Assembly: GCA_026329315.1 (NCBI GenBank) | Contig: GCA_026329315.1_4342.1 | Origin: a phage | Length of the DNA: 43,897 nt | Strand: one strand, 5' to 3' | Shown: in pieces, positions 1-43,897 of the stretch | Numbering within the stretch: the first letter of the stretch is position 1 | Layout of the letters: the number at the start of each line of letters is the position of its first letter | Notes under the pieces: generated by a model | What the model was told of the DNA's origin: nothing | The model's input: the letters and a program-made list of their open reading frames with translations, nothing else | Database searches by the model: none | Made by a program: the position numbers and the translations under genes

Positions 1-1
1 G

Positions 2-1132
2 TCAGATGCTAACGTGGTTTGCACGAACTATGAGGTTATCGAGTGGCTGATTGACTACTACGGCAAAGACGACTGGCCTTTTACGGTTATCGTTGCAGAT
101 GAAAGCACGAAGCTTAAATCATTCCGCCGCCGTTCAGGTGGTAGCAAGCGTGCAAAGGCGCTTAGTAAAGTGGCTTTCGGAAGGGTTAAGCGTTTTATTA
201 ACCTGACTGGTACACCGTCACCAAACGGCCTCAAGGATTTGTGGGGCCAGAACTGGTTTATCGACGCTGGCGAGCGCCTAGGTTCGTCGTATACAGCATT
301 CACCGACCGCTGGTTTAATTCGGTACAGAAAGGAAAATCTGCGATGGCACGTGAATATCACGCCCGCCCTGGTGCAGATAACGAGATTCACCAGAAGATG
401 AAGGACATCAGTCTGACGATTGACGCCGCCGAGTGGTTCGGTTGTGAAGCGCCTGTTATCGTGCCGGTTGAAATCGACCTGCCGAAGAAAGCACGTCAGG
501 CGTACATCGATATGGAGGAGAAGCTATTCGCGGAACTGGAAAGCGGAGAAGTTGAAGCGGCTAACGCTGCGGCGAAGACGTCGAAGTGTCTGCAGATTGC
601 CTCCGGTGCCGTGTATGTTTCGGGCCCTGACGGCGAAGCAACCAAAGACTGGGAGAAAGTGCACGACACGAAACTGGACGCACTGGAGTCCATTGTGGAA
701 GAGTTACAGGGCGCGCCGTTACTGGTGGCCTATCAGTTCAAGCACGAACTGGAGCGCATCCTTAAGCGATTCCCGCGGGCCCAGGCATTTGCCAAAGGTG
801 CGAAGGGTAATAAGCAGATGGAAGCGTGGAACCGTGGGGAAATCGAGATTTTATGCGTGCATCCTGCGTCAGCCGGGCATGGTTTGAATTTACAGGACGG
901 GGGTCATCATCTGGCGTTCATCTCGCAAGGCTGGAACCTTGAGCACTATTTGCAGGTTGTTGAGCGTATAGGCCCGGTCCGCCAGAAACAAGCGGGGCAC
1001 GAGCGACCGGTGTTCCTCTATCACATCGTCGCTAAAGACACGCTGGACGAGGTTGTTGCCACACGTACTGACGAGAAGAAATCGGTACAGGAAGAGTTGC
1101 TTAATTACATGAAGAGACGAGGTAAGAAATGA
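2..1132 (+). CDS. SNF2-family DNA helicase, C-terminal portion (5' end cut by window edge)
   Basis: Frame is open to window start; DEAH-like motif II (VIVADEST), SNF2 motif III (LTGTPSPNG), helicase C-domain motif (HPASAGHGLNLQ). Confidence 0.75.
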   Translation, partial: SDANVVCTNYEVIEWLIDYYGKDDWPFTVIVADESTKLKSFRRRSGGSKRAKALSKVAFGRVKRFINLTGTPSPNGLKDLWGQNWFIDAGERLGSSYTAFTDRWFNSVQKGKSAMAREYHARPGADNEIHQKMKDISLTIDAAEWFGCEAPVIVPVEIDLPKKARQAYIDMEEKLFAELESGEVEAANAAAKTSKCLQIASGAVYVSGPDGEATKDWEKVHDTKLDALESIVEELQGAPLLVAYQFKHELERILKRFPRAQAFAKGAKGNKQMEAWNRGEIEILCVHPASAGHGLNLQDGGHHLAFISQGWNLEHYLQVVERIGPVRQKQAGHERPVFLYHIVAKDTLDEVVATRTDEKKSVQEELLNYMKRRGKK

Positions 1133-1644
1133 TGGATGGCGAGGAGTTACTACTTAAGGCGCATCTGCTGTCACGAGGTTTTGACGCAGACCGTCTCCAG
1201 GTAGTCTTAGCCCCTGGCGTTGCTACATTCTACTTGTGGGGTTTTGACGGTAGGCTACGAGGATACCAGCATTACAAGCCACATGCTGAAAAGAACTGTA
1301 AAAACCCTAAAGACGCGCGGTACTTTACCCGAACAACAAGGCCGTGTTTATGGGGACTTGAGTATTTGCCAAGTAGCGGGGTGGTATTTGTTACCGAAAG
1401 CATATTTAAAGCTGTTGCTTTGATGAATTGCGGGTTTAATGCAGTTAGCGCATTGGGGTCGAACATACCAGCTGACTTACGGCAGCAAATGTCACTTTTG
1501 CCGTATGAATGGGTGTGCGCCGGTGACAATGATAAAGCTGGTTTAAAATTTAGCAGAACATTCTCCAGAGGATTTGTATCTAACGACCTTGATGAACTTT
1601 GTGAAGAAGAAATAACGTATCTTGCGAGGAAATTTACCAGATGA
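1129..1644 (+). CDS. Toprim-domain protein
   Basis: ATGA start/stop overlap with helicase; VFVTES...NAVSALG...GDNDKAG pattern typical of Toprim fold. Confidence 0.5.
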   Translation: MMDGEELLLKAHLLSRGFDADRLQVVLAPGVATFYLWGFDGRLRGYQHYKPHAEKNCKNPKDARYFTRTTRPCLWGLEYLPSSGVVFVTESIFKAVALMNCGFNAVSALGSNIPADLRQQMSLLPYEWVCAGDNDKAGLKFSRTFSRGFVSNDLDELCEEEITYLARKFTR

Positions 1645-1778
1645 ACATCATAGCCCCGATTCCGGCATTGCAAAAACGTATCAAGGAACTTGAGGAAGAG
1701 GTTCTACGACTACGGCAACAAAGAGACGCCGCTAATGCGCAACTGGCGTTTGTACTGGAGAAGCTATCAGAAGAGTAG
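1641..1778 (+). CDS. small coiled-coil protein (45 aa, below ORF-track cutoff)
   Basis: ATGA overlap with upstream stop, ends just before terminator hairpin. Confidence 0.3.
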   Translation: MNIIAPIPALQKRIKELEEEVLRLRQQRDAANAQLAFVLEKLSEE

Positions 1779-1784
1779 AGAAAA

Positions 1785-1812
1785 GGCCCCTTTCGGGGCC
1801 TTAGTTTTATTT
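1785..1812. terminator. bidirectional rho-independent terminator (GGCCCC-TTTC-GGGGCC flanked by A/T runs)
   Basis: Perfect 6-bp GC stem, A-run upstream and TTAGTTTTATTT downstream; sits between convergent genes. Confidence 0.6.
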
Positions 1813-3942
1813 AGCAACCCAACCAATAGAATTTGTTCCTGACTCTTTGACGTAAAACCTAGTTGACGCAGAACCATCTGTCCTACGGTACTGTGACCCG
1901 ACGGGGGCGCCAATACCGGCTGTTATTGGTGAATTTGACCCCGTATGTACAAGCACACTATTCCCCGTGGCTTGGTTATTTATAGGGGCAACACCTCCGT
2001 AGGAGATATTATCCACCATATGCACATTTGTGCATGTAGATGTTGCGATGATACCAACGTTTGGTTTTATTGATGCACCATTATCCAGGATGCAATTGTT
2101 TGATATTATGACGTTACTCGCGGCAGAGTCTATGGTTATGCCGGAGCGAGATGTTGCCCCCGTAGAGACACCGCTCATGGTGTTACCTCGAATAGTAACG
2201 CCGTTAGCCTTGCAGTTAATATGTACACCATTGTAGGCTATATTGTCGAAAACGTTCCCCTCTATAGCGCCTAATGCCGTCAACCCAGTTCCTATGAATG
2301 TGGTTGCGTCGGTCTCCGCAATCCAAATACCATTATTGCTAGCGTTAGACCAGGTATTGTTTTTTATGGAGAACTTATTAGGGAACCTCATAGATATAAG
2401 CCCTAACCCGCCCGAACCTGTATTACCCGACACGACGATATTACGGCACCATCTTGCGTCTATCCCATAAGCGAGCGTCTCGCTTAGTTCCATGGAGTTA
2501 TTGGCTATTTCTATGTAATCGTGCCAAACATCGGAGGCGTCAGTGAACGGCCAGGTAGCCGCCGCCAGTAGCACGGGGTTGCGTACATTTATAAAATAGT
2601 TGTTTACGATGCGACCGTGGCGTGAACCCTGCGGTTTAGTTGAGTTTGGGTATGGTGTTACGTGCACGCCGCGGCCGGTAGAATCCCTGAATGTATTACC
2701 CGAAATAAGGTAGTTTCTCCAGTTGAAAACCCTAACACCGGCAAAAAGACAACCCTCTGTGGTGTTATTGATTATTTTGATATTGTTATCCTGTACTCCG
2801 TATGAGCTGACGTGGTTCCCTACCAGAGCGCCAAAACTCCCGAGTGAAGAGTTTGCGTTAGGCATGACGATGCAGTTGTCTACTGTCAAGTCACTACATT
2901 GCGTCGGCACCCTAATACTTATATCGCCTGGGTCTAACTGAATGGCTTCCGAATAGTTTCGCGAAGTGTCTACTAACTTGAATCCGGAAAAGACGCAGTC
3001 ACGAATGACAACGCGTTTCCATCCAGCGATATCGATACAGTGATAGTCACAAACATTACTGAACTTAATACCGGTAAACTTAAGGTCGGTATTCAGCGTG
3101 CTGGAGAGAATATTGAATGCAGTATCGCCCATGTTGTGCGCGTTGCCGTCGAATTCACCTCCGGAGATGGTGACATTGCTTGCGGAATTGTGGGCCAGAT
3201 TCACCATACTATCGCCTGTTGTGTAGTTTCGGCGAATGACAACACCATCGTCCATGACTATATGTGTGTTTGCGTAAACAGTTATCGTCCCGGATATGAG
3301 GTAAACGCCAGGAACGTTGATACGCAGCAAGCCGCCGCCCATAGAATTAAGTGCGGATAAGGCCGAATTCAATGCGGATGTGTTATCGGCATTTGACGGC
3401 ATGCCGTTGAAATCGTAAAGGTCAAGGCTTCTGGCGTTTTTATTGTGTTGCGTTTGGGGCACGGACCCATCATACGGCTGTTTAACCGCAACCAACATGT
3501 CGCCAAACTCTTCCCCGCTAGACGCAAGCTGGGCGCGTAATTGAATGTCCCCAACAGGTCGCCAGGCCCCCTCAGCAACACCACCAGTGGTCGAAGGAGT
3601 TGATGAGGCCGGGATAACCTTCGGCAGCGCGCCCTCCCAATAGTACCAGTCCCCGTCGCCCCCAGAGGCTAAAGTCCAGAGGACTGCCTTATTGCGGTCG
3701 CTCGGGGTTAACGTACCGCCTGTGGAGAAATCCCATGACACCGGAGAAAAACCCGCGTCGCGCAACACGGCAGGAAGCGTCTTCTGCGTCTGCCCGGTAA
3801 CCTGGTTTGTCGCGTAATCAATATCGGCCCCGCCAGCAACACCACCGGATTTACCGGTGATAACTTCGGCTTCGAAAATCTGGTGCTTCTTGGCGGTTTG
3901 TAAATCCGCCAGGCTTAAAACGTCACCGCATCCGCTTGACAT
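1807..3942 (-). CDS. tailspike / receptor-binding depolymerase (right-handed beta-helix, pectate-lyase-like)
   Basis: 711 aa, last gene of tail operon, repetitive G/N/T/S-rich beta-helix-like repeats; ATG with AAAGAGGA RBS. Confidence 0.65.
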   Translation of the reverse strand: MSSGCGDVLSLADLQTAKKHQIFEAEVITGKSGGVAGGADIDYATNQVTGQTQKTLPAVLRDAGFSPVSWDFSTGGTLTPSDRNKAVLWTLASGGDGDWYYWEGALPKVIPASSTPSTTGGVAEGAWRPVGDIQLRAQLASSGEEFGDMLVAVKQPYDGSVPQTQHNKNARSLDLYDFNGMPSNADNTSALNSALSALNSMGGGLLRINVPGVYLISGTITVYANTHIVMDDGVVIRRNYTTGDSMVNLAHNSASNVTISGGEFDGNAHNMGDTAFNILSSTLNTDLKFTGIKFSNVCDYHCIDIAGWKRVVIRDCVFSGFKLVDTSRNYSEAIQLDPGDISIRVPTQCSDLTVDNCIVMPNANSSLGSFGALVGNHVSSYGVQDNNIKIINNTTEGCLFAGVRVFNWRNYLISGNTFRDSTGRGVHVTPYPNSTKPQGSRHGRIVNNYFINVRNPVLLAAATWPFTDASDVWHDYIEIANNSMELSETLAYGIDARWCRNIVVSGNTGSGGLGLISMRFPNKFSIKNNTWSNASNNGIWIAETDATTFIGTGLTALGAIEGNVFDNIAYNGVHINCKANGVTIRGNTMSGVSTGATSRSGITIDSAASNVIISNNCILDNGASIKPNVGIIATSTCTNVHMVDNISYGGVAPINNQATGNSVLVHTGSNSPITAGIGAPVGSQYRRTDGSASTRFYVKESGTNSIGWVAK

Positions 3943-3954
3943 ATAGAGTCCTCT

Positions 3955-6522
3955 TTAATTAAAACCATTGCTGAATCCGTCGGAGAAGCTGCTGCCGTAT
4001 GGCGCGACGCCGTCGTATTTATAGAATCCGTCGTCATAGTTGTAACCAGTAATCTTGACCGTGCGGTCGTCGCCGGGGTCGATTGAAGAAACAACTATCT
4101 TCTGAGCATTATGCCTTGCTTCGTTGCCGAATGAAAACTCAGTTTTTAGTGCGCTATTCCCCGTGTAGATTGCCTCCTCCGGCGCGGAGAGCATAATCAC
4201 CTCGCGGTCGTGGCTTCCTTTGATAACAGAAATACTCTGCACGGAGCCATCGCGCTTCTTGAGGATGATGGAGTGGTCATCGCCGGGGGTAAACGTAACA
4301 GGTTGCGACAGTGTCAGCGTAAGCCCATTAACGGCAACAACATAACCATCCTGAGGCGCGATACGTGAACCTTTAACCACGCTGATTACACCACCCGGTG
4401 TAGCGAGTGCACCCTCTTCGGTAGCTTCGAACTCTACGACAACTTTACTTAACGCGTTGCGCTGGTAGCGACGCCACGCCAGCCAGTACGCTTGCTGATA
4501 GTTACGTACACCCTTCGATTCGTACTCCTCGGTGTTCGCGCCGAGTTCTTCCGGGATATAAATCGTCTCCTGTACGTTTGTATCCGGGTCAATGTACGAG
4601 AACGACAGGCTATCGTAGGTTGTCGAATCGTTGAACGTGCGCGTCCATTTCTCCGTACCGGTCGTTTTGCTGCGGTGGGTGAAAACCATCTCAGGCCCCG
4701 CAACAGGACGGTCGAATCGCAGCATAATATCAGCACCTTTACGGTATGCCGTACAAAACACGGCTTCCGCGATGGTCTGAACGATGTCTTGCATGGTTGT
4801 GTCGTAGTCGTCGAATGTGTAGCAGAACTGCCCGGCTAATTCACTGCCAAAATATGACTCAATCTCTTCCTGCACGGCAAGTAACTTGTCCATATTTGCC
4901 GTTGTCAGTTCCAGATTACCCACCACAGGGTCACGCGCCAGCCTGATTAGCGACTGCACGGCCTGAGTGTTCGGTGTCATTACCGTATCGAATACGCCGT
5001 TACCTAAGTATTTGTAGCACATCTCGGTTGCAATCATGCGCAGTTCCGGTTCGGACACCTCGGCTGCACGTGGGGTTTGTTTACGAGCGCAGCGTACAGT
5101 AGTGCGGTTGCCGTAGTGCGGGGTTGTATCCAGTGACTGCCCGTACAGATTAGTGAAAGTAACCTCGTCGCTAACAGTACCCTCAAAATCTTTATCAGTA
5201 TCGGAAACACGGCGCATACGGGCGCGGAATCTGGAAGCGGTAGGCAAGCTTCCGTATAGGGTAATACCAGTGTAATCGGTGTTTCTCCCTGTAACAGTGC
5301 CTTGCACGGTGAATATATCACCTACAGGCTGTTTCAGCTCATCAACCATCTGGTATTGCAGTTCCACTGTCACTGAAGCGCGGTTATAGTCGCCGTTGTA
5401 TTTATACATGCCGTTGCTGGCGGCGACATTGGCTACAACACGGTCGACAATACCGCGGGTGATGTACGCCCATTCAGAGAGAGAAGCCGCGTAAGTGTCC
5501 GCCGGGCCTATAAGATGGTTACCCTCTTCACCTATAAACCACACAGACGCCCCTAGCTGGTTCCATACTGATTGATTTGTACTGACGTCCACAATAAGGG
5601 TGGTTTCACTAACCGAAAGAACAGTGTACCTCCCGTCTAAGTTAACCTCATTACCTAAAGACCCGGGAGTTGTGTCCGCATATACGTTATCGAAATATGC
5701 CAGGTCTCCGACAGCCAAAAACTCATCGAAACCAGCGTCATCGCCTATTACAACGCCGGTTGTTCCCTGCCGCTGGACAGTGTAGTCCTGCACGTCTATA
5801 GCGATATCATTAGGGGCGGGAAGAACAGCGCCATCGACATAGGCGTTTTTAAATGTAACGTACAATTTCTGGTCTATCGGGTCGCCAATATGCAATTGTG
5901 GGGCGTTGGTGTTATTCGGCGAAGTGTAAGGGGAATACACCGCCACCGACGAGCCAGTTATCTCGCTGATTCGGGTATCTGCCTCAGTTACACCGTCTTC
6001 CTCAATATGCAGATACCCTCGACCGGCGTCATAGTACGCATATTCAATAAGTACCCCAGAGGCATTAAACACCTTATATGTTTGCATCAGGTCATTGGGG
6101 ATGGTCTGCACTGTCCCACAGATATCATAAGAACGCTCATAAGGTCGTGGCTTGTTTGAGCGGTCGGTGAGACTGTTGTTAGGCGACGTAGCCTGATTGT
6201 TGGTAGCGGAATAATTAGCGTTAGCCGCTGTGTTTAGCCCGAACAATTTGGCGATTGGCTTAAGGATGAAACTGAATACACTCCCGATGGCGTCGCCAAT
6301 GCCGCCGCCAGCGCCCTCAATAATGTGGTACACGGCGTCCTCGTCTTTGAGCGCGTCGAAGTCGTCTGTAACATCAGTATCATCACCAATCTCGCCAAGA
6401 TAGACGCGTACCGGAACGCCGTCCGGGATACGGTTAACGACAAACTCCATCGGCATCCCGACGTGTTTTGTACGGTCGAAAGCCCCGTCGGCATTTCGCG
6501 TGTAGTGCAGGATTATCGCCAA
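3955..6522 (-). CDS. central tail fiber / tip attachment protein (lambda J-like)
   Basis: 855 aa, position after K/L-like genes; apparent TTG start overlapping upstream stop. Confidence 0.55.
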   Translation of the reverse strand: MAIILHYTRNADGAFDRTKHVGMPMEFVVNRIPDGVPVRVYLGEIGDDTDVTDDFDALKDEDAVYHIIEGAGGGIGDAIGSVFSFILKPIAKLFGLNTAANANYSATNNQATSPNNSLTDRSNKPRPYERSYDICGTVQTIPNDLMQTYKVFNASGVLIEYAYYDAGRGYLHIEEDGVTEADTRISEITGSSVAVYSPYTSPNNTNAPQLHIGDPIDQKLYVTFKNAYVDGAVLPAPNDIAIDVQDYTVQRQGTTGVVIGDDAGFDEFLAVGDLAYFDNVYADTTPGSLGNEVNLDGRYTVLSVSETTLIVDVSTNQSVWNQLGASVWFIGEEGNHLIGPADTYAASLSEWAYITRGIVDRVVANVAASNGMYKYNGDYNRASVTVELQYQMVDELKQPVGDIFTVQGTVTGRNTDYTGITLYGSLPTASRFRARMRRVSDTDKDFEGTVSDEVTFTNLYGQSLDTTPHYGNRTTVRCARKQTPRAAEVSEPELRMIATEMCYKYLGNGVFDTVMTPNTQAVQSLIRLARDPVVGNLELTTANMDKLLAVQEEIESYFGSELAGQFCYTFDDYDTTMQDIVQTIAEAVFCTAYRKGADIMLRFDRPVAGPEMVFTHRSKTTGTEKWTRTFNDSTTYDSLSFSYIDPDTNVQETIYIPEELGANTEEYESKGVRNYQQAYWLAWRRYQRNALSKVVVEFEATEEGALATPGGVISVVKGSRIAPQDGYVVAVNGLTLTLSQPVTFTPGDDHSIILKKRDGSVQSISVIKGSHDREVIMLSAPEEAIYTGNSALKTEFSFGNEARHNAQKIVVSSIDPGDDRTVKITGYNYDDGFYKYDGVAPYGSSFSDGFSNGFN

Positions 6523-6878
6523 AATTCAATCTCCGTGTACGTGTCTCTGAGGTCCGCCAGCCGGTCAAGTCGTACCTGACGGGACGCAAGCTCGCAATGA
6601 CTCACCATCCCGTCGAAGTAAACTCCCGCGTGCCACACGATACGACCGCCACGGCGATACCCCATAAGCACCGCACAGAAGTTTTCAGGCTTATCAATCT
6701 TCGTAAGCCCCTTCGTGTCACGATGGCCTTCGTCGAACGCTTCGTTAATCGCCGTTGGGCTTGTAACGTCGAACGCCGGGGTTTCTAACCCGGCATCGGC
6801 CCGTACAATGCGAACGTGATGCCAGCAATTGCGTTTGCGAAAGTCGTAAGGTATTCCCGTGTAGTCGTTAATATTCAT
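6513..6878 (-). CDS. tail assembly protein, NlpC/P60-like (lambda K-like)
   Basis: Cys/His motif NCWHHVR; position in tail-tip cluster. Confidence 0.5.
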   Translation of the reverse strand: MNINDYTGIPYDFRKRNCWHHVRIVRADAGLETPAFDVTSPTAINEAFDEGHRDTKGLTKIDKPENFCAVLMGYRRGGRIVWHAGVYFDGMVSHCELASRQVRLDRLADLRDTYTEIEFWR

Positions 6879-7390
6879 GTGGTCAACAGGCCGCGTAATA
6901 ACGGTATCTCTTTAGGTGTCATCAGTATACCAGTGCTTCGTTGGTTCAGCATAGGTGTACCGACATCTGCGGAGAACTCGCCCTTCTCCTGATTAATGGC
7001 CTGTAACTCGTACACGACAGGGCCGTCAGCCGGGTAAGACAGGTCAGTGCTGACGTAACGGCGGAATATGAACTTCGGTAACTCGGTATTACTCATCGGG
7101 ATTTTATCCATCTCATCATCCAGTTGATTGAGAATATCCGGCAGAGTGAATGTTGTCGTCTGGTCCATATCACTGTTGTTAGCCGCCCCCGACGCCTCCA
7201 TCGGGGTAGGTTCGAATGTGATAGTTTCGCCTGTCTCCAGTGTTGCCGTAAGTTCCTGTAGCCCGCGCACAAGTAAATACCGCTTCGAAAGAAGCGGATG
7301 CACTATCTCCAGCGTCGTGTAGTCAATCTCGCCGTCGGGGTTTGAGGCCAGCTTACGGCGGTAGGCTGCTTCTACTGATTCCTGACTCAT
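6875..7390 (-). CDS. minor tail protein (lambda L-like)
   Basis: Position between tape-measure-proximal gene and K-like gene; ATGA overlap. Confidence 0.4.
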   Translation of the reverse strand: MSQESVEAAYRRKLASNPDGEIDYTTLEIVHPLLSKRYLLVRGLQELTATLETGETITFEPTPMEASGAANNSDMDQTTTFTLPDILNQLDDEMDKIPMSNTELPKFIFRRYVSTDLSYPADGPVVYELQAINQEKGEFSADVGTPMLNQRSTGILMTPKEIPLLRGLLTT

Positions 7391-7393
7391 AAG

Positions 7394-8182
7394 TTAACCG
7401 CCCACATTAAAATCAATACGAGTGATGTATTTACTGCCCCACGCAGAATCAGCCTGTGGGATGGCGGCGTAATCTCCAATCGCTGGAATGTTTACCACAG
7501 TGCCGTCAGAATAGGTAATGTCGATGCTTGTTGCGCCGTTCATTGCTACTTTTGCCGATGCCGCCGGGCGGGCTGATGGCACAAGATTGCCGTTTCGGTT
7601 GATGTGGTATACCTGTGGCCCCTCATAAACAATGCGGCTATCCAGCGCGGACGCCAGAAGGTTAATTGGCGGGTATCCCGCGGGCCCTTCATTACTCCAG
7701 ATGCGTGGGAACGTAGTCTCGTAGTTCGCATATATTTTCAGGAAACTGCCCAGGCAATCACCATAACAGCCATACAAATCCGGAAGATTGTTAATCAGGC
7801 ATTGGTTCTCAAGGTCCTGGAACGGCGATTTCTCGGCGGTTGCCGTGAAGGTAATTGTCCAGTTAATCCCGTCTTCGGTGGACTCCGCTATAGTGGACGT
7901 GATGGTTACCTGATAATCCTCAATACCCATGCCGAAGTCGTGCGCCATCCAGAAACTTGACGCGCCACCATCGACTTTCTCGAGGAACGACAGAAACGCC
8001 TGTCGCCCCATTGCGGATGTAATCAGGGTTACGCTAACAGGGAACACGTCGTAATACGTGTCACGGCCCTGACGCACCCCGCCACCGGCTAAATCTACAC
8101 TCCAGACGTTGTTACGTCTGGTCATTGAGTAGCCTTTTGATACCACCGGCTTAAGGCTACGTGGAAAGTATAAGTCGCTCAT
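7394..8182 (-). CDS. minor / distal tail protein
   Basis: Immediately downstream of tape measure gene; start overlaps tape-measure stop. Confidence 0.4.
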   Translation of the reverse strand: MSDLYFPRSLKPVVSKGYSMTRRNNVWSVDLAGGGVRQGRDTYYDVFPVSVTLITSAMGRQAFLSFLEKVDGGASSFWMAHDFGMGIEDYQVTITSTIAESTEDGINWTITFTATAEKSPFQDLENQCLINNLPDLYGCYGDCLGSFLKIYANYETTFPRIWSNEGPAGYPPINLLASALDSRIVYEGPQVYHINRNGNLVPSARPAASAKVAMNGATSIDITYSDGTVVNIPAIGDYAAIPQADSAWGSKYITRIDFNVGG

Positions 8183-10521
8183 TATTTAAACCCCGGCGCG
8201 TTTCTTGTGGCCTTGCGGGCCTTGCTAATCTTACTGTTGCTGTTCTGCAAAGATGCAGCAACTTGCTCTTCTATGATGATACGCAGACGGCCTTCATCAT
8301 CCTGCTCGGTGGATACGTTGCCAATCTGACTCGATGTATTATTTACAATGGTAACATTAGATGGGCCGGAAGAAGACCCGTTTTGCCCCATAATTTCTTT
8401 CATCTGCTGCGCGGTGCGCACACGCGATGCGCCAGCGGGCATGATAACTTCGGGTTTACCGCGTTCAGCGATGGTGGAAGCCTGCCCGGCGGATAACTGT
8501 CCACCCTGTTCACGTGCTGACCTGATAGCGGAAATCTGCGCCATACCTGCCCCGACGGCAGCGGCAGCGGCTACAGGGGCCAGGAACGGGCCAACAACAG
8601 GGATAGCAGCCGTTGACTTGTACGCCTCGATAGCTGCGGTGTACGTGGCTATAGTGGCCTGTACGATAGCGAATGCCTTGTACGCACCAGAAGCCTCGCC
8701 CAACGCAGACCCGATGTTTGAAGCCATGTTACCGAAAGCTGTTGCCGTTGCGTCGGCACGCTTGGTTGCGTACTGCTCGTTGATGGCGTTAAGCGCGGCC
8801 TGATACTGCTTCTCGCTAATCAGACCTTGTTCCCGGTACTTATCGGCTACCGCCAGTTTCTGCTGTTCCTGAATATCCAGAAGCTCAAGCTCGGTGGCGT
8901 TCTGGCCCATAATCTGAGCCATGAAATCATCACCTTTCTGCTGCTTCTCCTGGGCTTCTTTCCTTTTCTTGTCCAGTTCTTCCTGGCGGGCCTGTTCGGC
9001 AGAGAGCATAATCTGCGTCTTGGCGTTTTCGTACTGTTGGTCGCTAAGAAGCTTATTGCTATAAAAATCCTGCAACTTAGACAGTTGCTCTTCCTGGTTA
9101 GCTTCTATTTTCTGAAATACGTCATCATTAAGATGGATTGACTGATAGTAGAAGTCTTCCGCCGCCTTTTTCTGGCGCTCGAACGCGTCCGCTGCTTTCT
9201 TAGCGGCTTTTGCGGCTGACCCGTCATCGTCAGAACCGCCGCCGGTTCCGGTTACCTTAAATTTGTTTAACCCCTCAGCTTTTGCGGACTCCTTATCGAT
9301 GTCATACGCCGCGCGTTTTAACGCTACAATATCCTGTTGAGCTTCTACCTGTTCGCGGAAACTTTTACGCGTAACGTCGGCGACATCGCGCTGGGTATCC
9401 AAAGCCATGCCAAGCTGGAAGTTGATATTTTTAGCTACGTCTACTGATTCCCCGGGGGTAAAAGCGGCGCGTACAAGACGGCCAGCGTCCTGAGCACCTT
9501 TAACGATATCTTCAAAAAATCTCTCCATCGCGGTGAACTCTTCCGCGATGAAGTCAAGAGCATCGGCGGCGGATTCAGCGATGGTGGTGGCCGTTTGTTC
9601 TCCGCTATCGGTAATACTCTTGCTGCTGAAATCCCACAGTTCATTAAGCCCGTTGATGGCATCACCAACAAAGCCAAACGCAGCGTCGAATGACATCTCG
9701 ATAGCGCTTCCTACTTCCGACGCTATGTCGCCCCACATCTGCATTTCAGCGGCTAATTCACCGGAAGCAACAGACGCGTTTAATTCCTGGATCAAGTCAT
9801 CGATATACCTGATAGGTTCCGCAAGTGCGCCAACATCAAGACTGGTGGCAAGCGTCATTTTTAGCTGCGACCATGAGTCACTGGCGCTCGCGATAGCGCC
9901 ATTAAGGGTGTTGGCTTGGTCCGCCATGGCACCGGCAAAATTTACGTTACCAATATTAAGTAAATACTGCTCAATATCGGCAGCGCTTTTCTTAACTACG
10001 GTTGTTGTCCCCTGGAATGTAAACTCTACGTCGTTTTTGTTCTGCTTGGCTTTGATGCCGAATTCTTTTAGGCGTTCGAACTCAAACGTACTGGCGTCGG
10101 CTACCGCCTCAATCATCTGATTAAGGTCCTTGCCCATAGCCGATGCGGTATTGCCGTAGGACCGCAACGCCTCCTCGGATGGGGTAAGGCCAAGGGCCAC
10201 CAGCTTACGGAAGCCTTCCACCGCCTGCTCCAGTCCGTATGGGGTATCGCGGGCAAAATCTTGCAGGATACTTAGCGCCTGTTTAGCACCTTGGGTACTT
10301 CCTGTTAAGGTCTTCAAACTGGCGGACATCTTGTCCAGTTGCCGCTGTGAGTCAACCAGTTCTTGGGCAGCTTTATACGCGGTAGCCGCTACGATAGAAG
10401 CAAGGCCTGCTACGGCGGCCCCCGCTACTTTTGCGGACTTTGAAAGGTTGTCAAGACGGTCTGATGTGGCTTTCGCGCCTTGCTCTGTTACTTTTACTAC
10501 TAAACTAGCTACATCAGCCAT
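8182..10521 (-). CDS. tail tape measure protein
   Basis: 779 aa, coiled-coil-rich A/E/Q/K composition, follows chaperone pair. Confidence 0.8.
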   Translation of the reverse strand: MADVASLVVKVTEQGAKATSDRLDNLSKSAKVAGAAVAGLASIVAATAYKAAQELVDSQRQLDKMSASLKTLTGSTQGAKQALSILQDFARDTPYGLEQAVEGFRKLVALGLTPSEEALRSYGNTASAMGKDLNQMIEAVADASTFEFERLKEFGIKAKQNKNDVEFTFQGTTTVVKKSAADIEQYLLNIGNVNFAGAMADQANTLNGAIASASDSWSQLKMTLATSLDVGALAEPIRYIDDLIQELNASVASGELAAEMQMWGDIASEVGSAIEMSFDAAFGFVGDAINGLNELWDFSSKSITDSGEQTATTIAESAADALDFIAEEFTAMERFFEDIVKGAQDAGRLVRAAFTPGESVDVAKNINFQLGMALDTQRDVADVTRKSFREQVEAQQDIVALKRAAYDIDKESAKAEGLNKFKVTGTGGGSDDDGSAAKAAKKAADAFERQKKAAEDFYYQSIHLNDDVFQKIEANQEEQLSKLQDFYSNKLLSDQQYENAKTQIMLSAEQARQEELDKKRKEAQEKQQKGDDFMAQIMGQNATELELLDIQEQQKLAVADKYREQGLISEKQYQAALNAINEQYATKRADATATAFGNMASNIGSALGEASGAYKAFAIVQATIATYTAAIEAYKSTAAIPVVGPFLAPVAAAAAVGAGMAQISAIRSAREQGGQLSAGQASTIAERGKPEVIMPAGASRVRTAQQMKEIMGQNGSSSGPSNVTIVNNTSSQIGNVSTEQDDEGRLRIIIEEQVAASLQNSNSKISKARKATRNAPGFK

Positions 10522-10888
10522 CGTTTCTACCCTCGAAAATAGCGTCTAAGCTCATGATGATGTCGGATTCGAACATCCCTATATTCTGGCCTGAAACGGT
10601 GCTGTACGCCACTAAATCTGACCATCGTAATTGCTCGCGCGGGTACATCTTGATGCCGTCGTCGTCCACTCGGCGGGTGAATTTAATTTCCCTGTACTTC
10701 TCAAATGTGGTTAGTAGCTCAGGGGGGCATTCCGGCCCAGCGGCCTGCGTTGCATCCGGCGCGTCTTGCATAACCCCCATAGCAATTAGCGCGGCTTTAT
10801 GCCCATCGGCGATACTGTCAAATTCCCGCCGTTTGTGGCGGGTTATGAAGTTCCAACGGGCGAACTGGAGCAACGCGTCTACTTTTCC
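10514..10888 (-). CDS. T segment of tail assembly chaperone G-T (expressed by -1 frameshift from G)
   Basis: Open -1 frame overlapping 3' end of G with no ATG of its own; candidate slip site GGAAAAG at 10882-10888. Confidence 0.45.
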   Translation of the reverse strand, partial: GKVDALLQFARWNFITRHKRREFDSIADGHKAALIAMGVMQDAPDATQAAGPECPPELLTTFEKYREIKFTRRVDDDGIKMYPREQLRWSDLVAYSTVSGQNIGMFESDIIMSLDAIFEGRNDG

Positions 10889-11295
10889 TGTAGCTGGTGC
10901 AGTTGTTCGTTATGAAACACAACAACAAGTTCCGCGAGTCGTTTATATTGCGTCAGGAGTGTGTTCAGATTCTCTTTATTGAATTCGTCGTCAAGGCTCC
11001 ACCCGTTAACCAATTCAATCGCTAACTGACGGTTAAGGTCCGTCGCCGCGTCTTCCATCTTCAGGTTGTATTCAGAGAAATCTTTCATCTCTTCGCACTT
11101 ATCACGAAGCGGTTTTAATTTCCCTAATACTGCCCGGTATGCAAGGGTGAACGCGCGCATAGCCTTAACGGCAACGTCCGCCTCAGGAGAAACAACATTA
11201 AGCCATTCCCCGGAATCAGTACCGTCTTTTAGCGGTATCGGCATACGTGCGCCCTTTTCGGCTTCCGCTTCGTAATAAAAATCAGAAAGTTTCAT
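10879..11295 (-). CDS. tail assembly chaperone (G)
   Basis: 138 aa acidic protein directly upstream of tape measure; ATG with AAAGGA RBS. Confidence 0.55.
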   Translation of the reverse strand: MKLSDFYYEAEAEKGARMPIPLKDGTDSGEWLNVVSPEADVAVKAMRAFTLAYRAVLGKLKPLRDKCEEMKDFSEYNLKMEDAATDLNRQLAIELVNGWSLDDEFNKENLNTLLTQYKRLAELVVVFHNEQLHQLQEK

Positions 11296-11402
11296 TCTTT
11301 AATCCTTTGGTTAAGAGGTTACTGGTTAAAGGAAATGCGCCAGACGGGAACCACCCGCTTTTCGTGTGCGACACTAGGCGCAAAATTATTCTAGCACACT
11401 AC

Positions 11403-11431
11403 TTGCACACCCCAATATAATAGCGTACTAT
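11403..11431 (+). promoter_or_regulatory. sigma70-like promoter TTGCAC-N17-TACTAT with embedded palindrome ATAGCGTACTAT
   Basis: Member of conserved class-2 motif TTGCACACCCCAATATAATAG-N-GTACTATTCA; 42 nt upstream of cassette start. Confidence 0.5.
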
Positions 11432-11473
11432 TCACTTACACCAACGATGTTATCTCAAATCAGGAGTTATGTT

Positions 11474-11665
11474 ATGACCGGTATCACTATGTTCTTCTTA
11501 ATTATTTTTGTAGCCGTTTATTTTATCCCGTTTTTGGTGGCACATATGCGTAACCATAAAGCAAAGCTGGCGATATTCATGGCTAACTTATTTCTCGGGT
11601 GGATTCTGTTGCCGTGGGTATTCATTTTAATCTGGGCTTGCAACTCGAACGTGAAAGAGAAGTAG
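11474..11665 (+). CDS. small two-TM membrane protein, superinfection-immunity (Imm)-like
   Basis: AGGAG RBS; two hydrophobic helices; motif NLFLGWILLPWVFILIWA. Confidence 0.45.
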   Translation: MTGITMFFLIIFVAVYFIPFLVAHMRNHKAKLAIFMANLFLGWILLPWVFILIWACNSNVKEK

Positions 11666-11703
11666 GCTACTATAAGACAAATCCTAAACACGAGGAAGTA
11701 AGC

Positions 11704-12834
11704 ATGGCCCAGAAGAAAATAACCGACGAGCAATTACAGGAAGAATTGAACGCCGGGATGAAGAATATCGATATCGCCCGTAAATACGGAATCTCAGACC
11801 GCGTTATCCGAATCCGTAAAGCGAAGCTGGCTAAGAAAGGCGTAGGCCACGGGCGCGACGTTAGTCACCTTGTACCAGACGGTTACAAGATTAAAGGAAC
11901 GTCGTCCCTGGTGGACGAGTTCGGCAACACTAAGTTGCAATGGGTTAAGACCGACGCTGATGCCGAACGTCAGGTTGAATTGATGAAAGCCGTAATAGAG
12001 GGCATGAAGTCAGAGATTACGCCCGTTGCGCCTGTTAAACCGGCACGAGCCAAACGTGACGATAAACTACTCAATCTTTACACGGTATCTGATTTCCATC
12101 TCGGTATGTTAGCCTGGGCTGACGAGAGCGGCGACGACTGGGATATGAAAATCGCGGAGGACTTATTCTCTCGTTGGTTTGATGCTGCGTTTCAGAAAGC
12201 ACCGGATGCAGGTACGGGGGTTATTAATCTTCTTGGCGACTTAGCTCACTTCGATAGTCTTGACGCCGTTACACCGGCGAGTGGTCATGTCCTTGACGCC
12301 GACACGCGTTACCAGAAACTTGTCCGCTACATGATTCGCATGGTCCGCCGTGTTGTTGATATGGCTCTGGTTAAGCATAAAACTGTTCGCTTGCTTATAG
12401 TTCAGGGGAACCACGACGAATCCGGGATGATTTGGCTGGCGGAGATGTTCAGTACGCTGTACGACAATGAGCCGCGCGTGTTCGTCGATACGTCGCCGGA
12501 TGTTTACAAGATGGTGCAACACGGCAAAACGACGCTGTTCTTCCATCACGGGCATAAAGCACGATTCGACGCTATCGAACCGGTTATGATTGCCAAGTTC
12601 CGTAAAGCGTTCGGCGAGAGTGTTTACAGCTACGCCCACGTAGGCCATCTGCACCACCAGAAGATTGTAGAAAGCCGTAACATGATTGTTGAGCAACACC
12701 GCACCTTAGCGGCTAAAGACGCCTACGCCTCTCGCGGCGGATGGATGTCGGGCTGCAGTGCAAATGTAATTACTTATAGCGCCGAATATGGCGAGGTCGC
12801 ACGTTTAACTATTTCACCGGAGATGCTGGGATGA
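11704..12834 (+). CDS. HTH-fused calcineurin-like metallophosphoesterase
   Basis: N-terminal HTH (NIDIARKYGISDRVIRIRKAKL); phosphoesterase motifs SDFHLG, GDLAHFD, QGNHDESG, HHGH, GHLHH. Confidence 0.65.
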   Translation: MAQKKITDEQLQEELNAGMKNIDIARKYGISDRVIRIRKAKLAKKGVGHGRDVSHLVPDGYKIKGTSSLVDEFGNTKLQWVKTDADAERQVELMKAVIEGMKSEITPVAPVKPARAKRDDKLLNLYTVSDFHLGMLAWADESGDDWDMKIAEDLFSRWFDAAFQKAPDAGTGVINLLGDLAHFDSLDAVTPASGHVLDADTRYQKLVRYMIRMVRRVVDMALVKHKTVRLLIVQGNHDESGMIWLAEMFSTLYDNEPRVFVDTSPDVYKMVQHGKTTLFFHHGHKARFDAIEPVMIAKFRKAFGESVYSYAHVGHLHHQKIVESRNMIVEQHRTLAAKDAYASRGGWMSGCSANVITYSAEYGEVARLTISPEMLG

Positions 12835-13319
12835 AAGATATTGTAATTTTCGATTTAGACGGGACATTGGCCGACGGTACCCATCGCTTACACCTGTTAC
12901 CAAAAGATAACTACGGAGAAACGTGGGCGTGGAAGCCATTTAACATGGCCTGCAAAGATGACGCTCCGATATACGACAATATCCATTTGTGTAGCGTACT
13001 GTGGCATTCCGGACTTACTATAATTATCCTTACCGGGCGAAGTGATGACGCTGAGGAGGAGACTCGCGAATGGTTACGAGAGAATAACGTTAGGTTTGAC
13101 ACGCTAATCATGCGCAGCAAACACGACAACAGAAAAGACATCGTAATTAAAGAAGAGGTGTTGCGTGCTTTCGGACTGGAAAGAATCTTGTGTGCGTTCG
13201 ACGACTCTCCAGCGGTAATAAAGCATTTCCGTGACCTCGGCATAACCGCACACGCAGTTACCGAATACGACTGTAACGGGAACTCTACACACTTAAAACC
13301 ACACGGGAGCGATAAATAA
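12831..13319 (+). CDS. HAD-superfamily phosphatase (polynucleotide 3'-phosphatase / nucleotidase-like)
   Basis: DLDGTL motif at N-terminus, ILTGR and FDDS motifs; ATGA overlap with upstream gene. Confidence 0.6.
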   Translation: MKDIVIFDLDGTLADGTHRLHLLPKDNYGETWAWKPFNMACKDDAPIYDNIHLCSVLWHSGLTIIILTGRSDDAEEETREWLRENNVRFDTLIMRSKHDNRKDIVIKEEVLRAFGLERILCAFDDSPAVIKHFRDLGITAHAVTEYDCNGNSTHLKPHGSDK

Positions 13320-13874
13320 TGGCTAAGGTAATTATTCTTAATGGCCCTGCGGGTTGCGGGAAAGACACGCTTGCTATGGCGCTGGTAGAAATGGGCTTTG
13401 CGAAAGGAACTACCAGTTTCAAGAATCCAATGTTCAATATTGCTTTGGCAGCGTTAGGCCAGGATGCTTACCACGAATTTCTCGACGGCTACGACGACCG
13501 GGCGCGGAAAGAAAAACCCGAGGGTTTTTCTTAATGGGTTGTCCCGCCGCCGGTTAATGATTGCCATTTCTGAGCAATTCATTAAACCGGTATTCGGCGA
13601 TGATTATTTCGGTAAGTATCTTGCTGAAAACTTGCCTGACGGCGACGAAGTTTTTGTAGTGTCCGATGGTGGATTCGCCAGTGAAGTTGCCCCTATCGTC
13701 GCCGCGGGGCATGACGTGCGAATCGTCCGCCTCCATCGTGACGGCTATACGTTCATCTGCGATAGCCGTGGCTATCTGTACGATGTTAGTGGTGTAAAAG
13801 ATTACGACACCTACATCATACCGGGTGACGTTAAATCGAACGTTATAGACATTGCTTTAAAATTAGGTTTGTAA
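13319..13874 (+). CDS. deoxynucleoside monophosphate kinase (T4 gp1-like), interrupted by a +1 frame change at T5 run 13525-13529
   Basis: P-loop GPAGCGKDT in frame A (13319-13534); RRLM and kinase C-terminal region in frame B (to 13874). Confidence 0.55.
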
Positions 13875-13880
13875 GAAAAA

Positions 13881-13910
13881 GGCCCCGAAAGGGGCCTTAG
13901 TTTTATGCGT
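13881..13910. terminator. bidirectional rho-independent terminator (GGCCCC-GAAA-GGGGCC)
   Basis: Same stem as the 1785 and 21132 terminators; A-run upstream, TTAGTTTTAT downstream; between convergent genes. Confidence 0.65.
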
Positions 13911-15069
13911 AGGTGATACGTTGAATTACGATAGACGACTGGTACTGATTGCCGGTAGCCTGGCCTTCAATGGACTGAGTGATTGACTCAGGCCCACCAA
14001 TCTCAGGTGTAACCGCCGTAAGCTCTGCACGTTTCAAACTGAAAGACATAGCCCCGTTTACCCCTGCCAGAATAGAGTTAATCTCTACCTGCTGCTCGTT
14101 GATAAACTTCTGAATCATCGCCATGTCGTACAGCTTGCCAGAGATAGAGAATGTGTTAGCTGCGCGTCCACGTTCGACGAACGCCACGCTACTGTTACCG
14201 AGTTCGAACTGCGCGGAAGCTCCGTTGTCGTTGGTGATGGTGAGAGTATCGCAACGCAACGGCGTGGAGCCATCGAACACCGACACATCTACCGACGAGA
14301 ACGGCTCATCGGTGAACGTAACCTGAGAGAAATCAGAGCCAGACGGCGGCGCGGTAAGAATCTCCTGACTCCGGCCGATGAACGGGAAGCTGCCGGTGAC
14401 CATGGCGTTAACCGCCTGCTCTACGGTAAAGCCAGAGATTTCCACACCTTTGGTCAGCATGTACGCGTCCGGGTTACCACACTGGCCCTTGAACCACGTC
14501 AGGATGGAGAACGTCTTACACGCGTTACCGGTTTCCAGCTTGTCGCCAGTTTTTGCGTCAGTGGTTACTGTCTCTGCTGTCAGCGTGTGCTGAATACCTG
14601 CGCCCGTAACTACCAGAGCGGAAACCGCGGTCACGATAAACGGTTTTGCGTTGTCGCCGGTTAAGTCGGTGAACGCAATAAGGTCGCCAACTTCTACACC
14701 GTCAGTAATGAAGCTACCGGCAGCGCGGGTGAATGTTTTACCTGCTGGAGCGACCGTAATTTCGGCACCCGTAATCTCTACCCCATCCTGCCACGTAGAC
14801 GTCATCGCGCCAGCAAGGAAATCATCCTGACTACGGGAGCTAAGTTCGATGGCATACTCCCCGCTAACCTGCTTGTTACCGGTTCGGATGGATGTAGTTT
14901 CACGGCTGCCGTCCAGTTCGTTGGAAGTCAGTGCATCGCGGGTTACAGCGGGAACGCCGCCCGTGTTACGCAACGGCGACCATACCGGGTTAGTCGGTGT
15001 TACGCCAGGGGTAGTTTCCGCCACATAGAATTGCGCGGTATTCGCGCCCTTAAAAGGAGTTGTAGCCAT
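13903..15069 (-). CDS. major tail protein
   Basis: Large structural ORF preceding chaperone/tape-measure block; ATG at 15069 with AAGAGG RBS. Confidence 0.5.
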   Translation of the reverse strand: MATTPFKGANTAQFYVAETTPGVTPTNPVWSPLRNTGGVPAVTRDALTSNELDGSRETTSIRTGNKQVSGEYAIELSSRSQDDFLAGAMTSTWQDGVEITGAEITVAPAGKTFTRAAGSFITDGVEVGDLIAFTDLTGDNAKPFIVTAVSALVVTGAGIQHTLTAETVTTDAKTGDKLETGNACKTFSILTWFKGQCGNPDAYMLTKGVEISGFTVEQAVNAMVTGSFPFIGRSQEILTAPPSGSDFSQVTFTDEPFSSVDVSVFDGSTPLRCDTLTITNDNGASAQFELGNSSVAFVERGRAANTFSISGKLYDMAMIQKFINEQQVEINSILAGVNGAMSFSLKRAELTAVTPEIGGPESITQSIEGQATGNQYQSSIVIQRITYA

Positions 15070-15071
15070 AT

Positions 15072-15488
15072 TCACAGCCTCTTGGTGAATGCAATAAAGT
15101 TAATTGACAATGGTCGTTTGGCCCATCCGTTTTCTACAATCAGCGGCCCCAGGCTAACCGATTGAACCTCGGCGCAGATGTCGTTACGCGAAAATGCCTT
15201 ACCTGATTTAAACGCCGTGTTAAGTAAGTCTGCCATTTTATTGATTGGCGCGCTACCTTTCACCGATGCGTAGTTAATGTCTATCTGATAGACACCGGCG
15301 CGTTGTTCCGTGAAGAATAAGTCAGCCTGCTCGGTATCCGCCAGCAACATGTAACTTGCCAGATACGGCGTATCTGTTGACGTCGGCGCGTCGATGTTTT
15401 CAAGCGCTACCTTGATGCCGTTGGTGGTTCCGAAGGCTACCAGCGGCACATCAAACGCTTTTGTTAAGTCCTCAAAGTAGCCCATCAT
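15072..15488 (-). CDS. tail completion / neck protein (hypothetical structural)
   Basis: Tightly packed, overlapping stop/start in head-tail joining region. Confidence 0.35.
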   Translation of the reverse strand: MMGYFEDLTKAFDVPLVAFGTTNGIKVALENIDAPTSTDTPYLASYMLLADTEQADLFFTEQRAGVYQIDINYASVKGSAPINKMADLLNTAFKSGKAFSRNDICAEVQSVSLGPLIVENGWAKRPLSINFIAFTKRL

Positions 15489-15880
15489 CTCACCTTGCTA
15501 GCTTCTTCGTTAATGAGTTGCTGGAAGCGGGACACGTTAGTCCTGACGAATCCTTGCGGGGCCTGTTGCGACCAGCCATACTCCAGCCGTTGTGCATACG
15601 GCAGGTTATTTGTCAGCGTGAACTCATGCCAGTCGGTGGCTTTCAGCACGAAACTTGTAGCGTTTCCGGTTGCTGTGTTTCCTGATTTATCCGTAGCATC
15701 CGTAATCCCGGAAGCAGGAGTACCGCCAGATGCCATCCAGTTCATGCGAAACCGACCAGTATCTACCGGACTCGCCTTTATAATAGCGGAAAACAGCTTG
15801 ATAGACACCTGACGCATCACCTTCTCAGGGTTCTTCTTCGCCTTTTCCACGAACTTAGAGACGTCCAGCGCGAAACTCAT
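15485..15880 (-). CDS. head-tail joining protein (hypothetical structural)
   Basis: Translationally coupled ORF in structural operon. Confidence 0.35.
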   Translation of the reverse strand: MSFALDVSKFVEKAKKNPEKVMRQVSIKLFSAIIKASPVDTGRFRMNWMASGGTPASGITDATDKSGNTATGNATSFVLKATDWHEFTLTNNLPYAQRLEYGWSQQAPQGFVRTNVSRFQQLINEEASKVR

Positions 15881-16236
15881 TTTCTCACCTGAATAAAGTA
15901 GGCCACAACATCATCGTTAACCACCTTCTTCTCAATGGCTACGACGGACCATTGCTCGCCGCCGAATTGCACTTTGTCTTCCATCTTAGGAACGACGCTG
16001 TAATCGGCTTTAACAATCATGTCACCCGCCTGAATCGTCGTACCGTTCACCAGACCCGCATTAACAGGAACCGGAACGGCCTTCAACGGCAACACTTCGT
16101 CCGCATACCAGACGTACTCACCGAGAACTTCATCCCACACTTTCGAGCCAGCGCGAATCAGAGATACCGTGCTACCGAATTTGGTTAACAGGCGTGTACC
16201 TACGCCTTGCATACGTTTACTGAAAGCTGTGCTCAT
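15877..16236 (-). CDS. head-tail joining protein (hypothetical structural)
   Basis: ATG at 16236 with GGAGG RBS and ATGA overlap with upstream stop (shorter than ORF-track call). Confidence 0.35.
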   Translation of the reverse strand: MSTAFSKRMQGVGTRLLTKFGSTVSLIRAGSKVWDEVLGEYVWYADEVLPLKAVPVPVNAGLVNGTTIQAGDMIVKADYSVVPKMEDKVQFGGEQWSVVAIEKKVVNDDVVAYFIQVRK

Positions 16237-16850
16237 CAGGCGGCCTCCAGTCTCGAGATAACCAGTAGCGCGGATGGTGCTGTACCCCATGCGGTTACGG
16301 TAGCCGCTTGCGGGTATACGCCGCCGAAGTTGCTTCCGGCGCTATCCCGCATAATCTGAACGGCAAAAGTCTGGCCTGCTGTTGGGTTAATAACAACGCG
16401 AGATTCAATCGGGATTGTGGTGTCCGCGCTTACCAGTTTCGTGGCGGCTGGTGAGCCGTACTGAGCGCCGTTTACTAAAATACGTGATAGCAGGATTGAC
16501 GTTCCGCTGGCACCTGTGCGGCCTGCCTGTAACTTGATGCGAACGGCGTAGTTACCGGCGGTGTTGAATGTAACCAGCCCCGCGGCATTAATCATTACCG
16601 GGTCGGATGCACTACCCTGAGCTGCACCGAAAGTTAACTGCAATGCCGTATCTACCGCGGTAGGCGCTTGGGTTACCGTAGACGCGGCACGGAGAACTTC
16701 AACCTCTTTAACACCTGGAGTGGCGTAAATAGGTGAGTCAGCCATCTGTGTCATTACCTCGCACAACGCTGCTGGGGTAATAAGCCCGGTAGTGTTATCG
16801 GGGAGGTTTGCGCCGATAAGAGTAAACATCTCTGATTTAGTCTTCGCCAT
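16236..16850 (-). CDS. structural protein (hypothetical)
   Basis: ORF in capsid-to-tail interval, ATG start. Confidence 0.35.
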   Translation of the reverse strand: MAKTKSEMFTLIGANLPDNTTGLITPAALCEVMTQMADSPIYATPGVKEVEVLRAASTVTQAPTAVDTALQLTFGAAQGSASDPVMINAAGLVTFNTAGNYAVRIKLQAGRTGASGTSILLSRILVNGAQYGSPAATKLVSADTTIPIESRVVINPTAGQTFAVQIMRDSAGSNFGGVYPQAATVTAWGTAPSALLVISRLEAA

Positions 16851-16852
16851 TT

Positions 16853-17365
16853 TTAACCCCGGTACACATTAAATGAGAAGCCGTTGTTAAGACCACCACA
16901 CAGTAACGGGCGTAAGGCGTCGTCAGCGGCGGTAATCGCGGTTGTGTCCCCGCTGTTGCCGTTGTTGAAGTAGGTAACTGTTACCGCACCCTCTACACGC
17001 TCGGTCTGCACGGAACGTCCATCGGAGTTAGCCCGAACATCAGTGCCCGCTCCATACGTAACAGCGGCGATTACCTGCGCCCGGATTAACTGCGGTGGGA
17101 TAACATTATCAGCTACAGGGAAACCATTCAACGTTACGCCAGTGCGAGGGTACGCCAGAGACTGTTCGGCGGACACCCGACGACCGCACATCCGCGGCTC
17201 TGCAAGCCCGACATAAGTAGCACCGTTGCGCAGGGCCGCCTCTACGGCGGTATCGTCTGCGGGTAGCTCCAGACCATAATTAGCCGCTAACGCGCGGGCG
17301 TCAGCCAGACTAATGTAACTGTCAGCATTAGGTACGATTTCGCCCGTTTCCACGATTAGAGGCAT
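16853..17365 (-). CDS. head completion / connector protein (hypothetical)
   Basis: ORF in capsid-to-tail interval, ATG start. Confidence 0.35.
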   Translation of the reverse strand: MPLIVETGEIVPNADSYISLADARALAANYGLELPADDTAVEAALRNGATYVGLAEPRMCGRRVSAEQSLAYPRTGVTLNGFPVADNVIPPQLIRAQVIAAVTYGAGTDVRANSDGRSVQTERVEGAVTVTYFNNGNSGDTTAITAADDALRPLLCGGLNNGFSFNVYRG

Positions 17366-17369
17366 AAAT

Positions 17370-17548
17370 TATTCCTCTGACTTACGGCGACGACGTTTAG
17401 TACCACCGCCGTTGTTGTGCGCTTCTTCGTTATCTGGTTGCGTTGCCACAAGCTCATCCGGTTCTACAACACCGCGAACGGGCATCACCTGACCGTCAAC
17501 AACATCAACGTGGGTGTACTTTTCGCGGATTACATAATTATCTGCCAT
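17370..17548 (-). CDS. small protein with basic C-terminal tail (59 aa)
   Basis: AAGGAAAGG RBS; ends in RRRRRK; below ORF-track cutoff. Confidence 0.3.
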
Positions 17549-17584
17549 GACCTTTCCTTATTACGGCCCCGAAGGGCCGCGGTA

Positions 17585-17935
17585 TTAAGATACAGTTGCT
17601 ACGGTGCTGCTGGAGATAATATTACCATATACATCGTGGACAACCACTTTATACGTACCGGAATCGGTAGTAGCGAGCGAAGTTTTCTCGTAGGTGGCGG
17701 CGGTAGCGCCTGGGATAGCGTTGTTATCTTTGTACCACTGGTATGTGTACGGGGCCAGACCGCCAGTTACGGCTACGGTAAGAGTCATCGTCCGCCCCGT
17801 AGACTGGGTAGTGGTAGCGGCAAGTGCGGTAGAAAAAGATGCGGGCGAGATATTCGCCATATCGATTTCAACCTGACCATCGGCAGGAGAATCATCAGAA
17901 ACACCAGTAATACGACGTTTGATTACATCAACCAT
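17585..17935 (-). CDS. Ig-like domain protein (possible capsid decoration)
   Basis: Motif YTYQWYKD...GTYKV typical of bacterial Ig-like domains. Confidence 0.45.
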   Translation of the reverse strand: MVDVIKRRITGVSDDSPADGQVEIDMANISPASFSTALAATTTQSTGRTMTLTVAVTGGLAPYTYQWYKDNNAIPGATAATYEKTSLATTDSGTYKVVVHDVYGNIISSSTVATVS

Positions 17936-17947
17936 TTTTAAGCTCCT

Positions 17948-18154
17948 TTAGCTTACAGTTCCTGCATTTTTAAGCGCAGTCAACAGATTTGCTACGGTAA
18001 TGGCGGCAGCGGTAATGGCCGCGGGGGCGGCTACAGTAGCTGACTTTTTAACCCCACCAACTACGCTGGTAGTAGCCGGCGTTACTGGGATGTCAAAGTC
18101 GCCGAAGTCGACATTCTGAAGGCTGCGAGGCAAGCCTTTTCCGGTCTTAGCCAT
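17948..18154 (-). CDS. small structural-region protein (hypothetical)
   Basis: ATG start, just downstream of capsid terminator. Confidence 0.3.
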   Translation of the reverse strand: MAKTGKGLPRSLQNVDFGDFDIPVTPATTSVVGGVKKSATVAAPAAITAAAITVANLLTALKNAGTVS

Positions 18155-18171
18155 AATTTACCTCTTAGTAA

Positions 18172-18196
18172 ATGAAAAGAGGGACCGAAGTCCCTC
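18172..18196 (-). terminator. rho-independent terminator after major capsid gene
   Basis: Stem GAGGGAC/GTCCCTC, followed on - strand by TTTTCATTT. Confidence 0.6.
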
Positions 18197-18213
18197 TCGA
18201 TTATATCTTAACC

Positions 18214-19263
18214 TTAAGCCCCGACACCAGTTACCAGGAAGGCAATCGGTACATGCTTACGGTCAACCACACGGTTCCAGTTGGAAGCGTTCGCCAGGTC
18301 CTGCCAGGAAGCAGAGCGGGCGATAGTCTCGGTGCCGTTGCCGGTGATTACAGTGCTGGTGAAACTGTAACCAAACGGATGCAGCAACCAGGTCTTACGG
18401 GTCCACAGGGTTTCGACACCACCACCGTTACCGCGAGACGCTTCGCGCTCGTATTCCAGCGGGTTTGACGGAGAACCTTCGCCGTAACCGATAGCACCGT
18501 TGCCGAAGATGATGGAGATGAACTTACGGCTGTTGTCAGTTCCGACTACGGTCATGCTGTCGTCAACAATCACACGATAGCCCTGGTAGGTGGCGAACAT
18601 GGTGTTGTTGTCAGCGTCGCGAATGAAGTCGATAAGCTGCTGCTTACGCGCCTGCGCATAAACGAAGCTGTGCATCGCGATAGCGCCAAGCACTTCACCA
18701 CCGTTACCCATCAGCGCATCGCCCATAGTCTGGGTAGCATCGATGAACGCGCCGGAGTCGAAGCCCAGAGTAGCGGACACGTCAATAACCATGTCGTTCC
18801 GCTCGTGGTACGCATCGGTAGCCGCTACGTTATCATTGTACAGACCGAGCGCGGTAGCAATAAGACGGCGTTGTGCCTGACGCTGCCAGAAGTTATCCAG
18901 ACGGGAAGCCACGGATTGCAGCGGATTCTGGCTGGTCAGTTCTACCGTCAGGTCAGCCTGACCAAAACCTTCGTTCAGGTAAGCTACGCGAACATCCATC
19001 TCACCGGTTTGCACGTTACGCGGGGTGGCGACGTCCTGATATACGTCGTTCGAGTAGTTCGGCTCGATAGAGGTATCAATAGCTTTCCAGTACGGCAGGA
19101 CCGCTTTGTTGGACGGGCCGTTTGCGATAGCGGCGGCATACGGAGTCGAGGTAAGGATACCGGACTGGAAGAACGCGGTTTTCTCTACCGGGTCCTCTGT
19201 CATGTAGGACAGGATTACCGATTCTTTACCAGTTACGATGTCGCCGATAGTAGTAATTGCCAT
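18214..19263 (-). CDS. major capsid protein
   Basis: 349 aa ORF directly after scaffold-like gene, followed by strong terminator. Confidence 0.6.
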   Translation of the reverse strand: MAITTIGDIVTGKESVILSYMTEDPVEKTAFFQSGILTSTPYAAAIANGPSNKAVLPYWKAIDTSIEPNYSNDVYQDVATPRNVQTGEMDVRVAYLNEGFGQADLTVELTSQNPLQSVASRLDNFWQRQAQRRLIATALGLYNDNVAATDAYHERNDMVIDVSATLGFDSGAFIDATQTMGDALMGNGGEVLGAIAMHSFVYAQARKQQLIDFIRDADNNTMFATYQGYRVIVDDSMTVVGTDNSRKFISIIFGNGAIGYGEGSPSNPLEYEREASRGNGGGVETLWTRKTWLLHPFGYSFTSTVITGNGTETIARSASWQDLANASNWNRVVDRKHVPIAFLVTGVGA

Positions 19264-19967
19264 TATTTTTTCCTCAGGGCTTTAAGTTGCCGTTCAAATT
19301 CGGCAGGGTTCGATTCGTACAGAGCGATACGCTCCGCTTCACTCATGTCTTTAAACGCTGGTGCGGCCCCGCCGCCTTTGCTACCGGAAGCCCCGCCGCC
19401 GGAAGCTGCATTTGCTTTAATCAAATGTGAAAACGCTTTGTGTTCTCGCAAGTATTTGCGGAACTGTTCCGGGTCAGTCGTGATTACGTTGCCGTCTGCG
19501 CCAACAAACTTAGTAACCACATCATCGCCTTCGAACTCAGTCTTAACGAACGGCGCAAGAATGTCCACTGCTTCTGGGGTAATAAAGTCACCCGCGAAAG
19601 AGCCTAGCACCGCTTTACGTTCGCTGCCGAGGATACGCTCTGCCATTCTGGAGATGCGACCGTCTTTCTCGGCTAACACCGGGTCATACTGGCTACGAAT
19701 CGTCTTTTCGAACTCATCCATCTTACCAGCGGCTTTTAACGCCTCCTGGTGCGCGCGCTGCCGTTCTTCTTCGGCCTCTTTTGCTTTGCGAGCGGCTTCT
19801 TTCTTCTCCGCCAACAATGCTTCCTGATTAGCCTTAAGCCCGGCAACTTCTTTCTCAATCAGCGCCTGAACTTCTTCAGCGGTGAACATTTTCGGCGCGT
19901 CACCGCCACCAGCTTTATCTTCTGCCCCAGCTTCTTCCTGGAACGGATAACGTAAAAAACGATTCAT
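19263..19967 (-). CDS. scaffolding protein
   Basis: E/K/A-rich coiled-coil protein upstream of capsid gene; start chosen at first ATG (track start is TTG at 20021). Confidence 0.5.
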   Translation of the reverse strand: MNRFLRYPFQEEAGAEDKAGGGDAPKMFTAEEVQALIEKEVAGLKANQEALLAEKKEAARKAKEAEEERQRAHQEALKAAGKMDEFEKTIRSQYDPVLAEKDGRISRMAERILGSERKAVLGSFAGDFITPEAVDILAPFVKTEFEGDDVVTKFVGADGNVITTDPEQFRKYLREHKAFSHLIKANAASGGGASGSKGGGAAPAFKDMSEAERIALYESNPAEFERQLKALRKK

Positions 19968-20049
19968 AGTCAGTATGTCCCCTGGACGTTGGAACCCGGG
20001 CCACCCGGATTTACATGTCAAGAATAAATTATTCCAACATGCAAGGCAA

Positions 20050-20313
20050 CTATTCCAGAATATTCCTCACATAATCCTGCAACTGGAATACTTTCAGACG
20101 CAGTTGCCGCACGCATTCGGCGTTCTGAACGTCTATAGCCAAATCCTCGTCAGCATCGCTACTTGGCGCTGCCAGTTTGCACGGAGGCTGCATCATCGTC
20201 GTATCCGGTAATGGAATTAGCGTTTGCGACGGCGCGGGACTTGAGCTGCACGCGCTCAGGGTCAAAAGTGCACCCGCTGCGACCAGGCGTTTTAATGTAC
20301 TTAACGACTTCAC
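20050..20313 (-). CDS. o-spanin (Rz1-like outer-membrane lipoprotein)
   Basis: Signal peptide with lipobox LTLSAC, proline-rich mature region; GTG start with GAGGTGA RBS; overlaps the Rz-like gene out of frame. Confidence 0.6.
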   Translation of the reverse strand: MKSLSTLKRLVAAGALLTLSACSSSPAPSQTLIPLPDTTMMQPPCKLAAPSSDADEDLAIDVQNAECVRQLRLKVFQLQDYVRNILE

Positions 20314-20545
20314 GGGTAATCACCTCTGATTTCGTCTTGCCTTTGGAATCGGCGGCGGCGGCCTTAGATTCGTCCTGCTGCTGCCGTTGTGTTTTCTTAG
20401 CTAACTCAGCCTGTGCTTTTTGCTGTTGCTGCGAAACGAGATTAGCGCGGCCTTCGTGCCAGCCGCTGCGGTACTGATAAATGCCGTGTGTGTAAGCCAG
20501 GATGATGAAACATGCTCCTGCTACGACGGTTGCTTTAAGATTCAT
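20159..20545 (-). CDS. i-spanin (Rz-like)
   Basis: N-terminal TM helix, Q/A/K-rich coiled-coil periplasmic region; AAAGGAG RBS. Confidence 0.6.
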   Translation of the reverse strand: MNLKATVVAGACFIILAYTHGIYQYRSGWHEGRANLVSQQQQKAQAELAKKTQRQQQDESKAAAADSKGKTKSEVITREVVKYIKTPGRSGCTFDPERVQLKSRAVANANSITGYDDDAASVQTGSAK

Positions 20546-20796
20546 GTTTCTCCTTTCTCGATAAGTAAAGCCCCGCCTTAAAGCGGGGCGCTAGTCCTTA
20601 TCATTTAAACATAGAAACGGCGTAATCTCAGTAAACCAGTTACTTTTTACACAAGCAATAGAGTATGGCCCTTCCGAACGCGTCAGCGTAACTACACTCA
20701 GGACTTACGTCCCGCTCCGTTACCTGCCCGCGCCGCGGTCGCTTGTTCATACTTCACAAGCTCAGGTGGAGCTTATCATATTTTTAGTGAAAAGTC

Positions 20797-20812
20797 AACT
20801 ATTCGAATAGTT
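20797..20812. repeat. perfect 16-bp palindrome AACTATTCGAATAGTT
   Basis: Read directly; half-sites match the promoter-embedded palindrome but in everted arrangement. Confidence 0.7.
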
Positions 20813-20864
20813 TATTCCAACATTTACAATTGAGCGGAATAACTGGAATAAGTAAATAAATAGT

Positions 20865-20893
20865 TTGCACACCCCAATATAATAGGGTACTAT
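20865..20893 (+). promoter_or_regulatory. sigma70-like promoter TTGCAC-N17-TACTAT with palindrome ATAGGGTACTAT
   Basis: Near-identical to the 11403 promoter; precedes + strand gene at 20921. Confidence 0.5.
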
Positions 20894-20920
20894 TCAGTTA
20901 ACTTAAGCAGGAGGTGAAAA

Positions 20921-21124
20921 ATGTATGCAATTTGCGAAGTAGTTCAAGAGTTCGATGAAGAGTTCGACGGTGACTTGTGCCGTGTTAAAAAGGTTCTGCA
21001 GGTTTTCCCTGACGCAATGTCTGCTTACAAGGCATTAGATGTATTTGAACCTGGAAGATACGGGGATTATGACACTGTTCTGAGGGTCGTCCACGAGCAG
21101 GATTTAAACACAAGATTCCGTTGA
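20921..21124 (+). CDS. small acidic protein (67 aa), opposite-strand moron
   Basis: AGGAGG RBS, own promoter and terminator, inserted between head genes. Confidence 0.55.
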   Translation: MYAICEVVQEFDEEFDGDLCRVKKVLQVFPDAMSAYKALDVFEPGRYGDYDTVLRVVHEQDLNTRFR

Positions 21125-21131
21125 AAACTAA

Positions 21132-21155
21132 GGCCCCTTAATGGGGCCTTTTATC
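21132..21155. terminator. bidirectional rho-independent terminator (GGCCCC-TTAAT-GGGGCC)
   Basis: GC stem followed by TTTTATC on + strand and TTAGTTTTC on - strand. Confidence 0.6.
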
Positions 21156-21615
21156 ATTCGGGCTTAGTGACCTTCGCAGCTTTACTGACAGCCTCTACAC
21201 CATCAGCATCGGTAACTTTAACGAAGTATTCACCAACTGCATTAACCGTCAGAGACAAGGCCTCTTCCGGGGCGTTTACCACTTCCTTACCGTCTTTGTA
21301 CCAGGTCAGAGCATACGGTGCTTTACCCGCCTTAACTTCGACAGTGATAGTTGCGCTGCCATCTGTAAGTTCAGTGTCTTTCGGTTGCACAGAGAAATAC
21401 ACGTCACCAGCGTCCGCCAGATACGGAATTTCATAAAGCATACCAGCGGCAGAGAGTGCGATACCTGTCTTGTCTGCAAACGGCGTATCGTCTACTGGTG
21501 TACCGAGTACACTTTCATCTTCAATAAACACCACGTTCTCGCCAGAGCCAGACACGCGGGCGTACTGGACTACGCGACGCGACGGTACATCAGTTACTTT
21601 GAAAAAGCCCATCAT
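21154..21615 (-). CDS. Ig-like domain protein (possible head decoration)
   Basis: C-terminal motif APYALTWYKDGKEV resembles bacterial Ig-like domain; paralogous in motif to 17585-17935. Confidence 0.4.
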   Translation of the reverse strand: MMGFFKVTDVPSRRVVQYARVSGSGENVVFIEDESVLGTPVDDTPFADKTGIALSAAGMLYEIPYLADAGDVYFSVQPKDTELTDGSATITVEVKAGKAPYALTWYKDGKEVVNAPEEALSLTVNAVGEYFVKVTDADGVEAVSKAAKVTKPE

Positions 21616-22691
21616 TATTCCCCTTTCAGATAATCAGCAACACGTTTATCGAGTTCCGCCATCTGCTTAAGCGTGAGCGGATTCCCGAAACCATCTACAG
21701 ATATTACGCGAAACTCTTCCGGCGATATACCGCTGTTACGGAAAATCTTACCTCGCACCGGGCCGAGGGCCTGGTCCTGAAACCACGCCGGTTGTTGTTT
21801 AAGGAACTCGTAGTAAGTGGTGTCTGCGCTTACCTGAGTACCGCCGTCCGCACCCTTAGCCGCACGTTTTGCGCCTTTATCAAGGAAGTCGAACTCTGAA
21901 CTGATTACCGGTGCAGTGGTACTTCGGCAATTAGGATGGGCTGGTGGCATCGGACCTTTACCGATTTCCCACGTCATTCCGTCTCTGGCCCTGCAAATCG
22001 TGCTGGTACGGCTGTCCAAAGTTGACACCCACTCATATTTCTCGATGATGTCGTCGTTCTGGCGGTACGTCTCGTTACGGGCCTCGTTGGATACGTGGGA
22101 CAGCGCGGTGCGGATTACCGTAGTCGCGTTACGTTCTGAGATGTCGGCTAGTCCACCAGCGCCAACAACATTCTTAACAATCTGCCGTGTGGTTTGACCT
22201 TGCACAAAGCCCATCTTAACTCCAGTTACAAGACGTGCTACTTCCGTTTCGCCCCATCCAGACATCAGCTTGGTGAAATCAACGGGCTTGTCGCTCAATG
22301 ATAATGGTTGAAACTCGGCAGCGGCCCATACCTGCTCAGCGGTAGGCGTAACAAATTCCGCGTCTACGTTGGCGGTCAGTGTCTTTACGTTCCACTCAGC
22401 CTCATACGCCGCCAGTTCCTTAAGGTCTTCTGTCAGCTTTGTCTGCCAGTCGCCCGTAAGCCCCACCAGTGCTTCTTCAAGGTCGCGTAACAGTTTATTC
22501 AGTCGCGCGGTGCTACGCCCGTCGTCACCGAATAACAGCACCTGCCGTTTTATTTCGTCCCGCATCTCCTGAATGAACGGTGCTAGGTCTTTCACTTCAC
22601 CAGATGCGGTGCGTTGCAGCCATATCTGATGGCTGATTAGGGATGTAAGTAAGCTCATAGATAAACCCTGTGGCGCTAAAGTTAATAGCAT
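21615..22691 (-). CDS. head morphogenesis protein (Mu F / SPP1 gp7-like)
   Basis: 358 aa ORF directly downstream of portal gene. Confidence 0.45.
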   Translation of the reverse strand: MLLTLAPQGLSMSLLTSLISHQIWLQRTASGEVKDLAPFIQEMRDEIKRQVLLFGDDGRSTARLNKLLRDLEEALVGLTGDWQTKLTEDLKELAAYEAEWNVKTLTANVDAEFVTPTAEQVWAAAEFQPLSLSDKPVDFTKLMSGWGETEVARLVTGVKMGFVQGQTTRQIVKNVVGAGGLADISERNATTVIRTALSHVSNEARNETYRQNDDIIEKYEWVSTLDSRTSTICRARDGMTWEIGKGPMPPAHPNCRSTTAPVISSEFDFLDKGAKRAAKGADGGTQVSADTTYYEFLKQQPAWFQDQALGPVRGKIFRNSGISPEEFRVISVDGFGNPLTLKQMAELDKRVADYLKGE

Positions 22692-22727
22692 ACTATAAGA
22701 AAGCCCCTTTCGGGGCTATAGGTGAAC

Positions 22728-24209
22728 TTACTGCTGAGTGGTGTCCTGTTGCTGCGCCGACTGCGGAATCTCTCCCGCTACCTGAGCAACAGAACCCAAC
22801 GGCAGAGGTGCGTCTTCAATAGCGTTCTGAATGTCCTCATCTGTCCAGTCAGTCACACCTGCCTTGCGCAACGCAGCATAGTAAGCGGTGGCGGGTAGCA
22901 GGCCAGCGTTAATATCCGCCATCCACTGAGCGCGGTCCTGAGCTGTCATAGGTTGCAGGAAGAATTCCATATTCAGCTTGAACTCAATCTCAGTATCTTC
23001 ACTAAGCCCAAGCATACCCGCAACCCAGCGCAACGCATCGGTATACGCCATGCTTACATTACGTGCTATTGTTGCCATGACTGACGTGTCGGCGCCGCGT
23101 TGCAGGCGGGCCGATTCCGCGGTGATTTGCTGCGTCGGGGTGATAAGCTGCGCGCCAATCTGGATGGCCTGATTCTCTTTATCCAGCATATTCTGTTTGG
23201 CGAGGTTAGTTTCCGCCGCCTGAACCAGAAACGCATTTCCGCCGGAGCCGATGTTGTGGCCTGAACGCGACCCCATGCGTATGCCGTGTGGGTTGGCTTC
23301 TTTCCACTGCTCCATGCTCATGTTCTCGCCGGGGGCAATGAACAGTGTCGGTTGACCTACTATAAAGCTGGCCTCTTCCACATCGGCCGAATTTCTGAAG
23401 TGTCCTATATTTAGCTCAGCTAACGGCAGTAAAGGCGCATCGTCTATAGTGGCGTCGTTGTTGCTTGCGCCAATGAACGTGAACGGGATTTTACCGCGCA
23501 ACTGTTCGCCGAGTTCCGGGAAGATTTCGATTACTTCATCCTGTGCGCCACCTTCGGCATCGAAGCGGTAGATGCGCTGGCGGTAGCGACCGTCAATCAG
23601 GTCAAGGACGCGGTATTGCTCGCCGAATTTTGTTTCAAACTCAGCGCCTGGTTCCGAGTATTCCCATGCCTCACGCAATACAACCATCGTCACGCGGTTC
23701 ACTGAACCGATGCGGGTGAGTCTCCAGTTGATAATGTTCTCCGCGGTATAGAATGCGATTACCGGGTTTAATAATCCCGCGTTCTGTTCGGCTGCCGTTG
23801 CCGCGGCTGTCTCCGGGGCGTCCACCAGCAACCCGCCACGACCCACCGAATCAATCTCCATTAGCGTATCCTGTGCGTGCTGCCACAGCCCGACACCAGA
23901 ACCGTCCGCGTTACGTAACAGGTACTCCAGTTCAGGCGGTATAATCTGCTCGGGGTCTTTGCGCATGACACTGCCGACCATCCCCGCCAGCGTTCTCTTG
24001 GTGAAGTTGTAACAGATAGCGCCGTTCTCGTATTCTTCCTGGCGCTGTGCCGCGTAGGTCGGGTCCGGCTCATTCTTCCCAACGTTGCGCAGATAGCGGA
24101 TAAGGTCGCCTTCCAGCGCGTGGCGCACCTTCTGCCATTTATCGAAGTGGTGCAGCCATTCCCGGTGTTTTGTCTTAACACCCTGATTCTGACCGTTCAT
24201 AGTTAACAT
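22728..24209 (-). CDS. portal protein
   Basis: 493 aa, directly downstream of terminase large subunit; AAGAGGA RBS. Confidence 0.6.
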   Translation of the reverse strand: MLTMNGQNQGVKTKHREWLHHFDKWQKVRHALEGDLIRYLRNVGKNEPDPTYAAQRQEEYENGAICYNFTKRTLAGMVGSVMRKDPEQIIPPELEYLLRNADGSGVGLWQHAQDTLMEIDSVGRGGLLVDAPETAAATAAEQNAGLLNPVIAFYTAENIINWRLTRIGSVNRVTMVVLREAWEYSEPGAEFETKFGEQYRVLDLIDGRYRQRIYRFDAEGGAQDEVIEIFPELGEQLRGKIPFTFIGASNNDATIDDAPLLPLAELNIGHFRNSADVEEASFIVGQPTLFIAPGENMSMEQWKEANPHGIRMGSRSGHNIGSGGNAFLVQAAETNLAKQNMLDKENQAIQIGAQLITPTQQITAESARLQRGADTSVMATIARNVSMAYTDALRWVAGMLGLSEDTEIEFKLNMEFFLQPMTAQDRAQWMADINAGLLPATAYYAALRKAGVTDWTDEDIQNAIEDAPLPLGSVAQVAGEIPQSAQQQDTTQQ

Positions 24210-24221
24210 TGAATAATCCTC

Positions 24222-25493
24222 TTAAAGTGCGAAAGTCACCGGGACATTAATAACTGGTTTGCGAATCGGCATTTCATACGCGATAGGATATGTGGTCCCG
24301 TCGTTCGGGTGGTCCACACCACCCGATTTATCTGGTTCGCCGTTCTTGTCGTAAGCCTGTTGCTCAAGGCATCGCGCCGTAACCGGGCATGCCTGCTCAT
24401 TAATCATGACCATACCAGATTCAAGCGCCTTGTTCATTGCTGATACGCGGTCTTTAACCGACGGGTTTGTTGATTTGGCGCGTACTTCGAAACCGGCCTG
24501 CTGTAACTGAGCGATGTCTGAGGTACTGGCGTTGTTGCTTTTACGGTTTTTGCCGCTGGCGTCCGGGTACATAACGATATAGTGGCCCTTACTTTTCCAT
24601 CGCTCAGTTATGGCCCGCACTACGTCAGGCGTATCGAACATATCAACCAACTCGGCAACAGCGTGCCAGACCTTACCGCGTTGCACGTAAACCGTGCTCG
24701 CCATGTGACCTACGTTAAAGTCCTGCCCAATATACAGAGTCTCGCCGGGATTGATTGTTTCGCGACTGCTGTTTTTCCTGCGGTCGTAAGCATAGTATAC
24801 CGTTCCGGACGTGAGGTTTACGAACTTGCCGTCGATGTAGGCGTCAATCAACTGACCTGGGTATGTGTCGCGTAACGACTGCACATAATCTTCTGGCAGG
24901 AACGGGTTAGACAGGGTGGACGCCTGAATCATCTCGTAGCCTGGATTCTTTTTGACTACCCAGCGGTCATGTACGAAACGGAATCCTTCCGGAGTAGTGA
25001 ACACGGAAACGGTATTAGCAGGTTTCGGTGTAATAGGTTTATATGTCCGCGGCAACTGGCGGTTACGGGCGATGACTTTGTTCCACGCGTGCTCGGCGTG
25101 CTCCATGTTAAGGGTGTCCAACTCGTCGATTTTCGCACGAAACGATTCGTAGCCAACGATTCTTGCTGGATTATCAAGTGTACGCAGAACAAAATCCCCA
25201 AATTGTCCGGAAGACGTATAGATTATGTTGTCAGACTTGTTGTATTTGTACCGGATACCCCAGTCGGTGAGCTTTTCTTCCATACGCGGTGCAAGGATGA
25301 GGCGCACCAGGTCATAGGTCGGCTCATACATGGCGATGATAGAATCGCTACCACCTTCCATGCTGTCGAGTAGTGCAGAGTTGCACATAACTTCGGATTT
25401 ACCCGTACCGAAGCCAGCTACGAATGCCGGAAACTTGCAATGCATACCGAGAAACGCGCCTTGCGGCTCCGTTGCCGTGATATTAACGTTCAC
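24222..25493 (-). CDS. terminase large subunit
   Basis: Walker A-like GFGTGKS near N-terminus; GTG start with AAGGTGGTG RBS overlapping small-subunit stop. Confidence 0.7.
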   Translation of the reverse strand: MNVNITATEPQGAFLGMHCKFPAFVAGFGTGKSEVMCNSALLDSMEGGSDSIIAMYEPTYDLVRLILAPRMEEKLTDWGIRYKYNKSDNIIYTSSGQFGDFVLRTLDNPARIVGYESFRAKIDELDTLNMEHAEHAWNKVIARNRQLPRTYKPITPKPANTVSVFTTPEGFRFVHDRWVVKKNPGYEMIQASTLSNPFLPEDYVQSLRDTYPGQLIDAYIDGKFVNLTSGTVYYAYDRRKNSSRETINPGETLYIGQDFNVGHMASTVYVQRGKVWHAVAELVDMFDTPDVVRAITERWKSKGHYIVMYPDASGKNRKSNNASTSDIAQLQQAGFEVRAKSTNPSVKDRVSAMNKALESGMVMINEQACPVTARCLEQQAYDKNGEPDKSGGVDHPNDGTTYPIAYEMPIRKPVINVPVTFAL

Positions 25494-25992
25494 CGGACAC
25501 CACCTTAATTGTTACTTCGCTGATTGGCTCGTCGCGTACTTCTTCGGCGACAACTGTTTTATTCAGGCCCAGTTTCGCGGCAGCAAACGTAGCCGAGATG
25601 CCCGCGGCCCCTGTCTCAGTGAAGTATGCCTCTTCCAGGGCCTGGGCGGTTTCGTATGCTTCTGCAAATGCTGGAATCTCGCGCAGCCACAGCTTAATTA
25701 TCGGGATAGTTACGCCGATGTGTAAGGCGAAGCGGGCCAGTGACGGCGGCTTATCCTGAATCAGTGGGCGTTCATCACCCTTAGACGTTGGCACAAGCTC
25801 CCACGACGTGCGGTCAAAGAAACGAATCAATTCGTCGCAATAGTCCGGGTCCCACAGCGCAGCGGAATTACGGGATGATTGATAAAGGCTCTGTTTACCG
25901 CGCGGTTGTTTACGGCGACGGTTTGCGCTAACAGCTTCTTCATGTGCAGCTTGCACCACCTCTGGCGATGGCTGCTTAAGTTTCAGCTTCAT
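25483..25992 (-). CDS. terminase small subunit
   Basis: Immediately upstream of large subunit; ATG at 25992 with AAGGGG RBS. Confidence 0.5.
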   Translation of the reverse strand: MKLKLKQPSPEVVQAAHEEAVSANRRRKQPRGKQSLYQSSRNSAALWDPDYCDELIRFFDRTSWELVPTSKGDERPLIQDKPPSLARFALHIGVTIPIIKLWLREIPAFAEAYETAQALEEAYFTETGAAGISATFAAAKLGLNKTVVAEEVRDEPISEVTIKVVSGER

Positions 25993-26057
25993 AGAATCCC
26001 CTTGCATATGCGTCTGACCATCAGAGCGCACCAGACGCGCCCTACGCGTCTAAATAG

Positions 26058-26087
26058 ATTATATAAGGGGATTGGGCGGGATGTACA
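26058..26087 (-). promoter_or_regulatory. candidate promoter TGTACA-N18-TATAAT upstream of terminase small subunit
   Basis: Read on - strand; a 7-bp inverted repeat AGACGCG/CGCGTCT lies just downstream at 26034-26052. Confidence 0.3.
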
Positions 26088-26092
26088 GAAAA

Positions 26093-26108
26093 GCCCTCCG
26101 TAGAGGGC
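26093..26108 (-). terminator. candidate rho-independent terminator (GCCCTC-CGTA-GAGGGC)
   Basis: GC stem followed by short T-run on - strand. Confidence 0.35.
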
Positions 26109-26211
26109 TTGTATCAGTTGTATAGGCCGTGTCGTTGCGCTCTTTTACCGTCGCCGCCGTAATGGTCGTTGGCTACGGGAATGGCCCAGGCGTTAGGGAT
26201 GATTAGTAGTC

Positions 26212-26394
26212 TCATTTGAAAAACCACAAAAGGATGCCTGCCACGCCTGATACACCCATGCCTAAAAACATAGGCCACCACAGGTAACGAGGGAGACTGT
26301 TAAACAGAGTCGGTTGTTTTATCAGCACACCGAGAAAGGCCAGCCAAAACACCAGGTCACCAGCAACATTCGTAGCCCTCAAAATCTCAATCAT
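26212..26394 (-). CDS. small two-TM membrane protein
   Basis: ATG start; two hydrophobic segments. Confidence 0.4.
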   Translation of the reverse strand: MIEILRATNVAGDLVFWLAFLGVLIKQPTLFNSLPRYLWWPMFLGMGVSGVAGILLWFFK

Positions 26395-26627
26395 TCCCCA
26401 CTCTCCCCTTTAGCAATGCGTTGCTCAGTTTTAGTGATACCTCGGCGCGTGAATAACACCGGGCTTGTCTTAACATGTGTCATCAGACGATTGTTATAAA
26501 TTACGTGGCGCTCGCAATCAACGTCTTTGCTGTACTTCGCAATCGTCATTTCGTTGATGCCGGTTTGCCGGCATGTCTCGGCCATCGTGCCGAATTCTTT
26601 AATCAGGTTCGGAATGCTGGTAATCAT
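26391..26627 (-). CDS. small HTH-like protein
   Basis: ATG at 26627 overlapping upstream stop; segment TMAETCRQTGINEMTIAKY resembles HTH. Confidence 0.35.
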   Translation of the reverse strand: MITSIPNLIKEFGTMAETCRQTGINEMTIAKYSKDVDCERHVIYNNRLMTHVKTSPVLFTRRGITKTEQRIAKGESGE

Positions 26628-26794
26628 CCTAAAAAATTCCTCGTTGTCCACATCGCATTCGGATATTTGTTATCGCGGTCCTGCACTACGGCAATCATGT
26701 TACCGCGTTGCACCAGGCAGAAATGCCGTTGTTGCTCGCCGTTGTAGCGACGCCAGATTGCTTCTTCGATTGCCGCGTTAATGTCACTGAACAT
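26624..26794 (-). CDS. small protein (56 aa, below ORF-track cutoff)
   Basis: ATGA overlap with downstream gene start. Confidence 0.3.
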   Translation of the reverse strand: MFSDINAAIEEAIWRRYNGEQQRHFCLVQRGNMIAVVQDRDNKYPNAMWTTRNFLG

Positions 26795-26881
26795 TAGTAT
26801 TTACCCCACAGAAACCCAACCAACAGCCCAATGAAGTAACTAAGACCCACCAGACCGATAACCACCTCGAGACTCATACTC

Positions 26882-27067
26882 TCACCCCGCTATCTCATCA
26901 CCAAGCCACGCCGTTTCTCGAATATCGCCAACCACACAAGCGGCGTGCTCACGGCTAATTGCAAAAATGTAGAAGCTAAACTTCTTCCCGTCGGCGTCGA
27001 TGTGGTAAACCGAGTATGGCTTCCACAGGACGCCATCGATAACTACTGGTTCAGGCGCTTTAGTCAT
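26882..27067 (-). CDS. hypothetical small protein
   Basis: ORF in run of translationally coupled small genes. Confidence 0.35.
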   Translation of the reverse strand: MTKAPEPVVIDGVLWKPYSVYHIDADGKKFSFYIFAISREHAACVVGDIRETAWLGDEIAG

Positions 27068-27356
27068 AGTCGTACACCATCCAGTTATCGAACAGCGGGA
27101 TAGATACCGCGGGGCCGTCGAACGCTAATTCTTCTTCGGTAGCGTAGTAACTTAGTGTCTGCGAACCTTCCTCGTCAAGGAACACTCCCGCGTATGCGCT
27201 GGGTTCCTGCTTCATAACGCCGAGGAGTATACGGAACGCCTCCAGCTGAAACTCACCGTTAATCGACAGTTGCCCGCCTAACGTCTGTTTCTCCGACTCA
27301 AGCACCAGAATACGGCGCTCGAGAGATGCGATTGTGATTTTAGGCATTGGTGTCAC
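27060..27356 (-). CDS. hypothetical small protein
   Basis: ORF in coupled small-gene run. Confidence 0.35.
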   Translation of the reverse strand: MTPMPKITIASLERRILVLESEKQTLGGQLSINGEFQLEAFRILLGVMKQEPSAYAGVFLDEEGSQTLSYYATEEELAFDGPAVSIPLFDNWMVYDYD

Positions 27357-27525
27357 CTTTGTTCAGGTTGAAGCGGTTAATCAGTTCACGGCGCGTCTCG
27401 TAAAGCGACTCGACCATTTGCTCGGCTACCGCGATTTTAGTATTCAGGACGCGCATCACGTGTCCGATGTCTACGCCGCTGTTAACGACCTCAACCATCA
27501 TCTTTTCGTATTCACGGTCGGTCAT
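27340..27525 (-). CDS. hypothetical small protein
   Basis: ATG start; coupled to upstream 52-aa ORF. Confidence 0.35.
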   Translation of the reverse strand: MTDREYEKMMVEVVNSGVDIGHVMRVLNTKIAVAEQMVESLYETRRELINRFNLNKGDTNA

Positions 27526-27680
27526 TCTTTACGCTCTCCCCACATGCGATTGAGATACTTGTTCTTGTCCGGCCCTGGGAAACTGTTACGTTTCATCAGT
27601 TCCTCGCGTGTCGGGAACGGGGTGTGATTGACTTTACGGCCTACTCGTAACGGCTGGCTTACTGGGCCTTGTTCGCTCAT
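27522..27680 (-). CDS. hypothetical small protein (52 aa, below cutoff)
   Basis: AGGAGAGAAGAA RBS; stop overlaps next ATG. Confidence 0.3.
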   Translation of the reverse strand: MSEQGPVSQPLRVGRKVNHTPFPTREELMKRNSFPGPDKNKYLNRMWGERKE

Positions 27681-27826
27681 TTCTTCTCTCCTGCATAAGC
27701 TGCTTTCAGTGCCTGCATCGCGGCGGCCCAGAACGCGTCGGCCGGGATATTACCGCTAAGGTTACCAACGGCGATGCGTGCCATCAGTTGCGCGTCTTCG
27801 AATGCATCGATATCTGTGATTTTCAT
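27677..27826 (-). CDS. hypothetical small protein (49 aa, below cutoff)
   Basis: Stop overlaps next ATG (GAAATGA). Confidence 0.25.
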
Positions 27827-27934
27827 TTCCCAAAAACCCCTTTAGTTTTCAGATTATTGCGATAGAACTGCATCACATGTTCATTATGGAAGTTACTCAT
27901 CTTCTCTACTCCGTTCTCGTTGTCGATGAAGTAA

Positions 27935-27963
27935 ATATAATAGGGTCGAGGATAATAGTCAAC
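27935..27963 (-). promoter_or_regulatory. candidate sigma70 promoter TTGACT-N17-TATATT
   Basis: Read on - strand immediately downstream of the 27994 terminator. Confidence 0.4.
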
Positions 27964-27985
27964 TAGTCATCACAGAAAATAGATA

Positions 27986-28014
27986 AAAAAATCCCGGCTG
28001 GGTCAGGGCCGGGA
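27986..28014 (-). terminator. rho-independent terminator (CCCGGC ... GCCGGG + T7)
   Basis: GC stem followed by seven T on - strand. Confidence 0.55.
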
Positions 28015-28194
28015 GAAACAGAGAGCAGAGGGATGATACAGGAGGTTGGTGGAGCCAGTATGATGCTGCCGTTGTTGGGTGTCAACAGAGATTTCCGGCT
28101 CGCGTTACCGCACATCGGCTCGACCTTGCCACAGGTCCGCGCGGGTGATGATACCCGGAATGCCCGCAATGTTGTTTATCTTCTGTTGACGAAA

Positions 28195-28219
28195 TAAAAC
28201 CCGGATTCGCGGTCCGGGT
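28195..28219 (-). terminator. rho-independent terminator after endolysin (ACCCGGA-N7-TCCGGGT)
   Basis: Stem followed by TTTTAT on - strand, 60 nt after endolysin stop. Confidence 0.5.
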
Positions 28220-28282
28220 TTCAGGGCGGTGCAAGCACAAGCAGCGTAGACATATGTTACTAAACGCCTTCGTATTCGTCCA

Positions 28283-28786
28283 TCATTTTACTGCCCTCCC
28301 GATAGCCTCAGCTTCTTGCCACGGTTTACCGTCGAACAACGCCAGACGACCAGCAACACGGCGGCGGAGGCCCAGCACAGGCCCGAGTTTACCTGTTCTC
28401 GGGTTGCGCTGGTTGATGAACTGACCCATCTTGTGCCGCAAGGTAGGGGTGTCCCCCTGCCGTAGCGCCTTACCGGTTCCGGTATTAGCGGCAATGACAC
28501 CCGTCCCCGCGTTAAACACCAGGTCAACAACAGCATCAAACTGAGCCTGGGTTAGTGATGGGTGTGCCACCTCGTCAACCGCTTTCACGGCCCACTGCAT
28601 ATCACGGTTCAGCAGCAGTAACCCCTGGCCCTCGGTAATCTTCTGGCCTTCGTACACATCTGGCCCGGTATGGCCCCAACCTATGGTCCAGTACTTCTCG
28701 TTCTTTGTTGCTTTGTAAGCAGTTCCGCGAAACTTCTCCCACGCTTTCTTGAACTGCAACCCATTATCTGAAATATTTCGAGACAC
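28283..28786 (-). CDS. endolysin (phage lysozyme, GH24-like)
   Basis: Motif YWTIGWGHTG and E...D...T lysozyme pattern; GTG start at 28786 with GGAGGG RBS (track start 28837 is alternative). Confidence 0.65.
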   Translation of the reverse strand: MSRNISDNGLQFKKAWEKFRGTAYKATKNEKYWTIGWGHTGPDVYEGQKITEGQGLLLLNRDMQWAVKAVDEVAHPSLTQAQFDAVVDLVFNAGTGVIAANTGTGKALRQGDTPTLRHKMGQFINQRNPRTGKLGPVLGLRRRVAGRLALFDGKPWQEAEAIGRAVK

Positions 28787-29036
28787 GCTTATGCCCTCCG
28801 TACGACAGCCACGCCTGACGAATCTGACGCAGCGCAACTAAAGTGATTAATGTCTCAGGTAGCGTAGGTGACATGCTGCCCTGTAACAGGTGGATACATC
28901 CGGCGGCGCAGACAATAGCAGTCAGAATATAAAGCACACGCCCGAACAGGCCATCATCTACGCTGGGGTGGTATACGTTAAACAGCGATGTGCTCCCGAT
29001 TGCGAGCATACCACCAAACCAGAATAACTCATTCAT
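28764..29036 (-). CDS. holin-like / antiholin-like two-TM membrane protein
   Basis: ATG at 29036 with GGAGGT RBS, overlaps holin 3' end; two hydrophobic helices. Confidence 0.4.
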   Translation of the reverse strand: MNELFWFGGMLAIGSTSLFNVYHPSVDDGLFGRVLYILTAIVCAAGCIHLLQGSMSPTLPETLITLVALRQIRQAWLSYGGHKRVSKYFR

Positions 29037-29337
29037 TACCACCTCCGCAACGTGCGATGTATTCTCCGGCGACAATGCCAGAGAGACGGGAATAAATTGG
29101 CATCCAGAGAATAGCAATGATGAATCCAAGGCCCGCTATTTCGCGTTCACCTGCGATACCGAACCATTGAGCGGCGAGAGGCGCACCGAATACGGCGCAC
29201 GCAAAGCCAGTGGCGAGAAAACAGAGAGCATCGACAGGGCCGGTAATAGTGGCTTTGTGTTGCCGTAAGCCTATTACCCCACCAGCTAATGCGGCAGCGA
29301 GAAGCCACCCCGTCGCTGTTTCAGTAAATTTATCCAA
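29029..29337 (-). CDS. holin (three predicted TM helices)
   Basis: 102 aa, three hydrophobic segments; TTG start with GGAGGA RBS lying inside a 7-bp stem hairpin. Confidence 0.5.
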   Translation of the reverse strand: MDKFTETATGWLLAAALAGGVIGLRQHKATITGPVDALCFLATGFACAVFGAPLAAQWFGIAGEREIAGLGFIIAILWMPIYSRLSGIVAGEYIARCGGGNE

Positions 29338-29704
29338 GATGAATCCTCCAGGTGCGTATTAAGTATGCAGTAACTGGAGGATAGCACGGTTATGAATTAT
29401 CTTAATAACGGTTTATTTATGACGCCAGATGTATTGTCGTCTCTGCGGTTTAGTCGGAATATCATCGTATCCGAGCGATTTCCAGTAATTAAATAACCGA
29501 TTAGCGATTGCCGCGCGTTCCTGTGTTTTAAACTCACCCAGATTCACGGCCTTCCGTTCTGGAATCCACAGGCGCGGATAGCTTTACGCCGTTCTTGTAT
29601 CTCTGGGTACAGCACGTTACGGCGACGCTTGTGTATACGTGTCTTCGCTCTCGGTGACAGCGGCGCAAGGCCGCTTCGTTTCAGGATGTCAGTTGCTAAC
29701 GACA

Positions 29705-29893
29705 TCACTCCACCCCCTCCACATGTGTAACCGACCCACAGTTCGCGCACTCGACATAATCAGGGTACTGGTCTTTGTATTTCTGTAACTCAGCTTCAAG
29801 TTTCGCGTAATCTTCGTAAAGCACTAACACGCCCTCAACATCAGGAGTAAACCCGAATATCTGGTCGTAGGTATATCTCTGCACCATAATCAC
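29705..29893 (-). CDS. hypothetical small protein
   Basis: ORF in leftward small-gene run. Confidence 0.3.
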   Translation of the reverse strand: MIMVQRYTYDQIFGFTPDVEGVLVLYEDYAKLEAELQKYKDQYPDYVECANCGSVTHVEGVE

Positions 29894-30093
29894 TTCTCCT
29901 GTTTACCAAGTCTCTTAGGTGAGCAGATAGCGCGTGCCTCTGAATCGATGGGCTTGTCACCCTGAAACAGAAAGTGCGCGTTCTCTGCAGCACGGGCGGC
30001 CGACTGGCACGCCTCCATCGAGTAAAACGTTTCTGATGCTGCCAGGTGCATCTGGCCTGCAGACAGTACCCAGATAAAGAGGATGCTGGTCAT
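29890..30093 (-). CDS. small protein with N-terminal signal-peptide-like segment
   Basis: Hydrophobic N-terminus MTSILFIWVLSAGQMHLAAS; overlapping stop/start. Confidence 0.35.
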   Translation of the reverse strand: MTSILFIWVLSAGQMHLAASETFYSMEACQSAARAAENAHFLFQGDKPIDSEARAICSPKRLGKQEK

Positions 30094-30590
30094 TTCAGTT
30101 TAACCCCGCAATCCAGACACTTTTTAGTAAACCCCGGCGCAAAGCCCTTCCGCAAACCAACGGTATTAGTATGCTGACAATCGTTCAATTCCGCTTCTTG
30201 CTTACCGCATTTAGCGCAAACGAAGTAGTCGCCTTTTTCATCCAGAACCCAATCATGGTCACATTCTTTGCGCACCCCACATTTCTTGTACATCGCACCT
30301 TTATAGAAAACGTACCGATTGTGGGCACACTCCTGAGCATCATCTTTACGGCAACCGGATTGCTCCTGTTCGCGGATAAGTTTGTACGCCTCCGCGTCAC
30401 CCGTAGCTTTAACCAACGCCATATGCAACTCCTTAATCTGCGCCGAAGCATCTCGTAACTGATTCTTAAGTGACTGCACCTCGTGCGCCAGGTCTTCACA
30501 CTGTTGTTTGTATGGGTTGTTAATTACCTGCTGCCGTAGCTGGTCAATAAGGTACTCGAATACTTCGTTTTTGCTACTCACCATCCCCAT
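30090..30590 (-). CDS. coiled-coil plus Cys-rich (zinc-binding-like) protein
   Basis: Multiple CxxC-type pairs (CAKCG, CLDCG) after a coiled-coil N-terminus. Confidence 0.4.
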   Translation of the reverse strand: MGMVSSKNEVFEYLIDQLRQQVINNPYKQQCEDLAHEVQSLKNQLRDASAQIKELHMALVKATGDAEAYKLIREQEQSGCRKDDAQECAHNRYVFYKGAMYKKCGVRKECDHDWVLDEKGDYFVCAKCGKQEAELNDCQHTNTVGLRKGFAPGFTKKCLDCGVKLK

Positions 30591-30786
30591 CCCCTTCCTC
30601 GTTAATTAGTTCGAATTTACCGTTTGAGTGTTGTATAGCTTCTTGCCCGCAATGGTCACAGACAATAAGTTTATCGAACCCATCAAACTCATCCCCCACC
30701 ACGCAAGAAAGTACAAATTTATGGTTAGTGCATACTTCTTGCGGTGCGCCGAAAATTGCGTGAAAACATCTCGCCACTACATTCAT
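30574..30786 (-). CDS. small Cys-rich protein
   Basis: First gene after promoter at 30818-30846; CDHCG motif. Confidence 0.4.
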   Translation of the reverse strand: MNVVARCFHAIFGAPQEVCTNHKFVLSCVVGDEFDGFDKLIVCDHCGQEAIQHSNGKFELINEEGDGDGE

Positions 30787-30817
30787 CTTCTGTCTCTCCT
30801 CTCGTTTGTGTAAATGA

Positions 30818-30846
30818 ATAGTAGCCTATTCTATCCTAGTGTGCAA
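30818..30846 (-). promoter_or_regulatory. sigma70-like promoter TTGCAC-N17-TACTAT with palindrome ATAGGCTACTAT (- strand)
   Basis: Class-2 conserved motif; 32 nt upstream of gene start 30786. Confidence 0.5.
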
Positions 30847-30853
30847 GTAAATT

Positions 30854-31030
30854 TTATTGGTGTTTGGAATGCACGTGACGGCACTTTCTACATTTGTGCA
30901 CAACCTGGTCGCCTAAGTACGAGATTAACTGTACCTGCTCACTGCCGCAGTTGGTGCATTTACGGTAGCTTCGGGCCGCAGCATCTCGCTTTGCAACGAG
31001 CCCCATAAGTTTCTCTGTGAACGTTTCCAT
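30854..31030 (-). CDS. zinc-ribbon protein (58 aa, below cutoff)
   Basis: Two CxxC pairs (CTNCG, CRKC); AGGAG RBS; preferred over overlapping 30925-31158 ORF. Confidence 0.35.
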   Translation of the reverse strand: METFTEKLMGLVAKRDAAARSYRKCTNCGSEQVQLISYLGDQVVHKCRKCRHVHSKHQ

Positions 31031-31154
31031 TGTTGCATCTCCTGCAATAGTCGCTTCGATTGTTGCGTTTGGTGAAATAGAACAAAAATGAGAAAAATGA
31101 TACGCTGCTGTGTAGCAGCGTAAGTCACTCGGTAAAATCCCAAACTATTGAACA

Positions 31155-31340
31155 TCACACTTCCGGTGGCTCAGGTAAGGGCATCCAGTGGGAGATATCG
31201 CCGTGGTATAAACTCTTCGCTGGTCCCCAGTAGCCATCTGAATTAACACGCATAACCTCACAGCCAACAAAACAATCAGTTACAAGAACGTATTCATAAG
31301 GCTCCGGCATCCGCTCACTACACTTAATCCACTCGCTCAT
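31155..31340 (-). CDS. DUF551-like small phage protein
   Basis: Motif WIKCSERMPEPYEYVLV typical of DUF551. Confidence 0.45.
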   Translation of the reverse strand: MSEWIKCSERMPEPYEYVLVTDCFVGCEVMRVNSDGYWGPAKSLYHGDISHWMPLPEPPEV

Positions 31341-31498
31341 AAATCGCCTCTCTTCTCAAATGCGCCAGCCATTACATTCGCACCAGCTTTCCACGCCCGC
31401 CACGCGAGACGCGTCTTAACGTTCAGGTACTCTTTCTTTGAACCCTTGTTAACCGGCAGACCCTCGACGACGGCCCAACGTTCAAATGCTTCTCTCAT
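31338..31498 (-). CDS. hypothetical small protein (53 aa, below cutoff)
   Basis: GGAGGA RBS; stop overlaps next ATG. Confidence 0.3.
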
Positions 31499-31501
31499 AA
31501 A

Positions 31502-31705
31502 TTAGTCCTCCAGAACTTCGCACTCACTGCGTCTAATGAATAGCAGTCCATCATCAGTTTCGACTATAAACCCGTACCCATGCGCTTCCACAACCTCGAA
31601 CACATCACCGACAGCCACACCGAAATGGTAGAGCGGATGGTCGTCATAGGGTGCGGGTTGAAAACTGTTTACCTCTGTTATTCGAATCCTCATACCAACC
31701 CCCAC
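31502..31705 (-). CDS. small protein, paralog of 31754-31990
   Basis: Shared pattern I-x-I-T ... GDVFEV with neighbour. Confidence 0.4.
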   Translation of the reverse strand: MGVGMRIRITEVNSFQPAPYDDHPLYHFGVAVGDVFEVVEAHGYGFIVETDDGLLFIRRSECEVLED

Positions 31706-31753
31706 AACGCGTGCACCGCATAAACGGCGCTGACAATTAAAATGAACGGGTAA

Positions 31754-31990
31754 TTATTCACGGCAACCTCCCTCAGAGTCGTCGGCGCGAGCATCATGAT
31801 TCGATGCCGTTGTGTATATTTGCGCTTCGGCCTTAGTTACCGGGATTGTGTATCTTCCCGTCTTAATCCACCAGCCACCGTTACAGGAATCCAGTACATC
31901 GAAAACATCACCGATATTTACGCCTATGCTCTCCAGAGTATCGTTAGCCGTTTCATAGGTAACGGTGTTATCTGTAATTATGATTTGCAT
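31754..31990 (-). CDS. small protein, paralog of 31502-31705
   Basis: Shared GDVFDV motif; ATG at 31990 in ATGA overlap. Confidence 0.4.
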   Translation of the reverse strand: MQIIITDNTVTYETANDTLESIGVNIGDVFDVLDSCNGGWWIKTGRYTIPVTKAEAQIYTTASNHDARADDSEGGCRE

Positions 31991-32178
31991 CACTTCGCCC
32001 CTTTGAATTTAAAATTGTTGCCGATGAGTTTTAACTCATTAGCTTCGTAATAAACCGAAGAAGTTAATCCGTCCCGCCTGATATAACGGATGATATAAGA
32101 CCCTGGGTATACGACAGACTCTTTTCCGACAACACCAAAGCCATATGCTGTTTTAACCAACTGACCCTTCTTAAACAT
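31990..32178 (-). CDS. hypothetical small protein, first gene of leftward arm
   Basis: ATG at 32178 with GGAGTGAGGG RBS; directly downstream of promoter at 32213-32241. Confidence 0.4.
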   Translation of the reverse strand: MFKKGQLVKTAYGFGVVGKESVVYPGSYIIRYIRRDGLTSSVYYEANELKLIGNNFKFKGAK

Positions 32179-32212
32179 AACCCTCACTCCTCTGTCTCGT
32201 TTCGATAGGTGA

Positions 32213-32241
32213 ATAGTATCCTATTATGTTGGGGTGTGCAA
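32213..32241 (-). promoter_or_regulatory. sigma70-like promoter TTGCAC-N17-TACTAT with palindrome ATAGGATACTAT (- strand)
   Basis: Class-2 conserved motif at the head of the leftward arm. Confidence 0.5.
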
Positions 32242-32677
32242 GAGAATAGTTACGTTGCCGTTGTGATTCTTTCGTTTCTTAAAAGAGTACGCAACGCAGT
32301 GGGTGGGCGTTAGCCCACCCCAGCGGAGTGAAGTACTCCCTACCTTACTTACGGCAACTATAGAAACTTTTAATTATCAGTGGCTTAAGAGATATGCTGC
32401 CGATGAGAATAGAGCTTGCCCAGGGCAACCGGGGATACTTACGAAGGAAAGTTAAGATAATTCATATGTTCAGTAATCTGCCGCTTAACACTTCGCTGGC
32501 GCTGGTGCGCCGCTGCGTTTCAAGCGGGTATTACAAGGTGAACAGGAATCAAAGTAACTAAGATATAGAAGCACCTTAAACGAAGATTTTCATAATGTCA
32601 ATATGTGCAATTATGTTTTATTTCCCATTATTCGCAATGTATACTTGGTTTCGTTAACTGATAATGGGGGTTTGAGA

Positions 32678-32848
32678 ATGACGCAGAATGAGGTAGCTGA
32701 GCGTATTGGGGTTACTCGTCGAACGCTGAATAACTGGCTAAAGAGTGGGAAGTTCCCTGATTGCTGTATTCGCATTATGGGCCGTCGTCAGCCAGGTACG
32801 TTTGACCCAGAGAAAGTGGAAGCGTGGATTAAGGAGAACGTGAAATGA
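32678..32848 (+). CDS. AlpA-family HTH DNA-binding protein
   Basis: VAERIGVTRRTLNNWLKSGKFP matches the AlpA/excisionase-like HTH pattern. Confidence 0.55.
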   Translation: MTQNEVAERIGVTRRTLNNWLKSGKFPDCCIRIMGRRQPGTFDPEKVEAWIKENVK

Positions 32849-33078
32849 CCGAGTTTCAGTCACGCGTATTCACGGCGGTCGTTTCGTTGACACGTAAAAA
32901 AGGGTCGTGCAGTGTTATCGACTTGCGCCGCAGTTATTTTAAGTACTATAGTTCCGTCATTATTGAAGGGTCGTTAAAAGTGCTGGTTAAATCTGGCGTC
33001 GTGAAAAATGTTGGCGGGAAATATAGTGCCTTTGCTGAAGTTCGCGGAATGACCGCTACTTTAGAAGACCTGGAATAA
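32845..33078 (+). CDS. hypothetical protein
   Basis: ATGA overlap with upstream gene. Confidence 0.4.
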   Translation: MTEFQSRVFTAVVSLTRKKGSCSVIDLRRSYFKYYSSVIIEGSLKVLVKSGVVKNVGGKYSAFAEVRGMTATLEDLE

Positions 33079-33136
33079 AAGAAAGCCCCGACGCGGTGAA
33101 CGCCGAGGCCAAATTACTTGCTGAAGGAAATACAAC

Positions 33137-35404
33137 ATGTCCGATGTAATTTTATCCTACTCGTGGTCACGCCGCAACGCGCGGGCGGGGAAAAAGGATA
33201 TAAATGTCAGAACCGCACACACGGCAACACTGGACGACCTGAAAGAGTTAATCCAGCCGCTCGATGCCGTTCGTGACGGGATTAACCCGAAGACAGCGCC
33301 AGGCTATATTACTGCCGCGTGCGACTCTGCGCACAGCACTGTAAAAGACCCGGAAACCGGTGACTTTAAGCAAGCGCGTAAAGGCTTCTTTTATCGCTGC
33401 GATGCGTCTGTAAGCAAATCGTCGCTGGCGTATCTTGACTTCGACAGTGCAACACCGGAAGAGTACCAGGAAGCGGTGCGCCTGGTTAAGCGCAGCCGTC
33501 AGGTTATGTGCCTGTATACCACGGCATCACATACTGATGAGTCACCGCGCTTTCGCGTCGTCATGCCGCTGAGCCGCCCGGTTGAAGGCGGCGACATCAT
33601 CCGTGTTCGTCATGGCTTGCTGGAGCACTTCTTCGAAGGCATGGGCGCTGACCGCAGCGGGTTCACTCTGTCCCAGCCTATGTACCTGCCGCCGGTTGGC
33701 TCTACCGTTATCTGGTCGCGTCGCAACGACCTGATTGACCCGGACGAGTTACTGGAAGGCATACCGGATTACGAGGTGAGCAGCGCATCGGATTACCAGA
33801 TACCGGAAGAACTGCGCTCCGCGTTTACTGATGCGTTCGAAGCGCTGGCGTTCGAGTACGGCGGAGTTATGACCCCACGCGGCCTTAAGATGCCAGCTAC
33901 ACCGGAACACGCTGAAAACTACAGTGACCCGACACCGCGCCCGGACGACTTCCTGCTGTGCTTCCCGCGCGAGGGGTATGAAGCGCCAAACGTAACCATG
34001 ATTCACGACACAGACATTACGGCGACAGAAGGCCTGTCACCGAAAGAGGTGTGGAAGTACGCGTGCGATGCGACCGGGCTGCCGTTCAGTGAAGTCGCAG
34101 AGGCCATCGGTTGGGGGGCGCGTGAATCTGTCTCATGCAGCCTCGACGACCTGGAAGACGACGAGGACTCAGAGGAGGACGAGTTACCGGAGCCGGTAAA
34201 GGCTGATTTCGTCGTTGAGGGGTACATGCCGTCGGATTGTATCTGGGGTATCGTCGGAGAATCGGGCACGTACAAATCATTCTATACGCTGGGGATGATG
34301 TACCTGAGCGCCGCCGGATACCGGTTTGCAGGGGCTGACACCCAGCGTTGTCACCATTTCTATATCGACGGCGAGGGTGGGGCAGCCACACGTACACGTA
34401 TTGATGCGCTCGCGGCTAAATACGGCGAGGAAGGTAAAGATTATGTACACGTCATCGATATGGGCGAAGTCGGCAAACTTAAAAGCCTGATTAAGTTAAT
34501 GCGCGAAACTGCTGGCGACGAGCCAATTGGCATGGTTGCGTTCGACACCCTTAACCAGACCCTGGCACTGACGATTGATAAGTTCGACGAGAACAGTTCA
34601 TCAACAGCAATCGGCATGGGTAAAGTTATCGCCATTCTGAAAGAAGTACGCGATGCAACTAAAGCCGCAGTAGGCGTTGTCCACCATACGCCGAAGGGTG
34701 GAAAGAAAGCACGCGGCAGTGGGGCGCTGTATGCGGGTGTTGACGTGGAACTGACAATCGAACGTGCAACCGACCGTCAGATAAACGTATATCACTCGAA
34801 ATTCAAGCACGGGCCTCAGCAGAAGACGGTTGGCATGGTGCTGGAGTCGGTACAGTTCCGTGAAGCGCCGCCGCCTAAAGAATACCGAGCGGTTGAGTTC
34901 CTGGGTAGCACAGAGGAATACGGCACAATCGTAAACCTGGACCTGCCTGAACCACACAAGGCGCTTGTGTTGATGCCGTGGGGTTTCGAGCCGTTCAAAA
35001 CTGACGATGAGAAAGAGCGGGAAGAAGGGTTGACGAAAGAAGGTAAAGAAAATGTACGTAAAACCGTAGAGAACGCCGTCAACAGTTCGGAGGCCACGAT
35101 ACTCGCGGCGTTTGAACTGGCGGAAGGAACCTACAACGGCAACGAAGGCATCACAGTCGCCGCGGCGAATAAGCTCGCACAGTCAGACCCCAACGCAAAG
35201 GCGTTTAACTCCAAAGAAGCCATAGAACGCGGGAAGATTAAGAAAATGGTTGAGGCCGGGTATCTTGTTCCGGGTACTGACGAAAACAATCAGATAATCC
35301 CAGGTCGTTACAGGCTGAACACCAGAATAACTGATAACAAGATTCCAAAGACAATATACGAACCGAATGAAATGTTGACAGTGACAGAGGAGGATTTGGA
35401 ATGA
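33137..35404 (+). CDS. DNA primase (AEP/prim-pol-like N-terminus) fused to RecA-like P-loop ATPase (primase-helicase)
   Basis: N-terminal LDFD and ASH motifs; C-terminal Walker A GESGTYKS and HHTPKGG region. Confidence 0.55.
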   Translation: MSDVILSYSWSRRNARAGKKDINVRTAHTATLDDLKELIQPLDAVRDGINPKTAPGYITAACDSAHSTVKDPETGDFKQARKGFFYRCDASVSKSSLAYLDFDSATPEEYQEAVRLVKRSRQVMCLYTTASHTDESPRFRVVMPLSRPVEGGDIIRVRHGLLEHFFEGMGADRSGFTLSQPMYLPPVGSTVIWSRRNDLIDPDELLEGIPDYEVSSASDYQIPEELRSAFTDAFEALAFEYGGVMTPRGLKMPATPEHAENYSDPTPRPDDFLLCFPREGYEAPNVTMIHDTDITATEGLSPKEVWKYACDATGLPFSEVAEAIGWGARESVSCSLDDLEDDEDSEEDELPEPVKADFVVEGYMPSDCIWGIVGESGTYKSFYTLGMMYLSAAGYRFAGADTQRCHHFYIDGEGGAATRTRIDALAAKYGEEGKDYVHVIDMGEVGKLKSLIKLMRETAGDEPIGMVAFDTLNQTLALTIDKFDENSSSTAIGMGKVIAILKEVRDATKAAVGVVHHTPKGGKKARGSGALYAGVDVELTIERATDRQINVYHSKFKHGPQQKTVGMVLESVQFREAPPPKEYRAVEFLGSTEEYGTIVNLDLPEPHKALVLMPWGFEPFKTDDEKEREEGLTKEGKENVRKTVENAVNSSEATILAAFELAEGTYNGNEGITVAAANKLAQSDPNAKAFNSKEAIERGKIKKMVEAGYLVPGTDENNQIIPGRYRLNTRITDNKIPKTIYEPNEMLTVTEEDLE

Positions 35405-35598
35405 GCGGTAAATTTAAAGAAGTAAGCGACGAACTGAAAGGTAATAAATACACCAACCACAGAGGCGAAGTAGTAGAAGTTCTTAACGTAGTTCCTTATG
35501 GGCGCGGGTATCATGTTGTGTTCAGTTACACAGAGGCTTACAGCGTGTACTGTGGGTTAGGTAAGTTTCGCAAAAGATACCCGATAAAGGTGCAATAA
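35401..35598 (+). CDS. hypothetical small protein
   Basis: ATGA overlap with primase stop. Confidence 0.35.
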   Translation: MSGKFKEVSDELKGNKYTNHRGEVVEVLNVVPYGRGYHVVFSYTEAYSVYCGLGKFRKRYPIKVQ

Positions 35599-35611
35599 AA
35601 AGAAAGGGGCG

Positions 35612-35827
35612 TCAAGCCCCTTCACCGAACGCCAGCCACTTAGCGTCTACTTCCAGCACTTCCGCCAGTTTAAACAACGTTGCCGGGCGGACGTCCTGAG
35701 TTACACCGAGAGCCAGCTGGTTAATTGCGCTCTGGGAAACGCCGGTCAGGATCGCCAGACGGCGCTGGGAGATGCCGAGTTCTTTACGGCGTTGCTCTAC
35801 ACGGATGCCTAGTTCGGATGGTTGCAT
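35612..35827 (-). CDS. XRE-family HTH transcriptional regulator (Cro/CI-like)
   Basis: RRKELGISQRRLAILTGVSQSAINQL is a canonical XRE HTH; AAGGAG RBS; terminator hairpin at its 3' end. Confidence 0.7.
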   Translation of the reverse strand: MQPSELGIRVEQRRKELGISQRRLAILTGVSQSAINQLALGVTQDVRPATLFKLAEVLEVDAKWLAFGEGA

Positions 35828-35858
35828 GTCAATTACTCCTTAGTCAGTTGATGTGTGA

Positions 35859-35887
35859 ATAGTACCATATTAATTATTTTAGAAAAA
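35859..35887 (-). promoter_or_regulatory. candidate promoter of the XRE regulator, -10 TACTAT inside imperfect palindrome ATAGTACCATAT
   Basis: -10 present but -35 weak (TTTTTC). Confidence 0.35.
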
Positions 35888-35892
35888 GCCCA

Positions 35893-35921
35893 TTGACAAG
35901 TGAATAGTTCGCTATTATAGT
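35893..35921 (+). promoter_or_regulatory. strong sigma70 promoter TTGACA-N17-TATAGT with palindrome ATAGTTCGCTAT in spacer
   Basis: Consensus -35, 17-bp spacer, 5/6 -10; 33 nt upstream of first ORF. Confidence 0.65.
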
Positions 35922-35953
35922 TAGCCCATACCAAACGAGAGGAGAGAAGCAAA

Positions 35954-36103
35954 ATGACCAATAACCGCAAAGCAAAGATTCTGTTAGGCCTTGATATCGC
36001 ATTTGGGGCTAAAGAAACCGCACGATACCGCGTAAGCAACAATCGTGTTGGCTTCTTCGACAAAGCAACAGGCCAGTTAGTTAAAACCGTTAAATATAAA
36101 TAA
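35954..36103 (+). CDS. small basic protein (49 aa, below cutoff), first gene after promoter
   Basis: GAGGAGAG RBS 7 nt upstream of ATG. Confidence 0.4.
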   Translation: MTNNRKAKILLGLDIAFGAKETARYRVSNNRVGFFDKATGQLVKTVKYK

Positions 36104-36118
36104 ACAGGAGAGAAACAA

Positions 36119-36619
36119 ATGTTAGAGAAATTCTTAGTATTACTGGAACGTTTCGTAGTTGCACATGAACTGATTGCCGCAAATAGCGTGAAACAAGTTG
36201 TTCAGGCTTCCGCACCGCTGGAAGTAGAGACGGTAGTGTATGCCAAAGAAGCGGTAGCAGAGTGCGCCGAAGAAAAAGCAAAAGAAATCCCGGTCGAAGG
36301 TGAAGACATCGTTGACGCTAAACCAGCAGAAGAAGAGAAGCCGAAACGCAAGCCGCGTAAAGCTAAAGTAGAGGAGCCGACTCCAGAACCAGAAGAAGAG
36401 AAAGAAGAGGTCGATTACCAGTCTCTTCGTGACCAGATTCAGGCTATCGACGATGCAATTAACGAAGGTCCTAGCGATGCTGCGTGCGACGATTCCGATG
36501 AACTGCTGGAGGAGTTCACCGGTAAGAAAATGAAGATTGCCGCGATTAAAGACGAAGACCTGGCTGAATACCTGAAACGCCTGACGGCGATTAAGAACAA
36601 GTATTTCGAAGAAGAATAA
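36119..36619 (+). CDS. highly acidic early protein
   Basis: AGGAGAG RBS; long E/D-rich stretches with short basic patch. Confidence 0.5.
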   Translation: MLEKFLVLLERFVVAHELIAANSVKQVVQASAPLEVETVVYAKEAVAECAEEKAKEIPVEGEDIVDAKPAEEEKPKRKPRKAKVEEPTPEPEEEKEEVDYQSLRDQIQAIDDAINEGPSDAACDDSDELLEEFTGKKMKIAAIKDEDLAEYLKRLTAIKNKYFEEE

Positions 36620-36661
36620 CTATCCCGCGGCCTTCTGGCCGCTTTAACAGAGGGTCGTAAT

Positions 36662-36934
36662 ATGATTTACCAACTCTACCGAGGTATTGACCGACGGGAT
36701 AACACGGAGGCTCTATGGCTATTGCGCGCTCCTTCCGGTGCGCACCAGATGGAAGAGATGGCGTACTTATGCAAAGTACCCAGGCCCAAAGATATAGGCC
36801 GTCACGTGTCGCAGATTAAGCGCACGACTTTTGCCAAGCCTGACTTTTATGTCTTCGAGTCGATGTATAGCTGGGCCATGCACTGCCAGCACCAGACACG
36901 ACATTTAATTGACCAGTGGGAGAACAGGGTATGA
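36662..36934 (+). CDS. hypothetical protein
   Basis: AGAGGG RBS. Confidence 0.4.
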   Translation: MIYQLYRGIDRRDNTEALWLLRAPSGAHQMEEMAYLCKVPRPKDIGRHVSQIKRTTFAKPDFYVFESMYSWAMHCQHQTRHLIDQWENRV

Positions 36935-37278
36935 CCGATAAATGGTGGCTTAATCTGCGTAGTGGCGACAAGGTTTACACAGTCGGCGACCGCAGAAAGA
37001 GCAGCGGCGTAGCTACTGTGTTACAAAACGGCAAAAAGTACATTCACATTGTGCATGAAGCTCGTGCGCTCCGCGTGAATAAATCGTCTGGCAGGCTTGA
37101 GGATTACCCGAAAACATTAATATATAAAAGTGAAAAGCATCACATGGACGCTGTTGACGCAAGACGTCAGTTCGCAGGAATGTTGCAACAGTTAAGCGAC
37201 TTACATCGCGATGATTCTTTCATTCCTACAGAAGAACAGTTACAGGCATTAAACTTGTATTTGGAGAGTTTACGATGA
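36931..37278 (+). CDS. hypothetical protein
   Basis: ATG at 36931 with GGGAGAACAGGG RBS and ATGA overlap. Confidence 0.4.
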   Translation: MTDKWWLNLRSGDKVYTVGDRRKSSGVATVLQNGKKYIHIVHEARALRVNKSSGRLEDYPKTLIYKSEKHHMDAVDARRQFAGMLQQLSDLHRDDSFIPTEEQLQALNLYLESLR

Positions 37279-38516
37279 TTCTTAAAGAACGCGGCGGCAA
37301 TAACGATGTACATGCCTTACTGTCGCCGTCAGGGGCTAAAAAGTGGCTAAGTTGCGCGGCATCACTGGCCTGTGAAAAAGATATCCCTAACACGTCAGGT
37401 AAAGCCGCTGTATTAGGCACGGCAATGCACACCATAGCTGAGGTCCATCTCAACGCTTATATTCGCGGAACTGCGCTGCCGTTAGAGCGTGAAGTCGGTG
37501 CTTACGTGCTGGATGAAGGCAAAGGCCAGATTAAGGCACTAATCAGCCCGATGAAAGGCGCGGTACTGATTACGGCGGACATGATTGAGCAGGTGCGCAA
37601 GTACACCGACTACTGCAAGGCGATTATCGATATAGCGACTTACGCCAAGCTGGAAATGCGTGTTAATCTTACTGAGGTATTGCATCCGGGGTATGAAGGC
37701 GTTGAGACGTTCGGAACTGCTGACCTTGTTGCCATACAGGAACTGGCTAACACCGACGAACACATGCTTATCATCTGCGACCTGAAAACCGGGCGGCATC
37801 GTGTCGAAGCGAAAGAAAACAAGCAGCTTATGCTTTATGCTCTCGGCGTTTATCGCCGACTCAAGAGACGTTATAGCATAACAACCGTTCGACTGGTCAT
37901 CTTCCAGCCGTACGCTGGCGGTGCATCGGAGTGGGACATCTCGGTTGAAGGTCTGGAACTGTTCGCTAAGTTTGCACAGAAACGGGCGCTGTTGGCTCTT
38001 GATGCCTATTTCCGGGGTAAAAAGAACCTGAAAGCGTCGGACTTCAAGCCGTCGGTAGATGGTTGTCAGTGGTGTCGGTTCTCTGAACAATGCGCAGCGC
38101 GTACAAAAACCGTTAACGCGGGGCTGGCGGAAGAACTGGAGGACGACTTTGCACTTGAGCTTACGCCAGAGCAACTCGTAGCTGAGTATGAGAAGTTGCC
38201 GTTGTTGCGCCAGCACATCGACAAGGTTGAGAAAGCTATGGCTGCTGCGTTACATTCCGGTAAGAAAGTGCCGGGGTATAAACTGGTTGAAGGACGCCCG
38301 GGTAATCGTGCGTGGAAAGATACCGATGCAGTATTCGAGAAGTACGGTACTATGCTGCAAAAGGTAGTTCTTATGACACCGACCGAAGCGGTTAAAATTG
38401 TACCGGAAGAAGAACTGAAAGACTTCATTACCCGTAAGCCCGGTGCGCCATGCGTCGCAACGGCGGATGACAAACGTCCTGAGTGGAATCAAGTTACAGA
38501 GGAGGATTTAGAATGA
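37275..38516 (+). CDS. PD-(D/E)XK exonuclease with Cys cluster (Cas4/RecB-like)
   Basis: ICDLKTG ... E.K motif; N-terminal Cys and C-terminal CxxC...C (DGCQWCRFSEQC). Confidence 0.6.
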   Translation: MILKERGGNNDVHALLSPSGAKKWLSCAASLACEKDIPNTSGKAAVLGTAMHTIAEVHLNAYIRGTALPLEREVGAYVLDEGKGQIKALISPMKGAVLITADMIEQVRKYTDYCKAIIDIATYAKLEMRVNLTEVLHPGYEGVETFGTADLVAIQELANTDEHMLIICDLKTGRHRVEAKENKQLMLYALGVYRRLKRRYSITTVRLVIFQPYAGGASEWDISVEGLELFAKFAQKRALLALDAYFRGKKNLKASDFKPSVDGCQWCRFSEQCAARTKTVNAGLAEELEDDFALELTPEQLVAEYEKLPLLRQHIDKVEKAMAAALHSGKKVPGYKLVEGRPGNRAWKDTDAVFEKYGTMLQKVVLMTPTEAVKIVPEEELKDFITRKPGAPCVATADDKRPEWNQVTEEDLE

Positions 38517-38716
38517 TTCAAGTAAATGAAATGCCGACTGATAAAGATTTTTTGATGGTATGGCACTGGGATGGGTATCTACACTCGGAATCGTTCACGT
38601 TCTTGAACGGTACCATGATGCGATACTACCCTGTAGAGGATGAGTTCGAACCGGCCAATATGCTTAATTTCGAGAACATAATCCCTATTGCAAAATTTTA
38701 TTTGACACCTGAATAG
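38513..38716 (+). CDS. hypothetical small protein
   Basis: GAGGAGGA RBS, ATGA overlap. Confidence 0.4.
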   Translation: MIQVNEMPTDKDFLMVWHWDGYLHSESFTFLNGTMMRYYPVEDEFEPANMLNFENIIPIAKFYLTPE

Positions 38717-38730
38717 TTAGCTATTATAGT
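38702..38730 (+). promoter_or_regulatory. strong sigma70 promoter TTGACA-N17-TATAGT with palindrome ATAGTTAGCTAT
   Basis: Same architecture as the 35893 promoter; upstream of SSB-like gene. Confidence 0.6.
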
Positions 38731-38798
38731 TCTAATCACTGGCCGGGCAGCTTCCCGGAGTAAACTTTGAAATATAAACTGAAAAGCGAGAAATCACG

Positions 38799-39422
38799 AT
38801 GGGTATTAAACTGAATCTGCGTAAAGTAAACACTGCATGGGTTAACGTATTTGAACGTGAAAAAGACCGTGAAAACGATGATGGCTCAATCACTAAAGGC
38901 CAGTACAGCGCGACTATCATCCTGCCGTCTGACCATGCTCAAATCGATGCACTCTACGACACCGTTTACGCTGTAGTTGAAGAAGCGTTAGGCGCAGCCG
39001 CTGCCGAGAAATGGATGAAGTCCAACTACGGTGAAGGTAAGCACATGGATAAATGCGCGATTAAAGACATTGCCGAGCGCGACAATCCGTTTGAAGACTT
39101 CCCGGAAGGCTTCTACTTCAAAGCGAAGGCACAGAAACAACCGCTGATTGTAACCTCTAAAAAAGGCGAGACTCAGGTAGAGCAGGACTTCAATGTAGAC
39201 GGTGAACAGATTGAAGGTGAACAGGTTTACAGCGGCTGCGTTGCTAACGTAAGCGTAGAAATCTGGTTCAGCCAGAAATATAAAGTCCTCGGCGTTAACC
39301 TGCTGGCGATTAAATACGTAGGCGAAGGTAAAGCGTTCGGTGGTTCTAAAGTAGCTGCAAGCGTCGATGACCTGGAAGACGACGAAGAAGACGCACCGCG
39401 TCGCGAACGTCGCCGCCGTTAA
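38799..39422 (+). CDS. putative ssDNA-binding protein with acidic C-terminal tail
   Basis: Position between nuclease and polymerase; C-terminal DDLEDDEEDA tail. Confidence 0.45.
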   Translation: MGIKLNLRKVNTAWVNVFEREKDRENDDGSITKGQYSATIILPSDHAQIDALYDTVYAVVEEALGAAAAEKWMKSNYGEGKHMDKCAIKDIAERDNPFEDFPEGFYFKAKAQKQPLIVTSKKGETQVEQDFNVDGEQIEGEQVYSGCVANVSVEIWFSQKYKVLGVNLLAIKYVGEGKAFGGSKVAASVDDLEDDEEDAPRRERRRR

Positions 39423-39481
39423 TTTCTGAATCAATTTAACTAAGACCCTTCATTGGGCCTTTTTACTAAGGGTCGAAAATA

Positions 39482-39760
39482 ATGGCAGCGGAACTTAAGA
39501 GATACAGACGCATCACATACTGCAAATTTTGTAAGGCAGAAGGTAAAAAAGTTAGAGCAATTTGGATGACTAAATACCCTCCAGCTTACGGTGTACGAGA
39601 CTGGTATAAACACTATGCATGCGAGGAGCATAAACATTTAATAGAAGACACAGACCCAGACCGGACTTGGGCAGAAATCATAGAACGCGGTAAAAACAAG
39701 AAACAAGATCGCGACGACCATCTCACAGAAGCAGACTATCAGACGTGGTACAGACTATGA
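39482..39760 (+). CDS. small Cys/His-rich protein
   Basis: CKFC ... C..H pattern; upstream of polymerase. Confidence 0.35.
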   Translation: MAAELKRYRRITYCKFCKAEGKKVRAIWMTKYPPAYGVRDWYKHYACEEHKHLIEDTDPDRTWAEIIERGKNKKQDRDDHLTEADYQTWYRL

Positions 39761-42009
39761 ACACATTGCTTTACTTAGACTTTGAAACATTCTCCGAAGC
39801 CGATTTGAAGAAAGTCGGCTCCTATGCTTACGCCGAGCATCCAACTACCGAAGTGCTTATCTGTACCTACGCTTTTGACGACGAGCCTGTACAGGTATGG
39901 TATTGCACCGACGGCAGTGATATGCCCGTGGATTTACACCGCGCTCTACGCCGTCTGGTTAAGCCAAACAGTCGCATTAAGATGGTATGGCACAACGGTG
40001 GACTTTTCGATCGCCTAATCATGAAACACTGCTGGGGCTTTGATATTCCGGTAAGTAACACCATTGATACTATGATTTGGGCGTTCCGTCACGCGCTGCC
40101 GGGTTCTCTTGATGCGCTGTGCGAAGTGCTGGGCGTGTCTGCAGACAACGCGAAAGATAAACGCGGCAAGGCTCTGATTAAGCGTTTCTCTAAACCGACG
40201 CCGAAGAACTACAAAATCCGCCGATATACCGCTGAAACGCACCCTGACGAGTGGGCGATGTTCATCAGGTACGCCGTGAGCGACATCACTGCGATGCGTG
40301 AAGTCTTCCATAAGCTGCCGCGTTGGGGTAACTCCGAGTTCGAAGACCGTGTACTGGAACTTGACCAGTTAATCAACGACCGCGGATTTAAGGTTGACGT
40401 CGCACTGGCGGAAGCCGCGATTGAAGCCGTAGAGAAGCACAAGGCACAGTTACAGGAAGAAGCTCAACGTAAATACGGCGGCTCGCTTACCGGTAAGGAC
40501 TTTCTGCCTATTCTACGTGAACTGGCCCCCGCACACCGCATACACAACGCACAGAAGTCGACGCTGAATGACCTGCTGGCCGATGATGATTTACCTGACG
40601 ACGCCCGCACGATTATCGAAATGCGCCTCGGGGCCGCGTCAACAGCGTCCACGAAATATAACCCGCTGCTGTTAGGCCGCTCGTCGGACGACCGACGCCG
40701 CGGTTGTATCCAGTACGGTGGGGCAAAGCGTACGTTACGGTTCGCGGGTAAAGGCTTCCAGCCACAGAACCTGGCGCGCGGGTACTATCATGACGACCCG
40801 AAGAATAAAAAGAAGAAAGTACGTTATGACTGGATGTCAGAGAAGGACTGGTGGAGAGTAACACACCCATTGTCCTACGGAATCGACCTGTTGTTTAAAG
40901 GCCGCGCGCATCGCCGTTTCGATGTAGCCAAGCTAACGGCATCGACGGTGCGTAGCTGCATCATACCGGAAGCCGGGCGTAAGTTTGTCGTAGCTGATTA
41001 CTCTAACGTTGAAGGTCGCGGGTTGGCATGGCTGGCGGGAGAAGAAACCGCTCTCGATACCTTCCGTGCGGGATTGGATATTTACTGTGTAACCGCGGGT
41101 AAGATGTTCGGCATGGACCCTGATTACATTCTCGAAAGCCGTAGTGACCTACGCCAGATAGGTAAAGCATGTGAATTGGGCCTTGGCTATGCTGGTGGTG
41201 TCGGTGCTTTCGTTCAGTTTGCTAAGAACCTCGGCTTAAACCTGGTTGATATGGCAAAAACAATGGACGGGACATTCCCCAACCATATATGGGCCGCTAC
41301 TGCACGCGGCTATGAATGGGCACGTATTCAGGAAGCCAAGCGACCTCCGCGGCCAGGTGAAAAGGATGACCGACCATCGTATATTCTTGATAAGAAAGTG
41401 TGGCGTACCTGCGACGCTATCAAGCGCATGTGGCGTGAGTCACACCCGGAAACAGTAGCTTTCTGGCGTGATATTGAAGACGCGGCTATGGCGGCTATCC
41501 GCAATCCAGGTAAAGAGTTCACTGCGGGACCGCGGGGTGTTAAGTTTTCGCGTAACGTAGAAACGGACAACAACGGCAACAAAGTCGCTGGTTGGTGGTT
41601 GCGCATGACGTTGCCGTCGGGTCGCGTTATGTCTTATCCGGGCGTCGGGTTGAGCGTGTCGAAAGAAACAGATGGAGACGGGAAGGTGTCTACTAACGTG
41701 CGCATTAAGTACCAGGGCGAAAATCAGCTAACCCGTCAGTGGGGGTTCCAGTACACCTACTCGGGTAAACTGGTGGAAAACTGCACTCAGGCATTGTGCC
41801 GTGATTTGCTGGCTAATGCCCTGCTGAACGTAGAAGCAAACGGCTACCCGATTGTACTTCACGTACACGATGAGATTATCTGCGAGACACCAGATTCACC
41901 GGAATACAATGTAGCAGAGCTTGAGCGGTTGATGTGCGAATTGCCGGAATGGGCGGAGGGGTTCCCTCTTGTAGCTGAAGGTGCGGAGATGAAGCGATAT
42001 GCCAAGTAA
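39757..42009 (+). CDS. family A DNA polymerase with 3'-5' exonuclease domain
   Basis: Exo motif LDFETFS; pol motif A DYSNVEGR; motif C HDEI; start at ATG 39757 coupled to upstream stop. Confidence 0.75.
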   Translation: MNTLLYLDFETFSEADLKKVGSYAYAEHPTTEVLICTYAFDDEPVQVWYCTDGSDMPVDLHRALRRLVKPNSRIKMVWHNGGLFDRLIMKHCWGFDIPVSNTIDTMIWAFRHALPGSLDALCEVLGVSADNAKDKRGKALIKRFSKPTPKNYKIRRYTAETHPDEWAMFIRYAVSDITAMREVFHKLPRWGNSEFEDRVLELDQLINDRGFKVDVALAEAAIEAVEKHKAQLQEEAQRKYGGSLTGKDFLPILRELAPAHRIHNAQKSTLNDLLADDDLPDDARTIIEMRLGAASTASTKYNPLLLGRSSDDRRRGCIQYGGAKRTLRFAGKGFQPQNLARGYYHDDPKNKKKKVRYDWMSEKDWWRVTHPLSYGIDLLFKGRAHRRFDVAKLTASTVRSCIIPEAGRKFVVADYSNVEGRGLAWLAGEETALDTFRAGLDIYCVTAGKMFGMDPDYILESRSDLRQIGKACELGLGYAGGVGAFVQFAKNLGLNLVDMAKTMDGTFPNHIWAATARGYEWARIQEAKRPPRPGEKDDRPSYILDKKVWRTCDAIKRMWRESHPETVAFWRDIEDAAMAAIRNPGKEFTAGPRGVKFSRNVETDNNGNKVAGWWLRMTLPSGRVMSYPGVGLSVSKETDGDGKVSTNVRIKYQGENQLTRQWGFQYTYSGKLVENCTQALCRDLLANALLNVEANGYPIVLHVHDEIICETPDSPEYNVAELERLMCELPEWAEGFPLVAEGAEMKRYAK

Positions 42010-42130
42010 ACTGATTATTGCGGTACTGGCGGGATTCGCCGCCGGTGTCTACTGTCACGAGGGTCAATACGGCATGATGGTTGCCGTATTAGGTATGTTA
42101 GTAACAATTTATCTGTGGGTGCTGGAATGA
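41999..42130 (+). CDS. small membrane protein (43 aa, below cutoff)
   Basis: Hydrophobic; ATGA overlap with next ORF. Confidence 0.25.
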   Translation: MPSKLIIAVLAGFAAGVYCHEGQYGMMVAVLGMLVTIYLWVLE

Positions 42131-42225
42131 AAATTTACTGGTTCTACGAAGAAGACCGCCGGATCTGTCCGCGCTGTGGTATTGCGCATACGAAACGTGA
42201 GGGGTGTGTGGATGAGTACGCCTGA
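42127..42225 (+). CDS. zinc-ribbon peptide (32 aa, below cutoff)
   Basis: CPRCG ... C motif; overlaps VRR-NUC start. Confidence 0.25.
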   Translation: MKIYWFYEEDRRICPRCGIAHTKREGCVDEYA

Positions 42226-42499
42226 GGGCAAAATACAGAAATACGCAAAAGACCGATTCGAGGCCATTGGTGGCCTCGTTCGTAAACTTTCCTACGAAGG
42301 ACGTTCCGGCGCCCCTGACCTGCTGGTAATTCTCCCCGGCGGCGTCATCTGGTTCGTCGAGATAAAGAAAGACGAAAGCACGAAGCCGGATCCACACCAG
42401 TTACGGGAGCACGAGCGGATGCGTAAGCGTGGTGCTAATGTTTTTGTCGTTGGTTCGTTTAAACAGGTTGACGCCCTAATAGCGAACTATTATAGTTAG
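42212..42499 (+). CDS. VRR-NUC domain nuclease
   Basis: GAPDLL ... VEIK motif; GAGGGG RBS. Confidence 0.6.
   Translation: MSTPEGKIQKYAKDRFEAIGGLVRKLSYEGRSGAPDLLVILPGGVIWFVEIKKDESTKPDPHQLREHERMRKRGANVFVVGSFKQVDALIANYYS
42468..42496 (+). promoter_or_regulatory. sigma70 promoter TTGACG-N17-TATAGT with palindrome ATAGCGAACTAT
   Basis: Same architecture as the 35893 and 38702 promoters; lies in 3' end of VRR-NUC gene. Confidence 0.55.
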
Positions 42500-42529
42500 T
42501 CCTACACCAACAATATAAGGAATTGAGAA

Positions 42530-42721
42530 ATGAAACACGAATATGACCGCAAACCAGCACGTGACATCGTACCTGGCGACATGATTTTCAACGTTAAGCC
42601 CCGTCGGCCTGTTGCCGTTGATACGGTGTACGTCGAGTCGAACGGTAAACTGGTTATCGAAGATGTAACCGGTAACGTTACGGCGTTCGGGCGTAAAGAG
42701 TTAGTTCTGGTGGCAAAATGA
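42530..42721 (+). CDS. hypothetical small protein
   Basis: AAGGA RBS; coupled to methyltransferase start. Confidence 0.4.
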   Translation: MKHEYDRKPARDIVPGDMIFNVKPRRPVAVDTVYVESNGKLVIEDVTGNVTAFGRKELVLVAK

Positions 42722-43647
42722 ACTATTACAACGAATGGGATAAAGGCGCAGCCGCGTGGCTGCGTGAATTAATAAAACAGGGTCACATACCTTTTGGAGT
42801 TGTAGATGAAAGAAGCATTACTGAAGTTAAGCCAGAAGACCTCGACGGATTCACCCAGTGTCATTTTTTCGCTGGTATCGGCGGCTGGCCTCTCGCGCTC
42901 AGACTTGCGGGAGTTCCGGAAGATGCGCCTCTCTGGACGGGAAGCCCGCCTTGCCAACCGTTTAGCGCAGCGGGAAAGCAACTCGGACAGTTCGACCCGA
43001 GACACCTCGCACCTGTGTTCCTCGACCTCATCAGCGAGTGCCGCCCTCCAGTCCTCTTTGGGGAGCAGGTTGCGCCAGCAATTGCAAAATCGTGGATGTG
43101 CGATTTACAAACTCACCTGGAAGGAGAAAACTACGCCGTCGGGTTTGCCGTACTCCCAGCTTGTAGCGTCGGCGCACCGCACAAACGCGACCGACTTTTC
43201 TTCGGCGCGCATAGATTGGCCCACGCCAGCAGTATCACTGATAACAAACGACGTGAACATGCGCAGCACAGACGGCAGGACGAAACCGAACAAACTGGGG
43301 TGGGCCGCCGCGATGACGGCATGGGCGACGCCGACCGCGAACGATTACAGAGGGAGCGGAGAGACAGTGATTCGCAAGGACGGAAAGGACCGGACTTTCG
43401 ACAGGCTGGACTACTCAACGGAGCAGGGACTGAAAATATCGCGACCAATCCGCATCACGGCTTCTGGTCAGAGGCAGACTGGCTCGGATGCCGGGATGGA
43501 AAATTCAGGCCAGTTGAACCCGGCACATTCCCGCTGGCTGATGGGATACCCGCCAGAGTGGGACGATTGCGCGGTTACGGCAATGCCATCGTCCCGCAAG
43601 TAGCTGCTGAATTTATAAAGGCATTCATGGGGGCGGTAAATGAGTAA
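42718..43647 (+). CDS. DNA (cytosine-5) methyltransferase, orphan
   Basis: Motif I FAGIGG, motif IV PPCQPFS, ENV-like FGEQV, motif X GNAIVP; no adjacent restriction endonuclease. Confidence 0.7.
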   Translation: MNYYNEWDKGAAAWLRELIKQGHIPFGVVDERSITEVKPEDLDGFTQCHFFAGIGGWPLALRLAGVPEDAPLWTGSPPCQPFSAAGKQLGQFDPRHLAPVFLDLISECRPPVLFGEQVAPAIAKSWMCDLQTHLEGENYAVGFAVLPACSVGAPHKRDRLFFGAHRLAHASSITDNKRREHAQHRRQDETEQTGVGRRDDGMGDADRERLQRERRDSDSQGRKGPDFRQAGLLNGAGTENIATNPHHGFWSEADWLGCRDGKFRPVEPGTFPLADGIPARVGRLRGYGNAIVPQVAAEFIKAFMGAVNE

Positions 43648-43897
43648 GTTTCAAAGGCGTGAGTACCAAAAGCTCATGACTTCGTTCATGCTGCGGCACC
43701 ATCGCTGCAACATATGGGCAAGCATGGGCGCTGGGAAGACTGGCAGCGTACTGTGGGCATTAAACCGACTGTTCCGAAACGGCCAACTTAATGATGACGA
43801 CCGCGTGTTAATCCTCGCCCCGCTGCGGGTTGCGTCTGGTACGTGGCCTGCAGAGCAAGAGAAATGGCGATTCCCATGTCTGCGTGTTGTAGATGCG
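43640..43897 (+). CDS. SNF2-family helicase, N-terminal portion (3' end cut by window edge)
   Basis: Walker A SMGAGKTGS; ORF runs to last base of window. Confidence 0.65.
   Translation, partial: MSKFQRREYQKLMTSFMLRHHRCNIWASMGAGKTGSVLWALNRLFRNGQLNDDDRVLILAPLRVASGTWPAEQEKWRFPCLRVVDA

Follow-up and report, generated by a model that had tools for sequence, protein, structure and literature searches.

A 14-bp palindrome within two classes of predicted promoter

The window is the whole 43,897-nt stretch of DNA analysed here, from the genome of a Kagunavirus (Guernseyvirinae), a virulent siphovirus of E. coli. At least eight predicted promoters in it contain the 14-bp palindrome AATAG-N4-CTATT, at fixed positions in two classes. 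The sites and their positions were read directly from the DNA, and from them we infer promoter activity.

11403-11431, plus strand: class-2 promoter P11403, heading moron 1; dyad AATAGCGTACTATT at 11419-11432 (-19 to -6)
20865-20893, plus strand: class-2 promoter P20865, heading moron 2; dyad AATAGGGTACTATT at 20881-20894
30818-30846, minus strand: class-2 promoter P30846; dyad 30817-30830; first gene 30574-30786 (minus strand)
32213-32241, minus strand: class-2 promoter P32241, the first of the leftward arm; dyad 32212-32225
35859-35887, minus strand: P35887, a weak class-2 relative, promoter of the HTH gene; dyad AATATGGTACTATT at 35858-35871
35893-35921, plus strand: class-1 promoter P35893, TTGACA-N17-TATAGT; dyad AATAGTTCGCTATT at 35903-35916
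38702-38730, plus strand: class-1 promoter P38702, preceding the SSB/annealing protein gene; dyad 38712-38725
42468-42496, plus strand: class-1 promoter P42468, TTGACG-N17-TATAGT; dyad AATAGCGAACTATT at 42478-42491

Class 2 consists of TTGCAC (-35)-N17-TACTAT (-10), with the dyad over the -10: it spans -19 to -6, is centred at -12.5, and its right arm CTAT forms positions 3-6 of the -10 hexamer TAcTAT. In class 1, TTGACA or TTGACG-N17-TATAGT, the dyad is shifted by 6 bp and lies in the spacer (-25 to -12, centre -18.5). The same dyad is thus common to the class-2 sites, the weak fifth site and the three class-1 sites. All four TTGCAC-N17-TACTAT sites of the original prediction were found where it had placed them, and they do form a second class, distinct from the first in -35, -10 and dyad position.

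The two classes drive different gene sets. Rightward replication genes lie under class 1; the two morons, the first leftward genes and the regulator gene lie under class 2. Each class-2 site precedes the first gene of its unit by 25-45 nt. That these sites head the two opposite-strand morons and the first leftward genes had been claimed before and holds, with start codons 25-42 nt past the -10; the gene behind P32241, for example, has its ATG near 32177 and ends at 31990. P42468 overlaps the 3' end of an ORF at 42176-42499. P35893 is divergent from P35887, with 45 bp between the two dyad centres.

Class 1 matches the sigma-70 consensus at 10-11 of 12 positions and class 2 at 7 of 12 (TTGCAC/TACTAT, 17 bp); reading the class-2 -35 as TGCACA, with a 16-bp spacer, raises this to 8 of 12. 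That the sites stand immediately before first genes speaks for their being functional. With 3/6 and 4/6 consensus matches the class-2 hexamers are weak, so an activator could have a part to play. P30846 has ACTAGGATAG in its spacer where the others have ACCCCAATAT, and a conserved AT-rich block upstream. The weaker relative P35887 is present as predicted, without a real -35: TTTTTC replaces TTGCAC. Its dyad carries one arm mismatch, G to T, which creates the extended -10 TGgTACTAT, as can be read directly from the sequence.

The original prediction described one element of about 22 bp reused in both orientations. The reverse-complemented class-1 element is CTATAATAGCGAACTATTCAC, as claimed, a short element is shared by the classes, and a wider asymmetric likeness of 18-22 bp (TGAATAG...CTATTAT) is real; it may reflect shared cassette ancestry plus -10 constraints. 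The conserved core, however, is the symmetric 14-bp dyad. Its flanks are asymmetric in six of the eight sites (TG on one side, AT on the other), which a symmetric dimer does not explain, and its centre is found flipped, as TTCG at 35903 and CGAA at 42478. Both classes also share a leader, (T)ACACCAAC / AAACGAGAGGAGAG.

Degenerate copies of the dyad occupy a third position, spanning -40 to -27 relative to the predicted hexamers.

27934-27967, minus strand: third-position site; one-mismatch dyad ACTAG-TTGA-CTATT (27954-27967) centred on the -35
20770-20803, minus strand: possible second third-position site; one-mismatch dyad AATAG-TTGA-CTTTT (20790-20803) over the -35

The first lies in a late-type promoter, TTGACT-N17-TATATT (27962-27934), located after the lysis cassette and directed toward the terminase and structural genes. 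Conservation of the dyad extends to fBC-Eco01, Bas73 and L039, and the SE2 version is AATAG-TTGA-CTAGT. The second promoter is also late-type, TTGACT-N17-(TGa)TAAGCT; we assign its site only tentatively, because its PWM score is under the 95% shuffle maximum.

The two morons are cassettes of promoter, gene(s) and terminator, on the opposite strand within the late operon.

13879-13898, no strand: bidirectional GC-rich terminator closing moron 1
22684-22717, plus strand: moron scar, AATAGCATACTATA fused directly to the terminator AGCCCCGAAAGGGGCT

Moron 1 encodes an Imm-like superinfection immunity protein, an SbcD-like exonuclease, a polynucleotide kinase and dNMP-kinase pieces. Moron 2 holds a 67-aa ORF (20921-21124) that ends at a GC-rich terminator (21130-21150). 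At the position of the scar, fBC-Eco01 has a full class-2 promoter and an extra gene (gene 04), a presence/absence polymorphism.

Enrichment of the dyad

Allowing up to 3 mismatches, the full 32-nt class-2 consensus matches at 11403, 20865 and 32241, and nowhere in 100 shuffles; the 30846 site matches only the shorter core because its spacer differs. The motif TAATAGNNNACTATTCA has 10 matches with up to 2 mismatches against 0.17 expected. With up to 1 mismatch, AATAGNNNNCTATT has 11 (7 perfect, 4 with one mismatch) against 0.98 expected, a number that none of the shuffles reached. The genome is 93% coding, and the best 11 PWM matches all fall in non-coding DNA or at the ends of genes.

A generic host promoter, which would have overturned the original prediction, is not what we found. 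Megablast of the 56-nt class-2 region against 5,426 complete E. coli genomes gave no match, and 137 records of the phage collection contain it, at 427 places, that is, several copies per genome. The absence from E. coli and the multiple copies in phage records argue that it is not a generic host promoter. The records comprise Escherichia, Salmonella, Raoultella, Klebsiella and Shigella phages plus records named Kagunavirus, and those checked are Guernseyvirinae. Control through the dyad is not genome-wide, since the HTH_17/helicase-primase operon has a conserved promoter that lacks the dyad.

The same repeat was reported before by PHIRE in fBC-Eco01 (OM272052; PMC9825357) and Golestan (PMC7203180), as 'phage promoters' attributed to a phage-encoded RNA polymerase. 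The PHIRE consensus, tgAATAGTa-ccTATTat-T, is this dyad plus flanks. Five of the seven annotated sites are class-2 orthologues, one is class 1 (the P42468 orthologue), and the last lies at the terminator beside the extra moron. The 20-bp element would then itself be the promoter for a phage-encoded or phage-modified RNA polymerase, and the weak fit of the class-2 hexamers to sigma-70 speaks for this. We consider it very unlikely and rejected the label: no RNA polymerase or sigma gene is found among the 78-81 annotated genes of relatives, class 1 is near-consensus TTGACA-17-TATAGT, and the element occurs in both orientations and at three or four positions relative to good sigma-70 hexamers, which a polymerase site could not tolerate. 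PHIRE, moreover, detects repeats only, with no test of function. Most likely, the repeat was mislabelled in the relatives' papers. New relative to them are the dyad symmetry, the differing positions and the link to an HTH gene. The original prediction mentioned neither these PHIRE reports nor the extended -10 of P35887 nor the degenerate copies over late-type -35s.

The dyad arms are selectively conserved

Across 31-38 distinct orthologues per site, variants occur in the arms at a frequency of 0-0.03 and in the class-1 centre at 0.12-0.20, similar to the flanks, so that within the genus the arms are about 10-fold more conserved than the 4-bp centre. P42468 orthologues have nine different centres with unchanged arms. 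Sigma-70 does not read positions -25 to -21, and another reader is therefore needed for the class-1 left arm. Single arm substitutions among Kagunavirus orthologues fall at the symmetric pair 2/13 in 7/8 cases (hand count), as expected of a dyad-symmetric reader.

The Jerseyvirus SE2 keeps the arms although its spacers are randomised: in three class-1 orthologues the arms are identical at 28/30 positions, versus 6/24 for N4 plus centre (hand count). SE2 contains TAATAG-N4-CTATTA six times against 0.09 expected, in part over the -35 and in part after it, at offsets +4, +7 and +11. The dyad thus acts as a module of its own, independent of the hexamers. St162 has no AATAG-N4-CTATT at its promoters. 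At the same positions it has dyads of the TATTA-N6-TAATA type (8 against 1.0 expected), in a mixture of TATTA..TAATA, TATTA..TATTA and TAATA..TAATA. SE2 and St162 both infect Salmonella, and the difference between their dyads argues for phage-encoded rather than host specificity.

Could the likeness of the sites have arisen with no regulator, through recent duplication, inversion and gene conversion of a moron-spread promoter cassette, combined with ordinary -10 constraints? P11403 shares 31 of 32 positions with P20865, the leader is common to both classes, the scar and the extra fBC-Eco01 moron indicate mobile cassettes, and the asymmetric flanks fit inheritance. Drift, however, would erase arms and centre alike, which is at odds with their unequal conservation both within the genus and in the cross-genus count. 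The dyad is also retained at differing positions, at promoters with unrelated flanks, and the class-1 left arm has no RNA-polymerase function. We therefore regard an origin without a regulator as quite improbable.

A 434 Cro-like protein as candidate regulator

35612-35827, minus strand: candidate regulator, 71-aa HTH_3/XRE protein, between the divergent operator-bearing promoters P35887 and P35893

The 71-aa protein, the only XRE protein of the genome, belongs to Pfam HTH_3 (E 5.7e-12), and its best phmmer match in the PDB is 434 Cro (71 aa; E 1.6e-6). An AF2 model (pLDDT 81) shows five helices, and Foldseek ranks 2cro first among its matches (TM 0.73-0.79, 38% identity). Homology and fold are direct observations; from these and the sites we infer DNA binding and repression. 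With moderate confidence, we interpret AATAG-N4-CTATT as an operator, most likely read by a dimer of this phage-encoded 434-Cro-like HTH protein. A single regulator of at least eight promoters, as originally proposed, is the most economical reading of the selectively conserved arms and of a 434-Cro-like HTH gene that has a site on either side.

434 Cro binds 14-bp dyads in which the outer bases are conserved and the centre is variable. By both sequence and fold it is the closest solved relative of the candidate, which is of the same length. The sites here likewise are 14 bp long and dyad-symmetric, conserved in their outer bases and free in the centre, and they overlap the -35, spacer or -10 of predicted promoters. 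Unlike in 434, AATAG/CTATT arms take the place of ACAA/TTGT, operators occur singly at each promoter instead of as the tandem OR1-3/OL1-3, the genome carries at least 8-10 dispersed sites, the HTH gene is transcribed divergently from the replication operon, like cI, instead of from PR, like cro, and the phage is regarded as virulent. Annotations of relatives contain no CI-type partner, integrase or long repressor. We rejected a lambdoid CI/Cro bistable switch: the divergent region has single dyads 45 bp apart, and the only XRE protein has 71 aa.

Among the top structural matches of the model are restriction-modification controller (C) proteins of the C.AhdI and C.BclI type, which are also small all-helical XRE dimers that autoregulate through dyads in their own promoter. 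Theirs, however, are paired operators that switch one operon from activation to repression, whereas here single sites lie at many promoters, with no restriction-modification context.

The reader might instead be another protein, either the second HTH protein of the genome (HTH_17, AlpA/Xis-like, 32678-32848, plus strand) or a host factor. Besides the existence of this second small DNA-binding protein, the XRE recognition helices favour such a reader, since they differ between this phage (SQSAINQ) and SE2 (SQSLITH), two phages with identical arms. The St162 homologue is 42% identical, and its recognition helix is not obviously more different than that of SE2; protein-site covariation across the three phages is for these reasons suggestive only. 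HTH_17/Xis-type proteins, however, typically bind as monomers or on direct repeats, whereas the site is a 434-type 14-bp dyad. The two operators flank the XRE gene and not the HTH_17 gene, whose operon promoter has no dyad. A host factor fits poorly with the different dyads of the two Salmonella phages, and by eye the site is unlike the ARG box, Fur box, CRP and IHF consensus. Another reader is thus unlikely. The one RNA-seq study found for the subfamily, at gene level, places an HTH gene among four early genes; this may be either of the two HTH genes.

Proposed mechanism

In the model that we favour, the 71-aa protein would be made early and would occlude RNA polymerase at every perfect operator, shutting down early, middle and moron transcription. 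The promoter of its own gene carries the weakest operator, and through this weaker AATAT operator the regulator would limit its own synthesis. Because one repressor is proposed to occlude every perfect operator, what would separate the classes is intrinsic strength and geometry, while the sign of regulation would be the same.

The original prediction had suggested opposite outcomes depending on orientation. One regulator might repress the strong class 1 and activate the weak class 2, or the reverse, in an early-to-middle switch, for which p4 of phage phi29 is a precedent. The poor class-2 hexamers (TTGCAC, TACTAT), the separate gene sets and an upstream half, TTGCACACCCCAA, conserved among three paralogous sites are in keeping with this idea. 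The core, however, is a true dyad whose centre even occurs flipped, so its orientation holds no information that a dimer could sense. Both dyad positions fall within the footprint of RNA polymerase, and a protein bound there would be expected to repress. In class 2 a dimer bound over the -10 would compete with sigma region 2; known activators do not bind over -19 to -6, and the optimal 17-bp spacer is not MerR-like. Nor is the special upstream half essential, since P32241 has an orthologue in SE2 with a good -35, TTGACG, and P30846 lacks ACCCC. We consider opposite effects highly improbable and retain repression in both classes.

Dispersed repressor sites are known from temperate phages, as the inverted repeats of Streptomyces phiC31 and the operator/stoperator sites of mycobacteriophage L5 gp71. 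As there, one phage repressor (here a candidate) would act on many short sites genome-wide, several of them at early promoters. L5 sites are asymmetric, orientation-dependent and mostly inside transcription units, and the phiC31 and L5 repressors maintain lysogeny. Here, in contrast, every site is within a core promoter and no lysogeny module is known.

Lambdoid morons are promoter-gene-terminator cassettes inside late operons. The P11403 and P20865 cassettes resemble them in ending at GC-rich terminators, and one has a superinfection-immunity gene. Unlike lambdoid morons, they carry the phage's own predicted operator, and would thus be phage-controlled rather than autonomously expressed.

Two promoter classes share one dyad

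The window amounts to all or nearly all of a Kagunavirus genome (Guernseyvirinae; a K1G-like siphovirus of E. coli) with a coding fraction of 93%. BEU35 and BEU33 are closest to it (96.7% over 84% of an 8-kb probe), followed by phiEc3, K-01 and Bas73, and 468 related phage records were found, largely from Salmonella Jersey-like and Escherichia phages. In annotated relatives, small early genes, the lysis cassette, terminase, and head and tail genes make up a long leftward arm; the replication arm runs rightward, and short opposite-strand cassettes lie within the structural genes.

The original prediction placed four TTGCAC-N17-TACTAT promoters (class 2) and a weaker fifth site in this genome, and we find all five at exactly the claimed coordinates. 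The claimed resemblance to the class-1 promoters is also there, in that the reverse complement of class 1 does read like class 2. The promoters are as follows.

P11403 (+), class 2; Imm-like superinfection-immunity gene, SbcD-like exonuclease, polynucleotide kinase and dNMP-kinase pieces, ending at the bidirectional terminator 13879-13898
P20865 (+), class 2; 67-aa ORF, ending at the terminator 21130-21150
P30846 (-), class 2
P32241 (-), class 2
P35887 (-), weak relative of class 2; predicted promoter of the HTH_3 gene
35893 (+), class 1 (TTGACA/TTGACG-N17-TATAGT)
38702 (+), class 1
42468 (+), class 1

Three sites match the 32-nt class-2 consensus with at most 3 mismatches, and shuffles give 0. 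The core TAATAGNNNACTATTCA has 10 matches against 0.17 expected, and the dyad AATAGNNNNCTATT, two 5-bp arms around a 4-bp centre (AATAG-N4-CTATT), has 11 matches with at most 1 mismatch (7 of them perfect) against 0.98 expected. Class-2 sites lie 25-42 nt from the first start codon downstream, and in each case the orientation of the unit demands a promoter. P11403 and P20865 had been said to head two opposite-strand morons; each indeed leads a terminator-closed unit, and these units are classical morons. In the P11403 unit, the overlapping ORFs 13319-13534 and 13464-13874 (+) match successive parts of the dNMP-kinase family phrog_139 profile; this gene (13319-13874) is split by either a frameshift, a sequencing error or a programmed shift.

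Both promoter classes share a leader, TACACCAAC / AAACGAGAGGAGAG. In the form (T)ACAC(C)AAACGAGAGGAGAG, which includes the Shine-Dalgarno sequence, it is seen at 30787-30812, 32188-32207 and 35922-35953. Because the leader is common to both classes, the promoter-leader cassettes appear to be paralogous units. The asymmetric TGAATAG...CTATTAT likeness, the shared leader and the ACCCC block, which is missing from P30846 and from the Jerseyvirus SE2, together point to common ancestry of the cassettes. The 56-nt class-2 sequence was not found in 5,426 complete E. coli genomes; 137 phage records carry it, in several copies.

Position of the dyad within promoters

With the -10 hexamer set as -12 to -7, the dyad spans -25 to -12 in the predicted class-1 promoters and -19 to -6 in class 2. 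TATAGT begins, in class 1, with the T that ends the dyad. The class-2 right arm supplies the CTAT of TAcTAT, which accounts for the non-consensus C in this -10. P35887 has no -35, and direct reading of its sequence shows that its lone arm mismatch, AATAG to AATAT, yields the extended -10 TGgTACTAT; its centre, GGTA, is kept in 36/38 orthologues. Two further one-mismatch dyads, one of them tentative, cover the -35 hexamer (-40 to -27) of late-type promoters.

27962-27934 (-), ACTAG-TTGA-CTATT in TTGACT-N17-TATATT, after the lysis cassette
20803-20790 (-), AATAG-TTGA-CTTTT over the -35 of a late-type promoter; tentative

The eleventh copy (22684) runs directly into a terminator and marks a lost moron. 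The scar (22684-22717) joins half a class-2 promoter, AATAGCATACTATA, to the terminator; at the same junction, between portal and head-morphogenesis genes, the relative fBC-Eco01 has an extra gene, annotated 'sliding clamp', together with a complete class-2 promoter. The top 11 matches to a position weight matrix are all non-coding or at gene ends, and scanning for extra sites gave none convincing within genes and none in 32242-32680.

Other readings of these sites were considered. Reverse-strand sites were rejected as regular promoters: in class 2 they offer TATATT or TATGTT without a -35 that could serve (GGTGTA at 17 bp, TTGGTG at 19 bp), and in class 1 a perfect TATAAT with nothing at -35. 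The TATAAT embedded in class 2 was likewise rejected as the true -10: it lies just 7 nt past TTGCAC, and the -35 it would need varies between sites. By inspection, the ARG box and the Fur, CRP and IHF boxes do not fit. A hairpin or RNA role seems unlikely, given AT-rich arms of 5 bp and a dyad upstream of the predicted start.

Conservation across relatives

We compared 37 Kagunavirus loci around the HTH gene (IMG/VR), the whole genomes of fBC-Eco01, SE2 and St162, and parts of Bas73 and phiEc3. The feature is real, strongly non-random and under selection. Alignments of orthologues are footprint-like, with nearly invariant arms and a mosaic region upstream of the -35: variant frequency is 0-0.03 in the arms versus 0.12-0.20 in class-1 centres. 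The 4-bp centre is free to vary (P42468, 9 variants; P38702, 10; P35893, 6), and in class 2 variation is confined to the two centre bases outside the -10. By hand count, the symmetric pair 2/13 takes 7/8 single arm substitutions in Kagunavirus orthologues; the late-promoter dyad has its mismatch at position 2 in the window, and in SE2 at position 13.

Between SE2 and the window, the three class-1 orthologues keep 28/30 arm bases versus 6/24 in N4 plus centre (hand count). SE2 has six copies of TAATAG-N4-CTATTA versus 0.09 expected, placed at +4, +7 and +11 after the -35 and also over the -35. Because the sequence is kept while its position shifts, we take the dyad to be a separate module and no part of polymerase recognition. 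Sigma-70 holoenzyme makes no base-specific contacts in the region of the class-1 left arm (-25 to -21).

AATAG-N4-CTATT is not present in the St162 promoters, which have TATTA-N6-TAATA-type dyads at the same positions (8 versus 1.0 expected). SE2 and St162 both infect Salmonella yet differ in their dyads, which argues for phage-encoded specificity. The St162 arms follow a mixed pattern, and no clear code emerges from the recognition helices, so covariation of dyad and protein would serve as supporting evidence only. Separately, the SE2 record (JQ007353.1) has a strong Rfam ColE1 RNAI match (96 bits) at 32123-32225, in an unannotated gap; a plasmid or vector is the probable source of this stretch of the assembly.

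A candidate regulator

The window encodes two small HTH proteins.

35612-35827 (-), HTH_3 protein, 71 aa, flanked by P35887 and P35893; the dyads of these two promoters are 45 bp apart
near 32626-32654, promoter of the HTH_17 gene and helicase-primase operon: TTTATT (TTGATT in relatives) followed by N17-TATACT

The HTH_17 (AlpA/Xis-like) gene leads the helicase-primase operon, whose well-conserved promoter carries no dyad. The HTH_3 protein best matches phage 434 Cro, also of 71 aa, among PDB sequences (E 1.6e-6), followed by the 434 repressor N-terminal domain. Its single-sequence AF2 model has five helices (pLDDT 81), and a Foldseek search with it places 2cro on top (TM 0.73-0.79, 38% identity). 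434 Cro recognises 14-bp dyads in which the outer bases are conserved and the centre is tolerant, and this geometry matches the Kagunavirus dyad.

Homologues of the HTH_3 protein occur in about 500 phage records, with identities of 92-97% in Kagunavirus, about 51% in Jerseyvirus and 42% in St162-like phages. Bas73 (PQ850603.1) might seem to lack the gene, but it is present, unannotated, at about 9640-9860, where a short opposite-strand ORF is annotated instead. In such genomes, a count of 'no repressor' can thus be an annotation artefact.

A model for regulation

The best-supported model is that a Cro-like repressor would act at single operators built into host-type promoters. Repression would be expected at class 1 and class 2 alike, because both dyad positions lie under the polymerase footprint; the weaker P35887 operator would provide autoregulation, and late-type promoters would be under weaker control. 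We infer that one regulator does serve eight or more promoters, as originally proposed. The proposal of opposite outcomes by orientation finds no support here: the core is symmetric, and its centre occurs both ways (TTCG at 35903, CGAA at 42478). Judged from sequence, the system is probably an uncharacterised repressor and operator of the 434-Cro type; its dispersed, multi-position layout is unusual, and the phage is virulent.

A broader possibility, to which we give little credence, is that in a genus treated as strictly lytic, and used in therapy and engineering, one Cro-size repressor governs most transcription. Its single operators, graded in strength and occupying three positions, could form a one-protein early-to-late timer and, more speculatively, allow a silenced-but-replicating carrier state. 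The operators would then be graded as follows.

Perfect: early, replication and moron promoters
One mismatch: the repressor's own and late-type promoters
None: helicase-primase operon

If so, morons would be brought under phage control through carrying the operator.

Relation to the published record

The repeat itself has been seen before. For fBC-Eco01, seven PHIRE 'phage promoters' with the consensus tgAATAGTa-ccTATTat-T were ascribed to a phage-encoded RNA polymerase (PMC9825357), and seven were likewise reported for Golestan (PMC7203180). These phages have no annotated RNA polymerase gene. In the fBC-Eco01 GenBank record (OM272052), 5/7 annotated sites are class-2 orthologues and one is the orthologue of class-1 P42468; the remaining site is at the terminator beside the extra moron. 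Literature on Kagunavirus, Jerseyvirus and Guernseyvirinae promoters, repressors and operators yielded PHIRE mentions only, with no operator or binding work and no paper treating the element as an operator or tying it to the HTH gene. The K1B4 RNA-seq time course (PMC12645636) is gene-level, with coarse classes, and yields no timing of class 1 relative to class 2.

The operator reading would correct the phage-RNA-polymerase-promoter label of GenBank and two papers, and gives a testable regulatory map (about ten promoters, one candidate repressor, an operator hierarchy) for Kagunavirus and Jerseyvirus, both common in phage-therapy work. Because lifestyle screens search for repressors (PMC9409062) and one Kagunavirus paper detected no repressor gene (PMC12919940), a functional repressor in 'strictly lytic' therapeutic phages would bear on safety assessment. 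Kagunavirus has been called attractive for synthetic biology (BASEL; PMC11990801), and the promoter-operator cassettes with the 71-aa protein would be compact, orthogonal engineering parts. For basic biology, the system would be a clear-cut natural example of an operator encoded together with -10 and extended -10 elements.

RNA elements and non-coding regions

An Rfam int-alpA RNA (RF02996) match at 11320-11384 (-), between P11403 and the start of the tail-chaperone gene (11295, -), scores 36.6 bits (gathering 35.8) with three helices aligned; the same phage encodes the AlpA/Xis-like HTH_17 protein. fBC-Eco01, SE2 and St162 have no match at gathering level. Since no ordinary minus-strand promoter is seen in this region, read-through or antitermination may carry late transcription across moron 1.

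A hairpin, CCGGGCAGCTTCCCGG (38744-38759), lies in the 5' UTR (38731-38775, +) of the SSB/annealing-protein gene, in a block, CACTGGCCGGGCAG..CCCGGAGTAAAC, that is kept even in SE2 and St162 despite diverged flanks; it may act as a translational operator or have a stabilising role. Between the divergent arms, the roughly 430-bp non-coding stretch 32242-32680 is mosaic among relatives in its left half, with alternative GC hairpins GGGTGGGCGTTAGCCCACCC versus GGGCAGGCCTTAAGCCTGCCC, and highly conserved in its right half, which has the hairpin TTGCCCAGGGCAA (32416-32428) and the dyad-free HTH_17/helicase-primase promoter. This stretch may hold an origin or an RNA element.

Follow-up and report, generated by a model that had tools for sequence, protein, structure and literature searches.

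A single-base insertion in a T run splits a deoxynucleoside monophosphate kinase-like gene in one Kagunavirus assembly

The stretch of DNA analysed here (the window, 43,897 nt) is the genome of an Escherichia coli siphophage of the genus Kagunavirus (K1G-like, Guernseyvirinae), and its nearest GenBank records are 91-96% identical to it. The window corresponds to Logan contig ERR10438666_43, whose 43928 nt consist of the 43897 nt of the window and a 31-nt k-mer overlap, such that the contig closes on itself at k=31. The region considered below comprises a phosphatase gene and a kinase gene on the plus strand, a tail-tube gene that converges on them, and the terminator that separates the two transcriptional directions, with the following features:

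12831..13319, plus strand: gene for a 162-aa HAD-type polynucleotide-kinase phosphatase domain protein (ORF; PF25109 HAD_PNKP, E=3.3e-20)
13319..13534, plus strand: zero-frame half of the split kinase gene (5' side), 71 codons long and containing the P-loop GPAGCGKDT (ORF and alignment)
13525..13529, plus strand: T5 homopolymer carrying a one-base insertion (alignment to relatives)
13530..13874, plus strand: +1-frame remainder of the kinase gene (3' side), running from Leu71 to the stop codon at 13872-13874 (ORF and alignment)
13879..13898, both strands: bidirectional intrinsic-terminator hairpin (a terminator-like site on each strand)
13903-15075, minus strand: convergent tail-tube gene, which shares the terminator at 13879..13898 with the kinase gene

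The TAA stop codon of the phosphatase gene overlaps the ATG of the kinase gene in the sequence TAATG at 13317-13321. The 71-aa ORF that starts at ATG 13319 begins with residues MAKVIILNGPAGCGKDT, ends in EGFS, and terminates at TAA 13532-13534, and the +1 frame, offset by one base to the right, meets no stop codon from 13464 until 13872-13874. The T5 run at 13525-13529 lies inside GGTTTTTCTTAA (13523-13534), where the codons of the zero frame are GAG GGT TTT TCT TAA and those of the +1 frame are GTT TTT CTT AAT GGG. Removal of one T from the run produces a 555-nt ORF of 184 aa that matches, at 555/555 positions, the intact gene of phage 22664BS2 and of four assemblies: L014 (NCBI GCA_029113465.1), L017 (ENA), L018 (Logan SRR11454309), and L007 (IMG/VR). 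Because of this identity once the T is removed, and because the match to phrog_139 described below spans the junction, the 13319-13534 ORF and the +1-frame ORF are, on the evidence of the alignments, one kinase gene in two halves rather than a chance juxtaposition. The initial annotation had described a kinase gene split by a +1 frame change at the T5 run, and both the ORF layout and the alignment place the break exactly there. The junction falls at residue 70/71 of the intact kinase, and the last residue of the 5' fragment (a Ser encoded by TCT) and the stop codon behind it are out-of-frame products of the insertion. The full-length 184-aa protein would contain the junction peptide EKPEGFLNGLSR and the truncated product would end in EKPEGFS; the junction cassette that includes the putative slip site is GAGGGTTTTTCTTAATGG.

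The two frames overlap over 13464-13534, and other join sites within the overlap, such as the A5 run at 13512-13516, were considered and ruled out, because the alignment gap sits in the T run, flanked by the conserved K64 and E65 in the zero frame and by R77 in the +1 frame. Re-initiation was rejected at two start codons: ATG 13534-13536, which overlaps the stop codon, lies in the third frame (ORF 13354-13557) and is followed by a stop after 7 codons, and ATG 13557, the start chosen by the Logan gene caller, has no recognisable SD.

With one T removed, the window gene equals the intact allele, whose protein matches phrog_139 (deoxynucleoside monophosphate kinase) over residues 1-165 with E=3e-44, and the Walker A motif or P-loop, GPAGCGKDT, corresponds to residues 9-17 of the 13319-13534 ORF. 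Pfam scans of both halves and of the intact protein returned no model at cut-off, the only matches being sub-threshold ones to generic P-loop models, and a PDB sequence search with the intact kinase returned nothing significant, so that a fold search was needed to reach T4 gp1. The AF2 model of a 98%-identical homologue (P0001) is a single-domain fold with a pLDDT of 93.4, and among PDB entries it matches the T4 dNMP kinase 1DEK best (Foldseek E=3.9e-5, TMq 0.68), with adenylate-kinase-like proteins next. T4 gp1 is thus the best solved-structure match; both proteins have the P-loop NMP-kinase fold, and both belong in a context of nucleotide or DNA metabolism, the window kinase adjoining a PNKP-like phosphatase. 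The differences are equally plain, as the two proteins are only 19% identical with no significant sequence match, T4 gp1 has 241 aa versus 184 aa, and the window copy is broken. Database names for the protein also differ, and include ATP-binding protein, RFC large subunit, and phosphomevalonate kinase. The name dNMP kinase used in the initial annotation is reasonable as a label for the family and the fold, to which phrog_139 and the match of the model to 1DEK both point, with dNMP as a putative substrate.

In an alignment of 35 homologues, with identities as low as 33%, the positions that vary little or not at all include, 5' of the junction, the P-loop, in which G12, G14, K15, and D16 are invariant, and K35, R61, K64, and E65. 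Those 3' of the junction include R77, S84, E85, K89, P90, G93, D116-G-G-F119, E122, R137-L-x-R140, D148, and R150. Among the latter, D116, G117, G118, F119, E122, D148, and R150 are strictly invariant, and R137, L138, and R140 of the RLHR motif are nearly so. Most of the conserved core is thus missing from the 71-aa product. The arrangement that characterizes the family, a single frame joining the P-loop to the C-terminal motifs, is lacking in the window copy, which is broken at 13525-13534. A second profile, phrog_31701 (89 positions, function unassigned), matches only residues 1-78 of the intact kinase (E=4.8e-27), and probably gathers N-terminal fragments from kinase copies that are likewise frameshifted or cut short, phage mfs being an example.

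GenBank relatives within Kagunavirus carry the kinase as a 555-nt CDS encoding 184 aa. Across the junction (13490-13565), all 53 GenBank Kagunavirus records that have the gene are one base shorter than the window, with 75 (or 74) bases aligned to 76 (or 75) window bases, and the single gap falls in the T run. Close relatives read GGG-TTTT-CTT (T4) at this point, encoding Phe70-Leu71, and K1G-type relatives read GGG-TTTCC-TT, with no T run at all. A 25-mer containing T5 had no exact match in IMG/VR, JGI metagenome contigs, or GTDB genomes, and the corresponding T4 25-mer, which served as the positive control, is present in 3 IMG/VR contigs. Likewise, the exact 71-aa product is recorded only in the window's own contig, ERR10438666_43.

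Contiguity of the kinase extends well beyond the genus. A search of 5.8 billion protein clusters gave 95 matches, 94 of which are related to the kinase, and all 94 are contiguous, with lengths of 156-257 aa (mostly 184 aa) and query coverage of at least 81%; the remaining match, cluster P0095, is unrelated, with 17% coverage, and was set aside. By tblastn against 50,697 phage records the gene was found in 1,425, and at least 80% of the protein lies in one place in 1,414 of these; the kinase is in one piece in 59 of 60 phage records sampled across the tblastn ranking. A phosphatase protein identical to the one encoded upstream in the window occurs in 10 other contigs, where it adjoins an intact 184-aa kinase in nine and a kinase gene with a start-codon change, not a split frame, in the tenth. 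The initial annotation had proposed comparison with homologous phages as a check, and this comparison finds the split in 0/53 GenBank relatives and 0/94 clusters, indicating that it is private to one assembly and conserved nowhere else among the sequences examined.

Comparison of genomes also indicates that relatives form a mosaic at the kinase slot, which the PNKP-phosphatase gene and the shared bidirectional terminator delimit. Two unrelated small ORFs (76 and 40 aa) replace the kinase in K-01 (L008:33100-33467) and in phiEc3 (L010:11692-12059), and the terminator hairpin at 13879..13898 is kept even in relatives with a different cassette in place of the kinase (K-01). In a human gut metagenome contig (ENA ERZ916635, L021:1989-1991), the kinase start codon is changed from ATG to AGG in a gene that is otherwise near-identical; the next ATG would give a 165-aa product without the P-loop, and the allele is an apparent loss of function. 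A frameshifted kinase is found in Klebsiella phage mfs (Webervirus; OP611406.1, L037:498-510) at the homologous Phe-Leu codons, where the intact relative UGKSKpnP3 (L038) reads GAC TTT TTA GGC (T5) and mfs has T4, a shift in the direction opposite to that of the window. The two alignments suggest that the conserved Phe-Leu T-run marks an indel hotspot in two phage clades and not a recoding site. In the genomes compared, the cassettes of K-01 and phiEc3, the AGG codon of the gut contig, and the frameshift of phage mfs together show the kinase to be dispensable.

The explanation favoured for the window is that a dispensable accessory gene recently lost its function through a private insertion, with the extra T probably present in the phage DNA rather than in the assembly alone. 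A single T would have been added to the T4 run, yielding T5, by polymerase slippage at the short homopolymer that encodes the conserved Phe-Leu pair, in an otherwise intact gene for a 184-aa T4-gp1-like kinase. The insertion is judged to be very recent because the window gene has no further differences from the intact allele. Translation would then stop at TAA 13532-13534 after 71 residues, and the product, which would keep the P-loop, is predicted to be inactive as a kinase because the DGGF, RLHR, and GDSR motifs are lost beyond the junction. The phage would stay viable without the kinase, given that the gene is dispensable in the genus, and any full-length protein would be made only through background +1 slippage at UUU_U. 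Such a gene is like other frameshifted accessory genes in phage assemblies, in that a private 1-nt change lies in a short homopolymer, close relatives are intact, and the gene is dispensable, and it differs from them in nothing substantive. The split kinase is, in other words, an ordinary disrupted (or mis-assembled) accessory gene, an already-known phenomenon, and the two ORFs are best annotated as one disrupted (or mis-assembled) dNMP-kinase-like gene, neither as two genes nor as a recoding event. Should the mutation be real, it would further support the dispensability of the kinase for Kagunavirus growth, alongside the replacements in K-01 and phiEc3 and the loss of the start codon in the gut contig.

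A serious, though less probable, explanation is that the kinase gene is intact, with T4, in the phage itself, and that the fifth T is a sequencing or assembly artefact, originating from a homopolymer miscall or from the path taken through the de Bruijn graph. Logan applies an automated pipeline to all public runs whose reads reach 31 bp, regardless of sequencing platform: a de Bruijn graph is assembled at k=31 (Cuttlefish unitigs, Minia3 contigs), k-mers seen once are dropped, variants give way to a 'best guess' major path, and the contigs are not polished (PMC12424806). The window is one such unpolished contig. Within the collection, the exact tail-tube protein of the window phage occurs only in run ERR10438666, and there is thus no sibling data set. 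A literature search for ERR10438666 found no paper, and a search for a near-identical genome suited to a genome-wide error audit found none, the best GenBank relatives being those at 91-96%.

The accuracy of the contig was assessed by a BLAST-based indel scan of the window against four complete relatives, to which an ORF-level scan was added because the BLAST scan is blind to indels that break alignments. Five window-specific 1-nt indels were found by BLAST, all at homopolymers:

13525-13529: T4 to T5, kinase gene
about 29551: A3 or G3 to 2, conserved 97-aa gene
27985-27991: A8 to A7, intergenic
35883-35887: A4 to A5, intergenic
36660: TT to T, intergenic, just upstream of ATG 36662

The ORF-level scan found only two real genes split in the window, the kinase gene and the 97-aa gene. 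At the latter, a phrog_9632 gene on the minus strand, the window reads AACGG-AAGGCC versus AACGGAAAGGCC or AACGGGAAGGCC in relatives, and the deletion leaves two ORFs, 29544-29750 and 29413-29547, in place of the gene; IMG/VR has 14 contigs with the intact allele and none with the deleted one. A change of the kind that a scan for 1-2-nt indels would miss may be present in K-01 (PQ435593.1, L008:37900-39026), where the major head protein is recorded as two overlapping CDSs over 1127 nt versus a single 1050-nt CDS in relatives, which suggests that the record holds an insertion or frameshift.

Finding two private frameshifts in the coding sequence of an unpolished assembly gives reason to suspect error, and two such frameshifts at homopolymers are also what a homopolymer-error-prone platform would be expected to produce. 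The second of them (about 29551) breaks a conserved gene, the longest homopolymer of the window is A7 where all four relatives have A8, and the kinase gene is otherwise identical to intact alleles, all consistent with an artefact. The same can be said of the four GenBank relatives, which have no 1-2-nt coding frameshifts, their genome-specific non-3n indels (4, 0, 4, and 0) being all intergenic when checked against the annotation tables. However, an error-prone platform should strike long runs first and mostly in coding sequence, whereas 82 of 87 aligned homopolymers of at least 5 bases, and 11 of 12 aligned runs of at least 6 bases, agree in length with every aligned relative, and only two of the five private 1-nt indels are coding even though the genome is mostly coding. 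The location of the other three in the small intergenic fraction fits selected real differences and not random miscalls. Furthermore, wrong k-mers would need to outnumber correct ones in order to be retained in the contig, and assembly into a single self-closing 43.9-kb contig at k=31 points to accurate reads at depth. Inactivation of the kinase gene by natural means, as documented in K-01, L021, and phage mfs, likewise argues against the need to invoke an error.

If the T5 allele is real, it might still permit some kinase synthesis through adventitious low-level +1 slippage at UUU_U, with expression lowered and not abolished, an outcome that is very unlikely. Re-pairing of tRNA-Phe is possible from the UUU at 13526-13528 to the UUU at 13527-13529; the match would be perfect, a ribosome that shifted would make the native protein, and an SD-like GAGGG (13520-13524) lies just 5' of the slip site. 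A minority of species use UUU_U as the RF2 slip site, and low-level frameshifting that compensates for an indel is an established category (PMC5009743). However, the A site holds no slow codon, the zero-frame codon there being UCU (Ser), which is not rare at 11.0 per 1000 codons in the long ORFs of the genome. In-frame TTT_T occurs 19 times in the same set of ORFs, and the motif is thus not avoided; nor is there any sign of selection maintaining the T5 allele, which is private to one run.

A precedent for slippage of this kind is the thymidine kinase of herpes simplex, in which a 'savior' indel and low-level compensatory frameshifting have been described (PMC5009743). There, as in the window, a viral nucleotide-kinase gene is broken by a 1-nt homopolymer indel, and rare slippage could restore the product. 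The herpes simplex run is G7/G8, the selective agent is an antiviral drug, and frameshifting was measured (PMC5009743), whereas the run in the window is T5. A stronger form of the same idea is quite improbable: that the T5 is real and is tolerated or favoured because a trickle of slippage makes it a leaky down-tuning of the kinase, with the Phe-Leu T-run acting as a recurrent on/off hotspot across clades. If true, the hotspot would span Kagunavirus (T4 to T5) and the Webervirus phage mfs (T5 to T4).

The initial annotation had offered three readings of the split, namely sequencing error, pseudogene, and programmed +1 frameshift; the first two still stand, and with the third rejected its interpretation is only partly supported. 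A programmed shift of the RF2 (prfB) type, required for or regulating kinase synthesis, is extremely improbable, being effectively refuted by the comparative data. The window does share with prfB (CUU_UGA_C, with an upstream SD) a short zero-frame ORF whose functional part lies in the +1 frame, a P-site codon able to re-pair at +1, and an SD-like purine stretch upstream of the slip site. A zero-frame stop also follows, as the initial annotation had remarked, and lies 3 nt beyond the slippery UUU_U, but the UCU Ser codon intervenes between UUU and UAA, such that the stop comes one codon later and is not in the A site when tRNA-Phe is on UUU. The optimal SD spacing for an RF2-type shift is 3 nt, and RF2-type +1 shifts are independent of 3' structure. 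In the window, GAGGG is the sole upstream SD-like element, lies 1 nt before the UUU codon, and is ancestral Glu-Gly coding sequence in all intact relatives. At RF2 itself, CUU_U is the conserved slip site, with UUU_U in the minority noted above, and the codon that slips immediately precedes the stop (PMC5009743), unlike the arrangement in the window. That arrangement is found in no other copy examined and has no autoregulatory logic: the split is absent from the 53 GenBank Kagunavirus records and the 94 clusters, the gene is contiguous over at least 80% of the protein in 1414 of the 1425 phage records, five independent samples carry the otherwise identical intact allele, and the other frameshifted homologue, that of phage mfs, needs the opposite direction of shift.

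Downstream of the break, a hairpin is predicted at 13537-13605 (-27.8 kcal/mol, z=-3.4), and 2 of 200 shuffled sequences fold as well. An imperfect inverted repeat is found in this part of the kinase coding region, with its core at about 13550-13590: CCGGTTAATGATTGC ... GCAATTCATTAAACCGG. Such a structure would at first sight favour programmed frameshifting, but the sequence of 13537-13605 is present unchanged in intact relatives, and the hairpin was ruled out as a frameshift stimulator on this ground and on that of the independence from 3' structure noted above. Since both it and GAGGG are unchanged in relatives with an intact gene, neither appears to be an adaptation to frameshifting. An Rfam scan of 13300-13950 at E<=1 gave no recoding element, the matches being weak chance ones on the terminator only. 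Transcriptional slippage sites are typically A or T homopolymers of 7-9 or more, and the run at 13525-13529, with 5 T only, is too short for efficient transcriptional slippage. When all of the non-programmed readings are combined, it is highly probable that nothing programmed takes place at the T5 site.

The split kinase shows that a single-base frameshift confined to one raw Logan contig can look like a recoding site, and that comparison with close relatives settles such cases quickly. Among the relatives compared here, one GenBank record, Escherichia phage vB_EcoM_SHAK7858 (OR594183.1), has the taxonomy Autographiviridae/Kayfunavirus and a name in which the 'M' denotes a myovirus; it nevertheless matches the window at 94% identity across most of 25 kb and shares its gene order with Kagunavirus siphophages, and is probably misclassified in GenBank.

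Follow-up and report, generated by a model that had tools for sequence, protein, structure and literature searches.

Activator-dependent late promoters have been described for P2/P4 and for Mu. In these phages, weak σ70 cores precede the morphogenesis and lysis operons and the activator site recurs at each late promoter: a dyad near –55 for Ogr/Delta in P2/P4, and Mor/C sites upstream of and overlapping the –35 region in Mu. The locus described here lies in a Kagunavirus (Guernseyvirinae), of which a stretch of 43,897 nucleotides, hereafter the window, was analyzed. It resembles the P2/P4 and Mu late promoters in its predicted weak cores, in a dyad upstream of or touching the –35 region, and in the presence of the site at both promoters. 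It differs from them in that a palindrome is combined with a direct-repeat pair three helical turns away and overlaps the –10 region at one of the promoters (P_A), and in that no homologue of Ogr/Delta, Mor/C or another known activator was found among 37 small ORFs.

The arrangement also recalls the pR′-6S-tR′ region of lambda: a predicted promoter with flanking sites is followed by a leader of ∼200 nt, a hairpin with a U-tract, and then Rz/Rz1 and the head genes, and a second –10-like hexamer in Kaguna- and Jersey-type phages may resemble a σ-dependent pause element. Unlike in lambda, the 37 small ORFs scanned include no recognizable member of the Q family, the U-tract is convincing in the Kaguna-type only, and the genes for holin, endolysin and terminase are located upstream in another transcription unit. 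The leader of this phage is a conserved, covarying structure, which we take to set it apart from the lambda 6S RNA.

Two further systems invite comparison at the level of the binding site. Lambda NinH and Fis bind 15-bp pseudo-palindromes of the form G-N13-C (PMC7166090). The sites of this phage likewise are 15-bp pseudo-palindromes, a 13-bp AT-rich core standing between G and C, and the phage encodes a NinH-like protein, but the purine-pyrimidine order at –4/–3 is reversed relative to the Fis/NinH preference and the recognition helix reads NEMTIAKY against SRGTVRKY in lambda NinH. The sole published “promoter” motif for the Guernseyvirinae, the PHIRE “phage promoter” consensus tgAATAGTa-ccTATTat-T (PMC9825357), is a Cro/CI-type operator, AATAG-N4-CTATT. 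The sites described here share with the phage's own Cro/CI-type operators the pentamer GAATA/TATTC and the location at promoters. However, the gap between GAATA and TATTC is 3 nt in the GGAATA sites and 6 nt in the operators, and the operators occur at seven early or moron promoters, whereas the GGAATA sites occur at two late promoters.

Comparison of related sequences indicates that the GGAATA/TATTCC words flanking the spanin genes are most likely conserved protein-binding sites at two predicted late-gene promoters. The repeats are real and apparently undescribed, though ordinary in kind. Our search of the literature on Guernseyvirinae found no transcriptome, no mapping of transcription starts or pac sites, and no published work on the timing of late genes.

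Conservation of the repeats in related phages

The first-pass annotation of the window had listed repeat blocks on both sides of the spanin genes, and its coordinates proved exact: TTATTCCAACAT occurs at 20029-20040 and 20812-20823, AACTGGAATA at 20081-20090 and 20841-20850, with extra copies of TATTCC at 20051 and 20061 and of GGAATA at 20836. The 16-bp palindrome AACTATTCGAATAGTT is indeed perfect and is the sole perfect palindrome of at least 14 bp in the window. The 375-bp non-coding stretch was also confirmed; it extends from 20546 to 20920, between the start of Rz (20545, minus strand) and that of a plus-strand ORF (20921).

Compared with Markov shuffles, neither the palindrome nor the 12-mer repeat is significant alone: a 16-bp perfect palindrome is present in 54% of the shuffles, and 12-mer repeats within 1 kb number nine in the real sequence vs 2.7 in shuffles. 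The hexamer TATTCC/GGAATA has 23 copies in 43.9 kb, which is close to random expectation, and seven of them lie in the two blocks. When the sequence alone is considered, none of the palindrome, the 12-mer and the 10-mer exceeds chance, and the paired clustering alone is mildly unusual: GGAATA is the only hexamer forming two clusters (at least three copies within 1 kb), a result reached by any hexamer in 11 of 300 shuffles (roughly p = 0.04).

In our judgment it is the comparative evidence, and not the statistics of single repeats, that is decisive for regarding the repeats as real. Three whole genomes, those of the window phage and of the Salmonella phages Ent2 (Jerseyvirus) and FSL SP-031 (Cornellvirus), have their only TATTCC/GGAATA clusters at the two block sites. 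In Ent2 and SP-031 the hexamer clusters genome-wide only at these same two positions, apart from one extra cluster in Rz1 of SP-031 that is a coding coincidence. The repeats are kept in relatives from three genera (Kaguna-, Jersey- and Cornellvirus), with the exception of the copy at 20081-20090 and the perfect palindrome, which are lineage-specific.

Putative promoters associated with the repeat blocks

A bidirectional terminator (21130-21150) closes the Hoc-like gene, and the minus-strand genes behind it are those for Rz, Rz1, scaffold and capsid. This layout calls for a new minus-strand promoter. We consider it rather probable that both blocks are regulatory regions of two co-directional minus-strand σ70-type promoters, P_B for Rz/Rz1 and P_A for the scaffold-capsid operon, with the words acting as regulator half-sites. 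The promoters and their start sites, which we infer from the motifs in Table 1, would restart late transcription past the terminator, initiating near 20763 and near 20014, respectively. Each block contains one 14–15-bp palindrome, GGAATAAnyTATTC(C), and a direct-repeat pair about three helical turns upstream, a distance that would place both on the same face of the helix. In keeping with a regulatory reading, both blocks are AT-rich (25–33% GC). The architecture of the motifs, their conservation and their placement relative to genes and terminators were observed directly, as was the covariation in the leader described below.

Table 1. Positions of the features at the spanin locus and of the candidate regulator, numbered from the first nucleotide of the window.
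Feature	Position	Strand	Remarks
Conserved stem-loop CCGGGTGGCCCGG	19996..20008	–	12–14 nt after predicted P_A –10
Block A core palindrome GGAATAATTTATTC	20022-20035	–	overlaps spacer and predicted P_A –10 TATTCT (20021-20026)
P_A –35 TTGCCT	20044..20049	–	predicted
Block A distal direct half-site pair GGAATA-TTCT-GGAATAG	20050..20066	–	about –52 to –36 of P_A
Rz1 (o-spanin) ORF	20050..20313	–	lipobox LTLSAC; last six codons and stop inside block A
AACTGGAATA copy inside Rz1	20081-20090	–	not conserved
Rz (i-spanin) gene	20159..20545	–	ORF
Predicted non-coding leader RNA of Rz, ∼218 nt	20546..20763	–	conservation, folding, covariation
Terminator-like hairpin GCCCCGC/GCGGGGC and TTTACTTATC	20560..20589	–	terminator scan; directly before Rz ribosome-binding site
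P_B extended –10 TGaTAAGCT	20770..20778	–	predicted; TGnTA(A/C)(G/C)CT in all types
P_B –35 TTGACT	20793..20798	–	predicted; TAGACT or TGGAyT in other genera
Perfect 16-bp palindrome AACTATTCGAATAGTT	20797..20812		confined to Kaguna-type module
Block B core palindrome GGAATAAACTATTC	20805..20818	–	about –55 to –42 of P_B
Block B distal direct half-site pair TTATTCC-AG-TTATTCC	20836..20851	–	about –88 to –73 of P_B
NinH/Fis-like helix-turn-helix protein, 86 aa	26394..26651	–	Pfam PF06322, E = 5.8e-5, below cutoff

Read on the minus strand, block B consists of TTATTCC-N2-TTATTCC, a variable linker of 16–17 nt, GGAATAAnyTATTC, and then TTGACT-17-TGnTAAGCT. This spacing is common to Kaguna-, Jersey- and Cornell-type phages; the motifs are invariant while linkers and flanks drift. 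An alignment of 43 distinct sequences from the three types shows TATTCC and TTATTC of the distal pair to be invariant with variable flanks, and in the –10 region TG, TA and CT are invariant, the n (A, C, G or T) being the sole freely varying position. In all three genera the core is kept as GGAATA-N3-TATTC, in each case with 7 nt between it and the –35-like pentamer downstream, and it is a perfect 15-bp palindrome (GGAATAAATTATTCC) in Cornell-type relatives. The layout fits a σ70 promoter, with the –35-like element separated by exactly 17 bp from the –10 region in all three types, an extended –10 region (TG one base upstream; T–12, A–11 and T–7 kept), the terminator at 21130-21150 upstream and Rz downstream.

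The “everted” palindrome of promoter half-sites pointed out in the first-pass annotation is present but is not a conserved element. The left half of AACTATTCGAATAGTT is the right arm of the core palindrome and its right half (GAATAGTT) adjoins the –35 region and overlaps with it; Jersey- and Cornell-type phages carry TTATTCAAAAAGT in its place. A second –10-like hexamer lies 9–11 nt downstream of the P_B –10 region in the Kaguna-type (TGAGCT) and Jersey-type (TACGCT), and none is found in the Cornell-type. Block A is kept in lineage L047, whose block B is different, and in distant lineages the corresponding site upstream of Rz is occupied by other palindromic repeats, such as ACTCGCAAAATTTTGCGAGT. 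The location of the array (about –88 to –42) upstream of a weak core promoter suggests that P_B would be activated via recruitment of RNA polymerase or DNA bending.

Block A is composed of GGAATA-N4-GGAATAG, TTGCCT and GGAATAATTTATTCT, and overlaps the second predicted promoter. P_A would drive the scaffold-major capsid operon from TTGCCT and TATTCT separated by a 17-bp spacer, with its array reaching from about –52 into the –10 region. In a MAFFT alignment of Kaguna/Jersey sequences (40 distinct), 23 of the 24 positions of GGAATATTCTGGAATAGTTGCCTT are invariant. The core, a one-mismatch match to GGAATAANTTATTCC, is invariant at 13 of 14 positions, compared with one of seven in the adjacent linker. 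The distal pair overlaps the Rz1 codons for RNILE and the stop codon. It had been argued that copies within the Rz1 coding sequence weaken a purely regulatory reading. This does not apply to the copies in the last six codons, which are under extra constraint: five of six third-codon positions are invariant there vs two of 22 upstream. The copy at 20081-20090 is not conserved, being present as TATTCCAGTT in 5 of 46 related loci, while most carry TGTTCATGTT, a synonymous variation; this copy is probably not functional. In Cornell-type phages an extra gene is inserted after Rz1, yet GGAATAGTTGCCTT of block A stays with the scaffold gene.

The elements TTGCCT/TTGCAT/TTGTTA and TATTCT/TATATT at a distance of 17 bp are kept even in distant lineages without GGAATA (L051, L058, L056 and L059), as is the hairpin downstream of P_A. 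Part of the block A palindrome could owe its conservation to no more than serving as an AT-rich spacer and –10 region; a similar GGAAATAATTTATATT is found in L059, whose block B is devoid of GGAATA. TTGCCT-17-TATTCT matches the consensus at 8 of 12 positions and was not called by the promoter scan; both core promoters score below the threshold of this consensus scan. TTGACA (20015-20020, minus strand) was dismissed as an alternative –35 region: no –10 region follows, the Jerseyvirus sequence at this place is TTGTTA, and the better-conserved TTGCCT-17-TATTCT promoter would already include it in its transcript. The stem-loop CCGGGTGGCCCGG is present in all lineages and its flanking pairs covary (AUCCGGG/CCCGGAU, CACCGGG/CCCGGUG, AGCCGGG/CCCGGCU), while its folding energy alone is not significant; it is likely the 5′ stem-loop of the scaffold-capsid mRNA. 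Because the arrays are placed differently, with the palindrome centered at about –48 of P_B but about –15 of P_A, a single simple mode of action does not fit both promoters.

A predicted leader RNA upstream of Rz

From P_B, transcription would produce a structured leader of ∼218 nt ending in a terminator-like hairpin, followed by Rz/Rz1. The leader is 95–99% identical in 173 of 182 phage records, compared with 62–95% identity for the Rz protein. It folds with a z-score of –3.18, none of 200 shuffles being as stable. Five of 16 consensus pairs show compensatory changes, and 95.3% of cells are paired vs 84.9% after shuffling (0 of 500 shuffles). A match to covariance model R1 at 20665-20767 covers the structured 5′ domain. 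No match to the leader covariance model built from Kaguna- and Jersey-type sequences was obtained in Cornell-type, Serratia, Klebsiella or Pantoea loci. The best matches of the leader to Rfam covariance models reached 11–19 bits, far below the gathering scores, and tRNA and Rfam scans of the region and the window gave no match. An annotated 36-aa ORF within the leader is ruled out by 1-nt indels in close relatives. The hairpin has the form of an intrinsic terminator, with eight pairs (minus strand, 20589-20570) and the U-tract tail TTTACTTATC. Jersey- and Cornell-type phages have a hairpin of different sequence and with weak U-tracts at the same place.

Candidate DNA-binding proteins

The suggestion that the repeats bind a second regulator fits these data, since both predicted promoters carry the sites as phylogenetic footprints. 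As in an array of binding sites, the motifs are kept while spacers and flanks have diverged, with the GGAATA-N3-TATTC dyad present in three genera. That a protein binds, which protein this would be and with which sign it would act, we infer. In SP-031, the operator has changed from AATAG-N4-CTATT to TATTA-N6-TAATA while GAATA-N3-TATTC was kept, so a factor other than the Cro/CI-type protein must read the GGAATA sites, and the Cro/CI-like HTH_3 protein was rejected as the binder. Two other proteins, an HTH_17 (AlpA/Xis-like) protein (32603-32845) and a 77-aa protein encoded next to it (32845-33078), are disfavored since SP-031 keeps the blocks but lacks both proteins. No recognized late activator or Q-type antiterminator was detected when 37 small ORFs were scanned against Pfam, PHROGs and NCBIfam.

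As the best candidate we tentatively propose the NinH/Fis-like protein (Table 1), whose putative recognition helix is conserved in three genera. Among the small proteins tested in five genomes, it is the only one whose presence or absence tracks the GGAATA blocks: it is present in the window, Ent2 and SP-031, and absent from Klebsiella phage VLCpiS11a and Pantoea phage AH01. This match is one clade-level co-occurrence. The sites conform to G-N13-C with an AT-rich core, GGAATAAnTTATTCC, with one mismatch at 20021-20035, two at 20804-20818 and none in the Cornell-type. A PDB sequence search with the protein returned no meaningful match. The residue aligned with Fis Arg85 reads as Glu in the NinH-like protein, and A/T at –4/+4 of the site is presumably unfavorable for Fis. 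The pyrimidine-purine step of Fis/NinH sites at –4/–3 and +3/+4 (PMC7166090) was not found, the site having A-T at both positions.

Alternative explanations

The words could also be read by a host factor or through DNA shape instead of a phage-encoded regulator, boosting two ordinary host-polymerase promoters, for example as phased AT tracts (UP-element-like or curved) or as Fis/H-NS sites in E. coli and Salmonella. The host range is consistent with this, as lineages with GGAATA blocks infect E. coli or Salmonella and the others Klebsiella, Pantoea or Serratia, and so are the half-sites at intervals of 9–10 bp and about 31 bp, which fall on one helical face, and the lack of a dedicated late activator among the 37 small ORFs scanned. 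In addition, P_B of Jersey- and Cornell-type phages carries CAAAAAGT at about –44 to –37, which we take to resemble a proximal UP subsite. However, TATTCC and GGAATA are invariant while equally AT-rich linkers drift, which is unexpected for curvature or UP elements, and phages of Klebsiella use other repeats although this host has most nucleoid proteins in common with E. coli. Compared with the ArgR box, the palindrome presumably differs in one spacer base, and it departs from the Fis preference at –4/–3; none of the ArgR, RcsAB, Fis and H-NS consensus sequences fits the spacing of the site, comparisons to which we give no weight as evidence. We regard a host factor as unlikely, if still worth keeping in mind. 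A role of the repeats mainly as conserved boundary homologies for recombinational module exchange, with regulation being secondary, seems distinctly improbable to us. Homology with relatives does stop at ∼20851, ∼20896 or ∼20915, many blastn matches ending at ∼20851, the outer edge of the block B distal pair. Directly beyond TATTCCAGTTATTCC, relatives have either a moron promoter and ORF or a terminator alone, and Kaguna-type block B and leader are found in Salmonella Jerseyviruses with an Rz only 63–73% identical. Block B thus has a mosaic junction at its outer edge, both for the neighboring moron and for exchange of the promoter-leader module. Such a junction is nevertheless expected anyway, as a functional module also ends where constraint ends, and boundary homology leaves the –35/–10 spacing and the combination of palindrome and direct repeats unexplained. 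Nor were the spanin genes moved in, and the idea that the repeats are scars of their relocation is refuted: upstream of the scaffold gene, 61 of 62 loci contain an Rz homologue, the exception being too short to tell, and Rz/Rz1 are found between the Hoc-like and scaffold genes in every Guernseyvirinae locus in which the region is examinable. Since no relative among these 61 lacks Rz/Rz1 at this position, the repeats do not mark the ends of a spanin indel.

A packaging signal had also been considered, arrays of short repeats being a frequent target of small terminase subunits. Known pac sites lie in or adjoining terS. The blocks, by contrast, are located about 5 kb downstream of terS (25483-26031) and occur twice, each fixed relative to a predicted promoter and one overlapping the predicted start region of the scaffold transcript, and the Cornell-type insertion moves them further apart without loss. 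Relatives are reported to package by a headful mechanism (PMC9409062; PMC6776780). The pac reading thus finds no support here, and we assign it a very small probability. Cumulative GC skew has its minimum at ∼32–33 kb, in the divergent early region, and no inflection at 20–21 kb that would indicate a replication origin with iterons. The idea that an AT-rich word simply clusters by chance in two intergenic regions rich in AT deserves hardly any credence. Individually, the exact repeats and the palindrome do not exceed chance, the near-perfect copy found at 17361-17375 is a mere ribosome-binding site with start codon, and the Rz1 start of SP-031 reads ATGAATAAATTATTCC, but chance does not account for the recurrence of the clusters in three genera, in the same two positions and with variable linkers between invariant motifs.

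Implications for late-gene expression in Guernseyvirinae

Beyond the two regulated promoters that we favor, the blocks and the leader could together form an undescribed late-gene switch in the Guernseyvirinae of E. coli and Salmonella, an extension that we consider doubtful and on balance quite unlikely. In such a switch, the NinH/Fis-like protein would be a dedicated late regulator binding the GGAATA arrays at both promoters, and the ∼218-nt leader with its terminator would gate entry into the Rz-capsid-tail operon, similar to lambda pR′-6S-tR′ but without a Q homologue, by means of an RNA-based (put-like) mechanism or an unrecognized antiterminator.

Jersey-, Kaguna- and Cornellviruses rank among the therapeutic and biocontrol phages most often isolated against Salmonella and E. 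coli. For these phages, the analysis yields precise, testable coordinates for two predicted late promoters, the architecture of putative regulator sites, and a structured leader RNA whose conservation exceeds that of the surrounding genes. For phage engineering, the block/leader region is best left intact, and the moron slot adjoining block B offers a natural insertion point. If true, the NinH-like candidate would give a function to the poorly understood NinH family.

Conserved half-site arrangements flank the spanin genes

The window spans all or nearly all of a Kagunavirus genome (Guernseyvirinae; K1G/Jersey-like siphophage) and is ∼97% identical across the region of interest to Escherichia phages phiEc3 and K-01 and the BASEL phages Bas70-76. 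Its minus strand carries, in order, terS, terL, portal, head morphogenesis and Hoc-like genes, then Rz, Rz1, scaffold, major capsid, and head-tail and tail genes. The long Rz1 ORF encodes 87 aa from a GTG, with a proper lipoprotein signal and the lipobox LTLSAC; several relatives annotate a 48-aa product without signal peptide, so that this o-spanin annotation looks truncated.

Two groups of GGAATA/TATTCC repeats flank the spanin genes: block A on the scaffold side and block B upstream of Rz. The first-pass annotation had placed every repeat and the palindrome exactly. Singly, these items are statistically unremarkable: the 23 TATTCC/GGAATA copies approximate random expectation, a perfect 16-bp palindrome is seen in 54% of Markov shuffles, and nine 12-mer repeats within 1 kb compare with 2.7 in shuffles. 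Seven of the 23 hexamer copies are concentrated in two ∼60-nt blocks, and GGAATA is the sole hexamer with two clusters (at least three copies within 1 kb), which any hexamer achieves in 11 of 300 shuffles. The window sequence alone thus provides weak evidence (p roughly 0.04), and the case depends on relatives. Across the window and the genomes of Ent2 (Salmonella Jerseyvirus) and FSL SP-031 (Salmonella Cornellvirus; SP-031), such clusters are confined to the two blocks, except for one in SP-031 at which Rz1 begins (ATGAATAAATTATTCC, coding for MNKLF). Comparison with these relatives indicates that the exact repeats are just the most conspicuous parts of a conserved GGAATA half-site arrangement at two predicted late promoters, P_A (scaffold-capsid) and P_B (Rz/Rz1); at the level of sequence, its architecture and conservation are established.

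Features of the spanin region and candidate DNA-binding proteins
Feature	Coordinates	Strand	Remark
Hoc-like gene	21154-21615	minus	
Bidirectional terminator	21130-21150		after Hoc-like gene
Moron cassette	20865-21150		plus-strand promoter TTTGCACACCCCAATATAATAGGGTACTATTCA with AATAG-N4-CTATT operator, ORF, bidirectional terminator
Small (moron) ORF	20921-21124	plus	own promoter; between terminator and non-coding stretch
Block B direct pair TTATTCC-AG-TTATTCC	20851-20836	minus	
Block B GGAATAAACTATTC	20818-20805	minus	after 17-nt linker
GAATAGT		minus	between GGAATAAACTATTC and TTGACT
P_B TTGACT	20798-20793	minus	then 17-bp spacer
P_B TGaTAAGCT	20778-20770	minus	
Non-coding stretch			375 bp, between moron ORF and Rz
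Rz	20159-20545	minus	
Rz1	20050-20313	minus	
Block A direct pair GGAATA-TTCT-GGAATAG	20066-20050	minus	
P_A TTGCCT	20049-20044	minus	then TGCATGT
Block A TGGAATAATTTATTCT	20036-20021	minus	then TGACATGTAAAT
Hairpin CCGGGTGGCCCGG	20008-19996	minus	then ribosome-binding site, scaffold ATG
Scaffold gene	19263-19967	minus	ATG at 19967
Major capsid gene	18214-19263	minus	
HTH_17 (Xis/AlpA-like) protein	32603-32845		
NinH-like protein	26394-26651	minus	NinH/Fis-like helix-turn-helix; PF06322, E = 5.8e-5, below cutoff

Block B is present in three sequence forms. The Jersey-type reads TTATTCCAGTTATTCC, N17, GGAATACTTTATTC, AAAAAGT, AGACT, 17 bp and TGtTACGCT, the Cornell-type TTATTCCAATTATTCC, N16, GGAATAAATTATTC(C), AAAAGT, GGAyT, 17 bp and TGaTAACCT. 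Conserved in 43 distinct sequences are TATTCC, TTATTC, GGAATA (at least 90%) and TATTC, together with the TG, TA and CT of TGnTAnnCT; linker, flanks and “n” positions vary. Retention of T-12, A-11, T-7 and the TG around a free intervening base is the signature of a predicted extended –10 σ70 promoter. It is oriented, and placed behind a terminator, as a promoter that restarts late transcription would be; its start site is inferred at about 20763.

At block A, 23 of 24 positions of GGAATATTCTGGAATAGTTGCCTT and 13 of 14 of GGAATAATTTATTC are invariant among 40 distinct Kaguna/Jersey sequences, compared with one of seven in the linker and 28 of 70 in the preceding Rz1 coding sequence. Overlap with Rz1 had been taken to weaken a regulatory reading. 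It does not: third positions are invariant in five of the last six Rz1 codons, which lie inside block A, vs. two of the 22 preceding ones, so these codons carry an extra constraint. In Cornell-type phages Rz1 and the scaffold gene are separated by an inserted divergent gene, and the Rz1 C-terminus is differently encoded (AAGAATGTGACAGAATGA); GGAATAGTTGCCTT-N9-GGAATAATTTATTCTTGACA remains beside the scaffold gene.

P_A itself (TTGCCT-17-TATTCT) is weak by consensus (8/12) and was not called by the promoter scan. Distant lineages without GGAATA words (L051, L058, L056, L059) show TTGCAT or TTGTTA, 17 bp, and TATTCT or TATATT, with the hairpin again 12-14 nt after this promoter-like arrangement. 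Because of this kept spacing and of flanking pairs that covary between lineages, we read the hairpin as a putative 5′ stem-loop of the scaffold-capsid mRNA. A layout resembling that of the block A core (TGGAATAATTTATTC then CCGGGTGGCCCGG) is seen upstream of the tail-chaperone/tape-measure operon (11343-11393, minus strand), where TAGAATAATTTT precedes the hairpin GCGGGTGGTTCCCGT; this site may be a third promoter of late genes, with a comparable 5′ stem-loop.

Not all elements of the exact repeats are conserved. The AACTGGAATA copy at 20081-20090 is carried by only five of 46 related loci, most having the synonymous TGTTCATGTT, and is probably a chance occurrence. The perfect palindrome AACTATTCGAATAGTT is restricted to the Kaguna-type module; its right half stands where other genera have AAAAAGT and creates GAATAGTTGACT, parallel to GGAATAGTTGCCT at P_A. 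The shared word likewise reaches 12 nt (ATGTTGGAATAA) only in the Kaguna-type. A core palindrome copy with one mismatch, GGCATAAATTATTCC (17361-17375), is probably coincidental, since the head-tail adaptor gene (16853-17365, minus strand) has its ribosome-binding site and ATG there.

A predicted structured leader upstream of Rz

Downstream of P_B, a leader of ∼218 nt would be expected (within 20546-20767, minus strand). Of 182 phage records, 173 share the 375-bp stretch at 95-99% identity, among them Salmonella Jerseyviruses with only 63-73% identity in the Rz protein; across Kagunavirus and some Jerseyviruses, the leader is better conserved than the flanking Rz gene. A 36-aa ORF annotated within it in some records (e.g., Bas72_0007) is spurious, being broken by 1-nt indels in close relatives, and the leader is non-coding. 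Its fold is more stable than all 200 shuffles (z = –3.18), and an Rfam search gave no match. The RNAalifold consensus of 12 Kaguna-/Jersey-type sequences contains a long-range helix of CCGCGGYGC with GCRYUUCGG around hairpins, with compensatory changes in five of 16 pairs; 95.3% of cells are paired, compared with 84.9% when shuffled (0/500) and 29-47% with partners slid. As these sequences represent essentially two clades and two variants, the covariation is suggestive rather than proof. A covariance model of Kaguna and Jersey leaders found no match in Cornell-type or more distant leaders.

At the end of the leader, the scan calls a terminator, a hairpin with TTTACTTATC; U-tracts of the Jersey- and Cornell-type hairpins are weak. 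Lambda pR′-6S-tR′ likewise comprises a promoter, a ∼200-nt leader and a terminator, followed by lysis and head genes. Lambda late control has Q, however, and no Q homologue was found among the 37 small ORFs scanned here, so that we take the likeness as a lead only.

Recombination, packaging and replication

The first-pass annotation had also considered a spanin indel bounded by the repeats. This is refuted by the position of Rz/Rz1 between Hoc-like and scaffold genes in Ent2, SP-031 and Serratia phage Otaku, and at the same place in 61 of 62 loci (including 58 IMG/VR contigs), the lone exception being too short to tell. Exchange does occur at one edge: matches of relatives end at ∼20851, ∼20896 or ∼20915, and adjoining TATTCCAGTTATTCC they carry either the moron (promoter, 67-aa ORF, terminator) or a terminator alone, which identifies the outer edge of block B as a mosaic junction. 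Close relatives show the moron cassette, another gene or only a terminator there; the acidic moron ORF has no Pfam or PHROG match. In Salmonella phages SETP13, FSL SP-101 and LSPA1 (L035, L043, L044; ∼2100-2420), block B and the leader are of the Kagunavirus type, with ∼96% identity to the window, and precede a Jersey-type Rz (63-73% protein identity), indicating that the promoter-leader module was exchanged between genera. The shared 16-nt word may have provided homology for such exchange, but this leaves the internal architecture of the blocks unexplained. A pac site is a very unlikely reading: the blocks lie ∼5 kb from terS and are tied to promoters. Relatives are reported to package by headful (PMC9409062; PMC6776780), and the literature on them yielded no mapped pac site. 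A replication origin was rejected, as the turning point of the cumulative GC skew is at 32-33 kb instead.

Candidate readers of the GGAATA sites

We consider it rather probable that a dimeric or multimeric regulator, binding the GGAATA half-sites at the predicted promoters, would control late transcription. Scanning 37 small ORFs with Pfam, PHROGs and NCBIfam revealed three DNA-binding candidates (HTH_3, HTH_17 and NinH-like), and neither a Q-type antiterminator nor a known late activator. Two cysteine-rich small proteins with CxxC pairs and no family assignment, one of 166 aa with an N-terminal coiled coil (30093-30590, minus strand) and one of 92 aa (39482-39757, plus strand), went undetected when the window was compared with Ent2 and SP-031.

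The 71-aa HTH_3 Cro/CI-like protein (35615-35827) probably has its operator in AATAG-N4-CTATT, published as a PHIRE “phage promoter” consensus or “phage-specific promoter” (PMC9825357). The window has seven such palindromes (11419, 20881, 30817, 32212, 35903, 38712, 42478), each lying over a promoter's –10 or spacer; Ent2 has four. SP-031 carries TATTA-N6-TAATA in their place and retains GAATA-N3-TATTC at both blocks, which argues for a different reader of the GGAATA sites and removes the HTH_3 protein from consideration. The HTH_17 protein and its 77-aa neighbor are both absent from SP-031.

Of these candidates, only the NinH-like protein matches the blocks in distribution over five genomes: the window, Ent2 and SP-031 encode it, and Klebsiella phage VLCpiS11a and Pantoea phage AH01 lack it. 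This co-occurrence is effectively one clade-level event. The 518 phage records that contain this protein reflect the composition of the E. coli/Salmonella Guernseyvirinae, and the putative recognition helix is near-identical across Kaguna-, Jersey- and Cornellvirus. Its gene lies directly upstream of terS (also L064, 41240-41479; L063, 18987-19190) and is a core gene of E. coli/Salmonella Guernseyvirinae; those Klebsiella and Pantoea members that were compared do not have it. The preferred sites of lambda NinH and Fis are 15-bp G-N13-C pseudo-palindromes (PMC7166090), an outline shared by GGAATAAnTTATTCC; however, the preferred –4/–3 step is reversed in the phage site, and the recognition helix of lambda NinH differs. 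We regard the NinH-like protein as a possible but rather unlikely binder of the GGAATA sites.

Upstream of Rz, Klebsiella-type and unassigned distant lineages carry unrelated palindromic repeats at the block B position: ACTCGCAAAATTTTGCGAGT, a 20-bp perfect palindrome, with four to seven TTGCGAG copies (L056, L057, L062; ∼1100-1870), or TTTGCGAA repeats (L059, L060; ∼1860-1960). Pantoea-type lineages have a near-consensus promoter without repeats. Co-evolving pairs of regulator and site would look like this; alternatively, a host-specific factor may read the sites in place of a co-evolving phage regulator. The half-site arrangement is a new instance, apparently not described before, of a type of element that is well known; of its loose ends, the structured leader and the NinH-like candidate are the more interesting.

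Follow-up and report, generated by a model that had tools for sequence, protein, structure and literature searches.

Introduction

The morons of lambdoid phages, such as HK97 gene 15, are single extra genes lying between genes of the late structural operon; they vary among close relatives, deviate in G+C content, spread horizontally, and possess their own promoter and a factor-independent terminator (Cumby, Davidson and Maxwell, 2012, PMC3594210). Classical morons are a feature of temperate phages, in which their expression from the repressed prophage benefits the lysogen. A second kind of unit, the PeSL cassette of T4-like phages, consists of a sigma-70-like promoter and a stem-loop, both repeated, that bracket variable open reading frames (ORFs), which are non-essential and without known function (Arbiol et al., 2010, PMC2839356; PMC4122927). 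Insertions, deletions and replacements among relatives map to the PeSL motifs, and the same cargo can be found at different motif-bounded sites (PMC2839356).

The window analysed here, a stretch of 43,897 nt (contig GCA_026329315.1_4342.1), is the genome of a 44-kb Kagunavirus (Guernseyvirinae) siphovirus, and it contains a small gene encoding a 67-aa protein that can be compared with both. Like a lambdoid moron, this is a single extra gene between late structural genes that varies among close relatives and appears to have spread horizontally; presence or absence in collinear genomes, divergent base composition and a factor-independent terminator are all found, and a promoter of its own is predicted. 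Unlike a classical moron, it belongs to a virulent phage, its terminator is part of the phage backbone, and its promoter is a member of a genome-wide family that is predicted to drive non-moron genes as well. The Kagunavirus group has been described among virulent small siphoviruses (PMC11990801), lysogeny-associated genes were not found in the genome of fBC-Eco01 (PMC9825357), and neither an integrase nor a repressor is listed in the annotation of Bas76. Since the phage is virulent and searches of 5,426 complete E. coli genomes returned no match to the gene (nor did those of 72,556 plasmids), the gene must act in lytic growth. It thus has the architecture of a moron but, with no prophage expression, lies outside the original prophage definition.

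The likeness to PeSL cassettes concerns the repeated promoter and stem-loop that bound variable ORFs, present in the window as four promoter copies and three related hairpins. As in PeSL cassettes, indels and replacements among relatives map to these motifs, and the same cargo occurs at different motif-bounded sites, here named slots A and B. The PeSL cassettes occur in T4-like myoviruses and occupy dedicated hyperplastic regions, whereas slots A and B are inside the head gene module of a 44-kb Guernseyvirinae siphovirus. TTGCAC-N17-TACTATTCA has no recognised sequence relationship to the PeSL motifs.

Anatomy of the cassette

The following elements were located in slot A of the window, which holds the 67-aa gene.

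20852–20920, plus strand: cassette-specific promoter and 5'UTR segment, found in occupied slots and missing from empty ones; G+C 33%
20865–20893, plus strand: repeated promoter-like motif, with −35 TTGCAC (20865–20870), a 17-nt spacer and −10 TACTAT (20888–20893)
20881–20894, no strand assigned: operator-like palindrome AATAG-GGTA-CTATT, overlapping the −10 hexamer
20909–20914, plus strand: Shine-Dalgarno sequence AGGAGG, read directly, 6 nt 5' of the ATG
20921–21124, plus strand: coding sequence of the 67-aa acidic protein, from ORF and translation, with an ATG start
21130–21150, no strand assigned: GC-rich hairpin terminator from a terminator scan, with 8 pairs, 6 of them G-C

The initial annotation had described a single small acidic gene with a strong AGGAGG ribosome binding site (RBS), inserted on the opposite strand between head genes, and each part of this description was borne out. 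The 67-codon ORF at 20921–21124 (plus strand) encodes MYAICEVVQEFDEEFDGDL..., a protein of 7.9 kDa with 14 D/E and 8 K/R residues, a net charge of −6 and a pI of 4.50. The AGGAGG sequence is present at 20909–20914. All neighbouring genes are on the minus strand. To one side of the ORF they encode the spanins Rz/Rz1, the scaffold and the major capsid protein, and to the other a Hoc-like decoration protein, a MuF-like protein of head morphogenesis and the portal. The G+C content of the ORF is 44.1%, compared with 50–55% in the neighbouring genes, which may be counted as a sign of foreign origin. The ORF is annotated in ~20 relatives, and its product shows 33–98% identity across phages at constant length; judged by its sequence, it is a real gene.

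A hypervariable slot in related phages

Slot A is flanked by the Hoc-like gene and by an ultraconserved element of 306 nt, which is followed by the genes for spanins, scaffold and capsid. It was compared in 38 related metagenomic IMG/VR loci, whose flanks are 87–99% identical. Nine of the 38 slots are empty, while the remaining 29 carry ~13 unrelated cargo types, including a 173-aa protein (8/38), the 67-aa protein (3/38), an N6/N4 DNA methyltransferase, membrane peptides and an endonuclease VII-like protein; several of the alternative cargoes are small membrane proteins or lipoproteins. The 67-aa gene is also found in ~20 of 194 GenBank records, and in ~10% of otherwise collinear Kagunavirus genomes overall. 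A survey of its presence and absence across related phages, which had been proposed as a check, accordingly describes a variable gene. With ~13 alternative genes at the slot behind a common promoter, the 67-aa gene can be regarded as an ordinary moron-type accessory cassette.

The boundaries of the slot are precise. In the nine empty slots the hairpin comes straight after position 306 of the conserved upstream element, which corresponds to 20851 in the window. In the occupied slots displayed, a segment of ~69 nt follows 20851 and the ORFs start ~56–76 nt after this position; in those checked, the common promoter precedes the cargo and the common hairpin closes it, and in those examined for it, a purine-rich RBS (mostly AGGAG-like) follows the promoter whatever the cargo. 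Alignment of the window with phages K1H and XY2 revealed conservation over ~375 nt upstream, as far as the RBS, and divergence from about the start codon. At the terminator, K1H comes back into alignment with the window; the sequence of XY2 ended within its cargo. Slot A has the appearance of a recombination hotspot.

A second slot (B), between the MuF and portal genes, has the same promoter motif and some cargo types in common with slot A. The 173-aa protein, the methyltransferase, a 57-aa protein and a 102-aa gene cluster were each found in either slot. Both slots in the 38 relatives are bounded by the promoter motif and the hairpin, rearrangement breakpoints coincide with these motifs, and cargoes appear to move between A and B. 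Formation of the present cassette would have involved a promoter/5'UTR module and one small ORF being dropped in directly upstream of a pre-existing terminator hairpin, in the orientation opposite to that of the late genes.

Promoter, operator-like palindrome and terminator

The "class-2 promoter" reported upstream of the gene corresponds to a genuine repeated motif and is best described as a predicted promoter. TTGCAC-N17-TACTATTCA has four exact copies in the window, at 11403 (+), 20865 (+), 30846 (−) and 32241 (−), compared with 0.00 expected from 100 shuffles, and each of these copies is followed, at ~25–45 nt, by an ORF that has a strong RBS. In the cassette, the −10 hexamer ends 27 nt 5' of the ATG. 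The consensus of 44 motif instances, from the window and the 38 relatives, is near-invariant over ATAATAGGGTACTATTCA. TTGCAC-N17-TACTAT matches the sigma-70 consensus at ~7/12 positions, which places it below the threshold of a generic sigma-70 scan; given this moderate score, its activity is best regarded as predicted. The sequence TATAAT is also present within the spacer (20878–20883), and the reading −35 TTGCAC/−10 TATAAT was rejected because its spacer would be 7 nt only, TTGCAC-17-TACTAT being retained. From this promoter, host RNA polymerase would most likely produce a monocistronic transcript of the gene, uncoupled from the late operon.

The palindrome that overlaps the −10 hexamer is likewise repeated. 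GAATAG-N4-CTATTC, with one mismatch at most, occurs at seven sites in the window compared with 0.07 expected, and among these sites are the class-2 promoters, along with strong promoters of the form TTGACA-N17-TATAGT (35893 and 38702). In fBC-Eco01, a PHIRE analysis reported this palindrome motif at seven positions (PMC9825357). A phage regulator may bind to the palindrome at 20881–20894. An Rfam search of the intergenic region returned nothing noteworthy at E ≤5, and a tRNA search found none. A 36-aa upstream ORF (Bas76_0007) was considered as a divergent partner gene and rejected, its coding sequence not being conserved.

The same promoter type precedes a gene of the Imm_superinfect family at 11474–11665 (PF14373, 51 bits; cutoff 27.9). 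In phage K1B4, the source of the sole Kagunavirus transcriptome and one with a coarse time course, the superinfection-immunity gene was classed as late-peaking (PMC12645636), which would allow a late timing for this promoter class. Phage K1B4 itself appears to be without the 67-aa gene. The occurrence of an Imm_superinfect homologue behind the same promoter type, together with the several slot cargoes that are small membrane proteins or lipoproteins typical of exclusion, would agree with a role in inter-phage competition, in which the product would block another phage or a satellite, whether co-infecting or resident, or mediate superinfection exclusion. Superinfection-exclusion proteins known from lytic coliphages act at the envelope. 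The 67-aa protein, however, has no transmembrane segment, signal peptide or catalytic motif, predictions make it a soluble, acidic globular protein, and a competitive role is considered improbable.

The hairpin, AAGGCCCC-TTAAT-GGGGCCTT, lies 5 nt past the stop codon of the ORF and 3 nt from that of the convergent Hoc-like gene. It had been called a GC-rich bidirectional terminator. The scan flagged it on the plus strand only, but its place between convergent genes would suit two-way termination, and the hairpin may serve both the cassette and the Hoc-like gene. In all occupied slots displayed, the cargo is closed off by a GGCCCC-loop-GGGGCC hairpin, and empty slots hold a closely similar hairpin, GCCCC-TTTC-GGGGC, for which reason the hairpin is best read as belonging to the phage backbone and not as being borne by the cargo. 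Similar hairpins are found elsewhere in the window at 1781, 13877 and 22698.

The 67-aa protein and its family

Structure prediction, recommended in the initial annotation, provided a confident AlphaFold2 model (pLDDT 89.4, pTM 0.70) with no significant match among solved structures in a Foldseek search of the PDB. The predicted fold is a single domain of β-β-α-α-β topology, in which a β-hairpin is followed by two helices and a third strand. The tip of the hairpin, FDEEFDG, is acidic and conserved, and the chain ends in an invariant Phe-Arg. The BFVD model of the VSt10 homologue, which was computed independently, superposes on this model at a TM-score of 0.93.

Sequence searches assigned no function to the protein. 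Pfam, NCBIfam and PADLOC contained no match; the sole PHROG match, phrog_27256 (E 0.001), has no assigned function; the BFVD matches were all uncharacterised small phage proteins; and a PDB sequence profile search returned noise only (E ≥0.06). Homology to proteins of the head, the tail or assembly, which would have refuted the reading first put forward, was looked for in PHROGs, Pfam, NCBIfam, PDB and BFVD and was not found, and the protein is accordingly judged, from its sequence relationships, not to be structural. Homology to known anti-defence proteins (the DNA mimics Ocr and ArdA, and anti-CRISPR families) was not found either.

At 90% identity, the family forms 41 clusters in a set of 5.8 billion proteins; at 50% identity, it has ~19 representatives in a set of 1.84 billion, and a profile search of these 1.84 billion representative proteins recovered the family itself and three spurious repeat proteins only. 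It appears to be small and restricted to phage records, with members in phages of Escherichia, Salmonella and Klebsiella. Residues D16, V22, A35, F66 and R67 are invariant in alignments of both 13 and 19 members, while C5, V7, L26, R55 and V57 are invariant among the 13 and at least 90% conserved among the 19. These data bear on the suggestion that the ORF has no function of its own, being either a passenger, neutral or in decay, or a reading frame arisen by chance in the spacer between promoter and terminator. The product has no assignable function, domain or partner, and the gene is dispensable, as empty slots exist. Nevertheless, members from at least six phage lineages share a length of 63–75 aa and a set of conserved residues even where identity drops to 33%, a compact fold is confidently predicted, and a strong RBS is present. 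Moreover, comparison with the SHAK7858 copy gave 14 synonymous and 13 non-synonymous differences and a dN/dS of 0.19, which rests on those 14 synonymous changes and points to purifying selection. Absence of function is thus very improbable.

Homologues are found in varied surroundings, and the neighbouring genes are not conserved among them. In the Jerseyvirus VSt10 the gene lies between MuF and portal, in the Jedunavirus Geezett at the MuF/portal junction, in the Cornellvirus Shemara after the endolysin gene, and in the Klebsiella phage vB_Kpn2-P2 between genes for RNA ligase and primase; four more metagenomic phage types also carry it. This distribution indicates horizontal mobility of the gene among phages. 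A two-gene module, consisting of the homologue and the 167–175-aa protein found in Geezett and vB_Kpn2-P2, was considered and rejected, because the downstream proteins show no relationship either to one another or to the slot cargoes (21–24% identity in forced alignments of the two with each other and with the 173-aa and 179-aa cargoes).

A function internal to the phage, as a regulator or chaperone of head morphogenesis acting on MuF or portal, or in the timing of the phage's own transcription or lysis, could be suggested by position: in four of nine contexts (slot A of Kagunavirus, VSt10, Geezett and the 54.5-kb contig L052) the gene adjoins or is near MuF or portal, always on the opposite strand. 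In the remaining contexts, however, it is found in early or replication clusters, distant from head genes. Near relatives whose MuF, portal and Hoc genes are at least ~90% identical are without it, junctions of the head module are generic moron sites that also accept methyltransferases and membrane proteins, and there is the lack of assembly-protein homology described above. Such a function is unlikely.

Function of the product

The preferred reading, to which we give about an even chance, is that of a moron-type cassette in a virulent Kagunavirus whose product inhibits a host protein stoichiometrically, with counter-defence as the likeliest single guess. The protein would be made during lytic infection and would bind and thereby inhibit its host target. 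Ocr, T7 Gp5.9, Gp2, AcrIF9 and AcrIC8 are of similar size (60–90 aa), are negatively charged and lack enzymatic motifs, as does the 67-aa protein, and they are similar in their variable presence and independent expression, the latter being predicted here. The proposal of an anti-defence or host-modulation function had rested on the independent transcription of a small acidic protein within a structural operon; the locus does look like a self-contained accessory unit that is variable and non-structural, but nothing ties the protein itself to anti-defence.

That the product is specifically a counter-defence inhibitor is the best single guess, and should be regarded as possible rather than probable. 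One alternative slot cargo, the N6/N4 DNA methyltransferase, is a bona fide counter-restriction gene, but most other cargoes are without known function, so that a counter-defence theme does not follow from the slot alone. The acidity of the protein is moderate (−6 over 67 aa) and well short of that of classical DNA mimics. Phages Bas70–76 of the BASEL collection are reported to be highly sensitive to restriction-modification systems and variably so to Old (PMC11990801). All of them encode the 67-aa protein, at 97–98.5% identity. Because they carry the gene and are nonetheless sensitive to restriction, an effective broad anti-restriction role is excluded, and the target of the proposed inhibitor would not be among the classical restriction-modification systems of the BASEL panel.

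A target in host takeover or host modulation is almost as likely as one in counter-defence. Taken as a separate explanation, a modulator of host physiology that binds a housekeeping protein (for example RNA polymerase, a protease or its adaptor, or a factor of cell division or replication) merits consideration as a minority possibility. T7 Gp2, Gp0.4 and Gp5.7 bind host housekeeping proteins in favour of phage growth. The 67-aa protein is similarly small, acidic, cytoplasmic and free of a catalytic motif, and in four lineages its homologue is found inside arrays of small early genes, one of which includes a KilR-family gene while others adjoin primase or replication genes. On the other hand, presence in ~10% of genomes and free replacement by unrelated genes or by nothing are a better fit to arms-race genes. 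A specific candidate, identity with the ClpS adaptor, was rejected: the match spans 46 residues with a score under the usual significance level, and the order of strands and helices in ClpS presumably differs from that of the 67-aa model.

If the preferred reading of a stoichiometric inhibitor is carried further, the protein may tentatively be seen as the founder of a new inhibitor family, in which a novel fold would present the acidic tip and the terminal Phe-Arg to an immune system or host machine, and which would have spread, as a cassette ready for expression, over at least six lineages of enterobacterial phages. The two slots of the head module would then constitute a natural library of counter-defence genes. 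The 67-aa gene alone is one more uncharacterised accessory ORF, and its context is more useful than the gene. Guernseyvirinae possess two precisely bounded slots, with one promoter type, that have been loaded with at least ~20 different small genes, and these cargoes make up a compact list of candidates for counter-defence, exclusion and host-modulation functions. A function for the family would bear on phages of Escherichia, Salmonella and Klebsiella that are considered for therapy. Phages Bas70–76 are public, small and genetically tractable, and their defence-sensitivity profiles have already been measured.

The 67-aa Gene and Its Surroundings

Region 20400-21700 of the window matches 194 phage records, mostly from Guernseyvirinae siphoviruses that infect Escherichia and Salmonella, the nearest of which (Kagunavirus phiEc3, K-01, and Bas70-76 of the BASEL collection) are 94–96% identical. 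According to the Bas76 annotation, structural and lysis genes on either side of the 67-aa gene share one direction, corresponding to the window's minus strand, and come in the order terminase, portal, MuF-like head morphogenesis, Hoc-like decoration, 67-aa gene (on the other strand), Rz/Rz1, scaffold, and major capsid protein. The initial annotation had described a small acidic gene with a strong ribosome binding site (RBS), a “class-2 promoter,” and a terminator immediately behind it, and these components are borne out:

20865-20893, plus strand: class-2 promoter motif
20909-20914, plus strand: RBS, AGGAGG
20921-21124, plus strand: 67-aa ORF
21130-21150: terminator hairpin of eight pairs, 5 nt past the stop codon and 3 nt ahead of the stop of the convergent Hoc-like gene

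The protein contains 14 D/E and 8 K/R residues (pI 4.5), and the G+C content of its ORF is 44%, against 50–55% in the neighboring genes.

A homologous locus lies in the record of phage vB_EcoM_SHAK7858 (OR594183.1), whose taxonomy line reads Autographiviridae, Kayfunavirus, and whose name suggests a myovirus. Because this locus is collinear with Kagunavirus genomes and 92% identical to them, the database taxonomy is probably wrong.

Promoter Motif and Shared Palindrome

The class-2 promoter is a genuine repeat. Its stripped form, TTGCAC-N17-TACTATTCA, occurs in four exact copies in the window (11403 and 20865 on the plus strand, 30846 and 32241 on the minus strand) and in none of 100 shuffles, and every copy lies ~25–45 nt ahead of a strong RBS and an ORF; three copies of the 27-nt form are found at ≤3 mismatches. 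Compared with sigma-70 promoters, the motif has ~3/6 matches at -35, 4/6 at -10, an ideal 17-nt spacing, and an A/T-rich stretch upstream, and as a putative promoter of this type it is only a moderate match. A generic promoter scan did not include it among the promoters reported.

The -10 element of the class-2 promoter is overlapped by a palindrome, AATAG-N4-CTATT. Seven copies of GAATAG-N4-CTATTC are present in the window with one mismatch allowed, compared with 0.07 expected. The same palindrome (GAATAG-N4-CTATT) sits in the spacer of strong TTGACA-N17-TATAGT sigma-70 promoters of the replication region:

35848-35922, plus strand: strong promoter with spacer palindrome
38702-38731, plus strand: strong promoter with spacer palindrome
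42468-42497, plus strand: strong promoter with spacer palindrome

In phage fBC-Eco01, PHIRE found the motif at seven sites, which were labeled as promoters of a phage RNA polymerase (PMC9825357). The Bas76 annotation contains no RNA polymerase gene, and a more economical reading of the motif's placement is that it would be an operator for a phage DNA-binding protein, common to several promoter classes, rather than a phage polymerase promoter.

Cassette Turnover at the First Slot

Related genomes (38 from IMG/VR) were collected via the Hoc-like protein and anchored on the flanking genes. In an alignment with phages K1H and XY2, the 375 nt upstream of the gene are conserved as far as the RBS, and all similarity is lost near the start codon; K1H and the window come back into alignment at the hairpin (the XY2 sequence used ends inside its cargo). 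This site, slot A, lies between the Hoc-like gene and a 306-nt upstream element. Comparison of presence and absence across relatives, proposed in the initial annotation, revealed the 67-aa gene in 3 of 38 genomes, an empty slot in 9, and other cargo in the rest. Where the slot is empty, the 306-nt element is joined directly to a hairpin with no promoter, indicating that the promoter moves together with the cargo. The other 29 loci are occupied, and in those checked the cargo sits behind the same promoter and ahead of the same hairpin. The 67-aa gene is an autonomous unit in a recombination hotspot.

Table. Cargo of slot A and number of loci
173-aa protein with weak beta-clamp-like similarity: 8
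67-aa protein under study: 3
N6/N4 DNA methyltransferase (PF01555, 105 bits): 2
83-aa protein: 2
81-aa protein: 2
94-aa protein: 2, plus 1 with a 106-aa relative
70-75-aa membrane protein: 2
33-aa transmembrane peptide: 2, one with a 114-aa protein bearing a lipoprotein-like N-terminus
Endonuclease VII-like protein: 2, one truncated
57-aa protein: 1
Differing multi-gene sets: 2

In K1H (GU196278; L003 in the numbering of compared loci), the slot holds an unannotated 33-aa transmembrane peptide, MMVAISFVLLVNLGLFVWAVSGVEDADSGNGEL, at ~2524-2625 on the plus strand, with the same promoter and RBS. L029 and L040 belong to the same group, the latter having a related peptide followed by the 114-aa protein. 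The endonuclease VII-like cargo (phrog_1035, E 2.5e-33) is found in slot A of L034 and L044 and at 326-865 of L009; should it act as a homing endonuclease, it could itself be a driver of turnover and gene conversion in this hotspot.

A Second Slot and an Opposite-Strand Tail Island

Slot B separates the MuF-like and portal genes; the window has no cargo there, only a hairpin (22692-22727). The slot is occupied in 15 of the 36 relatives open to examination, mostly behind the class-2 motif (named slot B loci: L015, L018, L019, L021, L025, L026, L032, L035, and L042). Cargo types common to both slots are the 173-aa protein, the methyltransferase, the 57-aa protein, and a 102-aa gene cluster; slot B also harbors a KilA-N protein. 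The chief yield of the analysis is this map of two slots bounded by promoters, with an inventory of their cargo, in easily manipulated phages.

The slot B cargo of L025 is a three-gene set that includes a Vut_1/YhhQ-like transporter and an unassigned 244-aa protein, which might be part of a DNA-modification module. The adjacent MuF-like gene is uninterrupted in the window (21615-22691); in L013, L036, L039, and L044 (and L024, L037, and L041-L043), it is split or preceded by an extra 700–900 nt. This extra sequence is consistent with the annotation “minor head protein with inserted intein” in the record of phage fEg-Eco06.

A second opposite-strand island, with the same promoter type, lies inside the tail gene module:

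11320-11384, minus strand: int-alpA RNA motif (RF02996), next to the island
11403-13906, plus strand: island, with the class-2 promoter at 11403
11474-11665, plus strand: first gene, Imm_superinfect family membrane protein (PF14373, E 1.3e-13)
13877-13906: GGCCCC/GGGGCC hairpin, 3' boundary

The first gene is followed by an ORF in the position of the Bas76 “DNA repair exonuclease” and then by smaller ORFs. The int-alpA motif, the sole Rfam match at the gathering threshold (36.6 vs. 35.8 bits), stands back to back with the class-2 promoter, and the tail assembly chaperone gene of the minus strand follows it directly; the 306-nt element beside the 67-aa gene has an analogous position. The phage encodes an AlpA/excisionase-like regulator, a homolog of Bas76_0054.

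Distribution of Homologs

Searches with tblastn detected the 67-aa protein in 33 of 50,697 phage records; further homologs lie in metagenomic contigs.

Table. Genomic contexts of homologs
Kagunavirus: slot A
Jerseyvirus VSt10: MuF/portal slot, 61% identity
Klebsiella Jedunavirus Geezett: between MuF-like and portal genes, opposite strand
Cornellvirus Shemara: small-ORF stretch that follows the endolysin gene
Klebsiella phage vB_Kpn2-P2: between RNA ligase and primase
Metagenomic phage contigs 1 and 2 of four: long small-gene arrays of early type, one array with a KilR-family gene
Metagenomic phage contig 3 of four: opposite-strand island among neck and tail genes
Metagenomic phage contig 4 of four: abutting the MuF gene

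The adjoining genes are not conserved between contexts, and no copy was found in 5,426 complete E. coli genomes or 72,556 plasmids. The gene thus stands alone as a horizontally mobile unit, present in phage records and phage-sized contigs only, and it presumably acts during lytic growth. Its variable presence, terminator, and deviant G+C resemble those of a moron (PMC3594210), and its predicted promoter may be a further parallel, although expression from a prophage, the original functional criterion for morons, does not apply to it. Like the PeSL cassettes of T4-like phages (PMC2839356), slot A has breakpoints that coincide with repeated promoter and stem-loop motifs; the behavior is similar and the phage family different. 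The genetic phenomenon is textbook, and the uncharacterized part is the protein.

Protein Family and Fold

Word-indexed searching of 5.8 billion proteins yielded 18 clusters when the single sequence was the query and 41 when a profile was; an HMM run exhaustively against 1.84 billion representatives yielded ~19 true members. Family members are 63–75 aa long, except for two with N-terminal extensions, and every member examined is acidic (net charge -5 to -9). Across 19 aligned members, D16, V22, A35, and the C-terminal pair F66-R67 never vary, and C5, V7, L26, R55, and V57 are nearly constant. The SHAK7858 copy (L055; 85% identity) differs at 14 synonymous and 13 non-synonymous positions (dN/dS 0.19).

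Structure prediction, also suggested initially, gave a confident AlphaFold2 model from the family alignment (pLDDT 89.4, pTM 0.70), with strands at residues 2-12, 17-29, and 53-58 and helices at 32-42 and 44-47; Foldseek found no solved structure in the PDB with significant likeness to it. An independently computed BFVD model of the VSt10 homolog superposes on it with a TM of 0.93. Profile searches of Pfam, NCBIfam, PADLOC, and PDB sequences were negative, and the one PHROGs match (E 0.001) is a family of unknown function; there was no homology to a structural or assembly protein. The protein is real, under selection, predicted to be soluble, and not structural, an acidic mini-protein devoid of enzymatic or membrane features that falls outside every characterized family, with an uncharacterized fold.

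Possible Function

The host polymerase would transcribe the gene from its own promoter, which a phage regulator may modulate through the putative common operator, and the protein would act by stoichiometric binding to a target. The gene is conditionally present, in ~10% of near-identical phages. Together with its replacement by a methyltransferase or envelope proteins in siblings and its repeated transfer among Escherichia, Salmonella, and Klebsiella phages, this constitutes an arms-race signature. For a cytoplasmic acidic protein, the signature points first to a counter-defense inhibitor, a reading that we hold tentatively, and second, with slightly lower probability, to an inhibitor that modulates the host. 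The counter-defense reading is narrowed by one published result: Bas70-76 all encode the gene and are reported to be highly sensitive to restriction-modification systems, with variable sensitivity to Old (PMC11990801), which rules out an effective, general anti-restriction role. In the only Kagunavirus time course, a coarse one on K1B4, the superinfection-immunity gene was classed as late-peaking (PMC12645636); its counterpart in the window lies behind the same promoter type as the 67-aa gene.

The 306-nt Element Beside the Cassette

Of 181 matching phage records, 180 carry the ultraconserved, non-coding element between the cassette and the spanin gene at 95–99% identity, compared with 72–94% for the adjacent coding genes. 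Among the matches are 65 Salmonella phages, in which the coding genes on either side share only 72–81% identity with the window. A 36-aa ORF annotated within it (Bas76_0007) is frameshifted, truncated, or start-less in several genomes, which rules it out as a conserved coding sequence. The element has no Rfam match. Its features on the minus strand, in order, are as follows:

20546-20851: 306-nt element
20798-20793, 20778-20777, and 20775-20770, minus strand: TTGACT, TG, and TAAGCT of an extended -10 promoter, TTGACT-N17-TG-n-TAAGCT
Following the promoter, minus strand: GC-rich, well-folding stretch (z -3.1)
~20763 to 20566, minus strand: candidate RNA
20589-20570, minus strand: terminator hairpin, 24 nt ahead of the spanin start codon

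The promoter hexamers are almost invariant over 37 sequences (a single one departs from them, at the initial T of the -35), whereas the spacer is variable. Antitermination by Q uses the pR'-6S-tR' arrangement of lambda. A ~195-nt leader closed by a terminator directly in front of late genes resembles that arrangement by analogy only, and the element may be a late-operon leader, an antitermination element, or an sRNA.

Follow-up and report, generated by a model that had tools for sequence, protein, structure and literature searches.

In lambda, the late leader runs from the P_R′ promoter through the 6S RNA to the terminator t_R′, which is read through with the help of the Q antiterminator, and it stands before the lysis genes. 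The put elements of HK022 are cis-acting antiterminator RNAs of about 70 nt, each with two short stem-loops, located 3′ of P_L and P_R. Processing hairpins for RNase III are known in T7 early mRNAs and in the lambda N leader, and T4-type phages carry promoter-early stem-loops (PeSLs) as regulatory cassettes. Replication origins of the iteron type or the transcription-activated type include lambda ori, P4 ori/crr and RSF1010 oriV with its ssi hairpins. Kagunaviruses and Jerseyviruses are commonly isolated for phage therapy and food safety. We know of nothing on their gene regulation beyond automated promoter predictions, and our survey of the literature on Guernseyvirinae found no mapped origin and no non-coding RNA.

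Here we describe a non-coding gap in a 43,897-nt stretch of phage DNA (GenBank assembly GCA_026329315.1, contig GCA_026329315.1_4342.1; hereafter the window). The best DNA matches of the window are Kagunaviruses, at 91–96% identity, and by this measure it is a Kagunavirus-like E. coli phage of the Guernseyvirinae. The gap lies between divergent genome arms and had been put forward, from its letters alone, as a candidate replication origin and early control region. Like the lambda late leader, it contains a constitutive-looking sigma-70 promoter followed by about 200–285 nt of non-coding sequence and by a hairpin with a U-tract, all placed before genes. We favor, with a probability of roughly 0.55, the interpretation that a Kagunavirus-like phage has its early divergent control region in this gap, with a small non-coding transcription unit inside it.

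Layout of the gap and its predicted promoters

The features discussed below are as follows.

32179–32677, no strand: non-coding gap, from the leftward 62/65-aa gene to the rightward HTH_17 gene
32213–32241, minus strand: P_L, predicted leftward promoter; −35 TTGCAC (32241–32236), N17, −10 TACTAT (32218–32213)
32243–32277, no strand: conserved block directly 5′ of the P_L −35; GAGAATAGTTACGTTGCCGTTGTGATTCTT, with one more AATAG half-site
32281–32566, minus strand: non-coding transcript of about 285 nt, predicted from P_as, the hairpins and the U-tract
32285–32338, minus strand: compound GC-rich hairpin (hairpin 1); inner stem 32301–32308/32313–32320, outer stem 32285–32290/32333–32338
32376–32449, minus strand: conserved block between the hairpins; ATCAG..CTT (32376–32387), AATAGA (32408–32413) and a hairpin, TTGCCCAGGGCAA (32416–32428)
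32450–32559, minus strand: long imperfect hairpin of 110 nt; helices P1–P5 and a conserved 4-nt bulge, CCUU
32573–32601, minus strand: P_as, predicted internal leftward promoter; −35 TTGACA (32601–32596), N17, −10 TAAGGT (32578–32573)
32617–32645, plus strand: P_R, predicted rightward early promoter; −35 TTTATT (32617–32622), N17, −10 TATACT (32640–32645)
32666–32680, plus strand: ribosome-binding site GGGGG (32666–32670) and ATG (32678–32680) of a 56-aa HTH_17 protein

The gap is bounded by the ATG of the leftward gene at 32178 and the ATG of the HTH gene at 32678, and related records, ULINTec2 among them, annotate the same limits. It is real and contains no conserved ORF; its length is ~499 bp (32179–32677) and not the 436 bp of the original prediction. 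Its conservation across 447 phage records, together with the covarying stems described in the next section, places it beyond chance, and its sequence conservation is established. Conservation by column was read from an alignment of 44 relatives, which splits the gap into three parts: P_L at the left edge, P_R at the right edge, and a leftward unit between them. A scan for tRNA and tmRNA gave no match. The covariance search for structured RNA that had been proposed as a check matched no Rfam family within the gap at the gathering threshold, and at E ≤ 10 the best matches there reached 15–16 bits versus the 36–50 required, which is chance level.

At the right edge, P_R heads an operon encoding the HTH protein, a 77-aa protein and the helicase-primase, and only 26 nt separate it from the HTH gene. 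Its TATACT is invariant (44/44 sequences); the −35 of relatives is TTGATT, and the forms TTGATT-17-TATACT and TTGCTT-17-TATACT occur in 24 and at least 6 sequences, respectively. P_as stands back-to-back with P_R, at a distance of 15 bp from −35 to −35, and its predicted start at ~32566 precedes the long hairpin by 7 nt. Among 27 sequences of the cassette type found here (v1; see below), 25 have it as TTGACA-N17-TAAGGT or TAAGTT, with a perfect −35, and unrelated cassettes carry TTGACT-N17-TAAGCT (v2) or TTGAAA-N18-TATAAT (v3) at the same position. Both promoters are annotated as predictions in GenBank records, P_R in that of phage PVP-SE2 and P_as in that of phage Jersey. A consensus promoter scan listed none of P_as, P_L and P_R because one hexamer of each matches at only 3/6 positions, which for P_as is the −10. 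The promoter listed by that scan, TTGCGA-N16-CATAAT (minus strand, 32637–32610), was set aside, since it is not conserved in Jersey-type relatives.

At the left edge, the columns of P_L are 70–99% conserved among the 44 relatives, and a module of 32–37 nt that includes this promoter recurs at 11402–11438 and 20865–20900 with 89–94% identity, giving three loci in all. A palindrome, AATAG-N4-CTATT, overlaps the P_L spacer and −10 at 32212–32225. There are 11 copies of it in the window versus 0.98 expected, and P_L belongs to a genome-wide family of about ten promoters that carry it. The motif has been reported 7 times in phage fBC-Eco01 (PMC9825357). We consider the copy over P_L a candidate operator. 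Directly upstream, the block at 32243–32277 shows column conservation of mostly 70–99%. It is kept in window-, K- and S-type relatives regardless of the cassette to its right, with the Jersey type differing, and retains 96–99% identity in phages that share nothing further right; it is possibly an UP element or a regulator site.

The gap thus has conserved sigma-70-type promoters at both edges, with 17-nt spacers and correctly placed before genes, and the conservation of hexamers and spacing is established. These features agree with the early promoters of the original prediction and, at the level of sequence, support its reading of the gap as an early control region. The rightward gene is a different matter. 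Described as AlpA-like, its 56-aa product matched only an HTH_17/excisionase-type domain (Pfam HTH_17 at 2.1e-7; PHROG 66, excisionase/transcriptional regulator) and is a generic excisionase-type HTH protein. No Phage_AlpA match came up at E ≤ 0.01, and among solved structures no relative reached a significant E-value; we rejected an identity as an AlpA-type or Q-type antiterminator, since domain searches place it in neither family. The gene is early in K1B4, the source of the sole Kagunavirus transcriptome available, which is reported per gene (PMC12645636), and this bears indirectly on the early timing of the control region.

A long hairpin and a predicted leftward RNA

The original prediction overlooked what we regard as the central element of the gap, a covarying hairpin of 110 nt behind a leftward promoter of its own. 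In the window it folds with z = −6.32 on the minus strand versus −2.29 on the plus strand. Across relatives the minus-strand values range from −4.1 to −6.9 and lie below those of the plus strand in 6/6 comparisons; in the Jersey type the plus strand folds about equally well, through other pairings. The hairpin is kept in 27/27 distinct v1 sequences, which represent only about six lineages, and their apical sequences are of 5 unrelated types.

The apical part cannot be aligned by sequence, so that an unanchored alignment (MAFFT with RNAalifold) yielded the invariant outer stems alone, and an anchored alignment was therefore built. This alignment was anchored by hand on minus-strand folds and is biased toward that structure and strand; within it, pairing is retained in 91.9% of cells versus 78.3% in shuffled controls (0/500) and 30–49% in slid controls, both partners differ in 15 of the 36 pairs, and G-U wobbles fill 42 minus-strand cells versus 2 plus-strand cells. 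Covariation scores 0.398 versus 0.149, a signal that conservation of a hairpin at the DNA level would equally yield. Covariation of the stems is established, and the 110-nt hairpin is predicted from these folds to be the core of an RNA. The neighboring block at 32376–32449 contains invariant columns, and some of its minus-strand pairs are G-U, which on the plus strand would be A-C. A CU-rich stretch (complement CTAAGGAAGGAAAG) is altered in the window; a search for its target returned 5 matches in the window versus 2.8 expected, none of them convincing.

The GC-rich hairpins noted in the original prediction are also present, with some revision. Hairpin 1, placed at 32300–32323, has a perfect stem of 8 bp in which GGGTGGGC (32301–32308) pairs with GCCCACCC (32313–32320) around the loop GTTA; its 3′ arm is GCCCACCCCA and not GCCCACCCA, and its start was off by one. 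Hairpin 2 (GGAGT-GAAGT-ACTCC, 32325–32339) exists as described and competes with a stabler compound fold, in which GAGTAC (32285–32290) pairs with GTACTC (32333–32338). The compound hairpin of 54 nt has a folding energy of −30.9 kcal/mol and z = −4.89 (0/200 shuffles), and on the minus strand it is directly followed by UUUU (32284–32281). Relatives carry four unrelated sequence types at this position, all of which fold (z −3.2 to −4.9). The U-rich tail occurs on the minus strand only, is absent in the Jersey type and is short elsewhere. Together, compound hairpin and UUUU form a terminator-like sequence that may mark the 3′ end of the predicted RNA. For the fold of the whole stretch 32281–32566, z is −4.57 for the minus strand (0/200) and −2.15 for the plus strand. 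The stretch is predicted to be transcribed either as a small RNA that stops at hairpin 1 or as a leader reading into the P_L operon.

From these elements we infer promoter firing, RNA ends and every functional role in the following model. Host RNA polymerase would transcribe rightward from P_R, giving the HTH protein, the 77-aa protein and the helicase-primase, and leftward from P_L into the small left-arm genes. A phage regulator probably binds AATAG-N4-CTATT and would switch the promoters that carry it jointly. P_as would fire leftward, with a transcript start ~7 nt before the 110-nt hairpin, and its transcript would cross the conserved stretch and reach the compound GC-rich hairpin and then UUUU. 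The most likely product is an early RNA of about 285 nt that mostly ends at the compound hairpin, and on read-through the P_L operon would gain a long structured leader. As the functional core, the long duplex would most likely serve either in processing or stability (as an RNase III-type substrate) or in recognition by a regulator of leftward transcription.

Exchangeable cassettes and alternative readings of the gap

The slot between P_L and P_R holds one of three unrelated cassettes (v1, v2 or v3) in different relatives, each with its own leftward promoter and hairpins, and mosaic boundaries fall at the repeated P_L module and at the ATCAG..CTT block. A genome may carry up to two cassettes. 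In the window, v2 is found at 20570–20800, and this element is 98–100% identical across genera. Its layout consists of a promoter, about 200 nt, and then the best terminator-like site of a 20-kb scan, with no other promoter between the cassette and the spanin gene; this layout and the lack of another promoter indicate that leftward transcription probably passes through the v2 cassette. Rfam searches of the v2 copy at relaxed thresholds gave chance-level matches only. Host mimicry or a prophage origin was rejected as a source of the cassettes, since v1 and v2 match none of 5,426 E. coli genomes. A further locus, at 11384–11320 on the minus strand, matches the int-alpA RNA (RF02996) with 36.6 bits versus a gathering score of 35.8. 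It has a promoter of its own, placed back-to-back with one of type A and followed by a compound hairpin, a U-rich tail and a leftward gene. Tentatively, and with considerable doubt, v1, v2, v3 and the int-alpA RNA could be interchangeable switches, each combining promoter, structured RNA and terminator at the head of a leftward unit, that act in a put-like or a Q/AlpA-like manner and time the left-arm, lysis and tail genes.

Could the gap instead be a replication origin? Divergent transcription would then open the AT-rich sequence that separates P_as from P_R, making it the unwinding element, and the long inverted repeat would either be extruded or provide the helicase-primase, encoded 460 bp downstream, with a single-strand initiation signal. 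The gap does adjoin replication genes (an AAA_25 helicase-primase), the stretch 32550–32669 has 28–32% GC and is flanked by two divergent promoters, and the strand-asymmetric pairing of the long, conserved inverted repeat would fit single-stranded DNA as well. The AT-rich stretch noted in the original prediction is real, but the hexamers and spacers of P_as and P_R account for it. Cumulative GC skew, proposed at the outset as a check, reaches its minimum at ~32.2 kb, at the switch in gene orientation. Skew tracks gene orientation throughout the window: it flips at the other orientation switches and is positive over the rightward genes at 11.5–14 kb and at 1–2 kb, and therefore carries no independent information on an origin. 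The statement that iterons are lacking was correct, with no tandem repeats at a score ≥ 30 and only two-copy direct repeats of 8–20 nt at 70–100% identity. DnaA boxes (TTWTNCACA, ≤ 1 mismatch) are not enriched in the window (54 versus 68.7 expected), and the gap has two one-mismatch sites resembling them. The sequence TGTTCACC, tentatively likened to the P4 iteron, occurs at 32537–32544 and in 4 copies in the window versus 1.2 expected; a P4-type iteron system was discarded, as the literature consulted did not confirm the likeness and the helicase is AAA_25/RepA-like and not P4-alpha-like. No initiator-binding motif was found in the gap, the slot is filled by three unrelated cassettes despite near-identical helicase-primase neighborhoods, where an origin recognized by one initiator would be expected to vary less, and a copy of v2 stands before lysis genes. 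Neither iterons, DnaA boxes nor an independent skew signal gives the candidate origin specific support, and we consider an origin here quite improbable.

The remaining alternatives accept the conservation of the gap and assign it to something other than a dedicated leftward RNA. Its conserved blocks might act as DNA, binding a phage regulator and host architectural proteins, with an IHF-like ATCAGnnnnCTTR at 32376–32387 and promoter modules that serve as recombination linkers for shuffling cassettes, as in T4-type phages. Mosaic boundaries that match the repeated P_L module and the ATCAG..CTT block fit this idea, as do the AATAG half-sites at 32212, 32221, 32245 and 32408 and the presence of the 37-nt promoter module at three loci. 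Protein sites leave unexplained, however, the compensatory changes along about 36 base pairs, the apical stems that are wholly replaced and still paired, and the conserved leftward promoter that immediately precedes the hairpin whichever of the three cassette types is present, and this explanation seems unlikely to us. Less likely again is a plus-strand reading, in which the structures would belong to an extended 5′ leader for the HTH operon and transcription would begin at a weak promoter around 32229–32256 that diverges from P_L, with the inverted repeat CCCATTAT (32624–32631) and ATAATGGG (32661–32668) sequestering the ribosome-binding site in long transcripts. That repeat brackets P_R and spans the Shine-Dalgarno region, the plus strand does fold (z = −2.15), and at the analogous architecture at 11320–11440 the real Rfam match is transcribed away from the type-A promoter at 11.4 kb. 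Against this, z-scores and G-U counts point to the minus strand, plus-strand hairpins all lack a following U-tract, the promoter candidates are poor (TTGGGG-N16-TACGTT matches at 6/12 positions, and AATAGA lacks the T at the last −10 position), and with P_R only 26 nt from the gene a distant second promoter is unnecessary.

A protein encoded in the gap appears least probable by far. Five short ORFs of 27–55 aa are present, none of them common to the cassette types or to the v1 subtypes, and the 55-aa ORF (32394–32561) is truncated or frame-broken in L008, L002 and Jersey-type relatives; the claim that there is no plausible ORF holds in this sense. A small ORF conserved in relatives, named beforehand as a finding that would count against a non-coding control region, was looked for and not found. 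The best case would be a plus-strand frame of 27–31 aa ending in ...YKVNRNQSN (32469–32561), which is open in the window, L005, L013 and L014 and has a similar C-terminus readable in the Jersey type. In L008, L006 and L002, however, this frame is interrupted or cut short; in the Jersey type it has no start codon and contains an in-frame stop; it has no ribosome-binding site at a usable distance; some length differences among subtypes are not multiples of three; and a frame inside a symmetric hairpin is favored to stay open by chance. With no frame conserved, we rejected the small-ORF hypothesis for the gap.

Significance and comparison with described systems

The preferred reading, an early divergent control region with a small non-coding transcription unit, yields a testable map of three promoters and one common operator motif. 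It also brings to light a conserved, covarying, RNA-like element that is described in no database, in a slot that is swapped as a cassette and has a sister element, v2, that hardly varies from genus to genus. A real RNA would be an early product of a strictly lytic phage and would give a handle on the timing of the left arm. Should there be no such RNA, the chief arguments from sequence for an origin in the gap are removed by the data all the same.

The resemblance to the lambda late leader extends to the second cassette, as v2 in the window stands directly before the Rz-like spanin gene, like P_R′-t_R′. Unlike the lambda system, neither a Q homologue nor a Q-binding element was found here, v1 precedes another promoter and small early-type genes, and some relatives have a short U-tract or none. 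HK022 put shares the placement of a structured RNA directly after early promoters and before terminators, with up to two cassettes per genome here; the gap, however, has a single 110-nt hairpin in a predicted RNA of about 285 nt, with no similarity found to put. RNase III hairpins are likewise imperfect duplexes, and the one described here, with about 36–40 bp, internal loops and a conserved bulge, lies near a predicted early-transcript 5′ end; it differs from T7 sites in being longer and in having no sequence similarity to them. As at the known origins, an AT-rich stretch beside replication genes, flanking transcription (inferred here) and a large inverted repeat occur together, whereas iterons and DnaA-box enrichment are lacking and the content of the slot is interchangeable among close relatives. 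PeSLs offer a parallel in the repetition of promoter-plus-hairpin modules at the borders of exchangeable segments, although the modules described here are larger, the exchanged unit is non-coding, and recombination is deduced from mosaicism only. The int-alpA RNA of the same genome differs in its fold, in that RF02996 has an outer stem enclosing two hairpins and the gap has one long hairpin. The architecture is nonetheless the same at both loci: an own promoter back-to-back with another, a hairpin and a U-tail.

Organization and exchange of the gap

We consider it somewhat better than an even chance (roughly 0.55) that the gap, the non-coding stretch at 32179-32677, contains a pair of early promoters pointing away from each other and, between them, a leftward non-coding transcription unit built around a 110-nt hairpin with covarying stems. 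Over the 1.3 kb around it, identity is 96% to Escherichia phages BEU33 and BEU35 and ~92% to K1ind1-type phages, all members of the Kagunavirus/Jerseyvirus group of the subfamily Guernseyvirinae. The original prediction of a region devoid of plausible genes was confirmed: five ORFs of 27-55 aa lie in the gap, and none is kept in relatives. The neighboring genes are as follows.

Left of the gap, leftward: small genes, function unknown
32678-32848, right of the gap: HTH_17/excisionase-type protein, 56 aa
Right of the gap, second of three genes: 77-aa protein, function unknown
Right of the gap, third of three genes: AAA_25 helicase-primase, 755 aa

The HTH gene is early in the sole transcriptome of the group, which is reported per gene (PMC12645636).

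The gap is matched by 447 phage records. The 520-nt segments preceding the HTH start were aligned for 44 IMG/VR loci, retrieved via the HTH protein, and three GenBank loci, and the gap proved to be a mosaic. Its left 90 nt (32188-32277) retain 70-99% column identity regardless of the adjoining cassette, and the middle is occupied by one of three unrelated cassettes: v1, found in the window, the Kagunaviruses and most Jerseyviruses (27 distinct sequences); v2, present at 15 loci; and v3, present at 2. Neither v1 nor v2 occurs in any of the E. coli genomes searched. At the left junction of v1 and v2, ATCAGnnnnCTT (32376-32387) is invariant or nearly so and looks like an IHF site, one mismatch away from WATCAANNNNTTR; v3 has ACAGTAGATATTT there. 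Six loci (L023, L026, L027, L032, L035 and L044) carry a (GAGTGA)n microsatellite of 3 to 6 copies ~60-90 nt left of v2, beside the GC-rich hairpin described below, and L013 and L004 have an extra ~135-nt insert with a small ORF between the rightward promoter and the HTH gene.

The region had been proposed to combine a replication origin with early control. The control half is supported by conserved promoters at the edges, and the origin half is not supported. A transcription-activated origin could plausibly lie where divergent transcription crosses a spacer of 28-32% GC beside a helicase-primase gene, with a conserved hairpin perhaps acting as a single-strand initiation signal, but nothing specific supports an origin here and we regard one as improbable. 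Tandem repeats and iterons are both absent from the gap, the latter as originally noted, and DnaA boxes are not enriched. The AT-rich stretch is real (32550-32669, 28-32% GC), but it corresponds to the promoters P_as and P_R described below, and the GC-skew minimum falls at a switch in gene orientation and behaves like the window's other switches. Three unrelated sequences are freely swapped in one slot next to near-identical replication genes, which argues further against a sequence-specific origin. No origin map for Guernseyvirinae was found in the literature searched.

Predicted promoters and palindromes

The reading of the gap as a pair of divergent promoters flanking a leftward unit draws on the following features.

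Right edge, rightward: promoter P_R, TTTATT-N17-TATACT (relatives have TTGATT or TTGCTT at -35)
32241-32213, minus strand: promoter P_L, left edge, TTGCAC-N17-TACTAT, with the palindrome AATAG-N4-CTATT in the spacer and -10
32601-32573, minus strand: internal promoter P_as, TTGACA-N17-TAAGGT
11419, 20881, 30817, 32212, 35858, 35903, 38712, 42478 and others: AATAG-N4-CTATT sites

None of the three promoters is picked up by a simple consensus scan, since one hexamer of each matches at 3/6 positions only, and conservation is therefore the argument for them. The TATACT of P_R (32640-32645) is invariant in the aligned relatives, and transcription from P_R would leave a 5′ untranslated region of ~26 nt. 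P_as, whose -35 lies only 15 bp from that of P_R, has equivalents in Jersey-type phages (TTGACA-N17-TAAGTT), v2 (TTGACT-N17-TAAGCT) and v3 (TTGAAA-N18-TATAAT). Predicted-promoter annotations in GenBank mark P_as in the phage Jersey record and P_R in that of PVP-SE2. The P_R -35 (32617-32622) is TTTATT here and TTGATT in 24 other v1 relatives, a single G-to-T difference in the hexamer's most conserved part. An inverted repeat, CCCATTAT/ATAATGGG (32624-32631/32661-32668), lies on either side of the -10 and start site of P_R and extends over the Shine-Dalgarno region; its CCCAT/ATGGG portion is retained in Jersey-type v1 sequences, and the repeat may serve as an autoregulatory operator.

The window contains 11 copies of the palindrome seen in P_L, where 0.98 would be expected. 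In context, its sites form sigma-70-like promoters of two layouts (TTGCAC-N17-TACTAT and TTGACA-N17-TATAGT) that precede early and middle genes. In phage fBC-Eco01, where it was reported seven times, the same motif was taken for a phage-polymerase promoter (PMC9825357). Since no polymerase of their own was seen encoded in the phages studied here, we interpret the motif as a host promoter that incorporates an operator, probably that of a phage regulator.

The 110-nt hairpin and its downstream terminator-like site

The long hairpin runs from 32559 down to 32450, and 7 nt separate it from the predicted start of P_as transcription. It can be folded in each of the 27 distinct v1 sequences, even though their apical 40-60 nt comprise five unrelated sequence types. 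Pairs were counted in an alignment, representing about six lineages and leaning towards the minus-strand fold, that was anchored on the conserved helices and each sequence's outermost apical pair; in it 91.9% of cells are paired, whereas shuffles give 78.3 ± 0.7% (0/500) and sliding the partner gives 30-49%. Both sides have changed in 15 of 36 pairs, cells with two-sided changes number 151 versus 55.6 in shuffles, and helix P2 illustrates the pattern, with UGAUUC/GAAUUA in Kagunaviruses and UAAGUUU/AAACUUA in Jerseyviruses. The same anchored alignment contains 42 G-U wobble cells when read on the minus strand and 2 on the plus strand. Folding of six representatives gave z scores of -4.1 to -6.9 (minus) and -2.3 to -5.5 (plus), the minus strand being better in every pair, and the whole predicted transcript (32567-32285) gave -4.57 and -2.15, respectively. 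A covariance search of the gap, as the original prediction had advised, matched no Rfam family. The octamer TGTTCACC, a candidate match to the phage P4 origin iteron for which the papers examined gave no confirmation, occurs four times in the window (32537-32544, 39201-39208, 39216-39223 and 19881-19888; 1.2 expected), one copy sitting in the conserved bulged part of the hairpin.

At the far end of the predicted transcript lies hairpin 1, a GC-rich structure. Both of the hairpins first noticed there are present: a perfect 8-bp stem (32301-32308 with 32313-32320), whose 3′ arm had been drawn one C short, and GGAGT/ACTCC, with which a more stable compound fold competes (32285-32290 with 32333-32338; -30.9 kcal/mol, z = -4.89). 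Four unrelated sequences (window, K, S and Jersey types) hold this position, all of them stable (z -3.2 to -4.9). Reading along the minus strand, UUUUAAG comes after the compound hairpin in the window and UUUAGUU after the hairpin of the K type; the Jersey type has no U-tract, and none of the four has one on the plus strand. From these sequences hairpin 1 appears terminator-like, and in Jersey-type phages at least, some transcripts probably continue past it into P_L and the left arm. The Jersey record has a degenerate P_L palindrome, and the annotators who marked P_as placed no site at P_L.

A sister cassette and known systems

Other phages have v2 in place of v1 upstream of their HTH gene. 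A v2 cassette also lies in the window at about 20570-20810 (79-88% identity), between the start of an Rz-like spanin gene (20545, minus strand) and a type-A promoter, i.e., one of the AATAG-N4-CTATT family. Its layout is that of v1: a leftward promoter (TTGACT-N17-TAAGCT), ~200 nt with covarying small hairpins, and a terminator-like site. This last (GCCCCGC..GGCGGGGC UUUACUU, 20589-20570) is the best such site in a 20-kb scan and lies 24 nt ahead of the spanin gene start. Because no other promoter is available to that gene in the window, leftward transcription through v2 is the simplest reading, and by analogy this supports assigning v1 to the minus strand. Where v2 occupies the HTH locus, the phage has two copies of it. 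Across 173 phage records the copy at the spanin locus keeps 95-99% identity; window and Salmonella phage S102 copies are 98-100% identical, versus 67-89% for flanking genes. Rfam had no match for it. Immediately upstream of the v2 promoter -35, in spanin-locus copies only, is the palindrome CTATTCGAATAG (20799-20810), in which the AATAG-N4-CTATT half-sites take the opposite arrangement; its placement would be typical of an activator site.

A third leftward unit (11320-11396, minus strand) contains an int-alpA RNA (RF02996; 11384-11320, minus strand; 36.6 bits, gathering score 35.8) with its own extended -10 promoter (TGCTAGAAT). It stands back-to-back with a type-A promoter and immediately precedes the gene for the tail assembly chaperone (10879-11295). 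No integrase or alpA gene adjoins it in the window.

Experiments would be best spent on the exchange of the slot as a cassette and on the almost invariant sister element at 20.6 kb. The testable features of an AlpA- or Q-type regulator were not found, nor was any non-coding RNA for Guernseyvirinae in the literature searched. The element, hitherto undescribed, would be an early leader or small RNA, a kind familiar from phages. Its nearest functional analogues are the lambda P_R′-6S-t_R′ leader, the RNase III hairpins of T7 and lambda early leaders, the HK022 put RNAs and the int-alpA RNA; we claim membership in none of these, and the resemblance we propose is one of function.
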